This document shows, one piece after another, positions 1 through 64,000 of a stretch of 64,000 nucleotides of DNA; position 1 is the first letter of the stretch; each line of letters starts with the position of its first letter. Under the pieces are notes generated by a model, which had not been told where the DNA came from, did no database searches, and saw only the letters and a program-made list of their open reading frames with translations. Source of the stretch: a virus; IMG/VR virus record IMGVR_UViG_3300022934_000004, one strand, 5' to 3'. The position numbers and the translations under genes are program-made.

Positions 1-2339
1 CCTATGGTACTACAAATTATATCCATCAATTCATTACAGATAAGTTTCCATCAGACATTAAATTTAATCCTAATCATATTAACATTGTAAACTTTGATAT
101 TGAGGTTGCTTCAGATGATGGTTTTCCTATTCCAGAAGCAGCGGCTCATCCTATTACAGCAATTACTTTAAAGTCTAGTAAGTCATCTATATTTCAAGTT
201 TGGGGTTTAGATAATTATGATCCTTCTAAAACTGAACTAGATCTTGATGGAAGTCTTATTCAATATCACCATTGCAAGTCTGAAGAAGAATTACTTGTTA
301 AGTTTATAAATTATTGGACCAAAAATTATCCTGATGTAATCACAGGTTGGAATTGTCGTTTTTTTGATATTCCTTATCTTGTAAATCGTATTCATAATCT
401 TGGTACACAAGAAGCAGTTAACAAACTTTCTCCTTGGGGACTAGTTAATGATCGTCCAGTATATCGAGCTAATCGCCAACTTCCGGCTTTTGAAATTGTT
501 GGAATACAGCAAGCTGATTATTTAGAGTTGTTTACTAAATTTGGATATTCATATGGTCCTCAAGAATCATATAAGCTAGATCATATTGGTTATGTTGTAG
601 TAGGTGAACGTAAACTATCATATGAAGAACATGGTAATTTATATACTTTATATAAAAAAGATCATCAAAAATTTATTGACTATAATATTAAAGATGTTCA
701 ATTAGTTGATCGTATTGATGCTAAGATGGGCTTAATTAATTTAGCTTTAACTATGGCATATAAAGGTGGTGTAAATTTAAGTGATACATTTGGAACGACT
801 AATATATGGGAATCTATCATTTATCGTAGATTGCTTAGTAAAAATGTTATTACTCCACTTAAACAAATAGATCAAATTCGCTGGTATCAAATTGCTGGTG
901 CAACCGAAACATCAAAGAATAAACCTGGTTCTGAAGCAAGAAAGAAAGGTAAGTCTCATTCCATTGCTGGAGGCTTTGTAAAGGATCCACAGGTCGGTGG
1001 CCATGATTGGGTGGTTTCCTTTGACTTAAATTCTCTATATCCTAATATTATTGTTGAATATAATATTTCTCCAGAAACAATGATACGAGATCCTCGCATT
1101 TGTTTCTCTCAAGGTCCAGATAATTATATGAAAGATGATAATAAAGTTAATGACAATTATTCTATTGCTGCTTCTGGTGTAGCATTTAGTAAAGAAAGAC
1201 AAGGTATAATTCCAGAATTAATTGTAGATTATTATGCTGAAAGGTCAACAATTAAAAAACGAATGTTATCAGCTAAATCTGAATATGAAAAATCTAAGAA
1301 TTCTAAACTGGAATCTGAAATCAATCAACTTGAAAATAATCAGATGGCAATTAAAATTCTTTTAAATTCTCTTTATGGCGCCTTAGCAAATCAATACTTT
1401 AAATATTTTGATAATGCTTTAGCTGAATCTGTAACACTAACAGGTCAGCTTTCTATTAAACGCGCAGAAAAAGCAGTTAATAATGAAATGAATAAACTGC
1501 TAAAAACTGACAAAGATTATGTCATAGCAATTGATACTGATTCTGTTTATATTAATATGGGTCCTTTAGTTAAAAAATTACAACTAAAGAATCCAGTACA
1601 AGATTTAGATAAACTATGTAGTAAACATTTCGAACCAATTATTGCTGCTGAATATTCTAAACTATTTAATAAAATGAATGCCTATACACCTCGTATGGAA
1701 ATGGGTAGAGAAGTTATAGCTGATCGTGGTATATGGACTGCAAAAAAACGATACATATTAAATGTACATAATAATGAAGGTGTACAATATGCAGAACCAA
1801 AACTCAAGATCATGGGTATTGAAGCTATTAAATCATCTACACCTGCAGTTGTACGTGATAAATTTAAAGAAGTATTTAAAATTATTGTTACAGGTGATGA
1901 ACAAAAAACTCGTCAGTTTATAGATGATTTCAGATCTACATTTAAATCTTTACCTGCTGAAGATGTTTCCTTTCCTCGTGGTGTAAGTGAAATAGACAAA
2001 TGGAAAGATCGTAAAACAATTTATGGTAGAGGTACACCAATTCATGTAAGAGGTTCTTTACTATATAATCATTATTTACGTGACCACGCACTTGACAAAA
2101 AATATAGTGAAATTAAAAGTGGGGAAAAGATTAAATATTCTTATTTAAAATTACCTAATCCTATACGTGAAAATGTAGTTTCTTTTCCAGATTATTTACC
2201 ACCTGAATTTAATCTTCATAAATATATTGACTATGATTTACAATTTGAAAAAACATTTATTGAACCAATCACACCAATCTTAGATGCAGTAGGATGGTCT
2301 TTAAAAGATGAAGCAACCTTGGAGGACTTTTTTGTATGA
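1..2339 (+). CDS. 43: Family B DNA polymerase (T4 gp43-like), 5'-truncated by the window edge
   Basis: Frame is open from nt 3 (YGTTNYIHQ...FDIEVASDDGFP, ExoI), well upstream of the 528 TTG call; motifs SFDLNSLYP, KILLNSLYG, IDTDS, KKRY. Confidence 0.97.
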   Translation, partial: YGTTNYIHQFITDKFPSDIKFNPNHINIVNFDIEVASDDGFPIPEAAAHPITAITLKSSKSSIFQVWGLDNYDPSKTELDLDGSLIQYHHCKSEEELLVKFINYWTKNYPDVITGWNCRFFDIPYLVNRIHNLGTQEAVNKLSPWGLVNDRPVYRANRQLPAFEIVGIQQADYLELFTKFGYSYGPQESYKLDHIGYVVVGERKLSYEEHGNLYTLYKKDHQKFIDYNIKDVQLVDRIDAKMGLINLALTMAYKGGVNLSDTFGTTNIWESIIYRRLLSKNVITPLKQIDQIRWYQIAGATETSKNKPGSEARKKGKSHSIAGGFVKDPQVGGHDWVVSFDLNSLYPNIIVEYNISPETMIRDPRICFSQGPDNYMKDDNKVNDNYSIAASGVAFSKERQGIIPELIVDYYAERSTIKKRMLSAKSEYEKSKNSKLESEINQLENNQMAIKILLNSLYGALANQYFKYFDNALAESVTLTGQLSIKRAEKAVNNEMNKLLKTDKDYVIAIDTDSVYINMGPLVKKLQLKNPVQDLDKLCSKHFEPIIAAEYSKLFNKMNAYTPRMEMGREVIADRGIWTAKKRYILNVHNNEGVQYAEPKLKIMGIEAIKSSTPAVVRDKFKEVFKIIVTGDEQKTRQFIDDFRSTFKSLPAEDVSFPRGVSEIDKWKDRKTIYGRGTPIHVRGSLLYNHYLRDHALDKKYSEIKSGEKIKYSYLKLPNPIRENVVSFPDYLPPEFNLHKYIDYDLQFEKTFIEPITPILDAVGWSLKDEATLEDFFV

Positions 2340-3061
2340 ATTATATTTTTGACGTTGACGGTACACTAACTCTTAGTCGGCAAAAAATTAATACAGAGTT
2401 TAAAGAATTCTTTTTAAATTTTATTAAAAAGAATAATTGCTATTTAGTTACAGGTAGCGATTATGAAAAAACACTTGAACAATTAGGAGAAGACATTTGT
2501 GAAAATGTAACTGCCTCTTTTAATTGTGCAGGAAATAGCGTTTGGCAAAAGGGAAAACAAACATGGGCTAATGAGTGGAAACTTCCTGCAGATGCAAGAG
2601 AATGGTTGGAAGGCATGTTAGAAGAATCTGGTTTTTATCGTAAAACCGGTAATCATATTGAAGAACGACCTGGTATGGTTAACTTCAGTATTGTTGGTCG
2701 TAATTGTAATCTTGAAGAAAGAGCAATGTATAGAGAATGGGATCAACATAAAAATGAACGTCAATTTATAGCAGCAGCTTTTGAAGATACGTTCGGTCTT
2801 TCTGCTCAAGTTGCAGGAGAAACAGGAATTGATATCGTTCCACCCGGCGCAGATAAAAGTCAAGTAGTAGGATGGATTGAAAAACCAATTGTTTTCTTTG
2901 GCGATAAAATGCAATTAGGTGGAAATGATTATCCACTAGTAAAAGCTCTTGAACAATATAGTAATACCAATTCTATTCAAGTTAAAGATTGGAAAGACAC
3001 ACAAAGAATGTTATGGGCATTAGAAAATCCGGTTGTACATGAGCACGTAGGTGTGGTATAA
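2336..3061 (+). CDS. HAD-IIB phosphomannomutase-like (eukaryotic PMM type) hydrolase
   Basis: FDVDGTLT, VTGSD, IEERPGMVNFSIVGR, FFGDK...GGND motifs. Confidence 0.85.
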   Translation: MNYIFDVDGTLTLSRQKINTEFKEFFLNFIKKNNCYLVTGSDYEKTLEQLGEDICENVTASFNCAGNSVWQKGKQTWANEWKLPADAREWLEGMLEESGFYRKTGNHIEERPGMVNFSIVGRNCNLEERAMYREWDQHKNERQFIAAAFEDTFGLSAQVAGETGIDIVPPGADKSQVVGWIEKPIVFFGDKMQLGGNDYPLVKALEQYSNTNSIQVKDWKDTQRMLWALENPVVHEHVGVV

Positions 3062-3062
3062 T
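3034..3062 (+). promoter_or_regulatory. Early sigma70-like promoter
   Basis: TGTACA-17nt-TATAAT with TGG extension. Confidence 0.7.
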
Positions 3063-3067
3063 ATATT

Positions 3068-3580
3068 ATGCGTTTCAAGAATGTTGTGGTGATTGTCGAT
3101 GCATGGCAAACTTGGCCTGATGAAGATGTTAGAAGTCACGCACTTATTGAAACAGAAGCACATACATTTGGTAATTACATAAATACAATGTTACCTTATA
3201 TAAGAAATGTAAGTGAAGTGTTTCATTATACCGGATATCCAGAATATAAAAAATATGGATTAATGGAATCTATAGACAGAAAAAATGATAAAGTAATATA
3301 CAAATTAAGTGATGTAATTGATGATGATAGATATATTCATCACTGGATAAACAACGTAAATAGAATTTATGTATGTGGATTTCACTATGATATTTGCGTA
3401 AATAATGTATTAGAAAAATACGAAAAAAAATGGGATGTTCCAAAAGAAAAATTAGGAGTACTTTTAAATATGACAATTCCACACCCATGTGGCACATATA
3501 AGTTTAGTCAACCTGACTATGATCATTATATGTTTACGATTAGAGGATCATTTGAAAAAATTAAGGAGTTTAAATTATGA
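3068..3580 (+). CDS. Isochorismatase/cysteine-hydrolase-like protein
   Basis: VVIVDAW near N-terminus and YVCGFHYDICV. Confidence 0.5.
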   Translation: MRFKNVVVIVDAWQTWPDEDVRSHALIETEAHTFGNYINTMLPYIRNVSEVFHYTGYPEYKKYGLMESIDRKNDKVIYKLSDVIDDDRYIHHWINNVNRIYVCGFHYDICVNNVLEKYEKKWDVPKEKLGVLLNMTIPHPCGTYKFSQPDYDHYMFTIRGSFEKIKEFKL

Positions 3581-3990
3581 GTGATTGGGCAAATGACATT
3601 TACATGATGCACAATAAATTTGGAGTACGTGAATGGTTTGATAAAAATAAAGAAGATAAAGATCTTATGCGGAAATATATTATGTTTCGTATGCTAATGA
3701 TTGGTGAAGAATATCAAGAAACATTGTCAGCTATTAATAATTCTGATGCAGAAGAAGTTGTTGATGGCCTTATTGATATGTGTGTATTTGCTATCGGTAC
3801 TCTTGATGTAATGGGAGTAGATGCTAATGAAGCATGGGATAGAGTGTATGAAGCTAATATGGCAAAAAAGCCTGGTGTAAAACCTGGTCGGCCTAATCGT
3901 TTTGGTTTACCTGATTTATTAAAACCTGGCGGTTGGAAAGGTCCAACTCACGAGGGGAATGTTGGTGATCTACCACGCATTATTGACTGA
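3577..3990 (+). CDS. All-alpha NTP pyrophosphohydrolase (MazG/PRA-PH-like; candidate dCTPase/dUTPase)
   Basis: EEYQE...EEVVDGLID acidic motif, W..V..ANMAK...GLPDLLKP. Confidence 0.75.
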   Translation: MSDWANDIYMMHNKFGVREWFDKNKEDKDLMRKYIMFRMLMIGEEYQETLSAINNSDAEEVVDGLIDMCVFAIGTLDVMGVDANEAWDRVYEANMAKKPGVKPGRPNRFGLPDLLKPGGWKGPTHEGNVGDLPRIID

Positions 3991-4169
3991 TGACTGAAGG
4001 ACCATTTAAGACCGCATTTGATTCTGACACTGACGGTGTAGTTAGGCGTGAAATTATTACTTATCGTATGCGGAATGGCATGATGATAAAAGAAGAAGCA
4101 AGCCGTGATTATTATGCCTCAGGTGATTATCACGATACAAGCAACACCAAGCCTTTGGTTCACCGGTGA
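3990..4169 (+). CDS. Small hypothetical protein (59 aa, MTEGPFKTAFD...), not in ORF track
   Basis: Start overlaps the upstream stop (TGATG) and the ORF fills the intergenic gap. Confidence 0.6.
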   Translation: MTEGPFKTAFDSDTDGVVRREIITYRMRNGMMIKEEASRDYYASGDYHDTSNTKPLVHR

Positions 4170-4175
4170 TGTATA

Positions 4176-5105
4176 ATGCAAACAACCTTAACTATATTCA
4201 AATCAATATTTGATAATAAGACTCATCGTAAGATGGAGTTTTCAACCTTTATGGAATTTGAAAGCTTTCTTTACAAATTATCAAAGACTAAATATAGTAA
4301 TAAAAAAGAAGCATCACTCATTTCACCTGCTACATATATATTAGACTCAACACGTGCTAATAAGAATGTAGTTGATTGGGGTGGGTGGTGTGCAATTGAC
4401 GTTGATGATCATCAGTTTGAAGGTAATTTAAAAGAGGAGCTAATAAAAAAATATGGTGAGTATCATTTTGTCTGTTATTCTACTGCTAGCTCTAGAGAAA
4501 ACTTTCCAAAGTTTCGTATGGTCTTCCCAATTACGCAAAGAGTTGAAGCAAATAACCTCCCACATTTCTGGTTCGCACTCAACAGCGAATTTGGATCCAT
4601 TGGTGATAAACAAACTAAAGATTTATCACGAATGTATTATATCCCTGGTACGTACGCTGGCAGTTTCAACTTTATCTTTACTAATCCTGGCGAGTATATT
4701 GATCCGCTAAAACTTATGAGAAAGCACGCTTATGTTGAAAAGAAATCAAGTTCATCTTTCTTAGATCGTATGCCAGAAGAATTACAAAAACAAGTAATAG
4801 AATATAAAAAATCTAAATTAACAAATACAGACGTCACTTGGACTGGATATAAGGATTGTCCATTTTTTCCTCGTAGATTAGAGTCAGAATATAAAACAAT
4901 AAGTAACACTGGTTGGTATCATAAGATGTATCAAATCATGGTTGCTTTAGCAGGAAATGCTTTGAAAAATCAATATCCAATCACCGCACAACAAATGGCA
5001 GAGTTATGTAGAGAACTAGATATTGAAACTGGAAACTGGTATGCAAATCGTCCATTAGAAGTAGAAGCAGATAGAGCATTGGAGTACGCTTATAGAAATG
5101 TCTAA
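4176..5105 (+). CDS. Archaeo-eukaryotic-type primase (prim-pol-like)
   Basis: WCAIDVDD (DxD), YSTASS..PKFRMVFP, D.QTKDLSRMYYIP; helical C-terminal domain. Confidence 0.7.
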   Translation: MQTTLTIFKSIFDNKTHRKMEFSTFMEFESFLYKLSKTKYSNKKEASLISPATYILDSTRANKNVVDWGGWCAIDVDDHQFEGNLKEELIKKYGEYHFVCYSTASSRENFPKFRMVFPITQRVEANNLPHFWFALNSEFGSIGDKQTKDLSRMYYIPGTYAGSFNFIFTNPGEYIDPLKLMRKHAYVEKKSSSSFLDRMPEELQKQVIEYKKSKLTNTDVTWTGYKDCPFFPRRLESEYKTISNTGWYHKMYQIMVALAGNALKNQYPITAQQMAELCRELDIETGNWYANRPLEVEADRALEYAYRNV

Positions 5106-5874
5106 AATCGTATTAGTCACAGGTGGATTTGATCCTATACATTCAGGTCATATTTCTTATTTAAGTCAAGCTAAAAAATTAGGAAATAGATTAGTAGTTG
5201 GATTAAATTCTGATGAATGGTTAGCAAGAAAAAAAGGGAAAGCCTTTTTACCATATGAAGAGAGGGTAGCAATTGTTGAAGCGCTTGAAATGGTTGATTG
5301 GATTATTGAGTTCGACGATTCTGATAATAGTGCTATTAACGCTATTGATAAGATTCTTTCTGACACTATGGACACTGTTGTATTCGCTAATGGCGGAGAC
5401 AGAAATAATGAAAATACTCCTGAGTTTTTAAAATATCAAAATCATCCTGATGTAGAATTTGTTTTTGGTGTTGGTGGTGATAAAACAAATTCTTCTAGTT
5501 GGATATTAGATGAATGGAAAACACAAAAAACACTTAGAGATTGGGGTTATTGGAGAGTGTTAGATGATAAAGGAACAGTGAAAGTAAAAGAACTTGTAAT
5601 AAATCCAGGCTGCAGTTTAAGTGATCAAAGACATTATCATAGAAGCGAACATTGGTATATATTAGAAGGTTCTATGAAAATGGATATTGAAAGAGGTGAT
5701 ATTATTTCAACCAATGTTGGTAGAGACGAAACGATAATTTTAAAACAACATCAGACTTATATTATACATAGAGAAGATTGGCATAAAGCTTATAATCCAT
5801 TTGATAAACCTTGTCACATATTAGAAGTTCAATACGGAACTAAGTGTATTGAAGAAGATATAGAAAGAAGATGA
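5098..5874 (+). CDS. Cytidylyltransferase fused to a cupin (mannose-6-P isomerase type II-like)
   Basis: GGFDPIHSGH, ANGGDR, NSSSW; C-terminal RDWG...LSDQRH..RSEHW...EVQYG...EEDIER. Confidence 0.85.
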   Translation: MSKIVLVTGGFDPIHSGHISYLSQAKKLGNRLVVGLNSDEWLARKKGKAFLPYEERVAIVEALEMVDWIIEFDDSDNSAINAIDKILSDTMDTVVFANGGDRNNENTPEFLKYQNHPDVEFVFGVGGDKTNSSSWILDEWKTQKTLRDWGYWRVLDDKGTVKVKELVINPGCSLSDQRHYHRSEHWYILEGSMKMDIERGDIISTNVGRDETIILKQHQTYIIHREDWHKAYNPFDKPCHILEVQYGTKCIEEDIERR

Positions 5875-6026
5875 TAAAAGCAGAAAAAGAAATTATTTGG
5901 CATCTTACATGTACTCAATGTAAAGGACATTGGAGTTACGCTACAATGGAAGAAAACTATTGTATTGAAAGAGGTAACTTACATTGTCCACATTGTGGTA
6001 AAAAAGAATCCGTAAAAAAAACGTAA
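5871..6026 (+). CDS. Small zinc-ribbon protein (51 aa), not in ORF track
   Basis: CTQC...CPHCG; ATGA overlap with the upstream gene. Confidence 0.65.
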   Translation: MIKAEKEIIWHLTCTQCKGHWSYATMEENYCIERGNLHCPHCGKKESVKKT

Positions 6027-6083
6027 GTGATTGTTTTTAAATGAAACAAAATGGTGTACAATTCATAAGAACTGTGGTAGTAT
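6014..6083 (+). promoter_or_regulatory. Early promoter with upstream conserved IHF-like box
   Basis: TAAGTGATTGTTT at 6024-6036; TGTACA(6055)-17-TAGTAT(6078). Confidence 0.7.
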
Positions 6084-6098
6084 AGTAATTATGAATGG

Positions 6099-6710
6099 AT
6101 GGAAGGCGATACAATGTGCAAAGCTAAAGACAATCATTATGAAATATACTCTGCAATTTTAACAGTGGCTAAACAACTTGAACCACTATATGGTACTAGT
6201 GATGAAATCGATGGTGTAATTACTTTCTCACTAGGCAACGCACTCTTCGGTGCACCTAATATTTTTAATGGAATGTGTACGCCATCGTGTCAATTTACTC
6301 AAAAACCTGGACCAGGTAGAGACACAACATGGGAACATATATGGGGTCGTAAAAATTCATCAATCACAATTATAGAACAAATTCGTAAAGGCAAAAGCGA
6401 TAAATTTTTAGTTAATCTTATTAAGTCTCGTTGTAGAGTTGCTATTACTTTGAAGACAGAAAATCAAGCTCTGAAACCATATCAGAATGATGAAGAACTA
6501 GCAAAGAAACATCCTCGACAAGCATATAAAGCAGCGGGACTTACTTGGGTTAATTGGGTTGGAAACAAGGTTTACAATATTGAAGGAATAACTTATAATA
6601 CTCGTGAGGCAATATTAAACGATTATGATTTAACTCCTGAACAATTGACATACCGTTTAAGCAAAGCCGCGACAAAATGGAAGGACTGGACAATTGAAAG
6701 AATCAATTAA
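6099..6710 (+). CDS. Hypothetical protein, possibly a degenerate HNH-like nuclease with a C-terminal DNA-binding module
   Basis: TWEHIWGRK motif; C-terminal YNIEGITY...LTYRL...WKDW resembles homing-endonuclease DNA-binding modules. Confidence 0.35.
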   Translation: MEGDTMCKAKDNHYEIYSAILTVAKQLEPLYGTSDEIDGVITFSLGNALFGAPNIFNGMCTPSCQFTQKPGPGRDTTWEHIWGRKNSSITIIEQIRKGKSDKFLVNLIKSRCRVAITLKTENQALKPYQNDEELAKKHPRQAYKAAGLTWVNWVGNKVYNIEGITYNTREAILNDYDLTPEQLTYRLSKAATKWKDWTIERIN

Positions 6711-7056
6711 AGTATTACAGCGTGCAGCTGAAATTCAAAATAAAAAAGGTAATGATTACCAAAATCCTAATTCACGAGTACGTCAAGCAATGTACTATCC
6801 TCGTGGTTGTGCTACTATTCTAGATACCATGCAAGCTAAAGTATTACGTATTCAATCTGTGCTTGAAGCAATGGAATTGGATAGGGATTATAATCCTAAT
6901 TTCGAATCCCTTGAAGATTCATGCATAGATATAATTAACTATGCTTCATTCTTTATTGCATATATGAATGGAAACATAGATGGTCAGAATCCTGAGCATG
7001 ATTTTTTAAATAGACCTAAAAGGAAAACAGATGAATCAGAAAACGTGGACAGCTGA
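6694..7056 (+). CDS. Nucleotide-modification-associated helical protein (DUF1599/DUF6378-like)
   Basis: KKGNDY...K..R...ESLEDSCIDIINYA. Confidence 0.6.
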   Translation: MKESIKVLQRAAEIQNKKGNDYQNPNSRVRQAMYYPRGCATILDTMQAKVLRIQSVLEAMELDRDYNPNFESLEDSCIDIINYASFFIAYMNGNIDGQNPEHDFLNRPKRKTDESENVDS

Positions 7057-7240
7057 TATTGGCGAAGATTCAAATGGAGAATTAGTAGTTAATTTACCAT
7101 CAGATATTCTTAACCAAATGGGATGGGATGCTGGTACTGAATTAATTTGGGAAGAACATAACGACGGAACATGGAGTTTTAGAAAAAATGAGAATCCTGA
7201 TAATGGGACTGCCGGGAGCGGGGAAAACACACCTAGCTAA
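7031..7240 (+). CDS. AbrB/SpoVT-like small protein
   Basis: GELVVNLPSDILNQMGWDAGTELIW. Confidence 0.6.
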   Translation: MNQKTWTADIGEDSNGELVVNLPSDILNQMGWDAGTELIWEEHNDGTWSFRKNENPDNGTAGSGENTPS

Positions 7241-7610
7241 AAGGTTACAAATTCATTTAAATTGTGCTTGGTATAATGCTGATAAGATTAGAGAGCAAGC
7301 CAATGATTGGGACTTTACTCCATCTGGCAGAAATAGACAAGCAGAAAGAATGAATACTCTTGCATTATTTGAAGGATCTCGTGGTCGTACTGTTATTTGT
7401 GATTTTGTTTGTCCTACTGGAGAAACACGTAAACAGTTTATAGCTGATATTACAATATGGATGGACACAATAGAAGAGGGTAGGTTTGATAATACTAATA
7501 AAATATTTGAAAGACCTACAGAAGTTGATTATCATGTAAAGTCTTTCATGTCTGATGAAGAAATAATTAACTTCGCAAAAGTATTAAGAGAGGATTTTCC
7601 AGGTGTTTGA
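7188..7610 (+). CDS. Adenylylsulfate (APS) kinase-like P-loop kinase
   Basis: GLPGAGKT, NADKIR, DFTPSGRNRQAERM, FERP. Confidence 0.75.
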   Translation: MRILIMGLPGAGKTHLAKRLQIHLNCAWYNADKIREQANDWDFTPSGRNRQAERMNTLALFEGSRGRTVICDFVCPTGETRKQFIADITIWMDTIEEGRFDNTNKIFERPTEVDYHVKSFMSDEEIINFAKVLREDFPGV

Positions 7611-8013
7611 TCATAAAAAACCAACAACGCAAATGCTAGGTCGATGGCAGCCTTGGCATGCTGGGCATACAGAATTATTTAAAAGAGCTTTAGCAGAAAC
7701 TGGTCAAGTTGCTATTATGATTCGAGATGTTGGTGGTATTATTGGATCTGATGCTGGTGGTGGAAGAACTGTAGCACAAGATGATAATCCTTTTGACTAT
7801 AGTCAGGTTGTACAAAATATTCAAGTCGCATTACATAAAGAAGGTTTTGCATATAACGAGAAATACATTATTATGAAAGTTCCTAATATTGTAGACATTA
7901 GTTATGGGAGAGGTGTAGGTTATACATTCACTGAACATGATTTAGGAAAAGACATACACGATATTAGCGCTACAAAAATTAGAGCTCAGCTACGTAAGGA
8001 TGGTAGACTTTGA
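7603..8013 (+). CDS. HIGH-family nucleotidyltransferase (ATP-sulfurylase/NMNAT-like)
   Basis: GRWQPWHAGH, DNPF, YGRGVGY, ISATKIR. Confidence 0.75.
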   Translation: MFDHKKPTTQMLGRWQPWHAGHTELFKRALAETGQVAIMIRDVGGIIGSDAGGGRTVAQDDNPFDYSQVVQNIQVALHKEGFAYNEKYIIMKVPNIVDISYGRGVGYTFTEHDLGKDIHDISATKIRAQLRKDGRL

Positions 8014-8576
8014 AAAATTTTATTGGTATATACGACAATTCCATTAGTGATGAATTGATACAAGACTATTTTGATTATTGGGATAATAATCAAGTTTTTG
8101 TTAAATCTGGTATGGTTGGAAATAATGGAAAGGTTGTTGTAAATACTGATGTAAAAGATTCACAAGATTTAACATCTAATAATCTTCCAGGTGAGTTGAT
8201 TATGAGGTATCAAACCTCGTTACAAAAAGTTTTAAATGAATATTTAAAAGAATATGAACATGCTAATAACGTTGATCAATTTAGAATTATACAAGAATAT
8301 AATTTTCAATGCTATCCTCCAGGCGGAGGTTTTAAAACTTGGCATCATGAATTAGCTCATCATAGAACAGATGGAACTCGACATTTAGTTTTTATGACAT
8401 ATTTAAATACTGTTAAAGATGGTGGCACTGAATTTTTATATCAAGATTTAAAAGTTGATGCTGTCAAAGGTAGGACAATAATTTGGCCACCAGGTTTTAC
8501 ACATACTCATAGAGGAGTAATAGCTCAAGAACCTAAAGCAATTTTAACAGGATGGTGGAGCTTAGTACCACAATGA
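8010..8576 (+). CDS. 2OG-Fe(II) oxygenase
   Basis: WHHE, YLN...GGTEF, WPP.FTHTHRG, K.ILTGW. Confidence 0.85.
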   Translation: MKNFIGIYDNSISDELIQDYFDYWDNNQVFVKSGMVGNNGKVVVNTDVKDSQDLTSNNLPGELIMRYQTSLQKVLNEYLKEYEHANNVDQFRIIQEYNFQCYPPGGGFKTWHHELAHHRTDGTRHLVFMTYLNTVKDGGTEFLYQDLKVDAVKGRTIIWPPGFTHTHRGVIAQEPKAILTGWWSLVPQ

Positions 8577-8758
8577 GTCTCCATATCTTTGCATCGCCAA
8601 TGGTAGCATTTTTTATGATACTCATATGGGCAGCATTGTTTGGTGATACTGTATTCTTTCTAATAGAAAATAATATGATTGAAGAATGGATTATTTGTAT
8701 ACAGATTTATATTTCAATAATGTTATTAGTAAAATTTAAAAGGACTTTGTATAAATGA
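8573..8758 (+). CDS. Small membrane protein
   Basis: Two hydrophobic segments; ATGA overlap at 8573. Confidence 0.45.
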   Translation: MSLHIFASPMVAFFMILIWAALFGDTVFFLIENNMIEEWIICIQIYISIMLLVKFKRTLYK

Positions 8759-9540
8759 GAATTATCGCCGGACCATGTCAACATGAAACCTTTGAACAAA
8801 GTTTAGAAATCGCTTTACATTGTAAAGATGTTTGTGATAAGTACGAAGCTGAATATTATTTTAAAGCTAGTTTTGATAAAGCAAATAGAACAAGCTTGAC
8901 TGGAAAACGTGGTCTTGGTATGCCAATGACTCTACATCATTTCCGTGATTTAAAAACCGAAATACCTGGTCTTAAAATTCTTACTGATGTTCATAGTGTA
9001 GAACAAGTTAGACAATTGGGGTATCAAGGTAGTGGAAATCTAGTAGACGTACTACAGATTCCAGCATTTCTCTGTAGGCAAACAGATTTAATTGTTGAAG
9101 CTTGTAGAACAGAGAAAATAGTAAATATAAAAAAAGGTCAATTTCTAGCGCCTTGGGATGTTACAGGAATTTTAAGTAAAACACAAGGTGCTAAAGAAGT
9201 ATGGATAACTGAAAGAGGTACAAGTTTTGGATATAATAACCTTGTTGTCGATTTCACTGGTGTTGACTATATGCTTAATAATTATGACTGCGATATTGTT
9301 CTCGATGTTACTCACTCTGTCCAAAAGCCCGGCGGAATTGGACATTGCTCGGGCGGTGCTCCTATTCACGTGCCTGGGTTGGCTCGTTGTGGGGCTGCTT
9401 TGGGGGTCACTTCCTTCTTTATCGAAGTCCACCCTATGCCTGAATCCGCACCCAGTGATTCGGAAAGTATGCTTAGATTAGATGATTTTGAAAGAGTTGT
9501 AGATGAAATCCACCGCTATTCTTATTCCAGCGAGATATGA
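8755..9540 (+). CDS. kdsA: KDO8P synthase
   Basis: IAGPC, KASFDKANRTS, QIPAFLCRQT, NIKKGQF, TERG.SFGY, D.THSVQ. Confidence 0.95.
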   Translation: MRIIAGPCQHETFEQSLEIALHCKDVCDKYEAEYYFKASFDKANRTSLTGKRGLGMPMTLHHFRDLKTEIPGLKILTDVHSVEQVRQLGYQGSGNLVDVLQIPAFLCRQTDLIVEACRTEKIVNIKKGQFLAPWDVTGILSKTQGAKEVWITERGTSFGYNNLVVDFTGVDYMLNNYDCDIVLDVTHSVQKPGGIGHCSGGAPIHVPGLARCGAALGVTSFFIEVHPMPESAPSDSESMLRLDDFERVVDEIHRYSYSSEI

Positions 9541-10180
9541 GTCAAGTAGATACCCTGGTAAGCCATTAGTTAATCTTGGTGAAATGACTATGATTGAAAG
9601 AGTGTATGAGACTTGTGCTGATACAGGTTTAGATACATATGTACTTACTGATGACTATAGAATTGCTTCATTATTTAATGACAATAATTGTCGATTAGAT
9701 ACTACAGAATATAATAATGGTACAGAAAGATGTGCCGGAGCGCTCGATAAAATACCAGAATATGATCAGTACATAAACGTTCAAGGTGATATGCCTGATG
9801 TGAATAAGCATATGATTAATAAAGTAATATGGCATTTAAAGCATTACCCTATCACTACTCTTTTCACCGATATGCCAGAAAAAATGCGAAATGATCCTAA
9901 CTCTGTAAAAGTAGTAAGAGGTGGAGATAAAGCCCTTTGGTTCGGAAGAGGAATGGCAGGCTATGGCGATTGGCATTTAGGAATTTATGGATATAAAAGA
10001 AATCCTTTACAATTCTATAGCAAGTATGGTATAATAGAAGAAGAAAGAATAGAACAACTAGAGCAATTGCGCTGGTTAAAAACAGGTTGGGACATAGGTA
10101 TACTGCATACTGAATTTAATGGAATAGAAATTAATACACCAGAAGATGAAAAAAGGTGGAATGAAAAATGGCTAATATAG
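9503..10180 (+). CDS. kdsB: CMP-Kdo synthetase (3-deoxy-manno-octulosonate cytidylyltransferase)
   Basis: IPARYESSRYPGKPL, GTERC, NVQGD, HLGIYGY, EQLEQLRW, INTPED. Confidence 0.93.
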   Translation: MKSTAILIPARYESSRYPGKPLVNLGEMTMIERVYETCADTGLDTYVLTDDYRIASLFNDNNCRLDTTEYNNGTERCAGALDKIPEYDQYINVQGDMPDVNKHMINKVIWHLKHYPITTLFTDMPEKMRNDPNSVKVVRGGDKALWFGRGMAGYGDWHLGIYGYKRNPLQFYSKYGIIEEERIEQLEQLRWLKTGWDIGILHTEFNGIEINTPEDEKRWNEKWLI

Positions 10181-11358
10181 AAATAATAACTAACCCAACT
10201 GGCAGATCTCCTGAGAATAAAATATTTTATGGAAACTTAGCTAGAAAACTAGATTTATCAAGACCAAAATATAATAAGATAGGCGAAGAAAAATATTTTT
10301 GGGAATTTTATGAAGATTTAAATGAATACAATTATAAACATTACTTGCATTTTTATACTTCTCGTCGCGGTTTTGCTGTCTTAACTAATGATGATAGACA
10401 TGCTCAATTTGTAAGAAACATGTTTTCAGTAGTAGATGATCCAACTGAACATTATGCAGAATGGAAAATTATTCACAACACTGAAATTAATTGTCCACCT
10501 ACAATTGCTGTACATTTAGATGAAAAAATTATGTTAATTGGTGGAACTACTTTTCTAGGTGAAATTAAAAAAGGAGTGTTTGGTATTTTAGGATTTGAAT
10601 TACCAGACGAAAATGTTTTACCAATGCATTGTAGTGCTTTTACTTTTAAGGATAAAACTAATCTTATGTTTGGATTAAGTGGAACAGGTAAAACAACATT
10701 AAGTAGTGATCCTCAATTTGGTTTAATTTCAGATGATGAAGTATCTTGGAATGAAGAAGGCATCGCAAAAGTTGAAGAAGGCTGCTATGCTAAATCAGAA
10801 GGTTTGTCACCTGAAACACATCCAACTATTTTTAATGCTGTGGAAGCTGCAAAAAAAGCTGAAACATTAGTAATAGAAAATCCTGGTGCTGCTAATGCTA
10901 GATTAAGTTATCCTTTAAAGTATGTAGAAAATGCATATATAAATGATACACAATTCAAACATCCTAATAATATATTTTTTCTAACAATGGATGCTACAGG
11001 TAGTTTTCCTCCAGTAAGTAAAATTTCTGGAGAAACTGTAAGACGGTTCTTTGAAACTGGATATACAAGTCAAATGCCAGGCACTGAAGCAGGTGTTGAA
11101 GAAATTAAAAAAATATTTTCACCATGTTATGGATCACCTTTTATGCCTAGAAATGTAAATGTATATAGCGATATGTTAATGGAAAAAATAGAAGAACATG
11201 ATGTTAATGTTTATTTAATTAATACTGGTATGGATAAAAAAGGTAAAAGATTTCCATTAGAATTTACTCGTAATTGTGTAACAAATTCTCTAATTAGAGG
11301 AGCCGAAGATAGAAGCGAAGAAGTCTTAGAAATCTTAGAAAGGATGATAAATGGGTGA
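10168..11358 (+). CDS. pckA: ATP-dependent phosphoenolpyruvate carboxykinase, compact form (396 aa)
   Basis: TGRSP, GEIKK, PMHCSA, FGLSGTGKTTLS, DDE, GCYAK, FSPCYGSPF, YLINTG. Confidence 0.9.
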   Translation: MANIEIITNPTGRSPENKIFYGNLARKLDLSRPKYNKIGEEKYFWEFYEDLNEYNYKHYLHFYTSRRGFAVLTNDDRHAQFVRNMFSVVDDPTEHYAEWKIIHNTEINCPPTIAVHLDEKIMLIGGTTFLGEIKKGVFGILGFELPDENVLPMHCSAFTFKDKTNLMFGLSGTGKTTLSSDPQFGLISDDEVSWNEEGIAKVEEGCYAKSEGLSPETHPTIFNAVEAAKKAETLVIENPGAANARLSYPLKYVENAYINDTQFKHPNNIFFLTMDATGSFPPVSKISGETVRRFFETGYTSQMPGTEAGVEEIKKIFSPCYGSPFMPRNVNVYSDMLMEKIEEHDVNVYLINTGMDKKGKRFPLEFTRNCVTNSLIRGAEDRSEEVLEILERMING

Positions 11359-11437
11359 AGTATTTACAGCAATTAGTATCCTGGCAATTATAATTATTGG
11401 ATTTTATATTATTGCAGTAACGGAGATGAATAAATGA
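11351..11437 (+). CDS. 28-aa single-TM peptide, not in ORF track
   Basis: MGEVFTAISILAIIIIGFYIIAVTEMNK; overlaps both neighbouring genes. Confidence 0.4.
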   Translation: MGEVFTAISILAIIIIGFYIIAVTEMNK

Positions 11438-11820
11438 AAGCAGGAAAAGTATGGGGCACTACTGAGCTTATTGAAGCAAATGGTGCATTAGAGTTTCATC
11501 GTATTGAAATGGAAGAAGGCGGCGTGTGTTCTAAACACTTACATCGTTATAAATGGAATGGTTTTTATGTCGAATCTGGTAAGATGCTTATTCGTACATG
11601 GCAACGTGATTATGATTTAGTTGATATTACTATTCTTCATGAAGGTGATTATCACAAAGTTAAACCTGGTCTTTATCATCAATTTGAGTGTCTTAAAGAA
11701 GGCGTAGCATATGAGCTATACTGGGCAGAATTTAATCATAATGATATTGAGCGTGAAACTGTTGGTTATCATATTGATGATGATAGTGATCCATTTAGTG
11801 TAGATAAAATAGGTTGTTAA
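11434..11820 (+). CDS. Cupin protein (sugar isomerase-like)
   Basis: KVWG, CSKHLH..K.N.F...G, PG.YHQF. Confidence 0.7.
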   Translation: MKAGKVWGTTELIEANGALEFHRIEMEEGGVCSKHLHRYKWNGFYVESGKMLIRTWQRDYDLVDITILHEGDYHKVKPGLYHQFECLKEGVAYELYWAEFNHNDIERETVGYHIDDDSDPFSVDKIGC

Positions 11821-11821
11821 T

Positions 11822-12259
11822 ATGAAAGTAGGATTTACATGTAGTACGTTTGACTTGCTTCATGCTGGTCATATCGCAATGCTAAGAGAAGCAAAAGAAC
11901 AATGCGATTGGCTTATTTGTGGATTGCAAGTAGATCCGTCTTGGGATCGTGAAGAAAAAAACTCACCTATTCAAAGTGTAGTAGAAAGATACAAACAACT
12001 TTCTGCAGTAAAATATGTAGATGAAATCATTGTTTATTGTACAGAATCCGATTTACTTGATATAATAAACATGTATCCAATTGATGTACGTATACTTGGT
12101 GATGAATATAAAGATAAAGATTTTACTGGCAAAGATGAATGTAGACGTAGAAATATTTCTTTATATTTTAATAAACGAGACCACAGATTTTCGTCATCAG
12201 ATTTGCGTAAAAGAGTATTTGAAAGAGAGCTAGAAAAAAATGATTCTCCAAACGGTTAG
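11822..12259 (+). CDS. Glycerol-3-phosphate cytidylyltransferase-like (TagD family)
   Basis: FDLLHAGH, VKYVDE, RDHRFSSSDLR. Confidence 0.85.
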   Translation: MKVGFTCSTFDLLHAGHIAMLREAKEQCDWLICGLQVDPSWDREEKNSPIQSVVERYKQLSAVKYVDEIIVYCTESDLLDIINMYPIDVRILGDEYKDKDFTGKDECRRRNISLYFNKRDHRFSSSDLRKRVFERELEKNDSPNG

Positions 12260-12938
12260 TGACATACGTCAATTTTTTATTGATGAACTAAATGATGAAG
12301 CCTTTACTATAGATAAAACAGGTCAAAAAACTATTGAGTTAATTGGTGCTAATTTTTTATGCACTGAACCTGCTATTTTTGGTACACCTAGTCAAGAATA
12401 TATTAACAAAGAAATAGCTTGGTATGAATCAGGTTCAACAAACATTTATGATATAAATGGTGTTGATTCAGATGCACCTCCTCAAGCATGGCAATACGCA
12501 GCAAATAAACATGGTGAAATAAATTCTAATTATGGTCACTTACTTTTTTCTGAAAAATATCATTATCAATTCCAACATGCCTTTGATGAATTACAAGCTA
12601 ATCCAGATTCACGTCGTGCACAAATGATTTATAACCGTCCATCAATATGGTGTGAATATAATGAAGGCGGTAAATCTGATTTTATTTGCACTAATGCACA
12701 AACATTTTATATTCGTGATGGCATACTTTCAATGGTATCTCAAATGCGTTCTAATGATGTTGTTTATGGATATAAAAATGATTATGCTTGGGCACAATAC
12801 TTAATGGATAAATTTGTAAGAGAATGGAATTCATTAGCAGAAATTTATGGTGAACATGGTCCTATTGAAAAAGGTATGTTAATGTGGCAAGTCATGAATT
12901 TACACGTGTATGAACGTCACTTCCATTTAGTTAAATAA
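12240..12938 (+). CDS. 42: dCMP hydroxymethylase (T4 gp42-like thymidylate synthase family)
   Basis: INSNYG, SDFICTN, MRSNDVVYGYKNDYAW (Asp at the cytosine-specificity position), NLHVYERHF. Confidence 0.9.
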   Translation: MILQTVSDIRQFFIDELNDEAFTIDKTGQKTIELIGANFLCTEPAIFGTPSQEYINKEIAWYESGSTNIYDINGVDSDAPPQAWQYAANKHGEINSNYGHLLFSEKYHYQFQHAFDELQANPDSRRAQMIYNRPSIWCEYNEGGKSDFICTNAQTFYIRDGILSMVSQMRSNDVVYGYKNDYAWAQYLMDKFVREWNSLAEIYGEHGPIEKGMLMWQVMNLHVYERHFHLVK

Positions 12939-12947
12939 GGATATGGA

Positions 12948-13631
12948 ATGAAAGAATTTAGATGTGGTCCTGAATGGGATGAAAGAATTGTAAAACTAAA
13001 TCCAGCTAAAAAGATTGGTGTGTTAATGTCATCAGGCGCTGACAGCACTACACTTTTTAAATTATTATGGGACAATTTTCCTGATACAGAAATTAGAATT
13101 TTTAATGTACAGACTTCATGGGATCCTAAGAAACCTTTAATTGAAGAAATCCTTGAAAAATTTGACGTTGATTTAGAATTAGAAATCATCGGAGAAAAGT
13201 ATCATAATTGGGAAATGAAAAATCATTTTGCTAGACTTATGCTTGCGTTTCAAGATGTAAGAAATGATGAAGATATTGAAGAACTTTATTGTGGAAATAT
13301 TTTGCCTCCACATCCTCAATGGTTTCCTCGTTGGAATGTAGACCAAAAGGGAATGGCAAAACGCCCATGGCTAACTAATGATAAATTTTGGAAGAATCCG
13401 TTTGAACATATTGAAAAATATCATGTAATTGATTTAGGAAGACGGAATGGATTTGACTATATTTATGACACAACTATTTCATGTAACACTCACGCCACTG
13501 AACCTTGTGGTTATTGTATGGGGTGTAGAGAATTAGAATATGCATATGATCAATTAGATAATGAAAAAGGTCTATCTCTTGATGAGTGTGCTAAAATTGC
13601 AGTAAATATGTATGGAGATATAGGATGGTAG
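12948..13631 (+). CDS. QueC-like PP-loop ATPase
   Basis: MSSGADST, NPF...K, TISC...PCGYCMGC. Confidence 0.65.
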   Translation: MKEFRCGPEWDERIVKLNPAKKIGVLMSSGADSTTLFKLLWDNFPDTEIRIFNVQTSWDPKKPLIEEILEKFDVDLELEIIGEKYHNWEMKNHFARLMLAFQDVRNDEDIEELYCGNILPPHPQWFPRWNVDQKGMAKRPWLTNDKFWKNPFEHIEKYHVIDLGRRNGFDYIYDTTISCNTHATEPCGYCMGCRELEYAYDQLDNEKGLSLDECAKIAVNMYGDIGW

Positions 13632-14182
13632 ACTTAGTTGAAAAATATAATCATGCTGCTAAGACATATTATGAAGAAAAATATGTTGATGGCGGATGGG
13701 AAAACAACATCTATATGCAAGATGAGAAAGATGCTCATGAGTTTTGGATGGAGAATATAGAAGAGGGAAAAATTATTTCATTAGGTGTTGGATCCGGACA
13801 AGACATTCCTATCTTACAATGGCCTGGACCAGAAAATTTTACAGGATATGATTTATCTCAAGGCATGTTAAATAATGCTAAAGAAAAGTTTAAAGATTAT
13901 AACTTTGTTTTAGCTGATTGTAATGAAAATATAGATGATAGCTGTGATGTTCTTGTTAGTTTATTTGGTGTACCTAATTACATAGGTCTTCCTAAGTTGT
14001 TGGAGCACTATAGAAATTTTAATGCTCAGCATGCTTTTTTTATATTTTATGCAGAATGGTATGATGATGGCATTGCTGAAGAATACCATAAATACACTAA
14101 AGAAGAATTACAAAAATTGTTGTATCCTTATAATCCTATTATTAAACAACTAAATGAAAATTATTATATCGTTAAATGGTAG
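13625..14182 (+). CDS. Class I SAM-dependent methyltransferase
   Basis: SLGVGSG, GYDLSQGML. Confidence 0.7.
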   Translation: MVDLVEKYNHAAKTYYEEKYVDGGWENNIYMQDEKDAHEFWMENIEEGKIISLGVGSGQDIPILQWPGPENFTGYDLSQGMLNNAKEKFKDYNFVLADCNENIDDSCDVLVSLFGVPNYIGLPKLLEHYRNFNAQHAFFIFYAEWYDDGIAEEYHKYTKEELQKLLYPYNPIIKQLNENYYIVKW

Positions 14183-14328
14183 ATGTTAATAAAATTTTAC
14201 ATTACTTGGATATGGCATATTAGTACTTGGAAGTTTAAAATTACACCTAAAGAAGTTAGATGTAATAATGAAACTACCAGGTATTATTCTATTAGAATAG
14301 GACCTATCTGGATGAAGTGGTATGTAAA

Positions 14329-14577
14329 ATGAACTGGTTAATAGTAGTAATATTTGGAACATTGCAAGGCGATGTTTATATTTTTGAAAAGCCTAGGTTT
14401 GAAACTAGAGAAGAATGTATGGTTAGTATTAGAGATCCATTAGATCAAATCGCGTATCTTGGAAAATTAAAAGAAGAATATGGAAAAGACATGCCAATAT
14501 TAGCAGTAAACTGTTTGCAAGAAAAAGTAATAAAAGAAATATTAAAAAAATCTTTTGGTGAAGAGCAAGAAGTATGA
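14329..14577 (+). CDS. Small signal-anchored protein with two Cys (dispersed family)
   Basis: MNWLIVVIF...FETREEC...VNC. Confidence 0.55.
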   Translation: MNWLIVVIFGTLQGDVYIFEKPRFETREECMVSIRDPLDQIAYLGKLKEEYGKDMPILAVNCLQEKVIKEILKKSFGEEQEV

Positions 14578-15008
14578 AATGGGATATACGATATTTAAAA
14601 TTAGCAGAAGAAGTATCTAAGTGGTCTAAAGATCCATCTTCTCAAATCGGTGCTATTGCTGTAGGATCTAAAGGTCAAGTTTTATCTCAAGGATATAATG
14701 GTTTTCCTAGAGGAATAACAGATTCTCTTGATAGATATGCAGTGAGAGAAACTAAATACAAGTACATAGTACATGCTGAACAGAATGTAATTTATAACGC
14801 AACATACAACGGAGTATCATTAGATGGAGCTACCTTATTTGTTCATGGCTTGCCTGTTTGCAACCATTGTGCTCTTGGTGTTATTCAGGTAGGAATAAAA
14901 AGAGTTGTTATGCCAAGACAAAAAATAAAAGAACAGTGGGTCGAGTCATGGAATATGACTAAACAATTATTTGATGAAGCAGGCGTAGAGTATGAATTCA
15001 TTTGCTGA
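14574..15008 (+). CDS. cd: dCMP deaminase
   Basis: SKDPS, GYNGFPRG, HAEQN, PVCNHC. Confidence 0.92.
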   Translation: MKWDIRYLKLAEEVSKWSKDPSSQIGAIAVGSKGQVLSQGYNGFPRGITDSLDRYAVRETKYKYIVHAEQNVIYNATYNGVSLDGATLFVHGLPVCNHCALGVIQVGIKRVVMPRQKIKEQWVESWNMTKQLFDEAGVEYEFIC

Positions 15009-15717
15009 AATGTATTCCAAAATTATAGAGGGATACAGATGGACAGTAATAAATGTAGACACTACTCATAGGTGTTTACTTCAATGTCAGTTTTGTTCAC
15101 GCCAATCTGAAGTTCAAGGACAACCTATGATTTCTGATTATAGGAAATCTTATGGTGATTTAAAATCAAAAGAATTGAGAAAGTTAACTAACTTCGTAAG
15201 AAGTGGCATTTCATTTTGTGGTCAGATTTCTGATCCTATCTATCACAAAGATTTTATTTCATTATTGTCATCAATAGATGATGTAACATATTTAGAAAAA
15301 ATCGAAATTCATACAAATGGATCTGGAAAAAAACAAGAGTATTGGGATGAACTTGTAGATGTAGCTTGGCAACTTCCAACTAGAATAGAATGGCACTTTG
15401 GTATAGATGGCATAGATGAAAAAGCAGCTATTCATAGAGTTGGCCAAGATTTTCATTCAGCTTTTGAGGCAATGAAATATGTAGCATCAAGGCAAAGAAG
15501 AGAACCTGAATGGGAAAGGTGGAGAGTCATTTGGCAATACATTCCATTTGCATATAATGAACATGATATTATGAAAGCAAAAGAAATGGCAGATGAAATA
15601 GATGTAGAATTAATATTACTTACTTCAGGTAGGTTTAATCCTGACAGTCCAGTTGCTCCTCCTACAAATATAAATTTAATTTCTAAAAAACTATTTGGTG
15701 AGAAAAAAAGAGTATGA
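14992..15717 (+). CDS. Radical SAM protein
   Basis: CLLQCQFC (CxxxCxxC), HTNGS, FGIDG, YNEH. Confidence 0.85.
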   Translation: MNSFAEMYSKIIEGYRWTVINVDTTHRCLLQCQFCSRQSEVQGQPMISDYRKSYGDLKSKELRKLTNFVRSGISFCGQISDPIYHKDFISLLSSIDDVTYLEKIEIHTNGSGKKQEYWDELVDVAWQLPTRIEWHFGIDGIDEKAAIHRVGQDFHSAFEAMKYVASRQRREPEWERWRVIWQYIPFAYNEHDIMKAKEMADEIDVELILLTSGRFNPDSPVAPPTNINLISKKLFGEKKRV

Positions 15718-16028
15718 AACTTTATCCTCAATGTTGGAGCGTAACAATGGAAGGCGATTATAAACCCAATGATGGATTTCCTGGTGCAGGAAATGGTTTA
15801 GCCTTTACTGCTTCAGGGCATCTTCTTCCTTGTTGTTATTTAGATAAGTATCACAACTATAAAAATAATACTAAAAATTTATGGGATGATGAATTAAGAG
15901 TTGATCGAAATGATGACATTCTTGATATTATAGAATCAGAACAGTGGTATAACTTTCACAAAGAATTATATGAACATCCTGAAAATGCATGTAAAGAATG
16001 TCACATGCATTGTTCTTCACCAAAATAA
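15714..16028 (+). CDS. Stand-alone SPASM/Twitch Fe-S domain protein
   Basis: C...GHLLPCCY...C..C...C; directly follows the radical SAM gene. Confidence 0.7.
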   Translation: MKLYPQCWSVTMEGDYKPNDGFPGAGNGLAFTASGHLLPCCYLDKYHNYKNNTKNLWDDELRVDRNDDILDIIESEQWYNFHKELYEHPENACKECHMHCSSPK

Positions 16029-16037
16029 AAAAAATAG

Positions 16038-16066
16038 TTTACATTTGTGTAAAAATATGTTAGAAT
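16038..16066 (+). promoter_or_regulatory. Promoter for the GT-epimerase-dehydrogenase-MTase operon
   Basis: TTTACA-17-TAGAAT. Confidence 0.7.
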
Positions 16067-16123
16067 TATATTTAATAATCATAAATACGTATATCACACA
16101 CTTGTAAATTTAAGGAATCATAA

Positions 16124-17371
16124 ATGACTAGAATTGCTATTATCCTTGGTCGTGGTACTGAAGGCTGCGGTGTAACACAATGTGCTATTCAAATGCAAAA
16201 AGTAACAGGAGCAGATATCTATTCTGCAATTGATAAAAAATGGGGACGAGCTAAAGGATTAGAAATTGATCAAAAAGAATTTGTAATGGGTACGCAGTGG
16301 GAATTAACTGCAGATGTTATTAATTCAATGTATGATTTAGCAATCATTTATTCAGTACCTTCTAAGTCTCATCCACAAGATTGTCAAGATAATTTTGTAC
16401 CATTTTTACAGAGACTAAAAATACGTAAAGCGTTTATTAATGTAGACCATAAAGCTGCTTCAATAGCACGTAATGCTAATCTAAAAGAAGTTTGCGAAAA
16501 TGTTGATGTCATTATGACTCACAGTCTTGAAAATGATTTCTCAAAATTTATGAAGAAAAATAGAATCCAAACTCCATTAACTAAAATGGGTTTGGGTTTT
16601 GATTATGAGGATCACCGTCAAAAGTATTGGCGACCAATTGAAGAACAACAGCATAATATGGTTCGTTGGATTGGTCGTACTGCAATGTGGAAAGGTCCTA
16701 GTTTAATGATTGATTTCCATCAAGATGCTTTGATGGAGCAAGGATTTATAACTGTCCTTGAAGGTTTAGAAGCTTCTATACAATATCCTCTTGTTTTATA
16801 TCGTGATAATAAAGAAGATAATCCTGTTGATCGCCGCATGGTTGAAAATTATTTTAGACCAGAAAAGAAATTTAATGAAGTCAAGTTTACACCTGACTTG
16901 TATGGTAAAGAAGAAACCAATAAAGGTGCTTATCTATATCCTCAATACATAAATAATGAGGCAATGATGAGAATGGCACGTTCAGCATTTGGTTCAGATC
17001 TTTATCATTTAAAAGCAGAAACATATGGTAACAATATTGAAAATTGTCATGCTGAATGTATTGCATCTGGCACTGTACCATTATTCCATAAACATTTCTG
17101 TGATAACGTAATACACCCTGTACAGGGTGATCCTATTAGTCAATGCAAAAATTCTGGCACTCTTGGTGTTGACTATACTAATTTTAAAGAGTGTCAAGAA
17201 ATGATGACAAAACTCAAAAACGATCCGTCTATGAGAGATGATTGGAGAGAAATGGCATTTGAATTTTGGAAACAACACTCCAATGGTGAGGATGTTGTAA
17301 ATGAAATTATTGATCTTGCTATTAACACAACTGAAAACCAACCACAAGGACTAGAGGAATTTTTCGTATGA
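16124..17371 (+). CDS. DNA alpha-glucosyltransferase-like GT-B enzyme (hmC glycosyltransferase)
   Basis: N-terminus IAIILGRGTEGCGVT resembles T4 alpha-gt (ICIFMARGLEGCGVT, recalled); WIGR...K, E...G..P. Confidence 0.75.
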   Translation: MTRIAIILGRGTEGCGVTQCAIQMQKVTGADIYSAIDKKWGRAKGLEIDQKEFVMGTQWELTADVINSMYDLAIIYSVPSKSHPQDCQDNFVPFLQRLKIRKAFINVDHKAASIARNANLKEVCENVDVIMTHSLENDFSKFMKKNRIQTPLTKMGLGFDYEDHRQKYWRPIEEQQHNMVRWIGRTAMWKGPSLMIDFHQDALMEQGFITVLEGLEASIQYPLVLYRDNKEDNPVDRRMVENYFRPEKKFNEVKFTPDLYGKEETNKGAYLYPQYINNEAMMRMARSAFGSDLYHLKAETYGNNIENCHAECIASGTVPLFHKHFCDNVIHPVQGDPISQCKNSGTLGVDYTNFKECQEMMTKLKNDPSMRDDWREMAFEFWKQHSNGEDVVNEIIDLAINTTENQPQGLEEFFV

Positions 17372-18327
17372 AAATTTTAGTAACAGGTATTGCCGGCATG
17401 ATCGGCTTTCACGCAGCCAGGCACTTCGCAAAAAATAATTGGGAAGTATGTGGCTTAGACAATTTTAATGATTATTACGATCCACAATTAAAAGAAGATC
17501 GTGCTAACATTTTACAAGAAGAATATAATGTTCCTATTATGCGAGGGGACATTGAAGACTTTAAAGTAATTAATGACAATACGTCATTTATGAAAGATGT
17601 AGATATTGTATTACACTTAGCTGCATATGCAAATCCAAGACACGCTCTTGAAGAACCGCAACCATATATTGATACTAACATAACTGGAACACAACGTATT
17701 ATAGAAGTATGTGAAGAACTAAACATACCAGTTGTATATGCATCAAGCTCCTGCGTTATGCATGGACAGCCTTTACCTTGGAATGAACATGATCGACCAG
17801 ATTTACAAAACAATCCATATGGTTGGTCTAAACGAGTAAATGAATGTCAGTTTTCTCATTCTAAAATTTCACGTTCTGCAGGCCTTCGCTTCTTTACAGT
17901 GTATGGACCATATGGTCGACCAGACATGGCTCTATTTAAATTCACAGATGGAATCGTTAAAGGTGAACCAATCACACTTTATAATTATGGTGATATGAAA
18001 CGTGATTTTACCTATGTACAAGACATCGTAGATGGTATAGAATTAGTAGTAGATAAAGCTATGAATGAAACCAATCAAGAATGGCATGAAATCTATAATA
18101 TTGGTTATGGCCAACAGGTTAATCTATTAGATTTTGTAGATGAAATTGAAAAAAATCTTGATCGGAAAGCAGAAAGAGAATTAGCGCCTAAACATCCTGC
18201 AGATGTCCCTGAGACGTGGTCTGACACTACTAAATTACAAGCGTTAGGTTATAATCCTAAAACTTCTATAACAGATGGTGTTAAAGAATTCATTACATGG
18301 TACAAAAGTTATTATGGAGTTAATTAA
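17368..18327 (+). CDS. UDP-glucuronate 4-epimerase-like SDR
   Basis: TGIAGMIG, DNFNDYYD..LK..R, YGWSK, LRFFTVYGPYGRPDMA, RDFTY. Confidence 0.88.
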   Translation: MKILVTGIAGMIGFHAARHFAKNNWEVCGLDNFNDYYDPQLKEDRANILQEEYNVPIMRGDIEDFKVINDNTSFMKDVDIVLHLAAYANPRHALEEPQPYIDTNITGTQRIIEVCEELNIPVVYASSSCVMHGQPLPWNEHDRPDLQNNPYGWSKRVNECQFSHSKISRSAGLRFFTVYGPYGRPDMALFKFTDGIVKGEPITLYNYGDMKRDFTYVQDIVDGIELVVDKAMNETNQEWHEIYNIGYGQQVNLLDFVDEIEKNLDRKAERELAPKHPADVPETWSDTTKLQALGYNPKTSITDGVKEFITWYKSYYGVN

Positions 18328-19145
18328 TGAGAATGACAATTGTTGGCCACGGGTTTGTTGGCAAAGCTGTGGATTATGGCTTTTCAAATAAAGCTATTAC
18401 TAAAACTATCATCGATCCTCTCTATAATACTACTTTAGATGATGTAGAATTAAGTGAAGATATAACGTTTGTTTGTGTTCCTACACCTATGGGTAAAGAT
18501 GGATCGATCGATTGTTCTATTGTAGTTGATACTGTAACAAAACTTTTGCTACGTAGATCAGGAATCATTGTTATTAAATCAACTGTGACACCTGACATAA
18601 TTGAAAAATTTTCAAGACGCGGTGGAGGTGCTAGAGTAGTTTACAATCCTGAATTTTTAACTGAAAAAAATGCATGTGAAGATTTTGTAAATCCATCTAT
18701 GCATATTTTTGGAGGAAATCCAGAAGCTACAGAAAGATTAGAACAAATCTATAAAGACTTTAGCTTATGCAAGCCGTGTCCTGTATATCACATGACGTCC
18801 ACTGATGCAAGCTTTGTAAAGTATGGAATTAATTGTTTCCTTGCATCAAAGGTCTTATGGATGAATCAATTTTATGATGTCATAGAAAACTTTGGAGGAA
18901 ATTATGGTGTTATCAGTAACGCAATTGGAACAGATCCAAGAATTGGTAGGTCTCATATTACTGTGCCTGGGTTTGATGGCAAGCGTGGCTTTGGTGGCGC
19001 TTGCTTCCCAAAAGACACAGCAGCGTTTGCGAACTTTGCGAAATCTTTTTCCGTTTTAGAAAAAGTTATCGAAGAGAATAATAAGTATCGTAATTGTTAT
19101 GATAAAGATGAAAGAGAAAAGGCTCAGAATGTAAATTATGGTTAA
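18327..19145 (+). CDS. UDP-glucose 6-dehydrogenase (lacks the C-terminal domain)
   Basis: GHGFVG, CVPTP, KSTV.P, NPEFL, GFGGACFPKD. Confidence 0.88.
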   Translation: MRMTIVGHGFVGKAVDYGFSNKAITKTIIDPLYNTTLDDVELSEDITFVCVPTPMGKDGSIDCSIVVDTVTKLLLRRSGIIVIKSTVTPDIIEKFSRRGGGARVVYNPEFLTEKNACEDFVNPSMHIFGGNPEATERLEQIYKDFSLCKPCPVYHMTSTDASFVKYGINCFLASKVLWMNQFYDVIENFGGNYGVISNAIGTDPRIGRSHITVPGFDGKRGFGGACFPKDTAAFANFAKSFSVLEKVIEENNKYRNCYDKDEREKAQNVNYG

Positions 19146-20328
19146 GTATGCAAGTATAGTTCCACTCATTGGTGGAGAAACAATAGCAATGCAAAATGTA
19201 TTTGGGACAAAACCTGAATATATATTATCATATACGGACTTTGAAGCAAATGACAGCCAACTTCTTAATTATTACGACAATAGCGTTCCTTATTATAAGC
19301 TTGACGTGGGTGGTCTTGCGCCTCATAGTGTCGATGTTGTCAACACTGTTTGCCCTTGCGCTGGCTTGTCTTCCCTTTCTCCTAGCAGCAATGCTGATAG
19401 CAGCACTAATGACTGGATGGTCAAGTCAGCAGAATATGTTTTGGAATCAATTCAGCCAACAGTTTTTTGGGGAGAAAATGCTCCAAGATTAGCAAGCAAA
19501 ATGGGTGAAAAGGTTGTAGCACAACTTCGTCAACTAGCAAGAAAAAATGGTTATACCTTTAGCATTTATAAAACTAAATCTATTTTACATGGACTAAGTC
19601 AAATTAGAGATAGAACTTTCTATTTTTTCTGGAAAGGTAACTCAATTCCAAGATTTAATTTTTATAAAAGACAATATGAAAAAATTGAAGACACTATTCG
19701 TTCTGCTGCAACCAATGAAGCAGATCCAATGTTTGAAACTTTAACAAATAGTAAGACTCCATCTGAAGAACCTTTTTATCAATACGTATTACAAGAAATG
19801 CATGGTGGTATTAGTCATATGGAATTTTTCAATTTAATTGAAAAAACAACCAATCCATTGCATTATATTGAAGACAAAGGTGTTGATTACGAAGATGTAG
19901 CAAAATGGATGGACGATAATGGCCATGAAAATCATGCACGTAAATGTCGTAGGATGGGTGAAAAGCTAAAAGCTGGTGGTAACATTATGAGAAAAACTAC
20001 AGAAGTTGGTAAAAATTATATTGGTGCTTTTGTTGGTCATTTTCCAATGGAACTTACTCATCCAGATCAAGACAGATATTTAAATATTAGAGAAGCTTTG
20101 TCAATTATGAAAATGCCTAAGGATTTTCAATTAGTAGGTGGTCGAAAAAACATTAATATGATTTGTCAAAACGTTCCAGTAACTACTGCACAAGACATGG
20201 CTGAAAATGTAAAAAGATTTTTAAGCGGTGATGCTTGTCTTGTTGAGTCAGATTTCGTAATTCAAGATAATAAATCAGAAACCTTTTGGTCTGAAAAACA
20301 ACCGGCAACATTAGAAGCATTTATGTAA
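19138..20328 (+). CDS. Divergent C5-cytosine DNA methyltransferase-like protein
   Basis: CPCAGLS (motif IV), GENAP (VI), Q.RDRTF (VIII), HP..DRYLNIRE (IX), QNVP (X); atypical motif I SIVPLIGG. Confidence 0.8.
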   Translation: MVKYASIVPLIGGETIAMQNVFGTKPEYILSYTDFEANDSQLLNYYDNSVPYYKLDVGGLAPHSVDVVNTVCPCAGLSSLSPSSNADSSTNDWMVKSAEYVLESIQPTVFWGENAPRLASKMGEKVVAQLRQLARKNGYTFSIYKTKSILHGLSQIRDRTFYFFWKGNSIPRFNFYKRQYEKIEDTIRSAATNEADPMFETLTNSKTPSEEPFYQYVLQEMHGGISHMEFFNLIEKTTNPLHYIEDKGVDYEDVAKWMDDNGHENHARKCRRMGEKLKAGGNIMRKTTEVGKNYIGAFVGHFPMELTHPDQDRYLNIREALSIMKMPKDFQLVGGRKNINMICQNVPVTTAQDMAENVKRFLSGDACLVESDFVIQDNKSETFWSEKQPATLEAFM

Positions 20329-20338
20329 GGAGTATCCT

Positions 20339-21391
20339 ATGTCTATTATGGATAAATTAAAAAAGAACTCAAAGTTAAATCATACTGAAGTTCTTGCAGA
20401 ATCAAAATTTTTTACTGAAAAAGATATGGTTCCAACAGACGTTCCAATGGTGAATGTTGCATTATCAGGATCAGTTGACGGTGGGCTAGCACCTGGTCTT
20501 ACTGTTTTAGCTGGCCCTTCAAAACATTTTAAAACATCCTTTGCTCTTTTAATTGCTGGAGCATATATGAAAAAACATCCAGATTCTGTTATGCTTTTTT
20601 ATGATTCAGAATTTGGTTCGCCTCAAAGTTATTTTGAACAATTTGGCGTAGATACAAATAGAGTATTGCACACTCCTATTACAAACGTAGAAGAATTAAA
20701 GTTTGATTTAATTGCACAACTAGAAAATTTGGATAGAGATGATAAAGTTGTAGTAGTTATAGATTCCATTGGCAATCTTGCTTCAAAGAAAGAAATGGAA
20801 GACACTCTCAATGAAAAATCTGTAGCAGATATGTCTCGCGCTAAAGCTCTCAAAGGTTTATTTCGTATGGCAACACCTTATCTTGCTATGAAGAATATTC
20901 CTTTACTTGCAGTAAATCATACATATAAAGAAATTGGATTATTTCCTAGAGATATTGTTGGTGGCGGAACAGGCATTTATTATTCAGCTGACAATATCTG
21001 GATTCTCGGCAGACAACAAGACAAAAAAGGTACCGAGATTCAAGGTTATCATTTTGTTATTAATGTGGAGAAGAGCAGGTATGTTAAAGAAAAGTCTAAA
21101 ATTCCTATTACTGTTTCCTGGGACGGCGGTGTTCGCAATTATTCTGGGTTGCTTGACGTGGCTCTTGTTGGTGGGTACGTTACTAAACCTTCAAATGGCT
21201 GGTATGCAGCGGTTAATATGGAGACAGGTGAAATTGGCCAAAAGGTTAGGCATGATCAAACTTTAGAAAAAGAATTTTGGGATAGCATTTTTGCTAATAC
21301 TAATTTTAAAGAGTTTCTAAAAAAACAATATTCAATTGGATACCAAGATCAAGTATCAATGGATGCTATTGTAGAGGAAGTAATTGAATGA
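20339..21391 (+). CDS. uvsX: RecA-like recombinase UvsX
   Basis: GPSKHFKT, YDSEFG, DSIGNLASKKE, GGTGIYYSAD. Confidence 0.95.
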   Translation: MSIMDKLKKNSKLNHTEVLAESKFFTEKDMVPTDVPMVNVALSGSVDGGLAPGLTVLAGPSKHFKTSFALLIAGAYMKKHPDSVMLFYDSEFGSPQSYFEQFGVDTNRVLHTPITNVEELKFDLIAQLENLDRDDKVVVVIDSIGNLASKKEMEDTLNEKSVADMSRAKALKGLFRMATPYLAMKNIPLLAVNHTYKEIGLFPRDIVGGGTGIYYSADNIWILGRQQDKKGTEIQGYHFVINVEKSRYVKEKSKIPITVSWDGGVRNYSGLLDVALVGGYVTKPSNGWYAAVNMETGEIGQKVRHDQTLEKEFWDSIFANTNFKEFLKKQYSIGYQDQVSMDAIVEEVIE

Positions 21392-21675
21392 ACCATAAAG
21401 AAAATATTGATTATGAATTGATTCCATCATCTACAGATGATAATCATTGGAATGTGAGATTTTTAACAGGAGATTATATTGAAACTGTAATTGCCTATGG
21501 TAAAATCGCACTGGAAGGTGATGGACTCGATGAAACAGATACTAGGATGACATTTAACTTAGAAATTGTTGAAACACCAGATCAAGATTTAACAGAAGAC
21601 AATGAAGAGTTTCAACGTTATGCTGGTGACATATTAATATCAATTATTTCTGAATCACTTGAAGGATACAAATGA
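21388..21675 (+). CDS. Acidic hypothetical protein between uvsX and 41
   Basis: ORF with overlapping start/stop; occupies the position of T4 gene 40. Confidence 0.5.
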   Translation: MNHKENIDYELIPSSTDDNHWNVRFLTGDYIETVIAYGKIALEGDGLDETDTRMTFNLEIVETPDQDLTEDNEEFQRYAGDILISIISESLEGYK

Positions 21676-23039
21676 ATTCCATTGAACAAACTATAATTAA
21701 AAACATTATTACTAATGAAACGTTTATGAGAAAAGTCTTGCCTTTTATTAAGCCAGACTATTTTGAAGGTACGTATCAAAAAATATTTAAAGAAGTCGCA
21801 AAGTTTGTTGCTAAATATAATAAGATTCCAAATGAAGAATCATTTAAAATTGAAATTGAACAAAGCGAATCATTTACTGAAGAGCAATATCGACATGCTA
21901 TAGAAATCATCCCGCAATTATTTGATAAAGAAGAAAGCGATCAACAATGGCTTTATGATACTGCAGAAAAATGGTGTCAAGATCGTGCACTATATAACGC
22001 TATCATGGAATCAATAACTATTATTGATGGCAAACACCAAAGTTTATCTAAGAATGCTTTACCAGATATTCTAACCAAAGCATTAGGTGTTTCTTTTGAT
22101 ACGAATATTGGACATGATTATATAGAAAATTCTGATGAACGATATGAGTTTTACCACCGCGATGAAGAAAGACTTCCATTTGACCTTGACTTCTTTAATA
22201 AAATCACTAAAGGTGGTTTACCAAATAAAACACTTAATATTTGTCTTGCAGGCACTGGTGTTGGTAAGTCTTTGTTTATGTGTCATTGTGCTGCTGCGAA
22301 TTTAGCAGATAATAAAAACGTGCTATATCTTACTATGGAAATGGCTGAAGAAAGAATTGCTGAACGTATTGATGCTAATCTTCTCGATATACCAATTGAT
22401 CAAATTCCAAATTTAAGTAAGTCAATGTATGCCGATAGAGTGACAACATTATCTAAAAAGACAAGTGGTAAACTAATTATAAAAGAGTATCCAACAGGTC
22501 AGGCCAATGCAGCACACTTCCGTGCCTTGCTCAATGAGCTTAAGTTAAAACGATCATTTGAACCTGATATTATATACATTGATTATTTAAATATTTGTGC
22601 ATCAAGTAGAATGAAAGGAATGGGCGGTGCAATTAATTCATACAACTACATTAAAGCAATCGCTGAAGAAATACGTGGCCTTGCGGTCGAGTTCGACGTT
22701 CCGATCGTCTCTGCAACGCAAACGACTCGTTCTGGTTATTCTAACACAGATGTTGGGCTTGAAGATACGTCCGAATCTTTTGGATTACCCGCAACCGCAG
22801 ACCTCATGTTCGCACTCATCTCAACAGAAGAACTAGAAGGTATGGGTCAACTTGCAGTTAAACAATTAAAGAATAGATATAATGATCCAACATATAAAAA
22901 ACGTTTTGTGATTGGTGTAGATCGATCTAAAATGAAATTATATGATGTGGATGATAAAGAACAAACTTTAATAGATGATACGCCTACATTTGATAAAACA
23001 GATGTTGGAAATAAATTTGCTGATTTTAAATTAAACTAG
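21672..23039 (+). CDS. 41: Replicative DnaB-like helicase (T4 gp41)
   Basis: AGTGVGKS, EMAEERIAERIDAN, IDYLNIC, SESFGLPATAD, QLKNRY. Confidence 0.96.
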   Translation: MNSIEQTIIKNIITNETFMRKVLPFIKPDYFEGTYQKIFKEVAKFVAKYNKIPNEESFKIEIEQSESFTEEQYRHAIEIIPQLFDKEESDQQWLYDTAEKWCQDRALYNAIMESITIIDGKHQSLSKNALPDILTKALGVSFDTNIGHDYIENSDERYEFYHRDEERLPFDLDFFNKITKGGLPNKTLNICLAGTGVGKSLFMCHCAAANLADNKNVLYLTMEMAEERIAERIDANLLDIPIDQIPNLSKSMYADRVTTLSKKTSGKLIIKEYPTGQANAAHFRALLNELKLKRSFEPDIIYIDYLNICASSRMKGMGGAINSYNYIKAIAEEIRGLAVEFDVPIVSATQTTRSGYSNTDVGLEDTSESFGLPATADLMFALISTEELEGMGQLAVKQLKNRYNDPTYKKRFVIGVDRSKMKLYDVDDKEQTLIDDTPTFDKTDVGNKFADFKLN

Positions 23040-23048
23040 GAGAACTAA

Positions 23049-23735
23049 ATGCATGCACGTCTCATATCCTATAGCCAACCCTCAGGTCGTATCCACGCAG
23101 GAGAACTTGGTTACGCGGGGCTTGATAACATCCAAGACCTCGTCGCCTATTGCGCCCGTGTCTCCAATCCACAAAACCAAGCTAACACCAAAACAACAAC
23201 AAAGCTACTTAAATATCTCATCAAGCACAAGCACTGGTCACCATTCGAAATGGCAAGCGCCTGCCTCGAAGTCGAAACCACAAGAGACATTGCCCGACAA
23301 TTCCTTCGACACCGCTCCTTTTCCTTTCAAGAGTTTTCTCAGCGGTATGCTGACATCCGCGATCTTAATGACAATTTTATTTTAAGAGAAGCACGATTAC
23401 AAGACACTAAAAATCGTCAAAATAGTATAAGTATTAATGATAAAGAATTACAAATGCAATGGGAAGGATACCAACAGAGTGTTATCAATCAAGCAAAAGC
23501 AGCATACGAATGGGCAATTGAAAACGGGATTGCCAAGGAACAAGCCAGGGCTGTTTTGCCGGAAGGAAACACAGTCTCTCGTCTTTATGTTAATGGCACC
23601 ATTCGTTCTTGGATACATTACATTGATTTGCGCACGGCAAATGGGACACAAATGGAACATATCGAATTGGCAAAAGAAATAGCAAAAGCAATATCTGCAA
23701 TTTATCCTAGTATAATGGAGATCTTAGATGGGTAA
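23049..23735 (+). CDS. thyX: Flavin-dependent thymidylate synthase
   Basis: HWSPFE, RHRSFSFQEFSQRY, EQARAVLP. Confidence 0.95.
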   Translation: MHARLISYSQPSGRIHAGELGYAGLDNIQDLVAYCARVSNPQNQANTKTTTKLLKYLIKHKHWSPFEMASACLEVETTRDIARQFLRHRSFSFQEFSQRYADIRDLNDNFILREARLQDTKNRQNSISINDKELQMQWEGYQQSVINQAKAAYEWAIENGIAKEQARAVLPEGNTVSRLYVNGTIRSWIHYIDLRTANGTQMEHIELAKEIAKAISAIYPSIMEILDG

Positions 23736-23946
23736 AAAATTATCAACATGGTATTCACAACTTAATGATGATTATTGTGAAGTTCATTTTGATTATAAAG
23801 AAGAATATGCTTATATTAAATACTTTAATTCAGGCGGAAAAATTTTTTTTACAGAAGATTTTAAAGGTAAATCAATTCATTATGTAAATGATGCCGCTGA
23901 TAATTGGACAACAGGTATAAAAAAACTTGATAAAAAACGTAAGTAG
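23728..23946 (+). CDS. Hypothetical protein
   Basis: ORF overlapping the thyX stop. Confidence 0.55.
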   Translation: MGKKLSTWYSQLNDDYCEVHFDYKEEYAYIKYFNSGGKIFFTEDFKGKSIHYVNDAADNWTTGIKKLDKKRK

Positions 23947-23999
23947 TTGATTTCTAAAGAAACAAAAAGGTTTACAATCGTTATTTTCTGTGGTAGAAT
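23932..23999 (+). promoter_or_regulatory. Early promoter with upstream IHF-consensus box
   Basis: TAAGTAGTTGATT at 23940-23952 (reverse complement AATCAActacTTA = WATCAAN4TTR); TTTACA(23971)-17-TAGAAT. Confidence 0.75.
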
Positions 24000-24024
24000 A
24001 TACTATAAAAAATGAGGCAGTAAA

Positions 24025-24513
24025 ATGAAACTATCAAGCTTACTTTCTGGTGCTGTTAATTGTGCTATCGTTATTTCAATTGCAACACTAGCATCCGCTC
24101 GCGCAGCTGATGTAGAAAAATTTGTTAAATCATTTTCTGATGATGACAGATATTGCATACAGCAGAATGTTTATTTTGAAGCACGCAATGAAAGCATGTT
24201 AGGTCAAGCTTCTGTAGCATGGGTCACTCTAAATAGATGGAAGTCTGAAAAATTTCCCAATGACGTATGTGATGTTGTATGGCAAAGAAAACAATTTAGC
24301 TGGACGCATGATGGTAAATCAGATCGTCCTAAAGAAATAGAAGCATGGGAACGTGCTGGTCGTGTTGTAAAAATGGTATTAGAAGATTATGCATGGGGAA
24401 GAGAAGATCCGACTGCTGGAGCAACTCACTATCATGCAACATATGTAAAACCATATTGGGTTGCATCGCTATCAGAAATTAAGAAAATTGGTACACATAT
24501 TTTCTATAAATAA
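24025..24513 (+). CDS. SleB/Hydrolase_2 cell-wall hydrolase with signal sequence
   Basis: YFEARNE, VAWVTLNR, QFSW, GATHYHA.YV.P.W, IG.HIFY. Confidence 0.9.
   Translation: MKLSSLLSGAVNCAIVISIATLASARAADVEKFVKSFSDDDRYCIQQNVYFEARNESMLGQASVAWVTLNRWKSEKFPNDVCDVVWQRKQFSWTHDGKSDRPKEIEAWERAGRVVKMVLEDYAWGREDPTAGATHYHATYVKPYWVASLSEIKKIGTHIFYK
24505..24512 (+). promoter_or_regulatory. T4-type late promoter
   Basis: TATAAATA just upstream of the 24519 ORF. Confidence 0.55.
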
Positions 24514-24518
24514 TTTAT

Positions 24519-24722
24519 ATGGAGTACTTATATGTTACACCCTGTATCGGTGTTTGTCGAATTGATAAAGAAACAAAGAAATGTCATGGGTGTGACAGAA
24601 CCATTGAGCAAATATCTCAGTGGATTAATTATTCACATGAGCAAAGAATGAAAATAATGAAGGAACTTGGTTATGGAAAACGGAGACTCAAGCGTAGGTC
24701 TAGGACAAACAATAACAATTGA
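24519..24722 (+). CDS. DUF1289-like Cys-rich small protein
   Basis: TPCIGVC...C.GC.RT.E.I..W. Confidence 0.75.
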   Translation: MEYLYVTPCIGVCRIDKETKKCHGCDRTIEQISQWINYSHEQRMKIMKELGYGKRRLKRRSRTNNNN

Positions 24723-25059
24723 TACGTCAGATTTTGAAGACTATAAAGATTGGGGACCTACTCTTACATTTGTTAGTGAAAGCACCGATTACAAGTTTAA
24801 TGAAGGTGCTCTTATTGAAGAATTTAAAAAATACATTGACTCAACTTATGATGCTCATTATGCTAAAGATAAATTTCAAGCTACAGAATTTATTATAGAT
24901 GGTGGACATGGTACTGGATTTTGTATGGGTAATGTATTAAAATATGCTCAGCGCTACGGTAAAAAAGGTACTGCCGCTGATGCAAGAAAGGATCTTTTGA
25001 AGGTATTACATTATGCCCTCATCCAACTCTACATACACGATACGGAAGTACAAGAATAG
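24673..25059 (+). CDS. DUF3310-like protein
   Basis: HY...GFCMGNVLKYAQRYGKK...DLLK..HY. Confidence 0.7.
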   Translation: MENGDSSVGLGQTITIDTSDFEDYKDWGPTLTFVSESTDYKFNEGALIEEFKKYIDSTYDAHYAKDKFQATEFIIDGGHGTGFCMGNVLKYAQRYGKKGTAADARKDLLKVLHYALIQLYIHDTEVQE

Positions 25060-25137
25060 TTCAAAATACGTTGCCTATGATGATAGTACTGGCAAAGTGA
25101 TAATTATATCACAGTATAAAAAAATAATTTTTAGCCA

Positions 25138-25166
25138 TTTACAATCCTTGGGATATGTGGTTAAAT
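25138..25166 (+). promoter_or_regulatory. Putative promoter of the tmRNA precursor
   Basis: TTTACA-17-TTAAAT with TGTGG extension. Confidence 0.5.
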
Positions 25167-25171
25167 AAACA

Positions 25172-25470
25172 AGTAGATGTTAGAGGGTATTCAGGACCGC
25201 GGGGCGGTACCGCGCAGCTCCACCATAAACACTTGGAGAATGAAATGAGTGATATAGTTACATATTTGTCATTGAGACTTGTACAGTACGGATTGGTAAT
25301 TGTACTATTTGGAAGTTTATTAGAAGTGTTTTTGATGGGGCTGAAATAGGATCGACTGGTATTTGAGTCTACGAAAATCAAATGCAAACGATAACTTTGC
25401 ACCATCTGGTTACGCTCTAGCAGCATAACACAGGGGGTTGGCCACTTACCTAGCAACAGAAAAGTGGTGA
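25172..25470 (+). ncRNA. ssrA: Circularly permuted two-piece tmRNA (alphaproteobacterial type); acceptor piece ~25172-25225, intervening segment 25226-25336, coding piece 25337-~25470; tag ANDNFAPSGYALAA*
   Basis: T-arm CGCGG-GGCGGTA-CCGCG followed by CAGCTCC-ACCA (25198-25225) lies upstream of the 5' strand GGGGCTG (25337), pairing with G3.U70; resume codon GCA at 25384, stop at 25426-25428; outer ends approximate. Confidence 0.93.
25245..25349 (+). CDS. Putative 34-aa hydrophobic peptide encoded in the tmRNA intervening segment
   Basis: GGAG RBS at 25235-25238, ATG at 25245; MSDIVTYLSLRLVQYGLVIVLFGSLLEVFLMGLK. Confidence 0.4.
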   Translation: MSDIVTYLSLRLVQYGLVIVLFGSLLEVFLMGLK

Positions 25471-25499
25471 ATTCGCACAGAAATAGTAAAGGAAGAAAA

Positions 25500-25880
25500 A
25501 TGAAAATTGCAGCATTAGCCGCAGTATCGGCAATTACGTTAGCTGCTTGCGCAGCAGAAGAAGCAGAAGCAGCTGACATCGGTGTACTAGGACAAACGTT
25601 GTCTATTGGAGCTACAGTAGATACAAACTATGAAACCGGCGTCGAAGAATGGTCAATGGAATTTGAACCACACGCTGGTTGGAAAGCATGGGGAACTGAT
25701 TTTAAAGTATCTAGTACTTTTGATGTTTTAGAGCTAAATAGTGGCGACGACATCTTTGAAGGATTAGATTTTGAAGTTGGTTATCAGCTTTTTGATGGAC
25801 TCCGTGCTTATGGGGAAGTTAGCACTGATGCAGATTTAGAGTTTGGTAACACCACTGTAGGGGTTGCATTCTCATTCTAA
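25500..25880 (+). CDS. Small outer-membrane beta-barrel/porin-like protein
   Basis: Ala-rich signal peptide, alternating beta-strand pattern, C-terminal VGVAFSF (BAM signal). Confidence 0.7.
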   Translation: MKIAALAAVSAITLAACAAEEAEAADIGVLGQTLSIGATVDTNYETGVEEWSMEFEPHAGWKAWGTDFKVSSTFDVLELNSGDDIFEGLDFEVGYQLFDGLRAYGEVSTDADLEFGNTTVGVAFSF

Positions 25881-25946
25881 TATAAATATTAGTATCGGGT
25901 CGTTCCGTAATGAACGCGCAGGGGGCCACGGTTAGCTCCCTTTTTT
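25881..25946 (+). ncRNA. Late promoter plus a two-hairpin element ending in a U-tract (terminator or small RNA)
   Basis: TATAAATA at 25881; CGTTC/GAACG and GGGGG/CTCCC stems; TTTTTT. Confidence 0.45.
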
Positions 25947-25962
25947 ATTTTAGGAGACAGTC

Positions 25963-26190
25963 ATGTTATGGACAGCAGCAATCTTACTTTGTATACCAGA
26001 TATAGAACCAAGTTTTGAAACTTGCAATGTGCTATTTAATTCGAAATTTAAATATAGTACAGAAGTACAATGTTACGAAGCTCTAGCTAGACAAATGAAT
26101 TTTATGATAGAAAATAATCAATTGTATGGCCATGAATTTGTTGAAGCAAAATGTACTGTTTGGGGTGCTTCGAAGGACGGTGAAGTATAA
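25963..26190 (+). CDS. Small signal-anchored Cys-containing protein (dispersed family)
   Basis: MLWTAAILLC...YSTEVQC...AKC. Confidence 0.55.
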   Translation: MLWTAAILLCIPDIEPSFETCNVLFNSKFKYSTEVQCYEALARQMNFMIENNQLYGHEFVEAKCTVWGASKDGEV

Positions 26191-26272
26191 ATAGATAAAA
26201 GGTGGTAATTACTTGAATACTTTGTTATTATCTGTAATTTAAGATAAATGAAACGATATAACGAGGTGTTTA

Positions 26273-26740
26273 ATGATAGACCCTATAAGCGCCGTAGGTG
26301 TAGCGACTGCTGCCTTTAATGGAATTAAGCAAGCGGTTGCTCTTGGTAAAGATATACAAGATATGTCAGGTCAACTTGGCCAATGGTCAAAAGCAATTTC
26401 TGATATTAATTTTGCAGCAGAGCAAGATAAAAAACCTCCTTGGTGGAAAAAGCTAGGAGGTGGTCATCAGGCAAATGCTGTTGAATCATGGATGCAAAAG
26501 AAAAAAGTAGATGAGATGCGTGAAGAACTCCGCAGCTATATTTCTTTATACTATGGTCCATCTGCATGGAAAGAAATTGTTCACATTGAAACCCAAATGC
26601 GTAAAGAACAAAAAGAAAGAGAATACGCAGCAATCGAACGTAAACAAGCAATAATGGAATGGCTTGTTGGAATTGGCTTATTTGTTACTTCAGTCGCGAT
26701 AATGGTAGGGTTTGTTTGGATTTTTAATCAGGCGCCATAA
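26273..26740 (+). CDS. Membrane-anchored hypothetical protein
   Basis: MIDPISA...; C-terminal TM; late promoter TATAAATA at 26186. Confidence 0.6.
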   Translation: MIDPISAVGVATAAFNGIKQAVALGKDIQDMSGQLGQWSKAISDINFAAEQDKKPPWWKKLGGGHQANAVESWMQKKKVDEMREELRSYISLYYGPSAWKEIVHIETQMRKEQKEREYAAIERKQAIMEWLVGIGLFVTSVAIMVGFVWIFNQAP

Positions 26741-26741
26741 T

Positions 26742-27107
26742 ATGTGGAATAAATTTAAAAAATGGATTACAATAGACCATTGCGTTGATTTATTTGTAGA
26801 TATTATTTTAATCATTTGGGATGTTATTACTAGCCCTATACTCATAGTTATGAGAATATTAAGATGGGTATTAAGTGATTGGTTAACTGCAACCTTAAAG
26901 AAATGGGCTCGATGGATAGCTCATTGGTTTGAACATAAAGCTGAATTAAGAAAAGAAAAAGGAATAAGTTTTATAAGAGCATATTGGTGGGCATTTGTTT
27001 TTGCCCCTTTTCTTTTCTTAATGCTTCTTTTTGCGGGTGCTATATTATTTGGATTAGCTGAAGGAATAGGATATATATTAGACGACATAGAAAATATGTT
27101 AAAATAG
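26742..27107 (+). CDS. Membrane protein
   Basis: Trp-rich with two hydrophobic segments. Confidence 0.55.
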   Translation: MWNKFKKWITIDHCVDLFVDIILIIWDVITSPILIVMRILRWVLSDWLTATLKKWARWIAHWFEHKAELRKEKGISFIRAYWWAFVFAPFLFLMLLFAGAILFGLAEGIGYILDDIENMLK

Positions 27108-27117
27108 AGGTTATAGT

Positions 27118-27291
27118 ATGTGGGTACTCGTATGGCTAGCTTTGACTAGCTCACAAGAGATGAAGACTTATCATTTAGGAAACTATACTGATAAAGATTC
27201 ATGTGTAAAAGCAATGAGCAAAGCTTCAGTGCTTATTACAGACAAAAATCAAACCCTAGACTGTTTTTGGGTTAAACTATCGGAGGAATAA
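27118..27291 (+). CDS. Small signal-anchored two-Cys protein (dispersed family), not in ORF track
   Basis: GAGG RBS; MWVLVWLAL...YTDKDSC...LDC. Confidence 0.6.
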   Translation: MWVLVWLALTSSQEMKTYHLGNYTDKDSCVKAMSKASVLITDKNQTLDCFWVKLSEE

Positions 27292-27293
27292 CC

Positions 27294-27473
27294 ATGGACT
27301 GGTTAAAATCTAAAATTGCTTGGTTAAAATCAAAAGTTACTGAAAGATCTAGCTTAGATGGAGTAATAATGATCGGCGGCGGAGCTGCTATCATTGTCTT
27401 TCCACCTTTCGCAGAATTGATAGCATATGGTGCTATTGCTGTAGGTGCTTATACGATTTGGCGTAAAGGATAA
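27294..27473 (+). CDS. Small 2-TM protein (holin-like), not in ORF track
   Basis: GGAGG RBS; MDWLKSK...ERSSLDG + two TM segments. Confidence 0.55.
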   Translation: MDWLKSKIAWLKSKVTERSSLDGVIMIGGGAAIIVFPPFAELIAYGAIAVGAYTIWRKG

Positions 27474-27488
27474 TTAAAAAAATATATT

Positions 27489-28133
27489 ATGGCTTTTTTA
27501 ATTCACCCTTTACCCCCCATCCATGTCTATGTTCGAAAGGAATATCTTTATGACTTAGAACATGGGCATGGAGAATTTACACCAGGGATATGGATAAGCG
27601 TAAAGAGCGTAAAGTATAAAGCACTTTATTTTGAAACACTATTAACTGACTATGGAGCTCTTTATGACAAACTACCAATTTCCGCGTTTGTTTGGAAAAC
27701 GGATCATGACGAGCTTCTTCCTCTTGATGTTCTTCAGCTTTGGGATTGTTTTGATTACGACATTACCGTTGTCCAAAAACCAATCTTGTCACGATGCGAA
27801 TTTTTTGGAAAAGACAAACGTATGCATGCCGGTGAATATGAATTCACAATCGATAATTGTCACCGCGATACTTCCATCCTTGACACCAACTTCAGCGAAC
27901 ACGACCCTGAGCACAAATCATTTAATGTTATTAGACTCGACAATGGTCAATTCGCTGCTCAGCCTAATAATAGGGTTCTCTTCAGAGATAGCTCCTTAAC
28001 TATCGATAATTTATTAAGACCTGACTTTAAAGTATGTACACAAAATTATGCTGTTGAAACTGAACCAAAGTGGTCAGTTGGACATACTGATGAATGGCAA
28101 TATAAAACTAAAGAAGAAGAAGCTAATGAATGA
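27489..28133 (+). CDS. Conserved hypothetical protein
   Basis: Long ORF (LQLWDCF, EHKS, GQFAAQPNNR). Confidence 0.65.
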   Translation: MAFLIHPLPPIHVYVRKEYLYDLEHGHGEFTPGIWISVKSVKYKALYFETLLTDYGALYDKLPISAFVWKTDHDELLPLDVLQLWDCFDYDITVVQKPILSRCEFFGKDKRMHAGEYEFTIDNCHRDTSILDTNFSEHDPEHKSFNVIRLDNGQFAAQPNNRVLFRDSSLTIDNLLRPDFKVCTQNYAVETEPKWSVGHTDEWQYKTKEEEANE

Positions 28134-28318
28134 CAATAGCTTTATCTGCAATTTTGGCAACACATATTTGGATGGGAAACTACAATGGACTTGTCAAAGT
28201 TTGCGAATATCGACCTGCAAGAAATATTTCTCGATTCTATAATCATTATCCTCCTAAAAGATACATTCCCTTTGATTCAAATTGTCCTCTTTATATTGTA
28301 GTAAAAAGAAGAAAATAA
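28130..28318 (+). CDS. Small hypothetical protein
   Basis: ATGA overlap. Confidence 0.45.
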   Translation: MTIALSAILATHIWMGNYNGLVKVCEYRPARNISRFYNHYPPKRYIPFDSNCPLYIVVKRRK

Positions 28319-28323
28319 TTTTC

Positions 28324-28337
28324 TGTTACCGGTAACA
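28324..28337. promoter_or_regulatory. Perfect 14-bp palindrome TGTTACCGGTAACA (LacI/GntR-type operator-like)
   Basis: Intergenic perfect inverted repeat. Confidence 0.45.
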
Positions 28338-28385
28338 AAATTTCTCTCACACATATATAATTATAAGCAATGAAAGGAGAGTTAT

Positions 28386-28601
28386 ATGACGCCTTGGATG
28401 CGGAAAGAAGCTAACCGATTACACTGGTTAGTAAAAGGCCACCTAATAAATCCTAAAGCTTCCGACGAAGAAGTAGAAGGTACCTACAATTCTTATATGA
28501 AAAGACTATGGGGAAACTGTGAAAGAGCTGAGTATGGTGAAATTGGATTTGAAGCTGCTTGGAAAAAAAGAGAAGCTGAAACTTTTATGCAAAAAAAATG
28601 A
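28386..28601 (+). CDS. Hypothetical protein
   Basis: AGGAG RBS, ORF. Confidence 0.6.
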   Translation: MTPWMRKEANRLHWLVKGHLINPKASDEEVEGTYNSYMKRLWGNCERAEYGEIGFEAAWKKREAETFMQKK

Positions 28602-28620
28602 AAAAAATGCACTTTAGGGG

Positions 28621-28649
28621 TTTACAATCGGTTTAAAATATGGTAGTAT
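28621..28649 (+). promoter_or_regulatory. Early promoter
   Basis: TTTACA-17-TAGTAT, TATGG extension. Confidence 0.75.
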
Positions 28650-28682
28650 ATTCTTATCAAATGAAATGATGGAGATTATATT

Positions 28683-29633
28683 ATGGCACATGAAGTAGAA
28701 ACAATGGCATACGCTGGTGAGTTACCTTGGCACGGTCTTGGTGTAGAGGTTAACAATGATTTGACACCAGTTCAAATGATGCAAAAAGCAGGCTTAGATT
28801 GGTCTGTTGAAAAACAAAAAATCATGACTGAGACTGGTGTTCCAGTCGGTCAAAAACAAGCTTTGGTTCGTACATCAGATAATAAAGTTCTAGATGTTGT
28901 AGGTACTGATTGGAATCCAGTACAAAACGAAGAAGCTTTCGAATTCTTTGCTGAGTATGTTGCCGCAGGCGATATGGAAATGCATACAGCAGGTTCACTT
29001 AAAGGTGGACAAATGGTTTGGTCTCTTGCAAAAATTAAAGAGTCATTCGACATTTTTGGTGAAGACACAGTAGAGTCTTACCTACTTTTCTCTAACCCTC
29101 ATCAATATGGTAAGTCAATCGACATTCGATTTACACCTATTCGTGTTGTTTGTAAAAACACGCTTACTCTTTCACTTAGCCAAGCAGCAGATCGTGCTGT
29201 CAAAGTTGGACACCGTACAGAGTTTGATGCTGATCAAGTTAAAGAAACTCTTGGCCTAGCTCATGAAAAGTTTGAGAAGTACAAAGAAATGGCAGAGTTC
29301 TTAGGTTCTCGTAAATTTTCTGTTGACTCTCTTATTCAGTATTACAATGATGTGTTCCCTAACACTTCACGTAAAACAACTGAACGCACAGTAGAAACTT
29401 TAGATGATCTTAGCCGTGCTGCAAAAACATGTTACGATTCATTAGAAACTCAGCCTGGTGCACAATACGGTGCTGGTACATGGTGGCAAGCTTTTAACTC
29501 TGTAACTTTCCACACTGATCACGTTCAAGGACGTAATTCTGAAAATCGCTTGCACAGTCAGTGGTTTGGTGGAAATCAACTACGTAAAATTAAAGCAGCA
29601 GAAAAAGCAGTTGAATACGCCAACGCTGCATAA
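28683..29633 (+). CDS. DUF932 / TIGR03299-like phage protein
   Basis: MAHEVETMAY...PWHGLG, QNEEAFEF, TAGSL.GG, TPIRVVC.NTL. Confidence 0.85.
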   Translation: MAHEVETMAYAGELPWHGLGVEVNNDLTPVQMMQKAGLDWSVEKQKIMTETGVPVGQKQALVRTSDNKVLDVVGTDWNPVQNEEAFEFFAEYVAAGDMEMHTAGSLKGGQMVWSLAKIKESFDIFGEDTVESYLLFSNPHQYGKSIDIRFTPIRVVCKNTLTLSLSQAADRAVKVGHRTEFDADQVKETLGLAHEKFEKYKEMAEFLGSRKFSVDSLIQYYNDVFPNTSRKTTERTVETLDDLSRAAKTCYDSLETQPGAQYGAGTWWQAFNSVTFHTDHVQGRNSENRLHSQWFGGNQLRKIKAAEKAVEYANAA

Positions 29634-29665
29634 TTTTACAAAACTTTTACAAAGTTTCGCTAAAG

Positions 29666-29694
29666 AAAAGGGTATATACTATATGCCCTTTTTA
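29666..29694 (+). terminator. Rho-independent terminator (possibly bidirectional)
   Basis: AAAAGGGTATA...TATGCCCTTTT. Confidence 0.65.
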
Positions 29695-29709
29695 TTTTAA
29701 GGATACGAC

Positions 29710-30183
29710 ATGTCAACAACAAAACTCTGGAAAAAGGTAAAGAAAATGGATCTAGGAAATCCTGTAATCACCGCTCTTGTTGGACTGGTGATTTTTTACA
29801 TTGGTCTCAAAACATTCTCAGGTGGAATGAAATCAATGGGAAACATGGACCATCTACAATTCTTTTTAGGTAGTCCAATTTACATGTTCATTGGAGGAAT
29901 CGTTATGACTCTCCTTTGGCAATCATCATCGTTATCAACCACAGCAATCATTGCTTTAGTTGCATCTGGAGCTTTACCACTTCCAGCAGCAGTTGCTGCC
30001 GTGCTTGGAGCTAACATTGGTACGACAGGTACGATATGGTTAGCTGGCTTTTTCGTCTCAGATGGATGGCCAAAAGGTGATACTCTTCGAATAGCTATGG
30101 CCCATACGGGCATGAACTTATTGATGGCTTTATCATTACTTCCATTTGTAGGATACATAGCAAGATTTCTTGGTAGATTTTGA
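29710..30183 (+). CDS. Na+/Pi cotransporter-like half-protein
   Basis: QSSS..T and LGANIGTT motifs, multiple TM segments. Confidence 0.8.
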   Translation: MSTTKLWKKVKKMDLGNPVITALVGLVIFYIGLKTFSGGMKSMGNMDHLQFFLGSPIYMFIGGIVMTLLWQSSSLSTTAIIALVASGALPLPAAVAAVLGANIGTTGTIWLAGFFVSDGWPKGDTLRIAMAHTGMNLLMALSLLPFVGYIARFLGRF

Positions 30184-30220
30184 TATAGATATTATACATT
30201 GATTTGAAAAGAGAGACATT

Positions 30221-31465
30221 ATGCACTTTAATTATTATTGTATTAAAGATCAACCTACAAAATTTTACTATACTCTCATTGAGCAGTATGAAGAAATGAC
30301 TGGTAAGAAGTATTGTACTAGAAAACATATCTTCGAAGATAAGCCAAAGAAAAAAGAAAAAAATTTAATGTTCCTACCATTGGAACCAGCTACAGCATTT
30401 CTTCATGAAGAGTTTCCTTATTGGGAACACATACAATGGGGATTAGATAATAATATAGAAATTTGGCTTGACTACTCATGGGAATTTACTGAAAGTAAAT
30501 TAAGACCAGAAATAGAAAATCAATATTTTTGGTTTAAGCATAAAGATTATCTAATAGAAAATAATATTAAAATTCTTTCACAACATCTTGAATCAACAGA
30601 CAATCAATGGCCAGAATTAGTTGATCCAGATCTTCGTAAAATTACTCATAATTTAAATATGTTTGAATTTAATATGAGAATTAACCATGAAAGAAATAAT
30701 ATTGAGTGGAGAATAAATGCTTCTCCAAGAGAAAAAGAAAAGAAAAAATATTTTTGTAATTTTATTCCTGGTGAGATTAGAAAATATCCAGCCACATTAA
30801 TGTTGCAAGCATTATTTAATGAGATTGGTGAAGAAAATGTATTTTATTCTACTGTATTAGGAGATTATTTTTCAAAATATATGATGACTTGGAATGATTT
30901 AGAATTTCTATGGGAAAATCAAATTAGGTGGTTTAGTAAAGAACATCAAGCATTGTTTCTCCAATGTTTAAAAAATACTGAACAACTACATAAACATATT
31001 CCATTTGAAGATCAATATGATATTTCTAGTTTTGATTATCATAGTAAATACAATTCCGCTGAACGTAGAATTCCTATGGGTGTGTATGATAGTCATTTTA
31101 GTATTGTAGCTGAAGTATCTTGGGCTTCACATTTTTTTACAGAAAAAACTTTTAAACACATTATGGCAGAGCAGCCATTTATAATTAGTGCTGGACCAGG
31201 ACATAATCATGCACTAGGAAATTTAGGTTATCAAGTTTATGATGAGTTATTTGATTTCCAATGGGATAATTTACGATCTCCTAACTCTTTTATAGGACAA
31301 GATCATAATTGCATTATAGATAATGTTAAGAGATTATGGGTAAATAAAGATTTATTTAATCAATCCAGTGTTCGAGAAAAAACACAGTTTAATCGTCAAC
31401 ATTTATTAAGAAAAACAAACGCCTTGGCTTTTGAGCAGGAATTAAAGAAAGTATTAGAATCATGA
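30221..31465 (+). CDS. Putative glycosyltransferase (GT10-like C-terminus)
   Basis: FSIVAE...FTEKTFK.....PFI....G....L..LGY. Confidence 0.45.
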   Translation: MHFNYYCIKDQPTKFYYTLIEQYEEMTGKKYCTRKHIFEDKPKKKEKNLMFLPLEPATAFLHEEFPYWEHIQWGLDNNIEIWLDYSWEFTESKLRPEIENQYFWFKHKDYLIENNIKILSQHLESTDNQWPELVDPDLRKITHNLNMFEFNMRINHERNNIEWRINASPREKEKKKYFCNFIPGEIRKYPATLMLQALFNEIGEENVFYSTVLGDYFSKYMMTWNDLEFLWENQIRWFSKEHQALFLQCLKNTEQLHKHIPFEDQYDISSFDYHSKYNSAERRIPMGVYDSHFSIVAEVSWASHFFTEKTFKHIMAEQPFIISAGPGHNHALGNLGYQVYDELFDFQWDNLRSPNSFIGQDHNCIIDNVKRLWVNKDLFNQSSVREKTQFNRQHLLRKTNALAFEQELKKVLES

Positions 31466-32580
31466 GAATAGGATTTATTGGATTAGGAAAATTAGGTGGA
31501 CCAGTAGTGGAAGCAATGTCTGAAGCTGGTCATGATGTAGTTGGTTATGATATAAATGGAAGTGGTGCTGACTCAATTAAAGATGCAGTTCATCTCCGCG
31601 AAATTGTATTTGTAGCAGTGCCAACACCACATGATCCACTTTATGATGGAAAATATGTATGTAGTGATTTAGAACCTAAGAATTTTGATTACACCATTGT
31701 TCAAGATGTACTAAAAGAAGCTGATAAACACATGCATCAAGATCAAATTTTAGTTTTAATATCTACTGTTTTGCCAGGAACAACTACTAAACATTTTGCG
31801 CCATTAGTTAAGAATGCCAAGTTTGTGTATAACCCTTATCTTATTGCAATGGGTACAGTAAAAGAAGATTTCTTAAGACCTGAAATGATTATGATGGGTG
31901 GTGATCCAGATTCAATGGATAAGCTTGAAAGTTTCTATAGAGATATGTGCGATTGTGAAAGATATATTAGAGGAACATGGGAAGAATGTGAATCAGTTAA
32001 AATTTTCTACAATACATTTATTACTACAAAAATTACTCTTGCGAATATGATTCAAGATGTAGCGATGAAGATTGGAAACATGAATGTAGATGTTGTTACA
32101 GATGCTTTAGCATATTCTACAAATAGAATTATGTCTCCAAAATACATGAAAGCTGGAATGGGTGATGGTGGATCTTGTCATCCAAGAGATAACATTGCTT
32201 TGCGTTGGTTAGCTCAAGAAATTAATCTCGGATATGATTTATTTGATGCTATTATTAAAGCAAGAGAAGAACAAGCTAGAAATATGGCTAACTATTTAAA
32301 AGCATTGTCTGTATTACATGGTCTTCCAATTGTTATTGTAGGTAAAGGATTTAAACCTGATGTTCCATATGAAGATGGTTCACCTTCAATCTTAGTAGCA
32401 CAATTTTGCGAAGCTGAATTCGACAAATTTGATGAACCTGCAATATTCCTGACCGCTCATTCAAGACAAACTACTTTTGGAAAATCAAATCAAGATTATG
32501 ATTTTCCTGAAGGTTCAATTGTAGTGGATCCTTGGAGAGAAAGAGAAGGAGCAATTTGGTATGGAGACACATCGCCTTGA
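31462..32580 (+). CDS. UDP-glucose/GDP-mannose dehydrogenase family protein (second copy)
   Basis: GLGKLG, VPTP, STVLPG, GDGGSCHPRD, GFKP. Confidence 0.88.
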   Translation: MRIGFIGLGKLGGPVVEAMSEAGHDVVGYDINGSGADSIKDAVHLREIVFVAVPTPHDPLYDGKYVCSDLEPKNFDYTIVQDVLKEADKHMHQDQILVLISTVLPGTTTKHFAPLVKNAKFVYNPYLIAMGTVKEDFLRPEMIMMGGDPDSMDKLESFYRDMCDCERYIRGTWEECESVKIFYNTFITTKITLANMIQDVAMKIGNMNVDVVTDALAYSTNRIMSPKYMKAGMGDGGSCHPRDNIALRWLAQEINLGYDLFDAIIKAREEQARNMANYLKALSVLHGLPIVIVGKGFKPDVPYEDGSPSILVAQFCEAEFDKFDEPAIFLTAHSRQTTFGKSNQDYDFPEGSIVVDPWREREGAIWYGDTSP

Positions 32581-33160
32581 TGTATTAGAGCCTATTCCTG
32601 AAATAGATAAGCTTATTGAATATTTAAATTTAGTTCCACCTAATGGGATTGTTTTAGAAGTAGGTACTTATTTAGGTGCCACCACTACTAGGTTAGCTGC
32701 TGCTAGACCCGATGTCAAAATTTTTACAATTGATCCAGCTGCCAATTCTGGCATGTGGGAAAACTGTGGAGAATACGGCCCATATGTTAAAGAAAAGCTT
32801 ATAAGTGAATTTGGAATTATTCCAAATGAAAAAACCGTAAGAGAAAATTGTAATAGATTTCCTAACATTCATTTTATGAAAGGATATAGTCCTCAAGATT
32901 TTTTAGATTGGGATACACCAATTGACTTATATTTTGAAGACGGAGATCATGGAAAGGTTTGGTATGGTATGTCTCACTGGGCAAATCGTGTTAAGCCAGG
33001 TGGATATTTAATCGCGCATGATTATTACATGCCACGACCACGGGAAGCTATAACAGGCATATCTAACTGGCCTGATTGGGATTTTATAGAAGAATATCGC
33101 CGTCCAGATTTAACTGAAGAGCAACACAGTAGCATAGGAGTTTTAAAAAAACGTAAGTGA
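32561..33160 (+). CDS. Methyltransf_24-like SAM methyltransferase
   Basis: EVGTYLG, DGDH, PGG....HD. Confidence 0.75.
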   Translation: METHRLDVLEPIPEIDKLIEYLNLVPPNGIVLEVGTYLGATTTRLAAARPDVKIFTIDPAANSGMWENCGEYGPYVKEKLISEFGIIPNEKTVRENCNRFPNIHFMKGYSPQDFLDWDTPIDLYFEDGDHGKVWYGMSHWANRVKPGGYLIAHDYYMPRPREAITGISNWPDWDFIEEYRRPDLTEEQHSSIGVLKKRK

Positions 33161-33233
33161 TTGTTTTTAAACGAAACAAAAATCAAATAAAATGCATTTT
33201 TTCCTTTACATTCGGCTCATAATATGGTAGATT
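33145..33233 (+). promoter_or_regulatory. Early promoter with upstream IHF-like box
   Basis: TAAGTGATTGTTT at 33154-33166; TTTACA(33205)-17-TAGATT. Confidence 0.7.
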
Positions 33234-33255
33234 AATATTATAAGGAGAAAATATC

Positions 33256-33462
33256 ATGACTGATTATGGAATGTTTACTACTGAAGGTAACGTTAAAGTT
33301 GCAGAGATTATCACCAAAGGATTGAATCTCAAAATCAATTATGATATTGAAACCGTTTGGAATTGGGCAGACGATGCTCTTGCACGGCTTGCACTAATTC
33401 CTGAATTTGAAGAAGCCGATGATACGGCTGTACGTGAAGCTGTTTACAGCGCCATTATATAA
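33256..33462 (+). CDS. Early small hypothetical protein
   Basis: AGGAG RBS; YGMFT.EGN...DTAVRE. Confidence 0.65.
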   Translation: MTDYGMFTTEGNVKVAEIITKGLNLKINYDIETVWNWADDALARLALIPEFEEADDTAVREAVYSAII

Positions 33463-33474
33463 GGAGTATTTGTT

Positions 33475-33690
33475 ATGGGTCGTATGAAAGAATTAGTAAT
33501 GGAACAAGAAGAAATGGTTGCAGACGAAATGGATTTCGTTGCACAAGAAACTTCTTCTTATAGTGAGTTTGAACAACAAGTAATCGAGGCTTATAAGTCA
33601 AATGATTATTTGTTTTCATATGTACAGCACTCTTTAGATTATGTTAAAGAAGTTGCATATGAAATATGGAGCTTCCGCCATGCAAATTAA
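33475..33690 (+). CDS. Small acidic hypothetical protein
   Basis: AGGAG RBS. Confidence 0.6.
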   Translation: MGRMKELVMEQEEMVADEMDFVAQETSSYSEFEQQVIEAYKSNDYLFSYVQHSLDYVKEVAYEIWSFRHAN

Positions 33691-33934
33691 TCAAAATCGT
33701 ACCGATTGCTATATCGGTACTTTTACCACTTCTGATGAAGATCAAGCTGAGCTTAGACAAATTAGAAAAATGGTTACTAATCTAAACAAAGATTTAAAAC
33801 ACTTTGGATATGATTATCGTTATTATGTAAAATGTCAAGGGCGAGGTCATCGTTATGGTGTACGAAGATACAACCAATCTTTGCCCTTAACATTAGCTAA
33901 GAAAATGGATGCATACATCTATCGTCGTAGATAA
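33680..33934 (+). CDS. Hypothetical protein
   Basis: ORF; GGAG upstream of ATG 33680. Confidence 0.55.
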   Translation: MQINQNRTDCYIGTFTTSDEDQAELRQIRKMVTNLNKDLKHFGYDYRYYVKCQGRGHRYGVRRYNQSLPLTLAKKMDAYIYRRR

Positions 33935-33958
33935 TTTTCATTTTTTTCTCCCGCTACT

Positions 33959-33993
33959 AGAGGTCCTGATGGACCTCTTTTTTTATATAAATA
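33959..33993 (+). terminator. Rho-independent terminator followed directly by a late promoter
   Basis: AGAGGTCC-TGAT-GGACCTCT-TTTTTT; TATAAATA at 33986. Confidence 0.75.
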
Positions 33994-34021
33994 GATAAAA
34001 ATAATCTATAGGTAGATGGTA

Positions 34022-34795
34022 ATGGATAGCTTTAAAGGATACATTTCAGAAATGGCAGCGCAACAAGGATTTCAATATGAAGTGAATGCTGCTAAAGCAC
34101 TAAAACCACTAGGAATTGTTCCTGGAAATTTTAGTCCAGCTGGCGCAGGTCATGATCAACCCGATTTAATGATTCAAAAAAATGGAGTAAAAGCAGGATT
34201 AGAATTAAAAATCACTGCTGCTTCTGCTGGCTCTCTTGTTATGAAGTATGATTCTGGTACTTGGTCAATAGGTAATCCAAATGAGAAAGATGATGAAAAG
34301 TTATTCATTATAAATCTCGCAAAAGAAGTTGGAATCACAGACTTAATTCAAAAACAATGGAGAGCAGAACCATTTAAAGGAACAGGATTAAGTAAAAAGA
34401 CTGAAGCAGAAGCAGCACTTTCATCTAAACGCGAAAAATATGAACGTGATTTAAAAATGTTTAAAGATATTAAAGGTGAGATTCCTGCTGCAAAGATAGA
34501 ACAATATTATAATAAAAAGAAAACATATTATGTTAATGTTGGAACACATGGTTTTTATTTACTTGGAACAAAAAATCCTTTAAAATTATCTGGCATTCCT
34601 AGATTTAGTAAATCAGCTAAAGCCACATATAGAGCTAGAGTTCAATACAAAGGAAAAGATAATTATCAATTTACTTTTGAAATGCAATTTAGTATTCCAG
34701 CCGCAAAGAAATCTCCATATAATATTGCGCCAGTTAAAGCCAAAAATAATGTTAATATTGGTGACTTAGATGTAAAATGGTTTACTGGAGCATAG
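34022..34795 (+). CDS. PD-(D/E)xK nuclease-fold protein with CTS-like N-terminus
   Basis: MDSFKGYISE; GFQYE...PDL...GLELK. Confidence 0.5.
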   Translation: MDSFKGYISEMAAQQGFQYEVNAAKALKPLGIVPGNFSPAGAGHDQPDLMIQKNGVKAGLELKITAASAGSLVMKYDSGTWSIGNPNEKDDEKLFIINLAKEVGITDLIQKQWRAEPFKGTGLSKKTEAEAALSSKREKYERDLKMFKDIKGEIPAAKIEQYYNKKKTYYVNVGTHGFYLLGTKNPLKLSGIPRFSKSAKATYRARVQYKGKDNYQFTFEMQFSIPAAKKSPYNIAPVKAKNNVNIGDLDVKWFTGA

Positions 34796-34796
34796 A

Positions 34797-35558
34797 ATGG
34801 CTAACACAACTAGATATTTTTCAAATACTCATTTAGCAGAAAAAGTAGATATTTCTCATAAAAGAGTTCTTAACACAGATTATATCCATAAGTTTGGTAG
34901 AAATCCAAGTGTAGGTGGTGCACCAGAAACTGTTTGGATGCAAGGTGGAATTTATGAATATTTGACTTCTCCTTCTACTGTTTATGTTACAAGTGATGAT
35001 GCTGATGATGCTGCTGCTGGAACTGGAGCAAGGACCGTTACAGTTCAAGGATTGGATGTAAACTATCGTAATGTACAGGAAACATTAACAGTAGGTGGAT
35101 CTGCTTCAACAGTAGAATTTTTAAGAGTGTTCCGAGCTTTTGTTGTTGAGGCAGGATCAGAAGGAACAAACGTTGGTAATGTAAGAGTTACAACAGGAGC
35201 TGGTGGAACCGGAACAGTATTAGCAGATATTGGCACTATAGGAACTGGATCAACTTTTGGATTGGGTCAAACACAACTTGCTTTATATACAATTCCAGCA
35301 CACTGCACAGGATATTTAACAACTTGGAATGTTGGTATAGGCGCTTATAATAGTAGTGCTACTGTTTCGTTATATACTAGAGTTTTAAACAGCGGTTTTA
35401 GAACAAGAGATATTATGGATGTTCCAGGAGGTTATCACACAAGAAATTATGATATACCACTCCTAATAACGGCAAAAACAGATATTGAAATAAGAGCGAT
35501 TGCTTCTACTGGTACCACAGTTAGTGCTTCTTTTGATCTTATAACTATAGCAAAATAA
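34797..35558 (+). CDS. Gly/Thr-rich putative virion protein
   Basis: Beta-rich composition; KFGRN, GARTVTVQGLD. Confidence 0.5.
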   Translation: MANTTRYFSNTHLAEKVDISHKRVLNTDYIHKFGRNPSVGGAPETVWMQGGIYEYLTSPSTVYVTSDDADDAAAGTGARTVTVQGLDVNYRNVQETLTVGGSASTVEFLRVFRAFVVEAGSEGTNVGNVRVTTGAGGTGTVLADIGTIGTGSTFGLGQTQLALYTIPAHCTGYLTTWNVGIGAYNSSATVSLYTRVLNSGFRTRDIMDVPGGYHTRNYDIPLLITAKTDIEIRAIASTGTTVSASFDLITIAK

Positions 35559-35561
35559 TGG

Positions 35562-35590
35562 TTTACATTTGATAAGAATTATGGTAAGAT
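35562..35590 (+). promoter_or_regulatory. Early promoter
   Basis: TTTACA-17-TAAGAT. Confidence 0.65.
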
Positions 35591-35618
35591 TAGCTTATAA
35601 TTAAATAAAGGTAAGAAA

Positions 35619-36848
35619 ATGGAAACTTTCAAAAGTGTTATAAGCGAAAATAAAAACACGCACATGACTCATATTGAAGATAGAGTCATATATGGTGGTG
35701 TTAAAGGAGCTCGTGAAGCAATCTTCGCTTTACGTGATTTAAGAGATATGCTTGGAGGTGTCAAAGATGGTAATGTATCTGTTAAATGGGATGGTGCTCC
35801 TGCTATTTTTGCTGGGATTGACCCATCTGATGGCGAATTTTTTGTCGCCAAGAAAGGGATCTTCAATAAGAACCCTAAGGTATATAAGTCTGATGCTGAC
35901 GTGGATGCTGATACTAGTGGTGATCTGGCTGTTAAGCTTAAGCACGCCCTTAGAGAGTTACCAAAGCTTGGAATAAAAGGTGTTGTTCAAGGTGATTTTT
36001 TGTTTGGTCCTGGTGATGTAAAAACACAGAAGATCAAAGGAGAATCATATGTTACATTCCATCCTAATACTATCGTCTATGCGGTGCCTAGCAAGTCGGC
36101 TGGAGCTAAGGCTATTAAGCAATCTAAAATTGGAATCGTCTGGCATACAACCTATAAAGGTAACTCCTTCGAAACTATGCGAGCTTCGTACGGAGTTGAT
36201 GTATCCAAGTTTAACGCAACCAGAACTGTGTGGTCGCAAGACGCAATGCTCAGGGATATGACTAAGTTAACTATGTCAAAAAAGGATACTGAAGAAGTCA
36301 ATCAATATCTATCTCAAGCTGGAAAGATTTTTAATCAAATTTCTGGTAGTACACTTCGTCAGCTTGAAGGTAACCAGGACTTAGCAAGATTGATAGAACA
36401 ATTCCATAATAAATATGTACGTAAAGGACAGGTTATTACTGATACAACTAAGCATGCAAACATGCTTATACGTTGGATTAGATTAAAGTATGGAAAAGAA
36501 ATTGCAAAGAGAAAAAGTGATAAAGGTAAGCAAGCTCAAAGAGATAAGTTATCTCAATTGCTAACCTTTTTTGATGAAAAAAATAAAGCAAGTTTAATAA
36601 AAATGTACGATTTACAAAAAGTTATCGTGCTAGCAAAATTAAAACTTATAAATATACTTAATCGGCTACAAAAAGTCGATACTTTTGTTATAACAAGAAA
36701 AGGTTTTAAAACAACAGGTCACGAAGGTTATGTAGCAATTGATAGACTTGGTGGTGATGCGGTGAAGATTGTTGATAGATTGGAATTTTCATACAACAAC
36801 TTCTCGCCTGACGTTATAAAAGGATGGGACAAGCCAACGAGGAACTAA
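35619..36848 (+). CDS. Conserved T4-like protein with ligase/nucleotidyltransferase-like motifs (DUF6267-like) and CTS-like N-terminus
   Basis: METFKSVISE; KNTHMTHIED, VKWDGAP (KxDG), QGD, EGYV, KIVDR. Confidence 0.6.
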   Translation: METFKSVISENKNTHMTHIEDRVIYGGVKGAREAIFALRDLRDMLGGVKDGNVSVKWDGAPAIFAGIDPSDGEFFVAKKGIFNKNPKVYKSDADVDADTSGDLAVKLKHALRELPKLGIKGVVQGDFLFGPGDVKTQKIKGESYVTFHPNTIVYAVPSKSAGAKAIKQSKIGIVWHTTYKGNSFETMRASYGVDVSKFNATRTVWSQDAMLRDMTKLTMSKKDTEEVNQYLSQAGKIFNQISGSTLRQLEGNQDLARLIEQFHNKYVRKGQVITDTTKHANMLIRWIRLKYGKEIAKRKSDKGKQAQRDKLSQLLTFFDEKNKASLIKMYDLQKVIVLAKLKLINILNRLQKVDTFVITRKGFKTTGHEGYVAIDRLGGDAVKIVDRLEFSYNNFSPDVIKGWDKPTRN

Positions 36849-37267
36849 TGATCGATTTTAAAGATTTAATGATAGTAGATCTCCGACCAGGAGAACCAGT
36901 AGAAATCAAATACGCTGACATGAAAAGAAAGCGTACAGATGAAGAGGTTGAGGAAGCACTTACGACGCCTCAACGCTTAGCACGTTCAAGACAAATGAAA
37001 CGATTTAAAGCTCGATTAAAGTTGGGTCGTCAACGTGCAAGCAGAAGAATTGCATCAAAAGAAAAACTTGAAAAGCGTGCTAGAAAGCAGGCGAGAAATG
37101 CAGTTCTTAAAAAACTGACAAAGGATATTCCTAAGTCAGAGTTGACTTTTGCCCGTCGCCAAGAAATAGAAAAACGTCTAGATAAAATGAAACCACGGAT
37201 TGACCGATTGGTTAAAAAGATGTTGCCTAAGGTAAGAAAAGCTGAGTTAACTAAAAGAAGAAAGTAA
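36848..37267 (+). CDS. Highly basic putative head internal protein
   Basis: Arg/Lys-rich; VEEAL processing-like site. Confidence 0.55.
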   Translation: MIDFKDLMIVDLRPGEPVEIKYADMKRKRTDEEVEEALTTPQRLARSRQMKRFKARLKLGRQRASRRIASKEKLEKRARKQARNAVLKKLTKDIPKSELTFARRQEIEKRLDKMKPRIDRLVKKMLPKVRKAELTKRRK

Positions 37268-38716
37268 ATGTACAATTCGTTTAAACAATTCCTTGTAGAA
37301 GAGGAAAAGACCGTTTATTTTACATTCGGTCGAATGAATCCTCCAACCATTGGCCATGAGAAGCTAATGGATAAGTTAGCTAGTTCATCTGGCAAAATGC
37401 CTTATCGCGTGTTTGTATCTCAATCTCAAGATGCAAAGAAAAATCCATTAACATATCAAGAAAAAATTAAGTACGCGAGGAAAATGTTTCCTCGTCATGC
37501 TCGTTCTATTATATTAAATAAAAAAATTAGAAATGCATTAGAAGCTGCGTCAGTTTTATATAAGGAAGGTTATATAAATGCTGTAATGGTTGTAGGTTCA
37601 GATAGATTACAAGAATTTAGTGCACTTCTAAAAAGATACAATGGACAAGAAGGACGACATGGATTTTATAATTTTAAATCTATAAAGGTGATCTCAGCTG
37701 GTGCTAGAGATCCTGATGCCGAAGGAACTGAAGGTATGTCAGCGTCTAAAATGAGAAACGCGGCAGCAGAAAATGACTTTACAAAATTTGCTCAAGGCCT
37801 TCCAAAAAATATAGCAAATAACGAAGCGAAAAGAATGTTTAATGCAGTCCGTAAAGGAATGGGATTAAAAGAACAAAAAGAATTTAAAAATCATATACAA
37901 TTAGAACCGGTTTCTGAATTAAGAGAATCATATGTACAAGACAAAAACATTTTCACAGTAGGTGAAAGTGTAGTTATGATGAAAAATGGTATAGTTGGAA
38001 AAATTAAACACCTTGGAACTAATTATTTAATAGTTGAATCAAAGGGTGAAACATGGAGATGCTGGTTAAGTGATGTTGATAAAGTAGATCCAAGAGAATT
38101 TACATATGATGTCTTAGATACTCCTAAAGAGTATAAGGATGGAGTTGTTAGAGAATCATTACATGAAGCTGTAGCCCCACGTTGGAAACGCTCTGGTCCA
38201 AATGGTGAGATTGAAATCACTATTAATGGTCAACGCTATCAAATCGAAAAATCACTAGATCATAATGAACGTCATAGAGGCGAATGGAAAATTATGATGT
38301 GGGATAAACGTAGACGTGAATGGGTTTGGGATAATACTGTACAAGGTAAAGGTTATGCTAAAGAACTTGTAATGGATAGACTAAAGGAAGATCGTTGGTA
38401 TAAAGATCAGCCAGAATGGGGTACACCTGAATCAACTAAAAAAGCAAAGAAGATAACTCCAGGTGAACCAAAAGAAGCTACAAGTTCTCCTCAAGATCCT
38501 GATATTAAAGATCGTAAAGGAACCCAACCGAAAGCATACCATTCAGGATTATCTAAAAAAACAAAAGTTTCAAGAGATAGACATTTTAAGAAGCATGCTA
38601 AAATGGATGATGATAATCCAAAGGCATATAAAAAAGCACCAGGTGATGCAACAGCAAAAACAAAACCAAGTAAGCACACTCTAAGGTTTAAACAAATGTA
38701 CGGAGAAGACAAATGA
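37268..38716 (+). CDS. HIGH-family nucleotidyltransferase with C-terminal extensions and CTS-like N-terminus
   Basis: MYNSFKQFLVE; FGRMNPPTIGH, KNPL, VVGSDR, SAGARDPD, GMSASKMR. Confidence 0.75.
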   Translation: MYNSFKQFLVEEEKTVYFTFGRMNPPTIGHEKLMDKLASSSGKMPYRVFVSQSQDAKKNPLTYQEKIKYARKMFPRHARSIILNKKIRNALEAASVLYKEGYINAVMVVGSDRLQEFSALLKRYNGQEGRHGFYNFKSIKVISAGARDPDAEGTEGMSASKMRNAAAENDFTKFAQGLPKNIANNEAKRMFNAVRKGMGLKEQKEFKNHIQLEPVSELRESYVQDKNIFTVGESVVMMKNGIVGKIKHLGTNYLIVESKGETWRCWLSDVDKVDPREFTYDVLDTPKEYKDGVVRESLHEAVAPRWKRSGPNGEIEITINGQRYQIEKSLDHNERHRGEWKIMMWDKRRREWVWDNTVQGKGYAKELVMDRLKEDRWYKDQPEWGTPESTKKAKKITPGEPKEATSSPQDPDIKDRKGTQPKAYHSGLSKKTKVSRDRHFKKHAKMDDDNPKAYKKAPGDATAKTKPSKHTLRFKQMYGEDK

Positions 38717-38961
38717 TTAAATTTAAGGCTTATATTGCAGAAGATGCCTCAGCCGCATTAAAGAAAAAGGCAGAAAAATCTGGCATGTCACTAGGAGTAT
38801 TACGTAAAGTATATAATAGAGGTGTAGCAGCATGGAGAACTGGACATCGTCCAGGCACTACTCCACAGCAATGGGGCTTAGCAAGAGTTAATTCTTTCGT
38901 TACAAAATCTTCTGGTACTTGGGGTAAAGCGGATAAAGATTTAGCAGCGAGGGTAAAATAA
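38713..38961 (+). CDS. Small putative internal protein (DUF5824-like)
   Basis: MIKFKAYIAE; VYNRG.AAW...HRPG...QWG.ARVNSF. Confidence 0.65.
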   Translation: MIKFKAYIAEDASAALKKKAEKSGMSLGVLRKVYNRGVAAWRTGHRPGTTPQQWGLARVNSFVTKSSGTWGKADKDLAARVK

Positions 38962-39848
38962 TGCCAGCACCTAAAGTAGATTTACAAAAATTTAAAGCAC
39001 ATATGAATAGAAATAAAAAGCCAAAGAAAATGTCTTCTACTCAAAAATCATTATCTGATATTAGTAAACGTGCTAATGAAGAATGGGTGTGTGGTAAATG
39101 TAATTGCGATCCTTGCACTTGCGAAGAAGTTCATGAAGATTGTGGTTGTGAATCATGTAAAAGTAAAAGAGCACAAAAAGAAACTGCTACTCCTATGCGC
39201 ACAATGAAACTTATTAATAAGATTAAAAAATCTGGTGTTGTTAAACAGGGGTCAATGGCTAAAGAAGATACCAAGCGTGAAAAGGAATTAGATCGTTATA
39301 AAATGATGAGAAAAAATGCTCGTGGATCTATGAAAAAAGCCGCGCAGTCTGGTAGTCATAGCGATATGGTAAAAGCAATGAATACTGCTAGACATGCGTC
39401 TAGGTCAATTAGTAAAATTAATAAAATGAAAACTCAGAAAGAAGATCTAAATGTAAGTGATGGCATTGGATCTTGGATTAAAGATTTTAAAAAATCAGAT
39501 GCACCACAATTTGCTGGTAAATCAGATAAGAAAAGAAGAACTATGGCGGTTGCTGCATATTTAAATGCAAAAAGAAAAACAAATGAAGCCCGTGGTGAAG
39601 ATGCAAAAGGTCATAAAAGAGCAACTGAAAAAGGCGCTGGATTAACACAAAAAGGCAGAGATTATTATAATAGAAAAACTGGTGGTAACTTACAAGCACC
39701 TGTAACAGGTTCAGTAAAACGTGGTAGTAAAGCTGCTAAGAGAAGAAAATCATTTTGTGCTAGAATGAGTGGTATGCCCGGACCAATGAAAGATGATAAG
39801 GGTCGTCCTACTCGTAAAGCAATGTCTCTAAGAAGGTGGAAATGCTAA
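38961..39848 (+). CDS. Basic modular putative head internal polyprotein
   Basis: Lys-rich modules separated by xxE sites, Cys cluster, C-terminal RRKSFCARM...SLRRWKC. Confidence 0.6.
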   Translation: MPAPKVDLQKFKAHMNRNKKPKKMSSTQKSLSDISKRANEEWVCGKCNCDPCTCEEVHEDCGCESCKSKRAQKETATPMRTMKLINKIKKSGVVKQGSMAKEDTKREKELDRYKMMRKNARGSMKKAAQSGSHSDMVKAMNTARHASRSISKINKMKTQKEDLNVSDGIGSWIKDFKKSDAPQFAGKSDKKRRTMAVAAYLNAKRKTNEARGEDAKGHKRATEKGAGLTQKGRDYYNRKTGGNLQAPVTGSVKRGSKAAKRRKSFCARMSGMPGPMKDDKGRPTRKAMSLRRWKC

Positions 39849-40123
39849 TGGCTGATACAGACGCACGTTTAGATCGTATTGAGGAAAAGCTTGATAAGCT
39901 TAGCGACGTTGTCGTATCTATAGCTCGATTCGAAGAAAAAATGGATGCATACAATGAGTATCGTGAAAGATCATGGGAACGTATGAATAAGTTTTCAGAA
40001 AAACTAGATGCCATAGAGAAGAAGGTTGAAGATAATTGTCGTACAGTTCAAACGATAAATAAATTATTTTGGATAGCTATTGTTTCAGCAGTCGGTGCAA
40101 TAGCAGCAAATGTTCTAATGTAG
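39848..40123 (+). CDS. Coiled-coil protein with C-terminal TM (XhlA/holin-like)
   Basis: RLDRIEEKLDKL...; TM at C-terminus. Confidence 0.6.
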   Translation: MADTDARLDRIEEKLDKLSDVVVSIARFEEKMDAYNEYRERSWERMNKFSEKLDAIEKKVEDNCRTVQTINKLFWIAIVSAVGAIAANVLM

Positions 40124-40137
40124 AAACGGAGAAAACC

Positions 40138-41367
40138 ATGAGAGAATGGGTAAAAGAACTTTTAGAAAAAAAGAAAAAGATGGATCCGGTTGATAAAGAT
40201 GAGTTAAAAGGCACTCATGCTGATCGCAAAGATGGTGACATCGATAATGACGGTGATGAAGATGAATCTGACAAGTATCTTCATAATCGTCGTAAAACAA
40301 TTAAAAAATCTATGAGCAAAGATGAAGGATATGTATCCAATGCTCAAAGAAAAGCTGTCTGGGCAACTCGCAAAGATGGTGGTAAAGGACATCCTGATGC
40401 CAAAAAAGAAAGTGTTGAAGAAAAGAATTTAACACCTAAACAAATTAAACGTGCTCTTGCAAGTATCAAGCCGTCTAAGAAAAAACCAACGCTTCCTCAA
40501 GCACCTTGGGATAAAAAGAAAAATGAAGCATATAATGAACCTCAAGGTCAAGCGAAAAGAATGATGTCTCCATTACAAAAAATGAGAATGGATAAAGAAA
40601 AAGCTGATCGTGATCGTGATGGTAAGCTTAAGCCAGGCGCAGTTAAAAAAGAAGCTACATCAGTTGATGAAATTTCAAGAACAAAATTGTCTAAATATGC
40701 TAGCGCAGCTAAGCAAGACATTGAAAGAAAAAGAAATAAAGTCAAAGCAGCATTAGATCAGCCAGCAAGTGTTAAGCATGCAAAAGCAGGGCTTAAAGCA
40801 ATGTCAGGCTTAACTAAAAGATCAAGAGGATCTGATATGTATGTAAATAAAATGACTGGTCGTTCAAAAGTTAAACCAACTAATGAAGCGGCGGTTGATG
40901 AAGTTTCAAAGGGAATGGTTGGTAGATATTTGAAAAAAGTACCAGCTTCTGCTGCACATGCAGGAGATCGTGCTGGAACTGGTGGAATGGGTCAAGCAGG
41001 TGCTTCAGCTGATGTCAAAAAAGGCTATGAAAAACAACGTAAAAAAGGCATTGCTCAATTTGTGAGACGCCAGAAAGGCACAAATATGGCCGTTAATAAA
41101 CTTACAGGTAAAGCAAAGGTTCCAGCTAGAGAAGCATATGAAAATATTCCTGCTGCTGATAAGAATCGTAAAGGATATCAAGATCCTATGGGTAAGGGCT
41201 TGGCACCAAATGCAAAAGCTCAAGCAGCAAAGAAAATGCCAACTCCTGAGCCAATTGATGAACCAAAAGTTGATGCGAAAAACTTTAAAGATTTCCGTAA
41301 AGGCTTAAAAGCATCACCAAAAAGAAAAGGTGATAATCCAGCAGGAGATAAGGCTCCTGTAAAATAA
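40138..41367 (+). CDS. Basic modular putative head internal polyprotein with internal repeat
   Basis: DGDIDNDGD...D.YLHNRRK; two repeats VDE(I/V)S...NK(M/L)TG..KV...E. Confidence 0.6.
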   Translation: MREWVKELLEKKKKMDPVDKDELKGTHADRKDGDIDNDGDEDESDKYLHNRRKTIKKSMSKDEGYVSNAQRKAVWATRKDGGKGHPDAKKESVEEKNLTPKQIKRALASIKPSKKKPTLPQAPWDKKKNEAYNEPQGQAKRMMSPLQKMRMDKEKADRDRDGKLKPGAVKKEATSVDEISRTKLSKYASAAKQDIERKRNKVKAALDQPASVKHAKAGLKAMSGLTKRSRGSDMYVNKMTGRSKVKPTNEAAVDEVSKGMVGRYLKKVPASAAHAGDRAGTGGMGQAGASADVKKGYEKQRKKGIAQFVRRQKGTNMAVNKLTGKAKVPAREAYENIPAADKNRKGYQDPMGKGLAPNAKAQAAKKMPTPEPIDEPKVDAKNFKDFRKGLKASPKRKGDNPAGDKAPVK

Positions 41368-41736
41368 ATGAAAATACTTGATAATGTAACTGATGAAAAT
41401 TTTCAGTTCTTTGCAGCAAGGCATTATTATAATCCTCGCTGTATTGATATAGAAGAATTTCACGAAGATTTGAATAGATTTAAGTATGTTAAAAGGCTGG
41501 TGAATAAGTACCTAGAAACAGGAAAATTATCAGAACGATTAATACTAAATCATTTGATTGTTATATTCAATGCTTTTGATATAGAACCTTCTTTGAAAAT
41601 GTTAGATTATAAATTGGATAAGAAACAATGGGAAGTTATTAAACCTTTTCTAGTATTCTTAAAACATATTAAAAATAATCAATATGTGAATGTGGAAATG
41701 GATAAGAAGGTGATTGAAGCTTTAAGGAAAATTTAA
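41368..41736 (+). CDS. Conserved T4-like hypothetical protein
   Basis: YYNP.C...EF.EDL.RFKY.KRL...ERLILNH. Confidence 0.7.
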   Translation: MKILDNVTDENFQFFAARHYYNPRCIDIEEFHEDLNRFKYVKRLVNKYLETGKLSERLILNHLIVIFNAFDIEPSLKMLDYKLDKKQWEVIKPFLVFLKHIKNNQYVNVEMDKKVIEALRKI

Positions 41737-42308
41737 TGGGAATAGTTAAAAGAGCTGCCGACCTTGCATTTACGTTTAGATTTCTTCGCATGCTTGTCAT
41801 GGATTGGAAGAAGTGGGATGCGTATAAGCTAGGTATTATTGATGAAAATGGAAAAAGAAAAAAAGAAGTCAAGCTTGATACAAATGAGAAAAAGTCTGCT
41901 TTTACTCCGTTCATAAGACTTGCCGCAAATGTAAAAAGAACAGTTGGCTTTAATAAATTAACATCGATCGCAGCAGCTCTCTATCTTATTAAAGAGCATA
42001 ATCAACTAAGTGATAAAGACATTGATAAAATACTAGATGGACTCGATATAGATCCAACAGATCTTATTAAAGAACAAAATGAATGGTTTGTATTAGAAGA
42101 TAATAGATTATCACCAGGAATTTATAAAGTAAAGTACCCTAAAGTTATAAATACTACATATGAGGAGGTAGTCTCTGCTAAAGATAAGATTAAGGTAGAC
42201 AACACCGCTTATCCTATAGGTCAGATCTACGGTTTAGATATTTACGAAGCAGTCCACCTTCTCTCAAATCAAAAGGTGTATATTACACCAGGAGAACTAA
42301 TAAAATGA
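41736..42308 (+). CDS. Conserved T4-like hypothetical protein
   Basis: AYKLGIIDENG, AAAL.LIKE. Confidence 0.65.
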   Translation: MGIVKRAADLAFTFRFLRMLVMDWKKWDAYKLGIIDENGKRKKEVKLDTNEKKSAFTPFIRLAANVKRTVGFNKLTSIAAALYLIKEHNQLSDKDIDKILDGLDIDPTDLIKEQNEWFVLEDNRLSPGIYKVKYPKVINTTYEEVVSAKDKIKVDNTAYPIGQIYGLDIYEAVHLLSNQKVYITPGELIK

Positions 42309-42547
42309 GTTTATGGGATAACATTCGAAAACGAAGAGCGGCGGGTAAGCCTAAATTAAAACCAGGTGATAAAAATTATCCAAAAACCTTGAATATTGAA
42401 GAAGTTCCAGGTGGTGCTAACACTGCATCAATTCCTAATCCAGCTACTACCTCTCAAGGACAGATTGCTGTTGACCGTAGAAGAAGAAAAGACAAGCATC
42501 CTAAACTCTTAAAGAGATTTAGAAGGTATGTAGAGGATGGCAAGTAA
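42305..42547 (+). CDS. Small basic protein
   Basis: SLWDNIRKRR..G. Confidence 0.55.
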   Translation: MSLWDNIRKRRAAGKPKLKPGDKNYPKTLNIEEVPGGANTASIPNPATTSQGQIAVDRRRRKDKHPKLLKRFRRYVEDGK

Positions 42548-42983
42548 AATTTCAGAAAATACTGAAGTTGCTTTACCACTTAGAAATATTTTATCTTTAG
42601 TTGTAGGAGCAAGTATTGCCACGTGGGCATACTTTGGTATTGTAGAACGATTAAATAATATTGAAACATCACAAACCATGATGCATAATGATGTACAGAT
42701 GAATACTGAGTTTCGTATTAAATGGCCTCGTGGTGAAATGGGAAGTTTACCAGCAGATAGCGAACAATTTATGCTAATAGAACATCTTGCTGGTGAATTA
42801 GATAAATTAACAAATGAAATAGAAAGTGGGCAAGCTCCGTTTGATCAACAACAACAATTAACTCTAAACTTTTATAAAGATCGAATTGAACAATTAGAAA
42901 AAGCTCATGAAAAAATTCGTAATGATATAATGGATTTAGTTCATGATTTAAATGGAATAAAACGTGTAAATGGGGGTCACTAA
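42537..42983 (+). CDS. N-terminal TM plus coiled-coil protein
   Basis: TM at residues ~17-35, heptad repeats. Confidence 0.6.
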   Translation: MASKISENTEVALPLRNILSLVVGASIATWAYFGIVERLNNIETSQTMMHNDVQMNTEFRIKWPRGEMGSLPADSEQFMLIEHLAGELDKLTNEIESGQAPFDQQQQLTLNFYKDRIEQLEKAHEKIRNDIMDLVHDLNGIKRVNGGH

Positions 42984-43195
42984 TGATAGAGACTTTATTT
43001 GTTTTATTTCTTTATATGAACAACAAAGTGATAGAGTATACACCAAAGGACAGCTTAGTTGATTGTTTAGGAACTAAGCGCCAAATTGAACGAAATCTTG
43101 GTGATAGTAGCAGATATTCTTGTGAGAAGCATACTGTTAAAACTATGGAAAAGACAAATGGCAAGAAAGAAATATTAGAATTTATTGAGGATTGA
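42983..43195 (+). CDS. Small signal-anchored two-Cys protein
   Basis: LFVLFLY...SLVDCL...YSC. Confidence 0.5.
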   Translation: MIETLFVLFLYMNNKVIEYTPKDSLVDCLGTKRQIERNLGDSSRYSCEKHTVKTMEKTNGKKEILEFIED

Positions 43196-43196
43196 T

Positions 43197-43646
43197 ATGG
43201 CTAGACTTTATTTAATATTACTAATTTTAGGATTAATGTCTTCTATTGGATATGCTGGATATTCTTATTATATGTGGTCACAAGAAACAATTGGAACACT
43301 AAGAGAAAATAACGTGAAATTAAAATCTGCTGCAGAAACTTTACAAGTGACAGTAGATAAAATGGCAGAAGATGCACAAAGAAATGAAGAATTAAATCGT
43401 AATTTAACTAAACAATTACAAAAATCACAAGAGCACCTTGATAAACTCAGAGGTGTATTTGCAGAAATTGACTTGACTATGGAGGCATTAACAAATGCAC
43501 AAGGACTCGAAGACAGGGTTAATGCAGCAGTTGAAAAGCTCATTAACAGAATACAAAATGAAACTACTCCTCCTTCTGACGATCCCATTCCTACTGACAG
43601 CGTGCGGAATGAGGACACCGGAACCGGAAGTAGTGGTCCAAACTGA
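43197..43646 (+). CDS. Inner-membrane spanin (Rz-like)
   Basis: N-terminal TM followed by a long coiled coil; overlaps a lipoprotein gene. Confidence 0.7.
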   Translation: MARLYLILLILGLMSSIGYAGYSYYMWSQETIGTLRENNVKLKSAAETLQVTVDKMAEDAQRNEELNRNLTKQLQKSQEHLDKLRGVFAEIDLTMEALTNAQGLEDRVNAAVEKLINRIQNETTPPSDDPIPTDSVRNEDTGTGSSGPN

Positions 43647-43908
43647 ATATCAAGAACAACTTGTTCCTATTCAAGAAAGACCTAAAGCAGTAACTATGCC
43701 ATCAGTTGATTGGTTTGTTATTACTGAAGAAAACCTAGAAGAAAAGCTAGCTGAAATCGATACTAAGACAGGCGATGTAGTTTTATTTGCTATAACTCCT
43801 AAAGGATACGAAAACCTAGCTCTTGGTATAGGTGACTTACGTAGATATATAAAGGATCAACAGGCTATCATAGGTTACTATGAAGAAGCTTTAACCTCAG
43901 AAAAATAA
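43558..43908 (+). CDS. Outer-membrane spanin lipoprotein (Rz1-like)
   Basis: MKLLLLLTIPFLLTAC lipobox, Pro-containing linker; starts inside the i-spanin gene. Confidence 0.75.
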   Translation: MKLLLLLTIPFLLTACGMRTPEPEVVVQTEYQEQLVPIQERPKAVTMPSVDWFVITEENLEEKLAEIDTKTGDVVLFAITPKGYENLALGIGDLRRYIKDQQAIIGYYEEALTSEK

Positions 43909-43935
43909 ATCAATAAAAATTAAAAAAATATGGGA

Positions 43936-43982
43936 ATATACCATATATGGTATATGTACAAACTCGTGTTTTAATATATAAT
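43936..43982 (+). promoter_or_regulatory. NrdR-box-like palindrome abutting the RNR promoter
   Basis: ATATACCATATATGGTATAT (43936-43955); TGTACA(43955)-16-TATAAT. Confidence 0.6.
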
Positions 43983-44059
43983 ACTATCAAGAAAACAATC
44001 CTACTTATGCAGCATGCCATCCAGGTGTGCTTGATCTTTTTTACGCAAAGGAAAAACTC

Positions 44060-46288
44060 ATGTTAAAAATAGTTCCAAACAATTCAGAAGTTAATACCCG
44101 TCAACTTCTGTCTCAGACTAAATTTTATGAAGGGTACTCTCGTTGGAGTGAAGAATTAAATCGTTATGAAACTTGGGAAGAAGCTGTGACTCGTGTCATG
44201 GATATGCATAGAGAGTATTATTCAGAAAAAATGTCACCGGAACTAGAACAACTTATAGATGAAGCAGAGTCCTTATATAAACTACAATACGCTTTAGGTG
44301 CTCAGAGAGCGCTCCAGTTTGGCGGTGAACAGCTCAAGAAGCATCAAATGCGGATGTACAATTGCACGTCTAGTTACGCAGATAGAGCAGAATTTTTTGG
44401 TGAATTGTTTTACATCCTCTTGTGTGGTGCTGGTGCTGGATTTTCTGTTCAAAAGCATCATGTAGATAAAATGCCAGATATTACAGAACGTAAAAAACAG
44501 GCAAAGGGTTTTGTTGTTGAGGATTCAATTGAAGGTTGGGCTGATTCTTTATCAGTTCTTATGTCTTCTTATTTTGTTGGCGGTGGAACTCATCCAGATT
44601 TTGAAGGACGTAAAATTTATTTTGACTTACAAAATGTAAGACCGAAAGGCGCAAAGATTTCAGGTGGATTCAAAGCCCCTGGACCAGAACCACTTCGTCG
44701 TGCTCTCGATAAAATTGAACATATGTTACAAGGTGTTGTTTTATCTGGTCGTAAAAGGCTTAAGCCAATTGAAGTATATGATATCGCAATGCACGCCGCA
44801 GACGCAGTTTTAGCAGGTGGTGTACGTAGGTCTGCTACTATTTGCTTATTTTCACCAGACGATGAGGAGATGATGAATGCAAAAACAGGAAATTGGTTCA
44901 ACGATAACCCTCAACGGGGCAGAAGCAATAATTCAGCTGTTATCGTCAGATCCGAAATTACTAAAGAAGATTTTAAAAAAATCATGGAACCAATCAAACA
45001 ATTTGGAGAACCAGGATTTTACTTTGTCGAAGACAGAGATTTCACGACTAATCCGTGTGTTGAGATTGGTATGTATCCGCAAATTGATGGAGAATCAGGT
45101 TGGCAAGGATGTAACTTAACTGAAATCAACGGTGGGAAATGTACAACTGAAAAAGAATTTTATAAAGCATGTCGTGCTGCTTCAATTATGGGTACACTTC
45201 AAGCAGGATACACTGATTTTAAATATATAGGGGAAATTTCCAAAAAGATCTATGAAAGAGAAGCACTATTAGGTGTTTCAATTACAGGTTGGATGAATAA
45301 TCCAGATGTTTTATTAAATGAAACTATTCAAGAAAAGGGTGCTGAAATTGTCAAACAAGTCAACCGAGAAGTTGCAGGACTTATTGGAATCAATCCAGCG
45401 GCTAGAACAACGTGTGTCAAGCCATCAGGAAACGCTTCGGTTTTATTGCAAACTGCTAGTGGTATTCACGCTGAGCATTCCCCTCGTTATTTACGCCATA
45501 TACAACTAAATAAGGAGACTGAAGTTGCTCAGCTTATTGCTTCTGAAAACCCTTACATGGTTGAGGAGTCGGTATGGTCTAGCAATAACACTGATTATTG
45601 TATTGCTTTTCCTGTTATTTCCCCTCAAAACTCTCTCTATAGAGAAGACCTGTATGGAACCGAATTGCTCGAAAAAGTCAAGCTCGTTCAATCCAGCTGG
45701 GTTGAAAGTGGTACCAATAAAGAGCTGTGTGCTGATGAAAGAATCAGGCACAATGTGTCAAACACCGTTACAGTGATGCCACATATGTGGTCACAAATTG
45801 AAGATTATGTATATGAAAATCGTAATTATTTTGCAGGTATTAGTTTCTTAGCTGGTTCCGGTGATAAAGATTTTGCTCAAGCTCCTATGAGTGAAGTCAT
45901 GACTGAAGATCAGATTGTTGATAAATACGGTAAAGCTGCATTGTTTGCATCTGGTCTGATTGTCGATACACGTAAATCAGGATTTAGAGATCTTTGGGAT
46001 GCTACCTTTATAGCACAGCAACCTGAAGAATATAGAGGAGAAGTAAGCGACTTGAATAAAGAATGGATCCGCCGCTTTAATAAGTTTGCTGATAACTATT
46101 TTATGGGTGATACAAAGGAAACTGAGTATTGTCTAAAGGATGTTTTCCTTCTTCATAAATGGACTAAGATTCAACAGAATTATACTGCAGTGGATTTTGT
46201 AACACAACTAACAGAAAAAAGATTTACAGATATCGATACAATGGGTGCAATGGCGTGTCATGGTGGAGCGTGCGAAATTACTTTCTAG
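44060..46288 (+). CDS. nrdJ: Class II (adenosylcobalamin-dependent) ribonucleotide reductase, monomeric type
   Basis: YNC, GGVRRSA, TNPCVEI, CNLTE, TCVKPSG, C-terminal CHGGACEI; no beta-subunit gene nearby; ATG 44060 follows an AAGGA RBS. Confidence 0.85.
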   Translation: MLKIVPNNSEVNTRQLLSQTKFYEGYSRWSEELNRYETWEEAVTRVMDMHREYYSEKMSPELEQLIDEAESLYKLQYALGAQRALQFGGEQLKKHQMRMYNCTSSYADRAEFFGELFYILLCGAGAGFSVQKHHVDKMPDITERKKQAKGFVVEDSIEGWADSLSVLMSSYFVGGGTHPDFEGRKIYFDLQNVRPKGAKISGGFKAPGPEPLRRALDKIEHMLQGVVLSGRKRLKPIEVYDIAMHAADAVLAGGVRRSATICLFSPDDEEMMNAKTGNWFNDNPQRGRSNNSAVIVRSEITKEDFKKIMEPIKQFGEPGFYFVEDRDFTTNPCVEIGMYPQIDGESGWQGCNLTEINGGKCTTEKEFYKACRAASIMGTLQAGYTDFKYIGEISKKIYEREALLGVSITGWMNNPDVLLNETIQEKGAEIVKQVNREVAGLIGINPAARTTCVKPSGNASVLLQTASGIHAEHSPRYLRHIQLNKETEVAQLIASENPYMVEESVWSSNNTDYCIAFPVISPQNSLYREDLYGTELLEKVKLVQSSWVESGTNKELCADERIRHNVSNTVTVMPHMWSQIEDYVYENRNYFAGISFLAGSGDKDFAQAPMSEVMTEDQIVDKYGKAALFASGLIVDTRKSGFRDLWDATFIAQQPEEYRGEVSDLNKEWIRRFNKFADNYFMGDTKETEYCLKDVFLLHKWTKIQQNYTAVDFVTQLTEKRFTDIDTMGAMACHGGACEITF

Positions 46289-46300
46289 GAGCATAAGGGA

Positions 46301-46444
46301 TTGAAACATTACTACATCGAGTGTCAATACTGTGAAGAAGAAACCACAGTTTCAACACTACAAGAAGAGCCAGATTTTTGTCCTATGTGTGGCACACAAG
46401 TAAATGCTGTTTATTTAGATCAAATGGATGATTCAAACGAGTAA
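46301..46444 (+). CDS. Small zinc-ribbon protein, not in ORF track
   Basis: TTG start; CQYC...CPMCG. Confidence 0.55.
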   Translation: MKHYYIECQYCEEETTVSTLQEEPDFCPMCGTQVNAVYLDQMDDSNE

Positions 46445-46448
46445 TAAA

Positions 46449-46700
46449 ATGGAATTTAATTCAGTAGCTACTAATATACAAAACGCTATGATGATGCAAG
46501 GCATAAGTAAAAATATGCCTATGAATATTCCTAATAAAGCTCAATCTCTAAAAGGTGTAAGTGAAAATATGCCTTTTAACCATGAACATAAAAATACAGA
46601 TCGTGAATATATTCGTGAAACATATTACAATTATAATGCTAAAGGTGAGCGAGTAATGATTAGACAAATAGGACATATGGTTGATATTACTGTACTATAA
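46449..46700 (+). CDS. Hypothetical protein
   Basis: ORF with duplicated GxSxNMP. Confidence 0.45.
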   Translation: MEFNSVATNIQNAMMMQGISKNMPMNIPNKAQSLKGVSENMPFNHEHKNTDREYIRETYYNYNAKGERVMIRQIGHMVDITVL

Positions 46701-46708
46701 ATAAACAT

Positions 46709-47161
46709 ATGTGGTATTATAATGAAAAAGAATTTGAACCAGCTGAATTTTCTTATGAAGATTTGGCTGGTTTTGTTTACATAATTACTGATTTAAATAA
46801 CGGTAAAAAATATGTAGGAAAAAAATTATTTTGGGGAACAAGAAAATTAAAACCTCTTAAAGGAAAGACTCGTAAAAGAATAACAAAAATAGAGTCTGAT
46901 TGGAGAGAATATTTCGGATCTAACGAAGAAGTAAAAATGTTAGTCGAAAATGAGGGACAAAAAAGATTTAAAAGGAACATCCTCCACCTATGTAAATCAA
47001 AAGGTGAAATGACTTATTTAGAAATGAAAGAACAAATTGATCGTGAAGTACTATTCCGTGATGATTATTATAATGAATTTATTGGAGGCAAAATTCATAG
47101 TAAACATTTAAAGGAATATAAAAATGTACGAATACAAAGCAAAAATTCTCCGAGTAGTTGA
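46709..47161 (+). CDS. GIY-YIG nuclease family protein
   Basis: GFVY...KKYVGKK, ESDW..Y.GS, YYN; TATAAATA at 46696. Confidence 0.8.
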   Translation: MWYYNEKEFEPAEFSYEDLAGFVYIITDLNNGKKYVGKKLFWGTRKLKPLKGKTRKRITKIESDWREYFGSNEEVKMLVENEGQKRFKRNILHLCKSKGEMTYLEMKEQIDREVLFRDDYYNEFIGGKIHSKHLKEYKNVRIQSKNSPSS

Positions 47162-47579
47162 TGGAGATACTGTAGACGTAGACATCGATTTAGGATTTGG
47201 AATTGTATTGACTGATGAAAGAGTTAGAATTATGGGTATCGATACACCTGAAACTAGAACAAGCGATAAGGTTGAAAAACTTTTTGGTTTAGCAGCAAAA
47301 GAAAGAGCAAAAGAACTTTTATCTAAAGGCGCAACTTTAAAAACCTTTGCAGCAAAAGATGGAGAGGATATGAAAGGAAAATTTGGTCGTATCCTTGGTG
47401 ATTTTATTTTAAAAGATGATCGTATGTTCACTGAAGTTTTGATAGAAGAAGGGCATGCTGTAAAATATCATGGCCAGAACAAAGCAGAAATAGAAAAAAG
47501 TCATTTAGCTAATAGAAATAAATTAATGACTGAAGGTACAATAGATCCAGCGGAAGTTCAAAAAGTTTCAGAAAAATAA
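47124..47579 (+). CDS. Thermonuclease (SNase-like)
   Basis: VVDGDT, RIMGIDTPE, GKFGRILG. Confidence 0.88.
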   Translation: MYEYKAKILRVVDGDTVDVDIDLGFGIVLTDERVRIMGIDTPETRTSDKVEKLFGLAAKERAKELLSKGATLKTFAAKDGEDMKGKFGRILGDFILKDDRMFTEVLIEEGHAVKYHGQNKAEIEKSHLANRNKLMTEGTIDPAEVQKVSEK

Positions 47580-47588
47580 AAAAAATGG

Positions 47589-47617
47589 TTTACATTTGAT
47601 AAGAACTATGGTAGAAT
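47589..47617 (+). promoter_or_regulatory. Early promoter
   Basis: TTTACA-17-TAGAAT. Confidence 0.75.
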
Positions 47618-47642
47618 GGTTACATAATGATAGGAGTAAACT

Positions 47643-48494
47643 ATGATCTTAATAGATTATAATGGTATTGCCATCGGCAATGTAGTAGTACAAAAACTTG
47701 CAGCGGATGAGAATCTTATTCGACATATGATTCTAAATTCAATCCGTATGTATCGCCAAAAATTCTTAAAAGAATATGGTGAAGTTGTAATTATTGCCGA
47801 TGGTACAAATAATTGGAGGAAAGAAGTATTTCCTCAATATAAAGCTAGTCGTAAAAAATCACGCGATGAGTCATCTATTGATTGGAATGAAGTGTTTCGT
47901 ATTATCAATATGGTTCGTGATGAAATACGAGATAATTTTCCTTATAAAGTTATGCACCAACAAGGTTGTGAAGCCGATGATGTAATTGCTCAAATCGCAT
48001 TACAAACTCAAGAGTTTGGCAAACATGAGCCTGTCATGATCGTTTCAGCCGATAAAGATTTTATTCAATTACAAAAACATAAGAACATTCGTCAGTTTTC
48101 CCCTATGACTAAAAAATATGTTTCTGATCCTAATCCTCATAAATATATGATGGAACATATTTTCCGCGGAGATGGTGGCGACGGAGTCCCTAATGTGCTC
48201 TCTGATGACAATGTTTTTGTAGAAGGACGTAGACAATCTCCTGTAACAAAGAAAAAGATTGAGCAATGGTTATCATCTGATAATTTACAAGCTGCTATGG
48301 GAGATGATATATATCGTAACTACCAACGTAATCAACGTATGATTGACTTAACTATGACACCTGATAATATTAAACAGGAAATTATTGAAACCTATGAAGG
48401 CCAAGATCCTTGGTCAAACAAAGGAAAAGTTTTTCCTTATTTAATTGCTAAACGCTGCAAATTACTTATGGAAAATGTTCAAGAATTTATATGA
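47643..48494 (+). CDS. rnh: T4-type RNase H / 5'-3' exonuclease
   Basis: WR...PQYKASR, EADD, SADKDFIQL, GD..DGVPN. Confidence 0.92.
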   Translation: MILIDYNGIAIGNVVVQKLAADENLIRHMILNSIRMYRQKFLKEYGEVVIIADGTNNWRKEVFPQYKASRKKSRDESSIDWNEVFRIINMVRDEIRDNFPYKVMHQQGCEADDVIAQIALQTQEFGKHEPVMIVSADKDFIQLQKHKNIRQFSPMTKKYVSDPNPHKYMMEHIFRGDGGDGVPNVLSDDNVFVEGRRQSPVTKKKIEQWLSSDNLQAAMGDDIYRNYQRNQRMIDLTMTPDNIKQEIIETYEGQDPWSNKGKVFPYLIAKRCKLLMENVQEFI

Positions 48495-48531
48495 TGATTA
48501 TATATAAAATTAAGATGAATAGGAGTTTATA

Positions 48532-48951
48532 ATGGTAATGCTAGTTCATGAAGTTCTTGACGAAGCTAGAAAAAAACGAAAAAAAGACGAACGAATTCAA
48601 GTGCTAAAAAATAATGAGTCATGGGCACTTAAAGATATTCTCAGAGGTTCAATGGATCCTACCATTGAATGGAATCTGCCAACAGGGGAGGATGTTCCTT
48701 ACACCCCTAATCAACCGCATTCAGCACCAGGTAATCTATTACGTGAAAACACAAAGTTTAAGTTCTTTGTGAAAGGTGGACCTGGTGACAAAATGATGAA
48801 GGCAAAGCGAGAACAGATATTCATTGGGATTCTAGAAGGTATAGATCCTAATGATGCATTGTTAGTCATCGATATGATTAACAAAAAACCGCCTTCGGGC
48901 ATAACTAAACAAGTAGTAGAGGAGGCTTTCCCTGGCTTACTTAAGGGTTAA
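48532..48951 (+). CDS. Conserved T4-like hypothetical protein (DUF6433-like)
   Basis: W.LP.G..PY, KRE..FI..LE.IDP.DA, AFPGL. Confidence 0.65.
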   Translation: MVMLVHEVLDEARKKRKKDERIQVLKNNESWALKDILRGSMDPTIEWNLPTGEDVPYTPNQPHSAPGNLLRENTKFKFFVKGGPGDKMMKAKREQIFIGILEGIDPNDALLVIDMINKKPPSGITKQVVEEAFPGLLKG

Positions 48952-49032
48952 AAACAATAAAAATAGAAACTCAAACTACTAAGGTCGCTGCGCTTCTGTG
49001 CTAGCGGCCTTATACACTTCAAAGGAGGACAA

Positions 49033-49188
49033 ATGTCCAAGTTAGAAAGACTGCAACAAGATTCAAAAGAGCTGAAAAAATTTGTAGAAAAACTAACAAA
49101 GGAGGGTAATGATTCATTAGCATCTAAAGTTCTACTTAAAAAGAGATTTTTAGATAGACGGATCGATGAATTATATTCTACAGCATAA
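49033..49188 (+). CDS. Small coiled-coil protein, not in ORF track
   Basis: AAGGAGG RBS; MSKLERLQQDSKELKKF. Confidence 0.6.
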   Translation: MSKLERLQQDSKELKKFVEKLTKEGNDSLASKVLLKKRFLDRRIDELYSTA

Positions 49189-49193
49189 AAAGG

Positions 49194-49335
49194 TGTACAT
49201 TTTTGAAATATTTGGTATAATAGATTAGGGAGCTTTAAGGTGGATGGATAAATAGTTATGTTATTCATCCATCTTTCGTTAAAATGAATTATTTACAATT
49301 TTATGGTTTACTTTTGGTTTCATATATGGTAAGAT
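49194..49335 (+). promoter_or_regulatory. Two tandem early promoters flanking a 15-bp hairpin
   Basis: TGTACA(49194)-16-TATAAT; hairpin 49237-49275; TTTACT(49307)-17-TAAGAT. Confidence 0.6.
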
Positions 49336-49354
49336 TTTATAATGGAGGTTACAT

Positions 49355-49912
49355 ATGAATATTTTTATCTTAGATCGTGATCCTATTATTGCTGCACAAT
49401 TACAGTGTGACAAACATGTGGTCAAAATGATTGTCGAATCAGCTCAAATGCTATCCACAGCACATCGTATGCTCGATGGTTATGTTGAAAAACGTCCATC
49501 AAAATCAGGTAAACGTATGATCAATTATTGGGTACATCCAACACCACATAAAGAAGAACGTCTATACAAAGCTGTGCATCATGGTCATCCATCAACAGTA
49601 TGGACTATGGAATCGGATCGTAATTATAAATGGCATTACGATCATTTTGTTGCTTTGCTTCACGAATATACTCATCGGTATGGTAAAGAACATGGTACAT
49701 CAAAATTACAGGATATACTTACTTTGCCTCCACGTAATATCAAAAAGCGAGGCCTAACACCTTTTAAGTTAGCTATGGCTGACTATCCCGAATGCATTGC
49801 TCTTGGCGATCCAGTCGAGGCGTACCGTGCATTCTATCAAACCAAGCAATCAAGATTTAAAATGGCTTGGACAAACCGCAACGTACCTGAATGGTTCAAG
49901 GAGGTAGCATGA
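49355..49912 (+). CDS. Pyrimidine-dimer DNA glycosylase / DenV-like family protein
   Basis: MNIFILD...DKHVVKM..E.AQML, H..HP...W, AYR.FY. Confidence 0.7.
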   Translation: MNIFILDRDPIIAAQLQCDKHVVKMIVESAQMLSTAHRMLDGYVEKRPSKSGKRMINYWVHPTPHKEERLYKAVHHGHPSTVWTMESDRNYKWHYDHFVALLHEYTHRYGKEHGTSKLQDILTLPPRNIKKRGLTPFKLAMADYPECIALGDPVEAYRAFYQTKQSRFKMAWTNRNVPEWFKEVA

Positions 49913-50052
49913 CTAAAGACAAAACACGCGCGTCAAGAATGATGAGATCTAAAGCAGCTAGATTACGTAGAAAAGCTCGTAAGACTATGATTGAAGATCG
50001 AACACTGCGTTTGTTTGCTCGACTCCGAAGAAAAAGGAAACAAGCAGCATAA
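49909..50052 (+). CDS. Very basic 47-aa peptide ending in -QAA, not in ORF track
   Basis: GGAGG RBS; Arg-rich ORF. Confidence 0.55.
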   Translation: MTKDKTRASRMMRSKAARLRRKARKTMIEDRTLRLFARLRRKRKQAA

Positions 50053-50091
50053 AGTTGTTTACTTTTGGTTTAAATTGTGGTAGATTAAATT

Positions 50092-50604
50092 ATGGATATA
50101 AAATTTTCTGGATATAAAATGTCATCTAAACAGCAAGCGATCATATGCGAAGCCTGTGATCTCGTGCTTAGCCAACTCGTGTCTAAAAGATTAAAGGACT
50201 CTTTATTCTTAAATATTCATGTTGTTAAAGACTTACATGTGACACATGGTATATGGGGCGATGTAGATGTTGAAGACTGCTACGAAAAGTCACCAAAAGA
50301 ATACACAATTCGAGTAAATTACTCTGGTATAAAATCCTTTATTAAAATGCTAGAAGTATTGAGTCATGAGTTAGTTCATGTGGCTCAATACGCTACTCGT
50401 AGAATGAGGATTTTATCAGAATCATTTAAAGTAGCTTATGGTAAAGAACACTTTAACAGTCATCGTATGCCATATTCTGAAAGACCATGGGAGATTGAAG
50501 CACACGAAAAAGAATACATATTATTTAGTAAAGCAGTAAATTCTTCTGATAACATACAAAAATACATAGAAAAATCTAGTTATCACTATGGGTTAGGAAT
50601 GTAA
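50092..50604 (+). CDS. HExxH metallopeptidase-like protein
   Basis: SHELVHVAQ...PWEIEA; promoter TTTACT(50058)-17-TAGATT. Confidence 0.7.
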   Translation: MDIKFSGYKMSSKQQAIICEACDLVLSQLVSKRLKDSLFLNIHVVKDLHVTHGIWGDVDVEDCYEKSPKEYTIRVNYSGIKSFIKMLEVLSHELVHVAQYATRRMRILSESFKVAYGKEHFNSHRMPYSERPWEIEAHEKEYILFSKAVNSSDNIQKYIEKSSYHYGLGM

Positions 50605-50831
50605 TGTTTGGTGAAATAGAATATAAAGTAATAGATGAAGTTAAGTTTGGTCCTGAGGATAATCCTGGCACTTGGCTTCGTTTAGAAGAGTCACCAAAAG
50701 GTAAGAGAGTCATTAGATCTTGGTCTGGTGCTGGTAGAGATAAGTATTGGAAAGTAATGTATAGATATGATGTAGACAAAAATTGGGAAAGCTGGAAAAA
50801 GATATGCCAACGTATACGCTTAGGGACATAA
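50604..50831 (+). CDS. Hypothetical protein
   Basis: ORF coupled to neighbours. Confidence 0.5.
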   Translation: MFGEIEYKVIDEVKFGPEDNPGTWLRLEESPKGKRVIRSWSGAGRDKYWKVMYRYDVDKNWESWKKICQRIRLGT

Positions 50832-51043
50832 AAAATAATCATGAATGGGAAGTTATTTGTTCATGGGATGAGTTACAGACAACATTAGACGAACTGCCCG
50901 ATGTAATTCAAGTACCATCAGCTCCAAAGATTGTAAGTGGAGTCAAAGGTTTGAACTCTCATATTCCATCAGGTTTTAAAGATGTGTTGGATAGAGTAAA
51001 AAGTGGTGCAGCAAAAGACAATAAAATTAATACACATCGATGA
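50804..51043 (+). CDS. FmdB-like small regulator
   Basis: MPTY...P.IVSG...GFKDVL.R.K; sits next to phoH. Confidence 0.55.
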   Translation: MPTYTLRDIKNNHEWEVICSWDELQTTLDELPDVIQVPSAPKIVSGVKGLNSHIPSGFKDVLDRVKSGAAKDNKINTHR

Positions 51044-51723
51044 AAAAATCAAACTCAATGAACGTCTTACCAGACGAATTAGAATTTTTTGAACCAATAA
51101 CTGATACACAAGAAGAAGTTTGGGAAGCTTGGAAAGAAGGTTACAATTTAGTTTTAACAGGATCTGCAGGTACTGGTAAAACTTTTATTGCTATATACTT
51201 AGCATTAAGAGAATTTTTATTATCATCTTCATATAGAAAAATTATTGTAGTAAGATCAGTTGTTCCTACACGTGAAATTGGCTTTTTGCCTGGAGATGAG
51301 AAAGCTAAAAAGGAATCTTATACAGTTCCATACAAAGCAATATTCAGTGAAATGTTTGGATATGATGGTGCTTGGGGTAAAATGCTTTCAGCAAACAAAG
51401 TAGATTTCGAGTCTACATCTTTTATTAGAGGAACTACATTTGATAATGCCATTGTTATAGTTGATGAAATGCAGAATTGTAATTTCCATGAACTTGACTC
51501 TATTATTACAAGAATTGGATTAGATACTAGAATTATTTTTTGTGGAGATTATTATCAATCAGATTTTAAAAAGGAAGATGAAAGAGAAGGCCTTATAAAA
51601 TTTCTTACTATCTTAGAACAAATGAGGCACTTTAAGCAATTTACTTTTGGATGGGATGATATTGTTAGATCTGATTTAGTTAGAGATTACATTATGACAA
51701 AAGAAATGTTAAAAATAAGGTAA
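51040..51723 (+). CDS. phoH: PhoH-family ATPase
   Basis: GSAGTGKT, IGFLPG, RGTTF, DEMQN, GD..Q, DIVRS. Confidence 0.93.
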   Translation: MKKSNSMNVLPDELEFFEPITDTQEEVWEAWKEGYNLVLTGSAGTGKTFIAIYLALREFLLSSSYRKIIVVRSVVPTREIGFLPGDEKAKKESYTVPYKAIFSEMFGYDGAWGKMLSANKVDFESTSFIRGTTFDNAIVIVDEMQNCNFHELDSIITRIGLDTRIIFCGDYYQSDFKKEDEREGLIKFLTILEQMRHFKQFTFGWDDIVRSDLVRDYIMTKEMLKIR

Positions 51724-51728
51724 AGGAC

Positions 51729-52346
51729 ATGTTTTACGAAACTATAAAAGATAGAAAACAAGTTAGATGGTATGATCAGGAAAAAATTCCTGAAAAGTCT
51801 TTTATTGACGAATGTTTAAAGAAAACATATGAAGCTGTAGCATCTAAACAAAATTTAATGCCATACAAAGTGTGGGCAATTGGACCGGCTAATAAAGAAT
51901 TAAACCAAGGTTTATATGAAATATCTCAACACTCTGGTGTAAGAGATAATTATAATTTATTGACAGCACCATATCAATTTATTTACACTGTAAGGTTAGC
52001 TGAAGGTAATGCTAAAGTTGAAAGTGACTTAGCAGGAGGACATCAACAGCCTCCAATGGATCCTAAAAAATATAAAGATAGAATTATAATTAAAAGTACT
52101 AATATAGAAGTAGGAATGCATGCTACTATATTAAGTAAGCTTTTAATTGAAAATGGATTAGATGTTGCTTACACTCTATGCTTTGAAGATTTTGAATATA
52201 ATCCTGATTATTGGATAGATCGCGGGTTTGATTTTATTGATGATGAAGTACAATTTATAATGTCTGCTGGATATCCTGATCCTGAAAAATATATAGAATC
52301 GTGGGAAGATAAACCAGATTATTCTAAAGTAGTTGAGTGGATATGA
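51729..52346 (+). CDS. Nitroreductase-fold protein
   Basis: R.QVR.Y...IP, SKQN..PY, GY. Confidence 0.55.
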   Translation: MFYETIKDRKQVRWYDQEKIPEKSFIDECLKKTYEAVASKQNLMPYKVWAIGPANKELNQGLYEISQHSGVRDNYNLLTAPYQFIYTVRLAEGNAKVESDLAGGHQQPPMDPKKYKDRIIIKSTNIEVGMHATILSKLLIENGLDVAYTLCFEDFEYNPDYWIDRGFDFIDDEVQFIMSAGYPDPEKYIESWEDKPDYSKVVEWI

Positions 52347-52588
52347 TAAAGATTTATGGTACTCCTTCATGTGGGTGGTGCAGGAAAGCAGTAAATGCTT
52401 GTGAACAGTATAACTTAAGATATGAATATATAAGTTTAGATACACCAGAAAAACAAGAACAATTTAAAAAAGATTTTCCAAACGCTAAAACCGTTCCACA
52501 AATTACTTGGTATGGTAATTATGTTGGTGGGTATGAAGCGTTAATGACAGAAATTGAGAATACACGTAATTACGGTGATGGACCATGA
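52343..52588 (+). CDS. Glutaredoxin
   Basis: CGWC, TVPQI, VGGY. Confidence 0.9.
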   Translation: MIKIYGTPSCGWCRKAVNACEQYNLRYEYISLDTPEKQEQFKKDFPNAKTVPQITWYGNYVGGYEALMTEIENTRNYGDGP

Positions 52589-53307
52589 TTGAACCTCCAA
52601 AATATCAAAAGGATGCTGTTCCTACTTTAAAAGGTTGGAAACATCCAAAACGTAGAGAAATTTTAGTATCTAAAAAATTTACTCAAGAAGAAATTGATGA
52701 ATATTTAAATGCCCAGAAAAAGCCAAAGGCTAAGCCTAAGCCTAAGCCAAAGGTAGAAAAGCCTAAAGTAGAAGTTAAAGAAAAGCCAAAGGCTAAGCCT
52801 AAGCCGAAAATCGCTGCAGATGTTTTAATAGAATTAGAAGGTGTTAAAATATTAGCAGGTGATGGAAAAATCATTTCTAAAAAAGCATTGGTTAAACGCG
52901 CTAAAGATAGAGTTGTAAAACAACCAAAGCCAAAGCCTTTGCCACCTGAAGTTAAGGTACAAAAGCCTAAAGAAGTTCAAAAGAACCGAAAAGAATTAAT
53001 TGAAAAGCAAATAGAAAAACAAAAAGAAAAACCTGAAGTTAAGGTAGACGATAGATCAGAATTTATAAAAAAACAAAAAGAAAAAGTTGAAGCTGATGCA
53101 AAAAATTATGACTATACTCATATCCTTATAAAAGGTTCTATGGGTCTAGGTGTTTTAAGATTATCAGAAAAGCTAGGTGTTGATCCTACTGAATACTTTT
53201 CTCAAGACTTAGAATGGAAATTAAGAGATTATCAAGCAATGAAAGGGTTAGTTGAGGATGGAATTTTTGGTCCAAAAACTCAAGCTAAATTATATGGAAA
53301 TGAATAA
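52585..53307 (+). CDS. Lys/Pro-rich protein with C-terminal peptidoglycan-binding domain
   Basis: KPKAKPKPK repeats; YQ..KGL..DGI.GP.T. Confidence 0.65.
   Translation: MIEPPKYQKDAVPTLKGWKHPKRREILVSKKFTQEEIDEYLNAQKKPKAKPKPKPKVEKPKVEVKEKPKAKPKPKIAADVLIELEGVKILAGDGKIISKKALVKRAKDRVVKQPKPKPLPPEVKVQKPKEVQKNRKELIEKQIEKQKEKPEVKVDDRSEFIKKQKEKVEADAKNYDYTHILIKGSMGLGVLRLSEKLGVDPTEYFSQDLEWKLRDYQAMKGLVEDGIFGPKTQAKLYGNE
52718..52810 (+). repeat. Imperfect AAGCCT/AAGCCA tandem repeats encoding KP
   Basis: aagccaaaggctaagcctaagcc occurs twice. Confidence 0.7.
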
Positions 53308-53471
53308 TGGCTAAATTTAGTCGATTCGATACCCGCAATAAAAAGAAAAATCGAAACAAACAAATGTCAAAAGAAAAAGATTTCAGAATAAAGCGAATTC
53401 TGAAAAAAAATGGTTTACATTTAAGAAAAACTATGGTAGAATACTCCTATAATGTAAAGGAGGATCTATAA
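53307..53471 (+). CDS. Small basic protein containing an early promoter, not in ORF track
   Basis: MAKFSRFDTRNKKK; TTTACA(53414)-17-TAGAAT inside the ORF. Confidence 0.5.
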   Translation: MAKFSRFDTRNKKKNRNKQMSKEKDFRIKRILKKNGLHLRKTMVEYSYNVKEDL

Positions 53472-54055
53472 TGAAAGATGTAAACAAAGTAATTTTAACT
53501 GATTGTGATGGCGTTCTCATGAATTGGGAATATGCATTTAATGTTTGGATGCAATCTCAAGGTTATGAAATGACTGATAAAGGTATGACTCATTATGACA
53601 TGGGTGATCGTTATGGTTTAACAAATCGCGAAAAACGTCGTCTTGTTCGTCAATTTAATGAATCAGCTGCAATTGGTTTTTTACCTCCTTTACGAGATGC
53701 TATGTATTATGTAGACTTATTACATCGTAAACATGGTTATGTATTTCATATGATTACAGCATTATCCAAAGATGAGTCTGCACAAAAGCTTCGTATAATG
53801 AATACTAAAAAACTTTTTGGTGAAACAGCTTTTGAAAAATTTATTTTTGTAGATACTGGTGCTGATAAAGATGAAGTTCTAAATGAATATTATGACAGTG
53901 GCTATATATGGATTGAAGACAAATTTGATAACGCTGAGCTAGGCGATGAAATGGGTTTAGAGTCTATTTTAGTTGAACATGGTCATAACATGCATAATGA
54001 AATGTTTCCTACCTTTGCAACATGGAAAGAAATTTATGACTATATTACCAATTGA
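53471..54055 (+). CDS. HAD 5'(3')-deoxyribonucleotidase-like protein
   Basis: TDCDGVL, IT, K, WIEDK. Confidence 0.8.
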   Translation: MKDVNKVILTDCDGVLMNWEYAFNVWMQSQGYEMTDKGMTHYDMGDRYGLTNREKRRLVRQFNESAAIGFLPPLRDAMYYVDLLHRKHGYVFHMITALSKDESAQKLRIMNTKKLFGETAFEKFIFVDTGADKDEVLNEYYDSGYIWIEDKFDNAELGDEMGLESILVEHGHNMHNEMFPTFATWKEIYDYITN

Positions 54056-54071
54056 AAAATCTTATATTAAG

Positions 54072-54590
54072 ATGAATACTAATGTTATCACTTGCCATTT
54101 TCCTTGGCAAGATGAGCTATCTGAAAAATGGATAGAAGACATTAAAAAGCGTGGTGATGAAATGAATCATAAGACTAATGTCAAAGCTGATATGACACAA
54201 TTTGAAGCTTTGGTTTATGATGATTTGTATATTCCACTTAAAGAGTTTATAATTAGTTTAACTAAATTTCATGATAATTATTCTGATCAAAGACAACTAA
54301 GTATTACTGATATGTGGGGAGCAGTTTATCATAAAGGTGAAAGTGCAGATATGCATGAGCATCATCCTGCCGCTTTTAGTTTCGTATACTACTTAAAAGC
54401 ATCAGAACATAGCTCTCCATTAATTTTTCCTACATGTGAAGCTGGATTTAATGTCAGGCCTATACCAGGATTAATTACTTTATTTCCTGGTTATCTCTAT
54501 CATGCAGTTCCACCACAGCAAATTGAAGAAGAAAGAATTGTAATAGCTGGCAACTTGTCTATGATTAATAAGGAAGGTATTTTTGAGTGA
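54072..54590 (+). CDS. 2OG-Fe(II) oxygenase (TIGR02466-like)
   Basis: H.H...SFVYY, FPGYLYH.V, RIVIAGN. Confidence 0.75.
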   Translation: MNTNVITCHFPWQDELSEKWIEDIKKRGDEMNHKTNVKADMTQFEALVYDDLYIPLKEFIISLTKFHDNYSDQRQLSITDMWGAVYHKGESADMHEHHPAAFSFVYYLKASEHSSPLIFPTCEAGFNVRPIPGLITLFPGYLYHAVPPQQIEEERIVIAGNLSMINKEGIFE

Positions 54591-54823
54591 CGATTTTTGA
54601 TTTTTTAAATAAACGTAGTCAATGGGAATGGATCGTTTGTGATTTTAAATTGCCTCAAGAAAAATATCAAGGCACTATAAATAATCTTCAGTGGTTCATA
54701 AGATATGGACATAGAAGCAATAGTTTGAGAAAAGGTTTTGAAGAAGCAAAAAATCTTGCTCAAGAAATAGTAGATGAAATGAATTTTAAATAATGCTTTT
54801 GTTATGTTTCAGGGAGAGAAACA

Positions 54824-55036
54824 ATGGCAGAAGACCGAAAAAACGATATCGTTGATTTACCTGAAGGTAGATTAGAATTATCACTTAGAGTTCTTGGTAA
54901 TGAGCTTATAGGTGTAAAAATGATAGTTGACGATATGAAAATAAAATGGGTTGTTGTAGGAAGTATAGCACTTGCAGTTTTATTATGGGCAGCAGCAGGA
55001 TTTGCTCCAGTGTTAAATTCTGTTTTTGGCGCATGA
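54824..55036 (+). CDS. Small membrane protein
   Basis: LELSLRVLGNELI followed by a TM segment. Confidence 0.55.
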   Translation: MAEDRKNDIVDLPEGRLELSLRVLGNELIGVKMIVDDMKIKWVVVGSIALAVLLWAAAGFAPVLNSVFGA

Positions 55037-55037
55037 T

Positions 55038-55445
55038 ATGGCTGAGAAAAACGCTTTTGGCGTAGAACAAAAAGTAAAACCTCCAGCAAAAACTTTGCAA
55101 CCCGATTCTATCTTTGCACACTTAGATGCGGATGGTGATGGAGTTGTTACTGATGAAGAAATGGCAAGGGCAAAAGAAATAGCTGAGTTTGAACATCGCG
55201 AAAGAATGCGTGAGAATGAAGATAAGAAAGAAGATCAAATTAGATCAATGGCGTGGTTTGCATTGTGGGGTATGTTATTATATCCGATTACAATAATAGC
55301 AACGTCATTTTTTGGACAAGAAACGGCAGCAAAACTAGTAAGCGATATAGCTCCGACTTATTTTGTCGCAATTGCTGGTTTAGTAGCAGCATTCTTTGGT
55401 GCTCAAGCTTATACAAAAGGGAAAAGCGACCCTCCTAAAAAATGA
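55038..55445 (+). CDS. EF-hand-like plus 2-TM protein (holin-like)
   Basis: DADGDGVVTDEE; two TM segments. Confidence 0.6.
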   Translation: MAEKNAFGVEQKVKPPAKTLQPDSIFAHLDADGDGVVTDEEMARAKEIAEFEHRERMRENEDKKEDQIRSMAWFALWGMLLYPITIIATSFFGQETAAKLVSDIAPTYFVAIAGLVAAFFGAQAYTKGKSDPPKK

Positions 55446-55454
55446 GAAATTATT

Positions 55455-56237
55455 ATGAAACGTTTAATATATCAAGTATATGTTGGAAAAAAATCTAAGC
55501 TGTACAATCACTGTACAGATTCAGTAAAAGAATACGCCGCAAGGATTGGTGCTGATTATATTAGACAAAAAACACCAATCCTTCTTATTCGCCCTGATCC
55601 TTTTACTACAAATAGAAGTAAAGAAGCGGTAGACAGATTAGGGTATTTACCTATTTATGAGAAAGAAAATGCATTCACATATCTTAAAACTTATGACCAA
55701 GTTGCAATCATTGACAGCGATGTTTGGGTCAGACCAGATAGCCCTAATGTTTTCGACGCTGTTGATCCTTCTGTTGACTTCGCTGGCGTAGTAGAACGTG
55801 AAATGCCAATTTTAGATTGGTATTCTAAAAAGATTGCTAATTATTCCAAAATGCAATATAGTAACATCCGTTCCGTTGATTGGAAATGGGACAAAAGAGG
55901 TGGTGAATTTTTTAACATGGGAGTTATGCTTTTAAATAAATCTATTGATAGATTTTTAAATGATGAAACACCTCAACAATTTCTGCGTAGGCCTAGATTT
56001 AAAGCCTTTATTGATGGTCAAGGAGCATGGAAATGGTCCACTGATCAAACACTGCTAAATACTTGGATTAAAGAAGAGCCTATGAAATTGCAACATCTAG
56101 ACTATCAATGGAATGCTTTATATACAGCTGTAAAACCTGATGCTGTTAAAAAATCTCATTTTGTACATTTTTTCCTAAAGGATAAACTTCCTCAACGCGG
56201 AGAAAACGTAGAGGAATTAATGAAAAATGTTAATTAG
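55455..56237 (+). CDS. GT-A glycosyltransferase (GT8/GT34-like)
   Basis: IDSD, FNMGV, DQTLLN, WNA, HF. Confidence 0.8.
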   Translation: MKRLIYQVYVGKKSKLYNHCTDSVKEYAARIGADYIRQKTPILLIRPDPFTTNRSKEAVDRLGYLPIYEKENAFTYLKTYDQVAIIDSDVWVRPDSPNVFDAVDPSVDFAGVVEREMPILDWYSKKIANYSKMQYSNIRSVDWKWDKRGGEFFNMGVMLLNKSIDRFLNDETPQQFLRRPRFKAFIDGQGAWKWSTDQTLLNTWIKEEPMKLQHLDYQWNALYTAVKPDAVKKSHFVHFFLKDKLPQRGENVEELMKNVN

Positions 56238-56919
56238 TAAAAATTTATTCATACACATACCAAAAAATGCTGGTATGACAATAAGACATAGCCCAATGCT
56301 AAAAGAAAAAATTCTTGTAGCTGGAAGTAATATTCATAAATCGCCACAATATTCACAAGCAGTTTTAAACAAAATGAAATCCTTAGGAGATCATCATGGT
56401 TTTGAACATGCAAGGTGGCGAGATATACATCCTTCAGTAAGAGAACAGAATAAAGCTTTTGCTGTAGTTCGTAATCCTTGGGATCGTGTTGTAAGTCGAT
56501 ATTTCTTTGCAAAGAAAGTAATAGAAGTAGAAAAAAAGGTAGATCCAAGTTATGCTAATGTTAGTTCGTTTGAAGCTTTTTTGGAAGAACGTCATAAATG
56601 GGGATCCGAAGACTATATGTGGCATAGAGCAGTTCGTGGATGGTATCCTGCTTTTGATCACGTTATTGACGATGATAGGAATGTTAGGTGCGATATTATA
56701 CGCTTTGAACATTTAGATGATGATTTGTGTTCATATTTTAATTTACCTATGATGTCACGGAAAAGAAATGTCACTGCACTTAATAAAGGATCTTACAAAG
56801 ACATATATACAAAAGAAACAATTCAAATAGTAGCAGATTGGTATAAAGCTGATATTGATTATTGGAAATTTGATTTTGATACATCTGCAAATCAAAATTA
56901 CTGGAAACAAGAACAATGA
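56227..56919 (+). CDS. Sulfotransferase family 2
   Basis: FIHIPKNAG, VRNPWDR.VS.Y, RFE.L..D. Confidence 0.8.
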   Translation: MLISKNLFIHIPKNAGMTIRHSPMLKEKILVAGSNIHKSPQYSQAVLNKMKSLGDHHGFEHARWRDIHPSVREQNKAFAVVRNPWDRVVSRYFFAKKVIEVEKKVDPSYANVSSFEAFLEERHKWGSEDYMWHRAVRGWYPAFDHVIDDDRNVRCDIIRFEHLDDDLCSYFNLPMMSRKRNVTALNKGSYKDIYTKETIQIVADWYKADIDYWKFDFDTSANQNYWKQEQ

Positions 56920-57515
56920 TGGGAAATCCTGTAAATAAAGATGCAGATAGCATTATTAAAGCAATACCTAAAGATACGATTGGATGTGAAATTGGTGTAT
57001 GGGAAGCTAATACTTCAATGAAATTTTGGAAGCAAGGATTACAGCATTTATATTTAGTTGACGCTTGGAGTCCTATTGCATATAAAGATCAACCAGAAAA
57101 TGAACATGGATCCTATGAAGATTATTTGAAAAAATATAAAAAATTAACTGGAGAAGCTACTGAAGAAGCATTCCATAGATATTATGATAAAGTCTATAAG
57201 CGGGTTGTCGATAAATTTAAAGATACAAATAATGTTACAATCTATCGTATGACGTCAAAAGAGTTTTTTGAAAGCTTTACTGAAAAATTAGATTGGGTCT
57301 ATGTAGATGGTGCGCATGATTATATTGGATGTTTGTATGATTTAGAAGAATCTAGAAAAATAGTTAAACCTGGCGGTAAAATTTTTGGGGATGATTATCG
57401 GTGGACTAACAAACATGGAAAGCATGGAGTTACACAAGCTGTAAATGAATTCATTAATAAGTATGGATATAATATAAAACGTTATGGGCTATTACAGTTT
57501 GAAATAGGAATTTAA
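56916..57515 (+). CDS. Methyltransf_24-like methyltransferase
   Basis: EIGVW, YVDGAH.Y, GG.I.GDDY. Confidence 0.8.
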   Translation: MMGNPVNKDADSIIKAIPKDTIGCEIGVWEANTSMKFWKQGLQHLYLVDAWSPIAYKDQPENEHGSYEDYLKKYKKLTGEATEEAFHRYYDKVYKRVVDKFKDTNNVTIYRMTSKEFFESFTEKLDWVYVDGAHDYIGCLYDLEESRKIVKPGGKIFGDDYRWTNKHGKHGVTQAVNEFINKYGYNIKRYGLLQFEIGI

Positions 57516-57516
57516 T

Positions 57517-58131
57517 ATGTTAGCAGAATTATTTAATAAGTATGGTTGCGATAAAGCAAGTAAACATTCTTATGATGTAGTGTATGAAGCAGAGTTTCAA
57601 GGTATGAGAAATCTGCCAATTAATTTTTTAGAAATTGGAATTTTTAAAGGAAATAGTATTCAAGCTTGGCTAGACTTTTTTCCTAGAGCAACAATTTATG
57701 GCATCGATACTTTTCAACGAATTGATCCTAAAAATATTCCAGTACTTAAACACGAAAGAGTTAAATGGTTAAGGGCTGATTCTACCAAAGAAGCAACACG
57801 TGACTTAGTAGACACAGTTTGGAATGATGTTAAATTTGATATTATTCTAGATGATGGAATGCACACTCCACGCGCAAATGGACAAACGTTTTTACACTTT
57901 TACAATTTTTTAAAAGATGATGGAATGTATTTGATTGAAGATGCATGGCCACTTCATATCATGTCAAAGGAAGAAAAAAAGCATCCATGGATTAGAAAAT
58001 ATCCTGAAAGATATAACGCCGATGAAATGTATTTTTTTCAAAAGCACTTACCACCTACCAAAGTAGAAGAATTTGATTTAAGGAAAAACTCAGGTGAACC
58101 TGATAGTTACATATTTAAGATTACAAAATGA
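57517..58131 (+). CDS. SAM-dependent (sugar O-)methyltransferase
   Basis: DK..H.Y, LEIGI..G.S, DIILDDG.H, YLIED. Confidence 0.8.
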   Translation: MLAELFNKYGCDKASKHSYDVVYEAEFQGMRNLPINFLEIGIFKGNSIQAWLDFFPRATIYGIDTFQRIDPKNIPVLKHERVKWLRADSTKEATRDLVDTVWNDVKFDIILDDGMHTPRANGQTFLHFYNFLKDDGMYLIEDAWPLHIMSKEEKKHPWIRKYPERYNADEMYFFQKHLPPTKVEEFDLRKNSGEPDSYIFKITK

Positions 58132-58823
58132 AACACTTTGCAATAGTTGTCAAAGACAACGACATATCTGAAAAAGGATATGAATTTTTAGTTAAAAGCT
58201 CAAAGTCTGTTGATAATAAATTTACAATAGAAAAATTTGATGCCGTTACTCCAGAAAACGTTGAAAGGCTTATGTTTGAGTCAGATGTCACTTGGAACTA
58301 TCCTTGGGAAGGTGAAGTTATTGACATCGCAAGTGGAATGAAAAAACGTGCTTATCAAACAAAAAATAAGTATGCACGCATGGCTGCAGCAATGAGTCAT
58401 TTTCAATTATGGCAAGCTTGCTTTGAAAAACAAGAACCTTTTATGATACTTGAACACGATGCTATGTTTATGTTAAGATGTGACGTAGATATTACTAAAA
58501 CAAAGTTTGATATTTTAGGTATTAACAACCCATTAATGGCTACTAGATTAGCTCAGAAATACTATGATTTAGTAGTAGGTAATTTTGATCAATATCAACC
58601 AGTGCCTTATGTTGATAATGATATTACTGTTCCTCAAGGATTAGCAGGAAATTCAGCATATATAATTTCACCAGCTGGCGCTGAGCAAATGATATCATTA
58701 GTTTATAATTATGGATTATGGCCAAATGATGCTTTAATGTGTAAGCAATTAGTAAATAAACTCGGTGTCACTAGAAAATTTTATACAAGGGTTCAAGGGT
58801 TACGGAGCACTACAACACAATGA
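58128..58823 (+). CDS. GT25-like glycosyltransferase
   Basis: FDAVTP, SHF.LW, ILEHDA, AYIISP.GA. Confidence 0.8.
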   Translation: MKHFAIVVKDNDISEKGYEFLVKSSKSVDNKFTIEKFDAVTPENVERLMFESDVTWNYPWEGEVIDIASGMKKRAYQTKNKYARMAAAMSHFQLWQACFEKQEPFMILEHDAMFMLRCDVDITKTKFDILGINNPLMATRLAQKYYDLVVGNFDQYQPVPYVDNDITVPQGLAGNSAYIISPAGAEQMISLVYNYGLWPNDALMCKQLVNKLGVTRKFYTRVQGLRSTTTQ

Positions 58824-59464
58824 ATTATGTAATACAAATTGATGATATTGAAGAATCAGTACAAGCTGCTAAAAGAGCTATTAGAACAGCATCTTCTCAT
58901 GGCGCTAGTGTAAAAGTATTTCATGCAATTACTCCACGTAATACAGATGTTTTTAAGAAGTGTGAAGAAGAAGGTATTAATCCTGAAGGATTTAAAGAAA
59001 TATATTCACGTTTTGAAAATTGTATTGCAGCATTTTTATCACATTATACATTATGGAAGAAGTGTGTTGAGGAAGATTCCAGAATTGGTATTCTTGAGCA
59101 TGATGCAGTTATCACAAATCAATGGAACAGTGATATACCATTTGATAAAGTATGCAATATAGGTAAACCTTCGTATGGAAATTTTAACCATCCAGCTCAC
59201 CTTGGTGTTGGTCCACTTGTTTCAAAACCTTATTTCGGTGGAGCTCACGCTTATTTAGTGAACCCAGCAGGAGCCAAAGAATTAATTAAACAAGCTAAAA
59301 TAGCAGCTAAGCCAACAGATGTATTTTTACATAGAGATACATTCCCTTGGCTACAAGAAAAAAATCCATATGTTGCTGAAGTCAAAGATTCGTTTACTAC
59401 AATACAAAAGGAAAGAGGATGCCAAGCCAAACATAATTATGGAGAAGGATATGCGTTACTCTAA
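58820..59464 (+). CDS. GT25-like glycosyltransferase (second)
   Basis: FHAITP, SHY.LW, ILEHDA, AYLVNP.GA. Confidence 0.8.
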   Translation: MNYVIQIDDIEESVQAAKRAIRTASSHGASVKVFHAITPRNTDVFKKCEEEGINPEGFKEIYSRFENCIAAFLSHYTLWKKCVEEDSRIGILEHDAVITNQWNSDIPFDKVCNIGKPSYGNFNHPAHLGVGPLVSKPYFGGAHAYLVNPAGAKELIKQAKIAAKPTDVFLHRDTFPWLQEKNPYVAEVKDSFTTIQKERGCQAKHNYGEGYALL

Positions 59465-60056
59465 TCTTTTTATCACTGGATATGATAAAAATAATAAATG
59501 GATGTTAGACTGGTTTTTAAAAAATTTTAATGAACACTGTTCTACACCTATCCTTCCATATGATTTTGATGATTTTAAAACACCTGTTGACGGTCAAAAG
59601 AATTGGTTTAAAAAACCATTTGCTATGATAGATGCTTCTAAGAAAGCCGAAAAGGTTTGTTGGATTGATTTAGATTGTCATGTACTAGGTTCAATAGATA
59701 ATATTTTCGATCACACATCTCCAAATAAACTTTCAATGGTAGAAGATGTACCTTGGTCAAAACGAAGAGGAGAAACGTGGCACAATTCAGGAGTGGTTTT
59801 ATTTGAAAATAGACCTAATATTTTAGATGAATGGGCAGCGGCTGTTTCTTTAAACCCTCAAGTAGGAGATCAAGAAGTATTACATTCTTTAGTGAGAGAA
59901 GGAATGAGAAGATTAATACATATAGAAAGTATATCACGTAAATATAATACTTTAAGACTAGACAAATTAGATAACTCTGAACCTAAAAAAGTTTTAGTTA
60001 TGCATTGGACTGGAAAAAAAGGTAAAGAAGAAATAAGGAAATTAATTAATGAGTAA
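59451..60056 (+). CDS. GT-A glycosyltransferase (GT8/GT77-like)
   Basis: KKP, WIDLD, NSGV, GDQEVL, YN, HWTG. Confidence 0.75.
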   Translation: MRYSNLFITGYDKNNKWMLDWFLKNFNEHCSTPILPYDFDDFKTPVDGQKNWFKKPFAMIDASKKAEKVCWIDLDCHVLGSIDNIFDHTSPNKLSMVEDVPWSKRRGETWHNSGVVLFENRPNILDEWAAAVSLNPQVGDQEVLHSLVREGMRRLIHIESISRKYNTLRLDKLDNSEPKKVLVMHWTGKKGKEEIRKLINE

Positions 60057-60660
60057 AGTGGCTCATCTTATTGGCAACGGGAAATCATCTGCACTTTATA
60101 ACCCTTCAAAAGGATTGAAAATTACTTGTAATGTTCCTCCATTTGAAGTTGCTAATTGCTACACTACTGTAATGGTAGATTTTAAAATGATGAAAGCAAT
60201 TAATGAGGGAAGTGTACAAGTTGCGGGTGATTGGGTTTTAGGTGCTAGACCTAAAAAATGGATGGAAATGAAGCCACATTTTTACATGAAATATGCACAA
60301 CAAATTAAAAAATTTTACACAGTTCTGCCGCCATATTGTCCAAATTATACAGATTTTAATTGTGGTCACATGGCAACACACTACATTGTAAATCCAAAAG
60401 CTGGCGGCTTAGGATGTGATGAAATCCATATGTATGGATTTGATTCATTATTTTCATTTGACACAACAAGTATGTCAGATATGTTTTTACAATCTGATAG
60501 AGGAAACAACCAAACGGAAAAACTAACTCGTCGGTGGAGACCAGTATGGATGGGAATATTTAGAGAATTTTCTAATACTCAGTTTGTTGTATATAATCAT
60601 AAAGGCGATACCGGTGTAATGAATTTTCCTAAAAATGTAGAGGTAAGAGATGGAAAATGA
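60049..60660 (+). CDS. Sialyltransferase-like (GT29/GT42/MAF fold) protein
   Basis: LIGNGKS...CN, NCG..A, IHMYGFD. Confidence 0.5.
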   Translation: MSKVAHLIGNGKSSALYNPSKGLKITCNVPPFEVANCYTTVMVDFKMMKAINEGSVQVAGDWVLGARPKKWMEMKPHFYMKYAQQIKKFYTVLPPYCPNYTDFNCGHMATHYIVNPKAGGLGCDEIHMYGFDSLFSFDTTSMSDMFLQSDRGNNQTEKLTRRWRPVWMGIFREFSNTQFVVYNHKGDTGVMNFPKNVEVRDGK

Positions 60661-60752
60661 AGCATTATCGGAGGGCGATAGTGATGACCCATGCGATGAT
60701 TGTACGGATTTTGAACAATTGTGGAAGTGGTATGAACCACAGAAAGTAGATA

Positions 60753-60959
60753 ATGATGACACATAGTGTAGAAGATTTTTATAATAAAATTAAAGTTATG
60801 CATGATAAAGGTATTGAACTCCACCGCGAACGATATAGAGTTCAAGGATGGTATGATAAAGCACGATGTCAATATATGGTAGACGATATTAAAGCTTTAG
60901 CACGAGATATTGAACACGGGCTTATTGACTTAAATATTGACTTTGGAAAAAAAACGTAA
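60753..60959 (+). CDS. Hypothetical protein
   Basis: ORF ending in the repeated promoter element. Confidence 0.5.
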   Translation: MMTHSVEDFYNKIKVMHDKGIELHRERYRVQGWYDKARCQYMVDDIKALARDIEHGLIDLNIDFGKKT

Positions 60960-61016
60960 GTAGTTGATTTCTAAAGAAACAAAAAGGTGTACAATCGGTT
61001 TAAACTATGGTAGATT
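60948..61016 (+). promoter_or_regulatory. Early promoter with upstream IHF-consensus box
   Basis: TAAGTAGTTGATT at 60957-60969; TGTACA(60988)-17-TAGATT. Confidence 0.75.
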
Positions 61017-61046
61017 AGTACTATAAGGTAAACAAAGGAAAATCAA

Positions 61047-61277
61047 ATGTCAAGAATTACACATCTTCCAAACGGTTCAATGATTAAAGCTGACGTAGTT
61101 GCAAGCTTCGACAAAGCAATTCGCGATGACTTTAACCTTCGCCCTGGTTTTGGTTCAACAGATTTTTGGAATTTTGTTGAGTCTGATATGTATATGGACT
61201 TATCTGGCATTTATGCTTCATCTTATATTGATGAATGCTTTGAAACTTTAGCCGATCTTGAAATGGAGACAGTATAA
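61047..61277 (+). CDS. Early hypothetical protein
   Basis: AAGGA RBS; WNFVESD. Confidence 0.6.
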   Translation: MSRITHLPNGSMIKADVVASFDKAIRDDFNLRPGFGSTDFWNFVESDMYMDLSGIYASSYIDECFETLADLEMETV

Positions 61278-61678
61278 TGGAATTCACTTACTCAGACGAT
61301 TGCTTCTCAGACCTTCATAAAGATGTTTATGGGTTTCGTCCTCGTGGTATTATAATGGACGATTGGAATGATCGTACTCCTCGCCAAAAACAAGAGCTAT
61401 GGAATGCTCTTTGTGACCAGCTTGAGGAGAATACTGCTCGTGAAAAAAAGATGGAAGCAATGAAAGTTGATGAATTCAAAGAGCGTATTCATCAAGCTCA
61501 AACCTGGGGTGCCAGAGATTATTGGGACGCTCTTCGCTGGATCACCGGCTGTGAAACTTTTTATCACATTCAAGACGTTGAACACTATGTGTGGGAGCAA
61601 GGTATCTTGTTTACACAGTATGGTAAACAGCTTGTCGAAGATCTTGCCAAAGTGGTAGAATATAAAGAGTTTGCATAA
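61277..61678 (+). CDS. Early hypothetical protein
   Basis: SDLHKDVYGFRPR. Confidence 0.65.
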   Translation: MEFTYSDDCFSDLHKDVYGFRPRGIIMDDWNDRTPRQKQELWNALCDQLEENTAREKKMEAMKVDEFKERIHQAQTWGARDYWDALRWITGCETFYHIQDVEHYVWEQGILFTQYGKQLVEDLAKVVEYKEFA

Positions 61679-61881
61679 TGCATTGGGTCCTAGTATACAT
61701 CGTAATTTCTGGTCATTCAATTTATGCTGTTAATGCTATGGGCCCAAAAACTTATTTTGCAACTATTAATGATTGCTTTTTTGCTCGAGAAAGATTGTCA
61801 GTGACAGTAGGTGGAGATGTAGAAGGTTACTTTCCTACTAATAGTCAAGCAATTTGCGTACAAGCCTCCGTGGTGGAATAG
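61678..61881 (+). CDS. Small signal-anchored two-Cys protein; stop codon lies inside tRNA-Leu
   Basis: MHWVLVYIVI...FATINDC...AICV. Confidence 0.55.
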   Translation: MHWVLVYIVISGHSIYAVNAMGPKTYFATINDCFFARERLSVTVGGDVEGYFPTNSQAICVQASVVE

Positions 61882-61948
61882 GTAGACACAAGAGACTTAA
61901 AATCTCTCGCCTAGAGGCGTACCGGTTCGAGTCCGGTCGGAGGTACCA
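61864..61948 (+). tRNA. tRNA-Leu(UAA)
   Basis: Cloverleaf with long variable arm; AGAGA-CTTAAAA-TCTCT; GGTTCGAGTCC; encoded CCA. Confidence 0.95.
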
Positions 61949-61950
61949 AT

Positions 61951-62027
61951 GGTCACGTAGCTCAACTGGATAGAGCAGCTGACTTCTAATCAGCAGGTTG
62001 AGGGTTCGAGTCCTTCCGTGATCGCCA
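61951..62027 (+). tRNA. tRNA-Arg(UCU)
   Basis: GCTGA-CTTCTAA-TCAGC; GGTTCGAGTCC; encoded CCA. Confidence 0.95.
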
Positions 62028-62034
62028 AAAACAA

Positions 62035-62580
62035 ATGAAAAATAATATGATTCTAACAATTAAATTTAAACGACATTTGGAAGTAAAAGACACTTTACTT
62101 GAAATGATAGCTAGTACTCCATCAGGAAATATTCTTGAAGGACAAGATAAAATTCAAAATACTGATTGGCATCACTCAGGTGGGCAGCCACAAGCATATT
62201 GGAATTTTGTAGGACCAATTATCTTTCAAGAGCTTGAACCTATTATTACTGAAAAGCTTTTACCTGATAGTTGGAGTATTAAAAATGCTTGGTTTCAACA
62301 ATATGAAACTAAAGATACTCATTCTTGGCACGTTCATCCAGGAAGTTTTTGGAATGCTGTATATTATATTGAATTACCAGAAGATGGGCCTTCTACTCAA
62401 ATGCAAATGCCTATCACACGTGAAGTAATAACACCACAAGTTACAGAAGGTGATATAATTATATTTCCTGCTGTATATCGTCATAGATCAGCACCAAATG
62501 AATCGAAGAAAAGAAAAACAATTATCTCATTTAATATCAATGCAAATGAGGTAGTATCTCGGAGTAGCGCAGGCTGGTAG
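62035..62580 (+). CDS. 2OG-Fe(II) oxygenase; stop codon lies inside tRNA-Pro
   Basis: HSWHVH, VYY, EGD..IFP...HRS, K.IISFN. Confidence 0.75.
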   Translation: MKNNMILTIKFKRHLEVKDTLLEMIASTPSGNILEGQDKIQNTDWHHSGGQPQAYWNFVGPIIFQELEPIITEKLLPDSWSIKNAWFQQYETKDTHSWHVHPGSFWNAVYYIELPEDGPSTQMQMPITREVITPQVTEGDIIIFPAVYRHRSAPNESKKRKTIISFNINANEVVSRSSAGW

Positions 62581-62634
62581 CGCATTTGGTTTGGGACCAA
62601 AGGGTCGGGAGTTCAAATCTCTCCTCCGAGACCA
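62558..62634 (+). tRNA. tRNA-Pro(UGG)
   Basis: CTCGGAG/CTCCGAG acceptor stem; TTTGG-TTTGGGA-CCAAA; GTTCAAATC; encoded CCA. Confidence 0.92.
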
Positions 62635-62655
62635 AATTTAACGAAAGGATATATA

Positions 62656-62772
62656 ATGGCAAAAGGCTTTACAAACGCTAAGAAAACATCAATTGGTAGA
62701 AGAAATGTAAAAACGTCTTCTATGAATAAAAGTAAAAAACGTAGTTTTAAAAAATACAGGGGACAAGGGTGA
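62656..62772 (+). CDS. 38-aa basic peptide ending KKYRGQG, not in ORF track
   Basis: AAGGA RBS; MAKGF...MNKSKKRSFKKYRGQG. Confidence 0.6.
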   Translation: MAKGFTNAKKTSIGRRNVKTSSMNKSKKRSFKKYRGQG

Positions 62773-63371
62773 ACTACTACTTATTTGGGTTACAGAGATC
62801 AGGAACAAATTTAGTCCACAATTTAATTAAAGATAATTATGGATTGGAACCAGCAAATTCTGGACATGAAGAGTGGAAACACTCTATGAAACCTGATTTA
62901 AAAAATGATTATCCAATTTTTAAAGTAATCAAAAATCCATACACTTGGGTTGAATCTATAGTTTATAGAGAACGTGCAGATTTTTATGAAAAACATGATT
63001 ATGATTTTTTCCAACCAGGACCATTTATGGTGGAAGATGTTAATTTAAATATGTTGATGTACGTTTATAAAACTTGGTATGATCAATGGAAAGATAAAGG
63101 CATACTCATTAAATATGAGGATATTTTATATCCAGAACAACAAAGAGAATATTTTGCAAAACACTTTGGAGATTTAGGTGATTGGAAAACAGTTGCACCT
63201 GGATCTATGTTTATGTGTGAAGATTTTAAAGAAGAGCACTTAGAATATTATGAAAAGCAAAGACCAACGAAACTAACTGGTATGCATGTGAAAATAATTA
63301 ATAAAGTGATGACTAAATATTTCTTTATTGAAACTGGATTTAAAATGTTAAGAGTAAAAGGATTAATCTAA
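62769..63371 (+). CDS. Sulfotransferase-like protein
   Basis: GLQRSGTN, WKH, KNPY.W..S, IKYED. Confidence 0.7.
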   Translation: MNYYLFGLQRSGTNLVHNLIKDNYGLEPANSGHEEWKHSMKPDLKNDYPIFKVIKNPYTWVESIVYRERADFYEKHDYDFFQPGPFMVEDVNLNMLMYVYKTWYDQWKDKGILIKYEDILYPEQQREYFAKHFGDLGDWKTVAPGSMFMCEDFKEEHLEYYEKQRPTKLTGMHVKIINKVMTKYFFIETGFKMLRVKGLI

Positions 63372-63866
63372 AACCATAAATCTGCGAAATCCAATTGCAG
63401 TAGATAAAGGTCTTTCTCCAATTGTTACTTGGTTTTTATCATTTCCACTTATAATAACAACATATTCTTTATTATCTCTTTTTCTCATTTCTAAGAAAAA
63501 CCCAACATGACCTTGCCAGTCTTCACCATCTTCTCTTGGGAAAACTATAATATCTCCTTGAGTTAAATCTTGAGGAAGAATTTGTTGGCCATATTGTAAA
63601 AAGCTTCTTGCAAGTAAAGATGTTTCAGGATCAATAATTTCAGTACCCCAATATCCTGATTGTTGTAAAACTGAATTCATAAATGCTGCACACCAAGGTG
63701 TAACAAATGGATCGACATTAAGAAATTTTTTTAGTTCTTTTCTATGCGTTTTTTCATTATATCCAATATACATATAACTATTCGAAATAAAAGGATGAAC
63801 GTAATCAGCCGCGGCTGAAGTACTTAGTGCTAGTGCACCTACTGTAAAAAAAGTAATTTTTTTCAT
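63363..63866 (-). CDS. Secreted NlpC/P60-CHAP peptidoglycan hydrolase (TIGR02594-like)
   Basis: Signal peptide; PWCAAF, ARS, GD..VF.R, GHVGF, GN. Confidence 0.85.
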   Translation of the reverse strand: MKKITFFTVGALALSTSAAADYVHPFISNSYMYIGYNEKTHRKELKKFLNVDPFVTPWCAAFMNSVLQQSGYWGTEIIDPETSLLARSFLQYGQQILPQDLTQGDIIVFPREDGEDWQGHVGFFLEMRKRDNKEYVVIISGNDKNQVTIGERPLSTAIGFRRFMVLD

Positions 63867-63873
63867 TTTATGG

Positions 63874-63902
63874 TGTACATTTGAATAGAACTATGGTAGT
63901 AT
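63874..63902 (+). promoter_or_regulatory. Early promoter for the gene starting at 63929
   Basis: TGTACA-17-TAGTAT; AGGAG RBS. Confidence 0.7.
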
Positions 63903-63928
63903 ATATAAAATCTTTAAGGAGTCAGACT

Positions 63929-64000
63929 ATGAAAAAACTTATTCTCGCAATTGCATTGATTGGCATTGGTAGCACAACATTTGCTACATGCGCTCAAGCT
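63929..64000 (+). CDS. Secreted protein, 3'-truncated by the window edge
   Basis: MKKLILAIALIGIGSTTFA signal peptide. Confidence 0.55.
   Translation, partial: MKKLILAIALIGIGSTTFATCAQA

Follow-up and report, generated by a model that had tools for sequence, protein, structure and literature searches.

Two DNA-modifying enzymes of an uncultured, marine, T4-like phage end in short peptides resembling the C-terminal tail of the phage's own DNA polymerase. In the absence of binding data, we consider it likely that these tails are lineage-specific gp45-docking peptides, carried by gp43, gp55, a DNA alpha-glucosyltransferase (alpha-GT) homolog and a C5-cytosine-methyltransferase (MTase)-like enzyme, and that they tether modification to new phage DNA. 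DNA modification would then probably be hooked to newly replicated DNA, with the same reservation about binding. The three C-termini named in the original prediction were found exactly on translation of the window, i.e., the whole 64-kb stretch of DNA analyzed here: ATLEDFFV (gp43), GLEEFFV (alpha-GT) and ATLEAFM (MTase-like protein). Its comparison with T4 was likewise correct on the T4 record, in which gp43 ends KASLDFLFG, gp55 ends SPSLDFLYEAND and gp33 ends TNTLDFLL.

The family-B DNA polymerase gp43 is encoded at positions 3 to 2339 of the window, plus strand (Pfam DNA_pol_B, E = 3e-32; phrog_262, E = 4e-278). Its reading frame is open at the 5' end in the window, and the complete gene, of 858 aa, lies on an overlapping contig, L003, which is 99.66% identical to the window over the 4.6-kb overlap. 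The gp45 and gp55 sequences were taken from this contig and not from the window. The window translation of gp43 terminates in ...DEATLEDFFV, of which ATLEDFFV (2313 to 2336, plus strand) is presumed to be the gp45-binding peptide and has the layout of T4 gp43 (...SLDFLFG); related gp43 proteins end in QTLEDFFV, ATLEDFFA, ATLEDFFG, ASLESFFM and NTIEDFFS. The gp45 sliding clamp gene (L003:8163-8837; phrog_223, E = 6e-72) is adjoined by gp44 and gp62, so that both clamp and loader are encoded by the phage. The late sigma factor gp55 on the same contig (phrog_234, E = 1e-50) ends in NLEEFFEE, and its tail counts as a positive control because gp55 of T4 is among the known clients of the clamp. The presence of such tails on both gp43 and gp55 was observed directly. 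The phage also has a gp42 ortholog (dCMP hydroxymethylase; 12240 to 12938, plus strand; 47% identity to T4 gp42, E = 2e-72), in which CTN and RSNDVV align with T4 gp42 (catalytic Cys and the Asp179 equivalent). It supplies the hmC on which an alpha-GT-type enzyme depends.

The alpha-GT homolog is a GT-B protein of 415 aa (16124 to 17371, plus strand; PF11440 (AGT), E = 1e-30; phrog_2888, E = 5e-69), and its PF11440 match, which spans residues 60-367, scores 107.5 bits and so clears the curated cut-off (25 bits). It is ~30% identical to enterobacterial T4-type a-gt, and the alignments stop at residue 398-401; the tail QPQGLEEFFV (residues 406-415; 17339 to 17368, plus strand) is an extension past the T4-type body. 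Among 120 homologs (73-100% identity), residues 396-405 are variable with indels, Q406, P407, G409, L410, E411, E412, F413 and F414 are conserved at 93-99%, and the last residue is variable or missing. The final helix of the AF2 model stops at residue 401, and pLDDT drops to 53 in the last block. Between the two tailed enzymes (17368 to 19145) sit a nucleotide-sugar epimerase gene (17368 to 18327, plus strand; Pfam Epimerase, E = 2e-42) and a UDP-glucose dehydrogenase-like gene (18327 to 19145, plus strand; UDPG_MGDP_dh_N, E = 2e-18; UDPG_MGDP_dh, E = 9e-16), which likely supply the donor sugar. Their adjacency suggests that this donor may be other than glucose, and alpha-linked glucose transfer to hmC is at most putative.

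The MTase-like enzyme (396 aa; 19138 to 20328, plus strand; PF00145 DNA_methylase, E = 9e-18) belongs to this family with 65.1 bits (cut-off, 22), and motifs IV (CPCAG, with PC), VI (GENAP, for ENV) and VIII (QIRDR, for QxRxR) are readable, as is QNVPV. Motif I is atypical, with PLIGGE in place of the canonical SAM-binding FxGxG, and the Pfam match begins at residue 63. The cytosine C5 that the enzyme would target may already be occupied, because the phage has a gp42 ortholog; its substrate, cofactor and product are not established, and any substrate named for it is an inference. Among 120 homologs (62-99% identity), residues 380-390 are variable, and T391, L392, E393 and F395 are conserved at 79-97%, followed by 0-2 residues. 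The tail QPATLEAFM (residues 388-396; 20299 to 20325, plus strand) takes in this conserved end, and the co-fold puts all of it on one gp45 subunit. The AF2 model has a pLDDT of 93, and of 51 in the last block.

In both enzymes the tail is better conserved than the rest of the C-terminal stretch, which varies (120 homologs each). Loss of the tails in homologs would have refuted the original prediction; their conservation, which is a direct observation, removes that objection. The tails comprise the last 6-8 residues, where AF2 pLDDT falls to 51-53 after confident folded domains. A variable stretch followed by a conserved, low-pLDDT end is a signature of short linear motifs, and by alignment and structure prediction both tails bear it. 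The motif of this lineage, [T/N/G]-L-E-x-F-[F/M] followed by 0-2 residues, forms the tip of a flexible C-terminus. A strict form, L[ED]xF[FLIM], has six matches in 23,288 residues (plus-strand ORFs of at least 60 aa), three of which are the extreme C-termini of gp43, alpha-GT and the MTase-like protein, the other three being internal. Given these three internal matches and 137 ORFs, ~0.05 terminal matches are expected, whereas three are observed, and no further ORF on either strand of the window terminates in the strict motif. Tailed alpha-GT and tailed MTase are found together in 54 IMG/VR loci.

Across phage lineages, the tail type of the MTase was observed to follow that of the cognate polymerase, be it LExFF, xLF or LLSF. 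Polymerase and MTase tails on the same contig read VRTQLF and KSKNLF, VRTQLF and NSTCLF, SSTQLF and NSRKLF, VQRLLSFD and ESALLSF, and ASLESFFM and ATLEGFFV, respectively. The observed similarity was reached by none of 1854 derangements (seven lineages). The lineages in this test are few and partly related, and one class matches only weakly (polymerase YTTSLF vs. MTase KYKVKSII). An AGT-family GT of xLF lineage G007 likewise terminates in NSTKLF. Among IMG/VR contigs carrying the MTase family, gp45 (phrog_223) is present in 4/4 of those with LExFF-type tails and 0/20 of the others. Contigs of the xLF and KYKVxS[IV][IF] lineages yielded neither a gp45 nor a DnaN gene, and the clamp partner there is therefore unidentified.

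Further modifying enzymes, in related T4-like phages, bear the tail as well. In phage C48C1, Dam ends in STLDAFFG, a TET/JBP enzyme in ISLEEFFV and gp43 in ATLEDFFG; the TET/JBP and gp43 termini are ATLGDFFV and ATLDSFFA in Stenotrophomonas phage DLP_6, and GATLF and DLSSLFD in Caulobacter phage Cr30. Genome-wide censuses of two complete relatives found the tail only on gp43, gp55 (in a variant form), DNA-modifying enzymes and a baseplate hub protein, which terminates in DDFF. We lean toward a general phage rule, by which the C-terminal peptide of the replicative polymerase has been taken up, time and again, by post-replicative DNA-modifying enzymes of the same phage. These enzymes would span four or more unrelated folds (GT-B glycosyltransferase, C5-MTase, Dam-type N6-MTase and TET/JBP dioxygenase). 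On the same footing, the peptide would be a portable replisome address tag that changes with the type of replisome: LExFF with gp45, and xLF, LLSF or KVxS[IV][IF] where the clamp is unidentified. Because the enzymes have unrelated folds, the tails were not inherited from a common gene.

The docking site on gp45 was modeled by co-folding a trimer of the phage's gp45 with the C-terminal 45 residues of the MTase, in three runs with self-made alignments. The score was 0.61 in the three runs, compared with 0.00-0.18 for the controls (best control 0.18); a score of 0.61 is reached by 58/80 solved complexes and 2/110 mismatched pairs. The runs share at least 85% of contacts, with a partner pLDDT of at least 42. 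In the model, MTase residues 388-396 lie on a single gp45 subunit and touch residues 32, 35-39, 104-110, 181, 199-201, 214 and 216-219, in a pocket spanning the N-domain, interdomain loop and C-domain; L392 and F395 make the best-defined contacts. This result may reflect memory of a solved complex, the RB69 clamp with the polymerase peptide (PDB 1B8H), and that clamp matches the phage's gp45 at E = 7e-20. Co-folding of each tail with gp45 had been proposed; the MTase tail passed its controls, and the alpha-GT tail was left out and lies outside this check. Conservation, the gp55 tail, the co-fold, co-variation and the tails of Dam and TET/JBP enzymes in related phages support the earlier reading that both enzymes load on the clamp, without binding data.

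In the proposed mechanism, the tail of each modifying enzyme would bind the hydrophobic pocket of one gp45 subunit. If gp45 is loaded solely on replicating phage DNA, binding would therefore concentrate the enzymes on newly made DNA. The tethered enzymes would work at or just behind the fork, scanning DNA in one dimension, and the gp42 ortholog would provide hmC, which the tethered GT would then glycosylate. Real binding, action at the fork and the benefit against nucleases are inferred, as is the narrower notion that the enzymes work directly at the fork, and not on clamps left behind, with a shorter nuclease-exposed period.

It is conceivable, but we think unlikely, that the tails bind gp45 mainly for regulatory competition for clamp pockets and not to make modification more efficient, or that the enzymes work from orphaned clamps a long way behind the fork. 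Since gp55, gp43 and the enzymes have near-identical peptides, they must compete for three pockets per trimer, and this might, for example, hold back polymerase recycling, or late transcription that depends on gp55/gp33, until modification has taken place. T4 late transcription needs clamps left on DNA (PMC9690074), and the T4 alpha/beta glucosylation ratio is mostly expression-dependent (PMC13216743). However, the tail was gained by four unrelated folds that all act on DNA bases, for which substrate targeting is the simplest explanation, and the censuses of the two complete relatives revealed no small, dedicated, regulator-like protein that bears it. A tail that addresses something other than the clamp (a nucleoid protein, a different replisome component or the phage's replication compartment), or that serves as a protease degron setting enzyme lifetime, seems to us quite improbable. 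This could account for the lineages without a detected gp45 or DnaN gene and for the DDFF terminus of the baseplate hub protein, and binding of the tails to gp45 is unmeasured. Nevertheless, the homologous tails of T4/RB69 gp43, gp55 and gp33 are established gp45 binders, the presence of gp45 tracks the LExFF tail, and the co-fold places the tail in the interdomain pocket of gp45 with a score well clear of the controls. A coincidental resemblance, or a functionless relic of shared descent, is scarcely credible: the motif is short (4-5 defined residues), but its terminal matches exceed expectation, hundreds of homologs keep the tails even though the stretch before them varies, and the tails co-vary with polymerase tails.

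Docking of the modifying enzymes on gp45 would explain how they discriminate between host DNA and the replicating DNA of the phage, and how the exposure of unmodified DNA to restriction is kept low. It would give the old idea of phage DNA being modified during replication a testable handle, namely a peptide of 6-9 residues in which a specific Leu and Phe are named, as is the pocket on gp45, and cultured phages with the same pattern (Cr30 and DLP_6) make the idea open to experiment. If the general rule is true, the tag could reveal unknown clamps and unannotated DNA-modification enzymes by sequence alone. The co-variation of enzyme and polymerase tails suggests such flagging of new DNA-modifying enzymes, and a route to the processivity factor in jumbo phages without an annotated one.

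The C-terminal tails of the T4 gp43 and gp55 classes are established gp45 binders (PMC9690074). The phage studied here resembles these T4/RB69 clients in having an extreme C-terminal peptide with a Leu and aromatic core followed by 0-4 residues, in its presence on gp43 and gp55 alike (in T4, SLDFLFG and SLDFLYEAND, respectively), in a phage-encoded gp45, and in a modeled site across the same three elements of one subunit. It differs in that the bearers include DNA-modifying enzymes, which are not classical clients. The tails do not fit the T4 consensus [S/T]LDFL[F/L/Y]: they read LExF[F/M], with the L-x-x-F-F spacing of a PIP-box core, a departure that the phage's gp43 and gp55 share with the modifying enzymes. 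The bacterial beta-clamp motif QL[S/D]LF is absent from the window's own proteins, but MTase relatives in other lineages end in ...[K/S]x[L/I/V]F (one in QLSLF), and the polymerases of xLF-type phages end like their MTases, without a DnaN found on those contigs. ParB-like activators of phage 5mYOX dioxygenases (PMC13229309) also couple a DNA-modifying enzyme to a DNA-sliding accessory protein, in that case a separate ParB/CTPase-type partner and not the replicative clamp, without a polymerase-like tail.

T4 alpha-GT is of the same family (PF11440) and has the same clamp family, and the same idea of replication-coupled glucosylation applies to it. It binds gp45 in vitro (Sommer et al. 2004, pmid 15381072; confirmed in PMC13216743), and thus a clamp-linked alpha-GT is not a wholly new idea; gp45 co-purifies with alpha-GT and not with beta-GT (PMC13216743). 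T4 alpha-GT ends in ...FDIITK, without a polymerase-like tail, and its gp45-binding determinant is undefined, so the tail is not the sole route to the clamp. In the window's alpha-GT, the candidate for such a determinant is a discrete appended 10-residue peptide that nearly matches the tail of gp55. According to promoter swaps in T4, the alpha/beta glucosylation ratio is set for the most part by expression and enzyme activity, with clamp affinity contributing less (PMC13216743), which leaves the functional weight of tethering uncertain. DNMT1 binds PCNA via a PIP box for replication-coupled maintenance methylation (Iida et al. 2002, cited in PMC9690074). DNMT1 shares with the present MTase the C5-cytosine-methyltransferase fold and a short linear motif directed to a replicative sliding clamp, but it is eukaryotic and its PIP box, Qxx[LIMV]xx[FY][FY], is internal, whereas the phage peptide is C-terminal and addressed to gp45. 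The L-x-x-F-F core fits the PIP box, but Gln is out of register, at -4 or -2 to Leu and not at -3 (QPQGLEEFF; QPATLEAFM). The two systems are functional analogues and not homologous, and the phage enzyme would be a prokaryotic-virus counterpart of DNMT1 on PCNA. Clamp binding by modifying enzymes has published precedents in T4 alpha-GT with gp45 and DNMT1 with PCNA, so that the arrangement proposed here would vary a kind already known.

The C-terminal peptides of the window were examined by translation, and those attributed to three of its proteins read exactly as had been claimed. The T4-type gp43 DNA polymerase, of which the 3′ part is present (3..2339, + strand; Pfam DNA_pol_B, E = 3e-32; phrog_262, E = 4e-278), ends in ATLEDFFV, the alpha-glucosyltransferase (alpha-GT) homolog (16124..17371; PF11440, E = 1e-30) in GLEEFFV, and the C5-methyltransferase (MTase)-like protein (19138..20328; PF00145, E = 9e-18) in ATLEAFM. 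The strict motif L[ED]xF[FLIM] has six matches in the 23,288 residues of the plus-strand ORFs, and three of them are the extreme C-termini of these proteins (about 0.05 terminal matches expected, as calculated from the three internal ones). No further window ORF on either strand ends in the strict motif. An RNase H (rnh) ortholog (47640-48494, + strand; 32% identity to T4 rnh) ends in ENVQEFI, which may be a weak clamp-type end; T4 rnh ends in SINEF.

The interval from gp43 to uvsX (20339..21391), the latter forming its downstream border ahead of the gp41 helicase gene (21672..23039), is a large nucleotide-sugar and DNA-modification island. It includes a phosphomannomutase, a MazG-like pyrophosphatase, a dCMP deaminase, radical-SAM/SPASM genes, a nucleotide-sugar epimerase, a UDP-glucose dehydrogenase-like gene, and, consecutively in its sugar part (8755-11358, + strand), KdsA-like and KdsB-like genes and a compact ATP-PEPCK of 396 aa (PF01293, E = 1e-93). 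The island also contains the alpha-GT homolog, the MTase-like gene and a gp42 ortholog (12240..12938), which shares 47% identity with the dCMP hydroxymethylase of T4 and aligns with it at the catalytic Cys and the Asp179 equivalent. The G+C content of the window is ∼33%. No near-identical deposited phage was found; judged by gp43, the nearest are C48C1, a member of the Kyanoviridae (55% identity), and then cyanomyoviruses (45-47%).

The original prediction would have been refuted had the tails been absent from homologs, which is not the case, as both are conserved in the 120 closest cluster representatives of each enzyme. Among the alpha-GT homologs (73-100% identical), residues 396-405 are variable and contain indels, conservation is 93-99% at Q406, P407, G409, L410, E411, E412, F413 and F414, and the final position varies or is missing. 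Alignments of enterobacterial T4-type a-gt proteins to the window alpha-GT stop at residue 398-401, and T4 a-gt ends in FDIITK; the alpha-GT tail is thus an appended extension. The internal AYEFLY of T4 alpha-GT, similar to LDFLY, was not counted as a tail because it aligns with a conserved helix (AFEFWK in the window alpha-GT). Among the MTase homologs (62-99% identical), residues 380-390 belong to the most variable positions, and conservation is 79-97% at T391, L392, E393 and F395, after which come zero to two residues. Both enzymes have confident AF2 folds (pLDDT 93 for the MTase, 80 for the alpha-GT), with pLDDT falling to 51-53 at the last residues. Nearly all of the 54 IMG/VR loci having both genes carry both tails. 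One sub-lineage, represented by loci from two samples (L045:1208-6093 and L212:1560-5749), has both tails altered jointly, to GLEGMLQ in the alpha-GT and ALS[DN]LQ in the MTase, with the Phe-Phe gone from both; it offers a natural test of co-variation, but gp43 and gp45 were not recovered there.

The sliding clamp gp45 and the late sigma factor gp55 were taken from overlapping metagenome contigs, not from the window, whose start is overlapped by two IMG/VR contigs and several ENA/JGI contigs. One of these, L003, is 99.66% identical to the window over 4,639 bases and carries regA, gp62, gp44, gp45 (L003:8163-8837; phrog_223, E = 6e-72), gp46, gp47 and gp55 (L003:4742-5326; phrog_234, E = 1e-50) upstream of gp43. 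The gp45-binding elements of T4 gp43, gp55 and gp33 are their C-terminal tails (PMC9690074), namely SLDFLFG, SLDFLYEAND and TLDFLL. The gp55 of the window phage, which serves as an internal positive control, ends in DSNLEEFFEE. As in T4, the polymerase ends with the motif plus one residue and gp55 with the motif plus an acidic extension, whereas the motif itself is LE[DE]FF here. A single residue separates the alpha-GT tail GLEEFF from the gp55 tail NLEEFF. The gp33 of the window phage lies outside the recovered DNA; its orthologs in two relatives end in LNSLPFDDI (G001:C1:74285-74527) and QNTLYFE (G002:C1:13777-14082), and these endings, SLPFDDI and TLYFE, resemble the motif loosely, less than the gp43 and gp55 tails do. 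Between gp45 and gp44 lies a 64-aa ORF (L003:8843-9037, + strand) that ends in an acidic run (…EAFKQEEDEADE); no family match was found for it, and its position is kept in all six contigs.

Docking was modeled by co-folding the C-terminal 45 residues of the MTase (alignment A1) with a gp45 trimer (alignment A2), both alignments being our own. The complex scored 0.61 in three of three runs, and the best control scored 0.18; of solved complexes, 58 of 80 reach this mark, and of mismatched pairs, 2 of 110. At least 85% of contacts are shared between runs, with a partner pLDDT of at least 42. Only MTase residues 388-396 contact the clamp, on one subunit, with L392 and F395 best defined, and the gp45 residues touched are 32, 35-39, 104-110, 181, 199-201, 214 and 216-219. 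The modeled site is of the kind occupied in the RB69 clamp-peptide structure. Because RB69 and T4 clamps have been solved (1B77/1B8H, 1CZD), the model may have passed through its resemblance to a complex already known. The model covers the MTase tail, not the alpha-GT tail.

Tails were compared across lineages by surveying the MTase family among 50%-identity cluster representatives. The gp45-type motif ends 12 of the 127 full-length members and [LIVM]F ends 29, and the tail classes in IMG/VR loci are LExF[FLM], KxxLF, LLSF/LFNF, KYKVxS[IV][IF] and none. Of 24 long contigs, four have LExFF-type tails, and gp45 (phrog_223) occurs on all of these and on none of the 20 others. DnaN (TIGR00663) was found on none of 25 contigs, a search that does not cover the host clamp, so there is no support for a beta clamp encoded by the phage as the target of xLF tails.

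The polymerase C-terminus resembles the MTase tail of the same contig. Polymerase and MTase tails are, respectively, VRTQLF and KSKNLF in G005, VRTQLF and NSTCLF in G007, SSTQLF and NSRKLF in G009, SAGLW and SVRLF in G010, VQRLLSFD and ESALLSF in G018, VQSLLSF and ESKLFNF in G019, NTIEDFFS and PNLEEFFG in G021, and ASLESFFM and ATLEGFFV in G022 and G023. With one representative per lineage, the observed summed similarity was equaled by none of 1854 derangements; because there are only a few lineages and some are related, this result is supportive rather than a formal probability. The match is weak between polymerase YTTSLF and the KYKVKSII class of MTase. Polymerases are of DnaE type in the tail-less class and split family-B enzymes in the other classes. 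In the DnaE-type phages (G024-G026) neither MTase nor GT has a hydrophobic tail. A large class of MTase relatives (loci L116, L118, L121 and L124-L140) ends in a conserved, basic and hydrophobic PKKKYKV[KN]S[ITV][IF], and the split PolB on contigs of this class ends in YTTSLF. In G024:C1:28523-32551 and G026:C1:127005-131021, the AGT-family GT has a basic tail (KKTRRKK/RVRRKK), and the adjoining MTase ends in VSEEL/VSGEL.

An AGT-family glycosyltransferase of G007 (PF11440, E = 3e-6) ends in NSTKLF, so the GT-MTase-polymerase triad of the window is found again, with another tail, in an unrelated replisome. On G020-G023, the four contigs that bear gp45, the tailed MTase-like gene and gp45 share a strand and are ∼1.6 kb apart (G020:C1:50248-53696; G022:C1:25404-28820), and no AGT-family gene is present; the role of the MTase is thus independent of the GT. 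The only cultured relatives found for xLF-type MTases were in one unannotated Pseudoalteromonas phage and in the S-TIM5 group, where the MTase of S-TIM5 itself lacks a tail; P0474, an xLF member on a 2.4 kb contig, has an uninformative context.

Such tails also occur on enzymes of other folds. C48C1, whose genome is complete, has a gp43 ending in ATLEDFFG, a D12-class N6-adenine MTase (PF02086, E = 1e-23) ending in STLDAFFG, and, ending in ISLEEFFV, a Tet_JBP dioxygenase (PF12851, E = 3e-17). The TET/JBP homolog and gp43 end in ATLGDFFV and ATLDSFFA in Stenotrophomonas phage DLP_6, and in GATLF and DLSSLFD in Caulobacter phage Cr30. A census of all proteins in two relatives with complete genomes, C48C1 and G001 (146.6 kb, with direct terminal repeats), showed the tail only on gp43, on gp55 (in a variant form), on DNA-modifying enzymes and on a baseplate hub protein whose end is DDFF (G001:C1:77254-77964, − strand; C48C1 115098-115820, − strand; phrog_150, E = 8e-62). 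The hub endings are GLDDFF, GIDDFF or NISDFF, with DFF conserved, and fit a loose tail pattern; as the G002 ortholog ends in NISDFF and the protein is structural, it was treated as a false positive of that pattern and regarded as unrelated.

That polymerase, alpha-GT and MTase share a clamp-binding-like tail is confirmed, and the clamp-docking interpretation is supported in silico, without binding data. The tail would then be a portable clamp-docking peptide. With gp45 loaded onto phage DNA during its replication, the GT and the MTase-like enzyme could occupy a free pocket of the trimer, the clamp would carry the tethered enzymes along newly synthesized duplex, and hmC from the gp42 pathway might be glycosylated there. 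The substrate of the MTase is in question in a phage having a gp42 ortholog. Modification at the fork, as originally predicted, rather than at clamps left behind has not been shown, nor has a gain in nuclease protection, phage/host DNA discrimination or processivity.

For glycosyltransferases, methyltransferases or TET/JBP enzymes of phages, no publication describing clamp tails like those of polymerases was found, in a literature coverage that is incomplete and leaves novelty unproven. T4 alpha-GT was reported to bind gp45 (Sommer et al. 2004), as confirmed in 2026 by pull-down, in which beta-GT did not bind (PMC13216743); the same study attributes the alpha/beta glucosylation ratio of T4 largely to expression and enzyme activity (PMC13216743). 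The coupling of phage 5mYOX enzymes with a ParB-like partner is of a different kind (PMC13229309). DNMT1 on PCNA is the eukaryotic clamp case (PMC9690074) and the analogue of the tailed phage enzymes.

Follow-up and report, generated by a model that had tools for sequence, protein, structure and literature searches.

A marine T4-like phage locus predicted to direct hexuronate modification of hydroxymethylcytosine in DNA

Introduction

The T-even glucosyl-hydroxymethylcytosine (glucosyl-hmC) system comprises T4 gp42, cd, gp56, alpha-gt and beta-gt. Bacillus phage SP-15 has DNA in which phosphoglucuronolactone and glucose are carried on 5-dihydroxypentyluracil, the uronic acid having been shown chemically (PMC5977210). 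When other metagenomic phage clusters, of the C5-MT/5mYOX (TET)/GT type, were reconstituted heterologously in E. coli, hexuronate-5hmC was made; in the clusters of contigs 57 and 91, this product (433 amu) is formed by a DNA glycosyltransferase that needs the sugar epimerase encoded next to it (bioRxiv 10.1101/2023.12.21.572611). A hexuronate-bearing hmC is therefore not unprecedented, which settles a doubt left by the initial annotation of the locus described here as to whether such a base had ever been described.

Here we report a sequence-based analysis of a 64,000-nt stretch of DNA (the window) from an uncultured marine T4-like phage (IMG/VR record IMGVR_UViG_3300022934_000004). From its genes, we consider it moderately probable that the DNA of this phage contains galacturonosyl- or glucuronosyl-hmC.

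Results

A predicted sugar cassette between gene 42 and uvsX

Profile and PDB matches recovered every gene named in the initial annotation, with its coordinates right and always on the + strand. The order along that strand is as follows.

12240..12938, + strand: gp42-type dCMP hydroxymethylase (PDB 1b49, the T4 enzyme, E 2.5e-62)
14574..15008, + strand: dCMP deaminase (Pfam dCMP_cyt_deam_1 E 2.9e-18; phrog_174 E 4e-41)
16124..17371, + strand: homolog of T4 alpha-glucosyltransferase (AGT, GT-B; PDB 1xv5 E 3.8e-40; Pfam AGT E 1e-30)
17368..18327, + strand: UDP-glucuronate 4-epimerase-type SDR (PDB 5u4q E 2.6e-70; BcUGAepi 6zl6 E 5.5e-42; MoeE5 E 4e-28)
18327..19145, + strand: short UDP-glucose dehydrogenase (UGDH)-like NAD-dependent sugar dehydrogenase, 272 aa (Pfam PF03721 and PF00984 only)
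19138..20328, + strand: C5-cytosine-methyltransferase (C5-MTase)-like protein (Pfam DNA_methylase E 9e-18)
20339..21391, + strand: uvsX recombinase, the right-hand flank of the slot (76% identity to phage C48C1 uvsX by tblastn)

Flanked by gene 42 and uvsX, the AGT-epimerase block occupies the T4 beta-gt position. Related phages carry other DNA-modification cassettes there, namely a lone T4-like AGT, TAGT, or a 5-hmdU-DNA-kinase-like gene. From AGT to the C5-MTase-like gene, each start codon overlaps or abuts the stop codon of the gene before it (17368/17371, 18327, 19138/19145), so the translational coupling asserted in the initial annotation is plausible. Separate promotion of the block had also been asserted, and a candidate site does precede it.

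16038..16066, + strand: sigma-70-like promoter candidate, TTTACA-17-TAGAAT with TG, in the 95-nt gap 5' of AGT

However, sigma-70-like sites in this AT-rich region are not above chance (61 observed against 53.5 expected from shuffles), and we therefore regard separate promotion, too, as only plausible.

Hydroxymethylase and nucleotide-pool genes

The hydroxymethylase is gp42-like and not a thymidylate synthase, as thymidylate synthases match it only at E 1e-4 or worse. Equivalents of T4 Asp179 and of the catalytic Cys148 are present in the motifs FICTN and KNDYAW and are invariant in 54 homologs; the cytosine-specifying Asp179, at the position marked by the D179N mutant entry 6l18, replaces the Asn of thymidylate synthase. 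In 38 of 39 loci, AGT is preceded by both this gene and the dCMP deaminase gene. Three further genes bear on nucleotide metabolism or adjoin the hydroxymethylase.

3577..3990, + strand: MazG-like all-alpha NTP pyrophosphohydrolase (Pfam PRA-PH E 5e-10; PDB DR2231 MazG-like E 3e-4)
11822..12259, + strand: small HIGH-type nucleotidyltransferase, RfaE domain II/TagD-like (Pfam CTP_transf_like E 6.5e-15)
23049..23735: ThyX

The MazG-like and ThyX genes are thus present as first annotated. The former adjoins the primase gene in most related loci, and its product is a candidate dCTPase/dUTPase that may fill the gp56 role. For the nucleotidyltransferase, the NCBIfam matches rfaE_dom_II and g3p_cytidyltrns both fall below cut-off; its gene overlaps the hydroxymethylase start and immediately precedes the hydroxymethylase gene in most loci. 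A gp1-type dNMP kinase was looked for in the 64-kb window and not found, which counts against the galacturonosyl- or glucuronosyl-hmC reading.

The AGT homolog and its C-terminal tail

Homology to T4 AGT extends over the full length of the protein (residues 3-397 in 1xv5), and the Pfam AGT model (PF11440) scores 107.5 bits against a cut-off of 25, bearing out the alpha-gt assignment. The protein ends in GLEEFFV, a tail kept across about 70 homologs and similar to the one on the DNA polymerase; the C5-MTase-like protein ends in TLEAFM. Among 245 ORFs, a tail of the form L[ED]xF[FM], similar to the T4 gp43 tail SLDFLF, is confined to four: those of the polymerase, AGT and the C5-MTase-like protein, plus a 73-aa stop-to-stop frame not called as a gene (0.3 expected by chance). 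The AGT tail is of the clamp-binding type and probably tethers the enzyme to the sliding clamp. Together with hydroxymethylase synteny, it speaks indirectly for hmC in duplex DNA as the putative acceptor, while gene context points to UDP-hexuronate instead of UDP-glucose as the donor.

The epimerase-type SDR

The SDR matches the B. cereus UDP-GlcA 4-epimerase (BcUGAepi) and MoeE5 better than it matches UXS (8e-15) or GalE (about 1e-20), and passes no NCBIfam model. Its best PDB match, 5u4q, was deposited as a dTDP-glucose 4,6-dehydratase; the sequence signature of that entry suggests that it is a uronate epimerase. We compared the UGAepi signature, which consists of the Ser/Thr-Tyr-Lys triad, the carboxylate binders Thr126, Ser127, Ser128 and Thr178, Arg185, and the lack of Glu at position 128. 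Residues S127, S128, C129, Y151, K155, T177 and R184 of the SDR fill these positions and are invariant in 70 homologs, in agreement with the UDP-glucuronate 4-epimerase assignment made initially. The only change is Ser128 to Cys, throughout the phage clade, and the decarboxylase marker Glu is absent at that position in the SDR and likewise in the 70 homologs. The SDR keeps the equivalent of Arg185, the residue that holds the UDP-GalA carboxylate in UDP-GlcA 4-epimerase (PMC7984243, PMC12338863).

Two sugar dehydrogenase genes

The UDP-glucose dehydrogenase of the initial annotation is such an enzyme in its N-terminal and central domains. In an alignment to 4a7p, the NAD-binding motif GHGFVG, NPEFL, KxxxN with the Lys and Asn of the central helix, and GGACFPKD with the catalytic Cys are present and are invariant in 58 homologs. 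However, the protein ends about 40 residues past the catalytic Cys; the C-terminal UDP-sugar-binding domain (PF03720) is absent from it and is supplied by no other frame, so activity is uncertain. This short form is abundant in phages, with more than 6000 database relatives, the top 120 of which all measure 270-294 aa and share this two-domain make-up, and we know of no assayed member. The window also encodes a longer enzyme, which is a possible alternative source of UDP-GlcA.

31462..32580, + strand: second NDP-sugar 6-dehydrogenase, 372 aa (Pfam N-terminal and central domains)

Its PDB alignment includes GGSCHPRD and runs as far as the beginning of the C-terminal domain (GKGFKP).

Synteny of AGT and the epimerase

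In all 67 related IMG/VR loci, the epimerase gene immediately follows AGT, with a gap of at most 27 nt in 64, while the surroundings differ in gene content and AGT identity drops to 66%. In seven related loci UGDH is absent from its usual position and the epimerase is still there. The epimerase-UGDH pair also adjoins AGT in a second clade of this enzyme, a distant one (31-35% identity). As the synteny is taken from related phages, it is partly shared descent. Phage C48C1, the nearest cultured relative, has the epimerase-UGDH pair before uvsX and no AGT, hydroxymethylase or C5-MTase-like gene; the pair can therefore serve another purpose.

The C5-MTase-like protein

Directly 5' of uvsX in 48 of 48 eligible loci is the C5-MTase-like gene. 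Compared with C5-MTase motifs IV (PC), VI (ENV), VIII (QxRxR) and X (GNxVP), the protein has variant forms, CPCAGLS, ENAP, QxRxR and QNVP, all invariant. The canonical motif I, FxGxG, is absent, and PLIGG stands in its place, in the XG4 and S-TIM5 relatives as in each of the 55 homologs. As a constant neighbour of many different cassettes, this gene has no specific tie to the uronate pathway.

Accessory genes

Between the hydroxymethylase and AGT lie four more genes.

12948..13631, + strand: QueC-like PP-loop ATPase (Pfam QueC E 6.7e-6; SSGADS motif, C-terminal Cys cluster)
13625..14182, + strand: class I SAM-dependent methyltransferase (Pfam Methyltransf_25, Methyltransf_11)
14992..15717, + strand: radical SAM protein (Pfam Radical_SAM, near cut-off)
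15714..16028, + strand: separate SPASM-domain ORF (Pfam SPASM, near cut-off)

The Atlas matches of the QueC-like protein are viral QueC-domain clusters (score 0.97), and its gene is restricted to the closest relatives (L003, L004 and L091). The SAM methyltransferase gene is likewise confined to the closest relatives, and the radical SAM/SPASM pair is variable, occurring in a minority of loci and sometimes in two copies.

Discussion

Since AGT always adjoins an enzyme predicted to make UDP-galacturonic acid, the phage DNA probably bears an acidic sugar. In the pathway that we propose, the gp42-type enzyme would most likely make 5-hydroxymethyl-dCMP, so that hmC is built into phage DNA, with the dCMP deaminase, ThyX and the MazG-like pyrophosphatase balancing nucleotide pools. 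The divergent AGT homolog, probably clamp-tethered via its polymerase-like tail, would glycosylate hmC at the replication fork, most likely with a UDP-hexuronate as donor. UDP-glucuronate could be supplied by the host, by the second dehydrogenase or by the short UGDH-like enzyme encoded alongside, and the UDP-glucuronate 4-epimerase would turn it into UDP-galacturonate. As a retaining enzyme, AGT is expected to leave an alpha linkage; the predicted product is alpha-galacturonosyl-hmC, with glucuronosyl-hmC less likely. Such a base may have the anti-restriction role suggested initially. Relative to the initial annotation, which had proposed a hexuronate on hmC, the link between AGT and the UDP-uronate enzymes is strengthened by the invariable adjacency, the beta-gt slot and the clamp-type tail, and the identity of the sugar is what gene context suggests.

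The phage could instead place a neutral hexose on hmC (glucose, as in T4), with the epimerase and UGDH merely co-located and serving different glycan routes, for example host envelope polysaccharide or virion glycosylation by the GT8/GT25 island. C48C1, with its pair but neither AGT nor hydroxymethylase, fits this explanation, as does a separate glycan island in the window (GT8-like, sulfotransferase-like and two GT25 genes), whose glycosyltransferases could use UDP-uronates, alongside many other sugar-nucleotide genes; pelagimyophage genes of this kind have been read as LPS-related (PMC7029224). Yet the AGT and epimerase genes mostly abut and are never separated while other sugar genes come and go, AGT clades without the epimerase-UGDH pair are distinct from those with it, and the slot is otherwise occupied by DNA-specific modification enzymes. 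The window AGT is also far more distant from the Pfam AGT model (1e-30) than is the partner-less AGT of locus L126 (1e-80), which fits a changed specificity. We thus consider a neutral hexose unlikely. That the AGT homolog acts on a non-DNA acceptor, leaving DNA without sugar, we judge highly improbable given its full-length homology to T4 AGT, the near-constant hydroxymethylase and dCMP deaminase upstream, the clamp-type tail common to AGT and polymerase, and the position of the block at T4 beta-gt.

A different kind of alternative keeps the uronate as the transferred sugar or an intermediate and alters the final base: to an amide or methyl ester (through the QueC-like ATPase and SAM methyltransferase), by radical SAM/SPASM tailoring, or to a pentose, should the SDR act as a decarboxylase. 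QueC chemistry takes a carboxylate to an amide and a nitrile, and all the candidate tailoring genes sit between the hydroxymethylase and AGT. In SP-15, moreover, the glucuronate is thought to be carried as a lactone, avoiding extra charge (PMC5977210). Against these options, the tailoring genes are limited to the closest relatives or a minority of loci and so fall outside the core module, and the SDR has the Arg185 equivalent and no decarboxylase Glu. We give a tailored final base little credence, and galacturonosyl- or glucuronosyl-hmC remains our preferred reading. More speculatively, and with similarly low confidence, the gene 42-uvsX slot may be a diversifying "DNA glycan" locus of marine T4-like phages, in which swappable sugar cassettes lie between two constant genes. 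One of these would be the clamp-tethered C5-MTase-like enzyme with its non-canonical cofactor motif, which, acting at the fork on hmC or on leftover cytosine, may catalyse something other than ordinary methylation; in this phage, the QueC-like ATPase and SAM methyltransferase might go on to neutralise the uronate as an amide or methyl ester.

Compared with the T-even system, the window phage likewise has a gp42-type hydroxymethylase with the Asp switch, a dCMP deaminase and an AGT-family GT-B transferase, at a map position common to both, between gene 42 and uvsX-40-41. It differs in that its AGT is only about 30-33% identical to that of T4, has a polymerase-like C-terminal tail, and is always followed by the UDP-GlcA 4-epimerase and usually then by a short UGDH; it also has an extra C5-MTase-like gene and lacks beta-gt, and no gp1 kinase turned up in the window. 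In the C5-MT/5mYOX/GT clusters, which resemble this locus in pairing a DNA glycosyltransferase with a sugar epimerase, 5hmC arises post-replicatively via methyltransferase and TET, whereas here it would arise at the nucleotide level through the gp42-type enzyme. TET_JBP had no match among the window ORFs scanned, the 2OG oxygenases found being of other families, and GT57 of those clusters is a GT-A (JGT-like) enzyme, in contrast to the GT-B AGT homolog of the window. SP-15, like the window phage, encodes its own UGDH (PMC5977210), which matches the window UGDH at 31% identity, but that enzyme is full length (436 aa versus 272 aa), the SP-15 base is a modified uracil and not a cytosine, and the uronate is joined via a phosphodiester bond. 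Finally, the SDR is like the bacterial UDP-glucuronate 4-epimerases (BcUGAepi, MoeE5, GlaKP/Cap1J type) in its triad, carboxylate-binding Ser/Thr residues and Arg185 equivalent, and differs from them in having Cys for Ser128 and in the placement of its gene, which lies in a replication module and adjoins a DNA glycosyltransferase.

A gene block between gene 42 and uvsX encodes candidate DNA-hypermodification enzymes

Our searches recovered the hydroxymethylase, the homolog of the T4 alpha-glucosyltransferase (AGT), the epimerase, the UDP-glucose dehydrogenase (UGDH), the C5-methyltransferase (C5-MTase)-like gene and uvsX, all as named in the initial annotation:

12240-12938, + strand: T4 gp42 homolog (dCMP hydroxymethylase), E 2.5e-62
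14574-15008, + strand: dCMP deaminase
16124-17371, + strand: T4 DNA AGT homolog, full length, E 3.8e-40, ~30% identity
17368-18327, + strand: extended SDR (epimerase)
18327-19145, + strand: UGDH-like protein
19138-20328, + strand: C5-MTase-like protein
20339-21391, + strand: uvsX

The gp42 homolog keeps the catalytic Cys and has an Asp standing for the thymidylate synthase Asn, a replacement that marks cytosine specificity in gp42-type enzymes. From AGT onward, four genes abut or overlap, and the 95-nt gap 5' of AGT contains a sigma-70-like site, of a kind that shows no enrichment in this AT-rich sequence. Searching a collection of cultured phages with AGT, we found no close member of its clade (best identity ~30%). 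The gene for a 145-aa TagD/RfaE-II-like nucleotidyltransferase (11822-12259) extends 20 nt into the start of the hydroxymethylase gene, a position kept in most relatives.

The window (33% GC, large genes all on the + strand) is part of a T4-like myovirus genome. No near-identical record was found when GenBank phages were searched with it at the DNA level; among GenBank entries, the uncultured-type 'Phage C48C1' comes closest (76% identity between uvsX proteins). A phage-encoded, permuted tmRNA of alphaproteobacterial type at 25135-25472 (Rfam RF01849, 72 bits; RF04321, 87 bits), which ARAGORN did not call, suggests that the host is an alphaproteobacterium.

The SDR is predicted to be a UDP-glucuronate 4-epimerase

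The best solved match of the SDR is a Klebsiella SDR, 5u4q (E 2.6e-70), which carries a dehydratase name in its deposit yet shows the same signature as the phage protein. The SDR also matched the characterised Bacillus cereus UDP-glucuronate 4-epimerase (BcUGAepi; E 5.5e-42) and MoeE5 (E 4e-28), with UDP-xylose synthase and GalE as far weaker matches; an NCBIfam search yielded no equivalog-level name. Using the reference residues defined for BcUGAepi (PMC7984243, PMC12338863), we identified the Ser/Tyr/Lys triad and the equivalent of Thr178. The carboxylate-binding Ser residues are kept except for one, which is Cys in the phage SDR and typically Glu in decarboxylases (PMC7984243, PMC12338863). 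Also present is the equivalent of Arg185, which in BcUGAepi holds the UDP-galacturonate carboxylate (PMC7984243, PMC12338863). These signature residues are invariant in 70 homologs with identities down to 50%, and we predict with good confidence that the protein is a UDP-GlcA 4-epimerase.

The short UGDH retains its catalytic residues and lacks the UDP-binding domain

The UGDH assignment held for the NAD-binding and catalytic portion of the protein, but not for its C-terminal UDP-binding domain, which is absent. Motifs conserved in the 272-residue protein are GxGxxG for NAD binding, NPEFL, the Lys/Asn pair and GGACFPKD, which contains the catalytic Cys; the chain stops soon after this last motif, and we did not find the missing domain in other reading frames. 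More than 6000 database proteins match this short form, and each of the best 120 has a length of 270-294 aa and the same pair of domains, so the short length is not a truncation artefact. Across 58 homologs the catalytic residues do not vary. Phage SP-15, considered as evidence that a short UGDH can function, was ruled out because its own enzyme is full length.

UDP-GlcA could alternatively come from the host or, judging by its sequence, from a second NDP-sugar 6-dehydrogenase (31462-32580, 372 aa), which has a GGSCHPRD motif and extends into the C-terminal domain. This gene is flanked, within 30221-33160, by a gene for a 414-aa protein without a family match and by a Methyltransf_24 gene.

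Conserved gene order points to a hypermodification slot

Window proteins were mapped onto 80 IMG/VR loci retrieved via AGT and 80 retrieved via the C5-MTase-like protein.

Gene neighbors across the compared loci (denominators are loci with enough DNA)
Epimerase downstream of AGT: 67/67 loci, within 27 nt in 64
Short UGDH next after the epimerase: 52/59 loci
C5-MTase-like gene before uvsX: 48/48 loci
Hydroxymethylase upstream of AGT: 38/39 loci
dCMP deaminase upstream of AGT: 38/39 loci

Other neighbors of AGT varied (QueC-like, SAM methyltransferase, rSAM/SPASM, KdsA/KdsB, PEPCK and cupins). Loci without UGDH still keep the epimerase, which fits a need for UDP-GalA, a sugar nucleotide that to our knowledge hosts rarely make; E. 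coli, for example, produces UDP-GlcA but no UDP-GalA. The window order (pol ... 42 - [block] - uvsX - small ORF - 41) matches that of T4 (43 - imm - 42 - beta-gt - segA - uvsX - 40 - 41), so that the block occupies the place of T4 beta-gt. In related marine T4-like phages, the interval from the dCMP deaminase to the C5-MTase-like gene carries other cassettes:

L126 (a relative's locus, as are the following), 7794-8978: a more T4-like AGT alone (Pfam E 1e-80)
L153, 10-1910: AGT and a short SDR
L135, 4736-5551: TET-associated glycosyltransferase
L131, 5161-9004: inositol-1-phosphate-synthase-like and 5-hmdU-DNA-kinase-like genes

In an AGT tree, partner genes track AGT clades, and the epimerase-UGDH pair also occurs in a second, distant clade. 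Together, these comparisons mark the interval between 42 and uvsX as a probable DNA-hypermodification slot, to whose pathway the uronate enzymes would belong.

C-terminal tails resemble a clamp-binding peptide

The DNA polymerase (3-2339), AGT and the C5-MTase-like protein end in TLEDFFV, GLEEFFV and TLEAFM, respectively, which share the motif L[ED]xF[FM]. Among 245 ORFs, where 0.3 such tails are expected by chance, the motif ends only one other, a 73-aa stop-to-stop frame not called as a gene. The tails are conserved in homologs of all three proteins and resemble the SLDFLFG end of T4 gp43, its clamp-binding peptide. The tails of AGT and the C5-MTase-like protein appear to be of clamp type, a further pointer to DNA.

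In the C5-MTase-like protein the catalytic Cys and the ENx, QxRxR and QNVP motifs are conserved, but motif I has the non-canonical form PLIGG. Its homologs also occur in other hmC- or glyco-type contexts, including the cyanophage S-TIM5 group, where one occurs together with an AGT homolog, and Pseudoalteromonas phage XG4 (L087, 100-6580: hydroxymethylase - ? - NTP transferase of 559 aa - GT-B-like - ? - C5-MTase-like). These varied contexts indicate a constant partner of the slot that is not specific to uronate. Such an enzyme, with its putative clamp-binding tail, is puzzling here, since C5 of the phage's cytosines should be taken up already. XG4, known from an unannotated record of a cultured phage, might serve as a laboratory model for this protein.

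Alternative roles for the sugar enzymes

The proposal that AGT attaches a hexuronate, most simply galacturonate, to hmC is supported in part: the epimerase accompanies AGT at every locus scored, but C48C1 has the epimerase-UGDH pair without AGT. The order there (L001, 11024-12924) is pol - Dam - primase - epimerase - short UGDH - uvsX, with a Dam methylase instead; searches of C48C1 for AGT, hydroxymethylase and C5-MTase-like genes found none, while the epimerase, used as a control query, did hit its homolog. The pair can therefore exist without hmC glycosylation. The window also has further sugar genes. A tightly packed glycan island at 55455-60660 (GT8-like, sulfotransferase-like, two Methyltransf_24, two GT25 and two unassigned ORFs) could act on host envelope, virion or a DNA glycan, and a large upstream set comprises PMM-like, KdsA, KdsB, PEPCK and nucleotidyltransferase genes. 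Such genes have been read as LPS-related in pelagimyophages (PMC7029224). Within this set, KdsA-like, KdsB-like and compact 396-aa PEP carboxykinase genes lie in a row (8755-11358), in what looks like a self-supplied CMP-Kdo-type pathway.

Several other candidates were rejected. ORF 4176-5105, whose homolog adjoins the epimerase in C48C1, is a gp61-type primase rather than a second glycosyltransferase. The P-loop kinase at 7188 is not a gp1-type dNMP kinase, its weak matches being APS kinases; this ORF and a HIGH-type nucleotidyltransferase ORF (7188-8013) jointly match one 230-aa PHROG (phrog_10255), remain separate ORFs, offset by the same +1 frame, in every relative, and lie between uvsX and gene 41 in many. 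Nor did we find support for a 7-deazaguanine pathway built on the QueC-like and radical SAM proteins: the rSAM is paired with a SPASM ORF, and profile searches of the window ORFs showed no QueE, QueD, FolE or DpdA matches.

Weighing these data, which come from sequence comparison, we lean towards the DNA of this phage carrying galacturonosyl- or glucuronosyl-hmC. Should this prove correct, the phage would belong to the first natural lineage to carry hexuronic acid on hydroxymethylcytosine, a lineage common in marine metagenomes, where it is represented by hundreds of related loci and thousands of relatives of the short UGDH. The donor sugars of the T4 alpha-glucosyltransferase family would then have diversified cassette-wise, like O-antigen loci, and an extra negative charge per cytosine would affect DNA packaging, restriction, CRISPR evasion and the recovery of such phages by sequencing.

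Comparison with known uronate-DNA systems

Metagenomic phage clusters placed in E. coli have yielded hexuronate-5hmC (433 amu), in one case requiring an epimerase, and the same study describes Kdo- and heptose-modified 5hmC (bioRxiv 10.1101/2023.12.21.572611). In the DNA of SP-15, a modified uracil bears phosphoglucuronolactone (PMC5977210). Uronate on DNA, including on 5hmC, is therefore not categorically new. Those metagenomic clusters combine a C5-MT with a TET-like oxygenase and a GT-A transferase (bioRxiv 10.1101/2023.12.21.572611). The new elements in the window are a predicted pre-replicative gp42 route joined to an AGT-family GT-B, a predicted phage-encoded supply of UDP-GalA, the clamp-type tails and the cassette slot.

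Follow-up and report, generated by a model that had tools for sequence, protein, structure and literature searches.

We consider it likely that the hairpin loop of the intervening segment (IVS) of a phage two-piece tmRNA gene serves as a slot for a small protein gene, whose borrowed stop codon is best read as compaction. The gene in question lies in a stretch of viral DNA of 64,000 nucleotides (IMG/VR record IMGVR_UViG_3300022934_000004), referred to here as the window, in which a hydrophobic peptide of 34 residues is encoded between the two pieces of a permuted tmRNA. The features of the locus are as follows.

25138–25166, + strand: candidate sigma-70-type tmRNA promoter (TTTACA, 17-nt spacer, TTAAAT), read from sequence; score 9/12
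25173–25225, + strand: tmRNA acceptor piece (helix 2 5' strand, T arm, 3' acceptor strand, CCA), from the RF04321 and RF01849 alignments
25226–25336, + strand: IVS, 111 nt, lost in maturation; bounded in the Rfam alignment by the CCA and by the GGGG that starts the coding piece
25227–25234, + strand: IVS closing stem, 5' arm AAACACUU (the AAACACTT of the inverted repeat)
25235–25238, + strand: Shine–Dalgarno (SD) sequence GGAG, 6 nt before the ATG at 25245
25245–25349, + strand: 34-codon ORF (MSDIVTYLSLRLVQYGLVIVLFGSLLEVFLMGLK) for a hydrophobic single-helix peptide; stop TAG at 25347–25349
25324–25331, + strand: IVS closing stem, 3' arm AAGUGUUU (the AAGTGTTT of the inverted repeat), which also codes for part of E-V-F
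25337–25472, + strand: tmRNA coding piece, starting GGGGCUG, from the Rfam alignments and the sequence
25384–25428, + strand: tmRNA tag frame ANDNFAPSGYALAA, then TAA, from the Rfam alignment to the conserved GCAAACGAUAAC...GCAGCAUAA

A first-pass annotation of the locus, made from the letters alone, had already given the IVS, the inverted repeat, the GGAG, the 34-codon ORF and its TAG, and every one of these coordinates is correct on the sequence. The surrounding gene is identified by Rfam as a permuted alpha-type tmRNA gene at 25173–25472 on the + strand, with scores of 87.2 bits for RF04321 (cut-off 47) and 72.1 bits for RF01849 (cut-off 50). ARAGORN misses it – its matches in the window are limited to three tRNAs at 61.8–62.6 kb – so that annotation by ARAGORN alone would overlook the gene. 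The acceptor piece ends with the CCA at 25223–25225, and both its T arm and the acceptor stem are recovered in the predicted precursor fold; in the latter, GGGGCUG (25337–25343) pairs with CAGCUCC (25216–25222), with G3 opposite U. The tag frame possesses the resume codon GCA, an end of the ...ALAA type and a stop, the tags of relatives being ANDNFAPS(N/E)YALAA and similar. Helix 2 (UCUAC, 25366–25370) is separated from the resume GCA at 25384 by only about 13 nt, an interval that is some 45 nt longer in relatives such as L120, where it normally harbours pseudoknot 1 (PK1), and that is short also in L256; judging by this spacing, the window tmRNA may lack PK1.

The IVS itself is closed by a stem of 8 bp, in which 25227–25234 pairs with 25324–25331, both in folds of the IVS alone and in those of the precursor; in the predicted precursor fold it is stacked on the acceptor stem. 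The pairs of this stem are kept in nearly all of six aligned relatives, and the length of the IVS is 111–112 nt in the seven distinct IVSs of the peptide family found in the survey described below. Conserved RNA structure within the ORF was also considered and rejected, as its consensus energy is weak and only one of 34 pairs covaries; the closing stem alone stands. By the tmRNA model, cleavage by RNase P would take place at 25336/25337.

The window has a GC content of 32–37%, and all of the genes examined are on the + strand. The helicase and ThyX genes place the phage among the marine T4-like myophages; its closest T4-like isolate, judged by ThyX, is the OM43 phage Melnitz, at 62% identity. 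The thyX gene itself occupies 23049–23735. The region 5' of the tmRNA (24025–25059) encodes a cell-wall hydrolase (PF07486), a DUF1289 protein and a DUF3310 protein, while the gene directly 3' (25500–25941) encodes a protein of 126 aa with a lipoprotein-like signal start (…TLAAC) and is followed by a terminator-like hairpin at 25920–25941. As there is no terminator between the tmRNA and this gene, the two may be co-transcribed. A glutamine riboswitch, such as adjoins the tmRNA of Melnitz (PMC9004378), was considered near the tmRNA, and none is present in the window at the Rfam gathering score.

Transcription of the tmRNA gene probably starts from the TTTACA-17-TTAAAT element at 25138–25166, a promoter proposed from its sequence and from its position: its -10 hexamer ends 78 nt before the ATG of the peptide ORF, matching the position in relatives. 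In nine of the 17 distinct relatives, a near-consensus TTGACA-17-TATAAA element (11/12) has its -10 end 86–90 nt before the ATG, and Melnitz possesses this promoter too; that of the window is weaker (9/12), and it was left unlisted by the automated promoter scan owing to the A2 rule of that scan.

The peptide ORF ends 13 nt inside the mature coding piece, on the TAG at 25347–25349, which forms part of GAAAUAGGAUCGAC in the D-loop-like region of the tRNA-like domain, and the first 13 nt of that piece are at the same time the last four codons and the stop of the peptide gene. Among shuffled IVSs, 2% yield an ATG ORF of equal coverage, which makes the ORF of a single sequence mildly unlikely; that it stands above chance is established by comparative evidence and not by the lone sequence. 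Patterns back-translated from the peptide collected a family of 31 loci, seven of them viral and 24 metagenomic, which contain 17 distinct coding sequences (CDS) for 16 distinct peptides. In the 15 distinct forms borne in an IVS, the ATG is found 19–20 nt after the CCA of the permuted tmRNA, and the ORF comprises 34 codons and ends on the TAG of the tmRNA at +13. Only L261 deviates: its acceptor strand, GGGGUAG, gives an ORF of 32 codons with its TAG at +7. The stop inside the mature tmRNA, which the first-pass annotation had seen in the window, is thus shared by all 15 (15/15).

The same annotation had suggested comparing related loci for conservation of the ORF, of its ribosome-binding site and of its codons, and it is borne out on each of these points across the 17 distinct CDS. 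Most relatives retain the GGAG, which is replaced by GGGA in L112 and by AGAG in L256, and over codons 2–26, the part of the ORF that lies outside the closing stem, the summed pN/pS is 0.28 in the frame of the ORF versus 0.76 and 1.96 in the two alternative frames. For these codons, pairwise dN/dS ranges from 0.06 to 0.35 for pairs with unsaturated dS. On this comparison of sequences, the IVS ORF is a true gene: it is conserved, and purifying selection acts on it. Its product, with a GRAVY of 1.41 and a hydrophobic window of transmembrane grade at residues 12–34, is predicted by AlphaFold2 to form one helix (residues 2–33, pLDDT 94), and is probably inserted in the membrane. Neither the peptide nor its relatives belong to any family in Pfam, PHROGs or the ESM Atlas. 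Against Pfam, the peptide gives nothing at E ≤ 1, and hence has no homology to ArfA; a tblastn search of 50,697 phage records returned no credible match, so that the peptide is absent from the cultured phages of that set.

A profile of the family, run against 1.8 billion representative proteins, retrieved 11 relatives. Six more distant relatives were placed on contigs, and all are ordinary small genes with their own stops; each of the six sits in a tight co-directional phage operon with overlapping start and stop codons, and there is no tmRNA around them in the 1.2 kb fetched per side. Closer to the window peptide is a copy of 31 aa at L273 1501–1596 (and L274 1218–1313), which likewise has its own stop (directly after …LMR) and lies outside any IVS. 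Directly downstream of this copy comes a TTGACA-17-TATAAA promoter that belongs to another tmRNA gene, and the ORF begun in the IVS of that gene is a different one. In its preserved GAAGTGCTTATGA, the copy seems to keep a remnant of the 3' arm and linker of an IVS.

Most free-standing homologues possess an E-V/Y-hydrophobic motif resembling the C-terminal E-V-F of the window peptide, and this motif therefore belongs to the peptide rather than being an accident of the stem. The existence of free-standing homologues also means that the peptide family is not dependent on residence in a tmRNA. One of the distant ones, P0009 (35 aa; L459 1201–1308), stops on a D-loop TAG, having run 22 nt into a tRNA-Leu(taa) gene (L459 1287–1372) at the head of a four-tRNA cluster; as a homologue that ends in an RNase P product, it could hint at a real link with processing.

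The use of the IVS as a coding slot extends well beyond this family. In three pattern-based scans, viral contigs yielded 298 tmRNA loci, whose IVSs comprise 231 distinct sequences; 117 of these are 80–400 nt long, and in 65 of the 117 an ATG ORF fills at least 70% of the IVS. The mean GC is 0.33 in the ORF-filled IVSs versus 0.42 in the rest. The 65 ORFs form 31 sequence families, and pN/pS is 0.04–0.32 in every family that has differing members of the same length. An SD core precedes 43 of the 65, compared with 7% of control windows.

The three reading frames are used about equally across the 31 families (11, 8 and 12). Frame-1 families stop inside the IVS, most of them on the UGA of the conserved UGAU linker, which provides the stop in 12 of the 31 families and is located one nucleotide before the RNase P site. 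Among the 19 families in the other two frames, eight carry a stop of their own, a few nucleotides short of the IVS end, and the remaining 11 of the 31 stop in the mature tmRNA after running 13–42 nt into it. Within the Melnitz-type family, members that run into the tmRNA are found together with members that have their own stops.

The spacers of bacterial tmRNA genes are different. In the 107 alphaproteobacterial genes among the matches listed, the IVS measures 30 nt in the median and never exceeds 83 nt, and an ORF of this kind is present in none of them. Nor is there an ORF in the IVSs of roseophage DSS3_MAL1 (L246) and Rhodobacter phage RcXuper (L248), which measure 98 and 109 nt, have a GC content of 56–57% and may be structured RNAs; not every phage tmRNA, then, has a coding IVS. 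It is, nonetheless, general in phage tmRNA genes and absent from the sampled bacterial ones. No description of coding tmRNA IVSs was found in the literature searched – the 2025 tmRNA database paper notes as contents of IVSs only a tRNA gene and a repetitive element (PMC11915505) – and the class to which the locus belongs, protein genes lying within the spacer that phage two-piece tmRNAs lose, is apparently unpublished.

A stop codon borrowed from a stable RNA is also not peculiar to the tmRNA of the window. An ordinary gene for a 2OG-Fe(II) oxygenase (62035–62580; 181 aa; Pfam PF13759, 1.6e-13) ends on a TAG at 62578–62580 that lies 23 nt inside tRNA-Pro(tgg) (62558–62634), in its D-loop (GGCTGGTAGCGC). 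Similarly, an ORF of 67 aa at 61678–61881, which is without a family match, has its TAG (61879–61881) in the D-loop of tRNA-Leu(taa) (61864–61948). The overlap is seen at both tRNAs of the window that have an ORF directly upstream, and D-loop-borrowed stops look like a compaction habit of this phage.

Transcripts that combine a functional RNA with a small protein are well known, as in SgrS/SgrT, RNAIII/delta-haemolysin and SR1/SR1P. In SgrS, RNAIII and SR1, the coding part stays in the working RNA; in the window, unlike in these dual-function RNAs, it lies mostly in the discarded piece of a stable-RNA precursor. Another parallel is the 23S rRNA IVS of Coxiella burnetii that encodes S23p which, as described in PMC4990558, is like that of the window closed by a stem, bears an ORF and is excised from the precursor of a stable RNA. 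According to that source, S23p is probably not made in vivo and its IVS is viewed as a selfish element; by comparison with what is described there, the phage tmRNA IVS ORFs differ in carrying SD sequences, in showing purifying selection and in having a phage tmRNA as their host RNA.

Permuted tmRNA genes of Alphaproteobacteria, for which PMC9004378 cites Keiler, Shapiro and Williams (2000), have the order of acceptor piece, IVS and coding piece (RF01849/RF04321) in common with the window. Their IVSs, too, have a closing stem with A-rich and U-rich flanks, and many end in UGAU before GGGG, like the window type; among the matches listed, however, the alphaproteobacterial IVS is a bare hairpin, whereas that of the window is coding.

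Among cultured phages, the pelagimyophages, and Melnitz in particular, offer the nearest comparison (PMC9004378). Melnitz has a two-piece alpha-type tmRNA with an ANDNF...ALAA-type tag, the same as in the window, and a sigma-70-type promoter directly upstream of it, as in the window, where the promoter is weaker. The window tmRNA is shorter than the Melnitz type between helix 2 and the tag frame. The Melnitz IVS shares the flanks of the window IVS (TAAACACTTGGAGAA ... AAGTGTTTATGAT), and here too an ORF fills it (MFKWLSKTRLVV...); this ORF bears no relation to the window peptide and extends into the mature tmRNA by about 42 nt. This ORF, MFKWLSKTRLVVITRDYF..., stands behind a GGAG at L251 377–519 (MZ577097.1, about 46076–46218), and its relatives in other contigs have their own stops. 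The GenBank record of Melnitz annotates the tmRNA only, leaving the IVS ORF unannotated, and the paper on its tmRNA makes no mention of the IVS, with no occurrence of the word 'intervening' (PMC9004378).

How, then, is the position of the stop codon to be explained? The first-pass annotation had taken it as the mark of an ArfA-like sensor, in which the RNase P cut makes the ORF non-stop, the tagged product is degraded and the output reports on processing or trans-translation. The cut at 25336/25337 would indeed split codon 31 and separate the ORF from its stop, every IVS-borne member has this layout without variation, and the distant homologue in L459 also ends inside a tRNA. There is, moreover, a precedent in Escherichia coli, where arfA mRNA is made non-stop by RNase III and becomes a substrate of trans-translation, so that ArfA is regulated in a like manner (PMC3989581); the likeness lies in an endonuclease cut within the ORF, upstream of its stop, that would give a non-stop message. 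Unlike in arfA, the nuclease would be RNase P; there is no sequence relation, the peptide being without a Pfam match; and the non-stop layout is conserved neither among the homologues, which stand free and have their own stops, nor among other IVS ORFs. The TAG is already conserved as a tmRNA feature, invariant in these loci, and its presence accordingly needs no selection through the ORF. The evenness of the frames (11/8/12) in the 31 families, of which only 11 stop in the mature tmRNA, the mixture of run-in and own-stop members in the Melnitz-type family, and the same stop-in-D-loop layout in an oxygenase gene of the window all speak against a sensor as well. We regard it as unlikely, and on this point depart from the first-pass annotation, whose interpretation as a whole is partly supported.

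It is also conceivable, if rather improbable, that what matters is the passage of the ribosome and not the peptide, the ORF acting in cis as a leader that, for instance, opens the closing and acceptor stems and so times RNase P cleavage and 3' trimming. Such a role would suit an ORF that spans the 3' arm of the closing stem and the 5' acceptor strand, and a slot that is filled in other phages by unrelated ORFs; it would not lead one to expect purifying selection on the amino-acid sequence or the retention of the peptide family elsewhere as a free-standing gene. An ORF is lacking in many phage tmRNA genes and in each of the bacterial ones sampled (107 among the matches listed), which means that processing needs none. 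Purifying selection bears equally on the idea that the ORF is untranslated and conserved as an RNA element for tmRNA processing, to which we attach very little probability: the IVS does fold better than its shuffles (z -2.5), but substitutions follow the codon pattern of one frame only, covariation in the interior helices is confined to one of 34 pairs with a consensus energy of only -10.4 kcal/mol, and homologous peptides are encoded outside any tmRNA. A further proposal builds on the likeness to a type I toxin that the first-pass annotation had noted, and sees in the product a membrane peptide held in check by an antisense RNA or by the tmRNA. The description of the peptide stands, as it is small and hydrophobic with a single predicted helix, whereas an antisense partner is not indicated by the promoter scan: the consensus scan found four promoter-like sites in the region against 5.1 expected, not above chance, and the sole one on the minus strand is about 280 nt downstream of the ORF. 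The peptide has no match in Pfam or PHROGs, and its free-standing homologues are found in co-directional overlapping operons, unlike the usual toxin/antisense layout, making a toxin highly improbable.

The reading that we prefer, a coding slot combined with compaction, would operate as follows. The peptide gene would be transcribed from the tmRNA promoter, with about 70 nt between the likely start of the transcript and the start codon, and the position of that promoter upstream of the tmRNA would make the gene the first cistron of the precursor. With the stop inside the mature coding piece, the peptide can be completed only on RNA uncut by RNase P – a point made in the first-pass annotation that follows from the geometry, given the cleavage site suggested by the tmRNA model. 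In the predicted precursor fold, the 5' side of the ribosome-binding region is in the closing stem, so that initiation would be hindered on the folded precursor. Ribosomes would thus most likely load during transcription, before the closing and acceptor stems can form, translate across the 3' arm of the stem and on into the coding piece for 13 nt, and terminate at the UAG. Only after termination would the tRNA-like domain fold and be cut, the fully folded precursor presumably being the form recognised by RNase P. The ORF in this frame would simply run to the first stop, which happens to be supplied by the conserved UAG of the tmRNA.

A selected role for the stop-in-tmRNA layout, invariant as it is in the IVS copies of the family, is still conceivable. 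One form that it might take, though we hold the odds to be low, is a coupling of IVS-gene translation to tmRNA maturation, with the ribosome masking the 5' acceptor strand and delaying RNase P. If this were true, ribosomes on the IVS after the cut would stall at its 3' end and be rescued by tmRNA, and the finished peptide would report on how the supply of precursor, the activity of RNase P and the capacity for trans-translation are balanced during infection; genes of the window phage that end in tRNA D-loops would be subject to the same logic.

The spacer of two-piece tmRNAs has so far been treated as disposable, while in the window and in many marine phages it is a slot for small protein genes; holding a protein gene, it would make the tmRNA precursor a messenger RNA as well. 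For annotation, this means that IVS genes – the Melnitz ORF being an example – are missed. For the study of phage evolution, the slot shows phages placing and exchanging small genes between conserved RNA flanks. For RNA biology, it implies that a ribosome would have to cross the acceptor strand of the ribosome-rescue RNA before RNase P frees it, and the order of translation and processing thereby becomes a testable question, for which Melnitz and its OM43 host provide a cultured system.

Follow-up and report, generated by a model that had tools for sequence, protein, structure and literature searches.

Systems in which RNA maturation removes, or was proposed to remove, a stop codon

RNase P cleaves at position +1 of tRNAs and of the tRNA-like domain of tmRNA, and ribosomes arriving at the stop-less 3′ end of a message are rescued by tmRNA-SmpB, which leaves the product tagged. 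In mitochondrial mRNAs, partial stop codons are completed by polyadenylation. Among phages, the closest described case is the segB gene of T4, for which maturation of tRNA-Arg was proposed to cut the message right after its final sense codon, ahead of the stop, lowering its expression and yielding a premature protein (Brok-Volchanskaya et al. 2008, PMC2330249), and the same effect was suggested for the F-Tfl endonuclease ORFs in the tRNA cluster of T5 (PMC2330249). For bacteria, Hudson, Lau and Williams (2014) describe overlaps between coding sequences and tRNA or tmRNA genes whose maturation gives a non-stop substrate for trans-translation, including the smpB gene of Carsonella, which runs into ssrA; of 115,660 t(m)RNA genes they found 250 to be overlapped by an upstream CDS, a rare event in a count restricted to Pfam-positive CDSs (PMC4131195). 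Control through a message of this kind was demonstrated for the arfA gene of Escherichia coli, whose non-stop mRNA is generated by RNase III and stands under tmRNA control (PMC3985003). Non-stop mitochondrial mRNAs have also been documented (PMC9674279), and the two-piece tmRNA is known from pelagimyophages and from the Methylophilales phage Melnitz (Buchholz et al. 2022, PMC9004378).

The DNA analysed here, a stretch of 64,000 nucleotides that we will call the window, belongs to a low-GC (34%) T4-like marine phage of the pelagimyophage/Melnitz-like T4-type. As in the Melnitz-type phages of PMC9004378, an alphaproteobacterial-type permuted ssrA is accompanied by Arg and Leu tRNAs in a marine T4-like genome; the keyword passages of that paper mention neither ORF/tRNA overlaps nor reading frames within the tmRNA intervening segment. 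GenBank phages gave no match to 20 kb of the window (megablast) or to its tmRNA region (blastn), and the comparisons below were made with viral contigs, labelled by L-numbers (L001, L161 and so on). An initial annotation of this DNA had pointed out that two ORFs of the window stop inside downstream tRNAs and that an ORF within the tmRNA shows the same arrangement, and had proposed that RNase P maturation would turn these proteins into substrates of the phage's own tmRNA, with simple genome compaction as the alternative.

The likeness to T4 segB lies in phage ORFs that are placed within a tRNA cluster, with which they are presumably co-transcribed here, and whose stops would be severed by maturation. 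However, segB encodes a homing endonuclease needing low expression and is cut just before its stop, whereas here the products are an oxygenase and a small protein of membrane type, whose reading frames continue for 5–7 codons inside the tRNA. The layout is also that of the class of Hudson et al., a CDS that lies upstream on the same strand and stops within the mature tRNA or tmRNA. By a rough comparison in which the criteria differ, such overlaps, affecting 20 of 355 distinct tRNAs in our viral contigs, are far commoner than the 0.2% published for bacteria. The arfA gene illustrates how the initial proposal would work, in that its stop is lost to site-specific processing and what becomes of the product depends on tmRNA activity. 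Such regulation makes sense for a backup rescue factor, whereas here there is no functional logic tying the genes to ribosome rescue, and an overlap conserved across homologues, as an arfA-like case would have it, is limited to the window and its relatives L161/L162. Moreover, as in mitochondrial tRNA punctuation, the oxygenase gene is bounded by tRNAs, with 7 nt on the upstream side and an overlap on the downstream one, and tRNA excision would define both ends of its mRNA; unlike in mitochondria, the stop is a complete TAG within the tRNA, and excision would take it away. The idea of a stop-less message was already published, for T4 segB (PMC2330249) and for Carsonella smpB-ssrA (PMC4131195). 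What is new here is an example of overlap that involves genes other than nucleases, in a phage equipped with a tmRNA, together with a rough estimate of the frequency of these overlaps in viral contigs.

Three reading frames closed inside RNA genes

The tRNA island of the window comprises, all on the + strand, tRNA-Leu(UAA) at 61864–61948 (Rfam, 56.5 bits), tRNA-Arg(UCU) at 61951–62027, which follows after a gap of 2 nt, and tRNA-Pro(UGG) at 62558–62634 (Rfam, 62.8 bits), each of them called by both ARAGORN and Rfam. The tRNA and tmRNA genes are valid, with scores above gathering (ARAGORN and Rfam), intact acceptor stems and an encoded CCA. A blastn search with the island returned the tRNAs as sole matches, and folding of the whole island gave nothing interpretable beyond them.

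ARAGORN, Rfam and frame analysis confirmed the coordinates first noted for the two junctions of the island. At the first one, the gene for a small protein of 67 aa (61678–61881, + strand) reaches tRNA-Leu without any in-frame stop 5′ of it and closes at TAG 61879–61881, which corresponds to positions 16–18 of the tRNA, residues 63–67 (ASVVE) being contributed by tRNA nucleotides 1–15. Homologues of this protein were found at 85% and 59% identity, and a profile search with them collected 133 cluster representatives, nearly all of 57–70 aa, which share a hydrophobic N-terminus and four invariant residues, L5, C33, Q57 and C60, two of them cysteines. The conserved core of the family extends up to C60, after which the tails differ in length and content. 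No Pfam family matched the ORF, which, judged by this pattern of conservation, is a real gene of a widespread and uncharacterised family. Members of the family occur in many differing neighbourhoods on marine phage-like contigs. The overlap itself is kept only in the close relatives L161/L162, which retain the 67-aa gene entering tRNA-Leu in a stretch that has diverged by roughly 10%. Five other family members have stops of their own and are followed by protein genes instead of tRNAs, namely an HNH endonuclease, a DnaB helicase, a cytochrome c-like gene or genes of unknown function. Since homologues elsewhere carry their own stops, the overlap is a property of the junction in this lineage and not of the genes. 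A 181-aa gene beside the 67-aa homologue of L163 was also considered and is not an oxygenase, so that no ancestral pairing of the 67-aa gene with an oxygenase can be claimed.

The second junction involves a gene for a 2OG-Fe(II) oxygenase of 181 aa (62035–62580, + strand; PF13759, phrog_81), which exactly occupies the gap from tRNA-Arg to tRNA-Pro. Its frame has no stop 5′ of tRNA-Pro and terminates at TAG 62578–62580, positions 21–23 of the tRNA, in such a way that residues 175–181 (SRSSAGW) are encoded by tRNA-Pro. In an alignment with 19 homologues, the last conserved block is KTIISFN, ending at N167, and the family tails beyond it are unconserved stretches of 0–25 residues. The protein carries every motif of its family, and its sequence identifies the ORF as a real gene. 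The best homologue anywhere reaches 44% identity and IMG/VR contains no close relative, so that this junction can be compared only in the identical copies L166/L167. The oxygenase of L289 has its own stop and ends 95 nt short of a tRNA-Arg. On the 5′ side, the ATG of the oxygenase follows the tRNA-Arg CCA by 7 nt, within A-rich sequence (62028–62050) where no Shine-Dalgarno match precedes it, and the message would be nearly leaderless once tRNA-Arg had been excised.

The third case is found in the permuted alphaproteobacterial-type tmRNA (25135–25472, + strand; Rfam RF04321, 87.2 bits, and RF01849, 72.1 bits), where the layout shared with the two tRNA junctions was corroborated. Rfam and the sequence place the acceptor piece, the 3′ half of the tRNA-like domain, at 25173–25225 (+), ending in CCA at 25225. 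It is followed by an intervening segment of 111 nt (25226–25336, +) and by the coding piece (25337–25472, +), which runs from a 5′ GGGGCUG through the tag frame and encodes the tag ANDNFAPSGYALAA. A hydrophobic ORF of 34 codons (25245–25349, +), preceded at 6 nt by GGAG, fills most of the segment and stops at TAG 25347–25349, positions 11–13 of the coding piece. Comparison with L088 revealed 7 synonymous and 5 conservative codon changes between identical flanks, a third-position-biased and conservative pattern which suggests that this ORF, with no match in Pfam, is probably a real small gene. A longer version of 64 aa (25155–25349) was rejected as a gene, as it reads through the acceptor piece of the tmRNA; the internal ATG at 25245, with its GGAG, is the conserved start.

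The keyword passages of PMC9004378 and PMC4131195 contain no description of protein genes within tmRNA intervening segments. Most of the 82 distinct intervening segments of this tmRNA type have no ORF, and the ORFs within the others form several unrelated families, with quite different endings. A TAG internal to the tmRNA is used in the families of window/L088, L044/L045, L071 and L139, and also in L073, where the ORF ending in this way overlaps a second one; a TGA 2–4 nt 5′ of the cleavage site closes the ORFs of L048/L059 and L093/L126, a stop of their own those of L067, L073 and L101, and the ORFs of L055 and L096 run on further. Such varied endings are what one would anticipate of ORFs that each fill their segment and use the first in-frame stop, and they do not fit a requirement for stops past the RNase P site. 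Small ORFs of 27–62 codons occur in the intervening segments of permuted tmRNAs on many marine contigs within L044–L160 (among them L044, L045, L048, L059, L088, L093, L126 and L139), in families with conserved proteins, third-position-biased change and GGAG or AAGGA upstream.

Packing, base rates and the mosaic tRNA island

With tRNA-Arg located 2 nt after tRNA-Leu, every RNA 5′ end that has an ORF immediately before it shows the overlap, three out of three, as had been remarked initially. How unusual this is can be judged from the packing of the phage itself: according to the independent gene calls of the identical phage copy L166, 23 of its 38 same-strand gene junctions overlap (61%), nine of them by 10–20 nt, and at this rate three overlaps out of three are expected with a probability of 0.22. 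Moreover, for 377 distinct phage tRNAs, 52% of the incoming frames stop within 25 nt, and 84% of the stops within those tRNA starts are TAG, with peaks at positions 8–10 and 21–23, while elsewhere the phage uses TAG less than any other stop (12 of 79 long ORFs). These statistics indicate that a TAG in the D-loop is simply what a tRNA presents to an entering ORF.

A background was obtained from 118 unrelated viral contigs, retrieved by a tRNA D-arm pattern and containing 185 tRNA cluster heads. ORFs of 60 aa or more enter 20 of these heads, another 54 have an ORF ending no more than 30 nt upstream, and the remaining 111 show neither situation. No tmRNA was found on any fragment that has one of these 20 overlaps; these contigs being fragments, that the rest of their genomes lacks a tmRNA is deduced from the rarity of this gene, present in 2.3% of phage genomes (PMC9004378). 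In the contigs selected for a tmRNA of the present type, together with the window, overlaps amount to 4 of 15, or 3 of 14 once the related L069 and L077 are counted as one. The rate of 3/14 is nominally above that of 20/185, with a Fisher p of 0.21, for a small sample made of contig fragments. Measured against the rate at tight junctions (20/74, 27%), the overlaps of the window have a p of 0.07 for the two tRNAs and of 0.02 when the tmRNA is included, in a post hoc calculation of low power, and there may be a mild enrichment over that rate.

The genes that enter tRNAs in other contigs are diverse. In four of them (L183, L194, L213 and L283), ORFs of 174 aa end at tRNA positions 8–10, CpeT being confirmed in L183 and L283. 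DUF7212 ORFs enter tRNAs in three contigs (L184, L226 and L252), and in L195 and L271 a serine hydroxymethyltransferase (SHMT) gene runs into tRNA-Asn and a cupin/nucleotidyltransferase gene into tRNA-Arg. A 59-aa ORF entering tRNA-Pro in L094 was discarded as spurious, since it spans tRNA-Trp.

The surroundings of the island offer a mosaic picture. Upstream of the 67-aa gene lies a gene of 133 aa and unknown function (phrog_21968; 61277–61678, + strand), whose TAA overlaps the ATG of the former (ATAATG) and which is carried by 43 viral contigs of IMG/VR (L001–L043), most of them without any tRNA downstream. In these 43 contigs, the DNA similarity is confined exactly to the borders of the 133-aa gene (61276–61680, ATAATG included), which suggests that gene-sized cassettes are swapped at gene boundaries. 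The order of the elements also changes among relatives: the 67-aa gene entering tRNA-Leu, then tRNA-Arg, then the oxygenase gene entering tRNA-Pro in the window; the 67-aa gene entering tRNA-Leu, then tRNA-Arg, tRNA-Pro and a segment of 285 nt, with no oxygenase, in L161; and an oxygenase gene, at some distance from a tRNA-Arg followed by a 67-aa-like gene, in L289. DNA homology to L161 resumes at about 62638, shortly 5′ of a 38-aa gene (phrog_17967) that, with a 200-aa gene, lies downstream on the + strand (62656–63371) in the same presumed transcription unit. The 285-nt segment of L161 (3438–3727), an unrelated sequence placed after tRNA-Pro, shows G+C-rich hairpins and a hydrophobic ORF of 33 codons, and matched no Rfam family. 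In L027 (1625–1644) and L035 (610–628), a run with stops in several frames (TGAATAATATAAT) stands directly before tRNA-Arg, and the ORFs end 6 nt before this tRNA and not within it.

The island is part of a series of genes on one strand, and 60600–63500 contains no + strand site resembling a terminator; the simplest reading of such a series is a single polycistronic transcript. Promoter-like matches around the island were no more frequent than in shuffled sequence.

Probable compaction and a proposed programmed loss of the stop

We think it probable that the overlaps are by-products of extreme packing and of cassette shuffling in a hypervariable tRNA island. Genome compaction, which the initial annotation had named as the alternative, fits best with the packing of the phage, the stops present in tRNAs, the shuffling and the generality of the layout. 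A gene placed against a tRNA or tmRNA without a stop of its own would send its frame into the RNA gene, where conserved triplets (U8-A9-G10, the D-loop GGUAG or the AAAUAGG of the tmRNA) would close it within about 25 nt, and the residues added in this way fall in unconserved tails, so that the proteins should still work. In other words, a tightly packed phage genome would be using the invariant TAG triplets of tRNAs and tmRNA as free stop codons. Borrowed stops of this kind are routine in marine phages, at about 1 in 9 tRNA cluster heads of our sample, and they also serve well-known enzymes.

The consequences for the messages can be laid out in some detail. Genes and tRNAs would share one polycistronic transcript, and on the unprocessed precursor ribosomes would terminate normally at the borrowed TAGs. 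If there is such co-transcription, it is a sound expectation that maturation of the tRNA or tmRNA would sever the stop from its ORF. Host RNase P would cut at 61863/61864 and 62557/62558 and leave stop-less upstream fragments, the 67-aa message ending in ...GUA-CAA, after Q62, and the oxygenase message in ...GUA U, one base past codon 174; added A residues would give neither of these ends an in-frame stop without further assumptions. Late ribosomes would then be rescued and their products tagged by the host or the phage tmRNA, with exonucleases also taking part in clearing the fragments, and the shorter productive life of both messages would be a tolerated cost with no dedicated control circuit. 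Each overlap thus predicts a defined non-stop message and a tagged product, which makes it a test substrate for the function of phage tmRNAs.

An unlikely alternative, in our opinion, is a dedicated control coupled to processing, where RNase P maturation would make non-stop substrates of the phage tmRNA out of chosen messages and the protein yield would be set, in the manner of E. coli arfA, by a race between ribosomes and RNA processing. The overlap of all three ORF-to-RNA junctions of the window would suit such a control, and so would the presence of a complete two-piece tmRNA, the persistence of the 67-aa/tRNA-Leu overlap in L161 despite the divergence between both phages, an independent 73-aa ORF that enters tRNA-Pro on another tmRNA-bearing contig (L069/L077), and the very existence of programmed non-stop control in arfA (PMC3985003). 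However, homologues of both genes are found elsewhere with their own stops and with no tRNA partner, overlaps are not significantly more frequent where a tmRNA is present (p=0.21, in a small sample), and ordinary enzymes show the same layout on contigs without a detected tmRNA. Moreover, the stops of the intervening-segment ORFs occur on both sides of the cleavage site, and the two proteins of the island have no common feature suggesting joint control. The initial annotation had itself named two observations that would speak against a coupling by design to the tmRNA of the phage, homologues that stop before the tRNA and overlaps equally frequent in phages lacking a tmRNA. Both were largely made, the first with the 67-aa family members followed by protein genes and with the oxygenase of L289, the second, in small numbers, with the overlaps free of any detected tmRNA (20/185 against 3/14), which leaves that coupling unsupported.

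The broader version of the idea, that marine T4-like phages with a two-piece tmRNA deliberately end genes in tRNAs and tmRNA as an arfA-like, phage-encoded circuit, strikes us as slightly more doubtful still. If it were true, the amounts of selected early proteins, and likewise of the peptide of the intervening segment, would be set by how ribosome transit weighs against RNase P processing, with the phage tmRNA as the readout. Nothing found here points to a phage exploiting the loss of its stops, or to a new mechanism.

The coupling could also be imagined in the reverse direction, with translation of the upstream ORF unfolding the acceptor and D stems and thereby delaying or gating the maturation of the tRNA or tmRNA, as ribosomes would enter the first 18–23 nt of the tRNAs or the first 13 nt of the coding piece. 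Positioned in the acceptor/D-arm region, the stops do oblige a terminating ribosome to cover the 5′ strand of the acceptor stem, and the ORF of the tmRNA is located in a segment that must be excised. Yet the effect would be transient and no comparative signal accompanies it, most related tRNAs and intervening segments having no ORF reading into them, so that we rate this reverse coupling below the control schemes just discussed, as rather improbable.

That the overlapping ORFs should be no genes, or have miscalled ends, a view which the short length of the 67-aa and 34-aa ORFs and their lack of a Pfam family might invite, is very hard to believe in view of the residues invariant across 133 clusters of the 67-aa family, the complete set of family motifs in the oxygenase, the absence of in-frame stops before the RNA genes and the conservative, third-position-biased changes of the intervening-segment ORF. 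Given that overlaps are routine, annotators ought not to trim or discard ORFs of this type. As for the RNA genes, ARAGORN missed the permuted tmRNA of the window despite its Rfam score of about 87 bits, and detected the related tmRNA of L012, with the tag ANDNFAPSGLRLAA.
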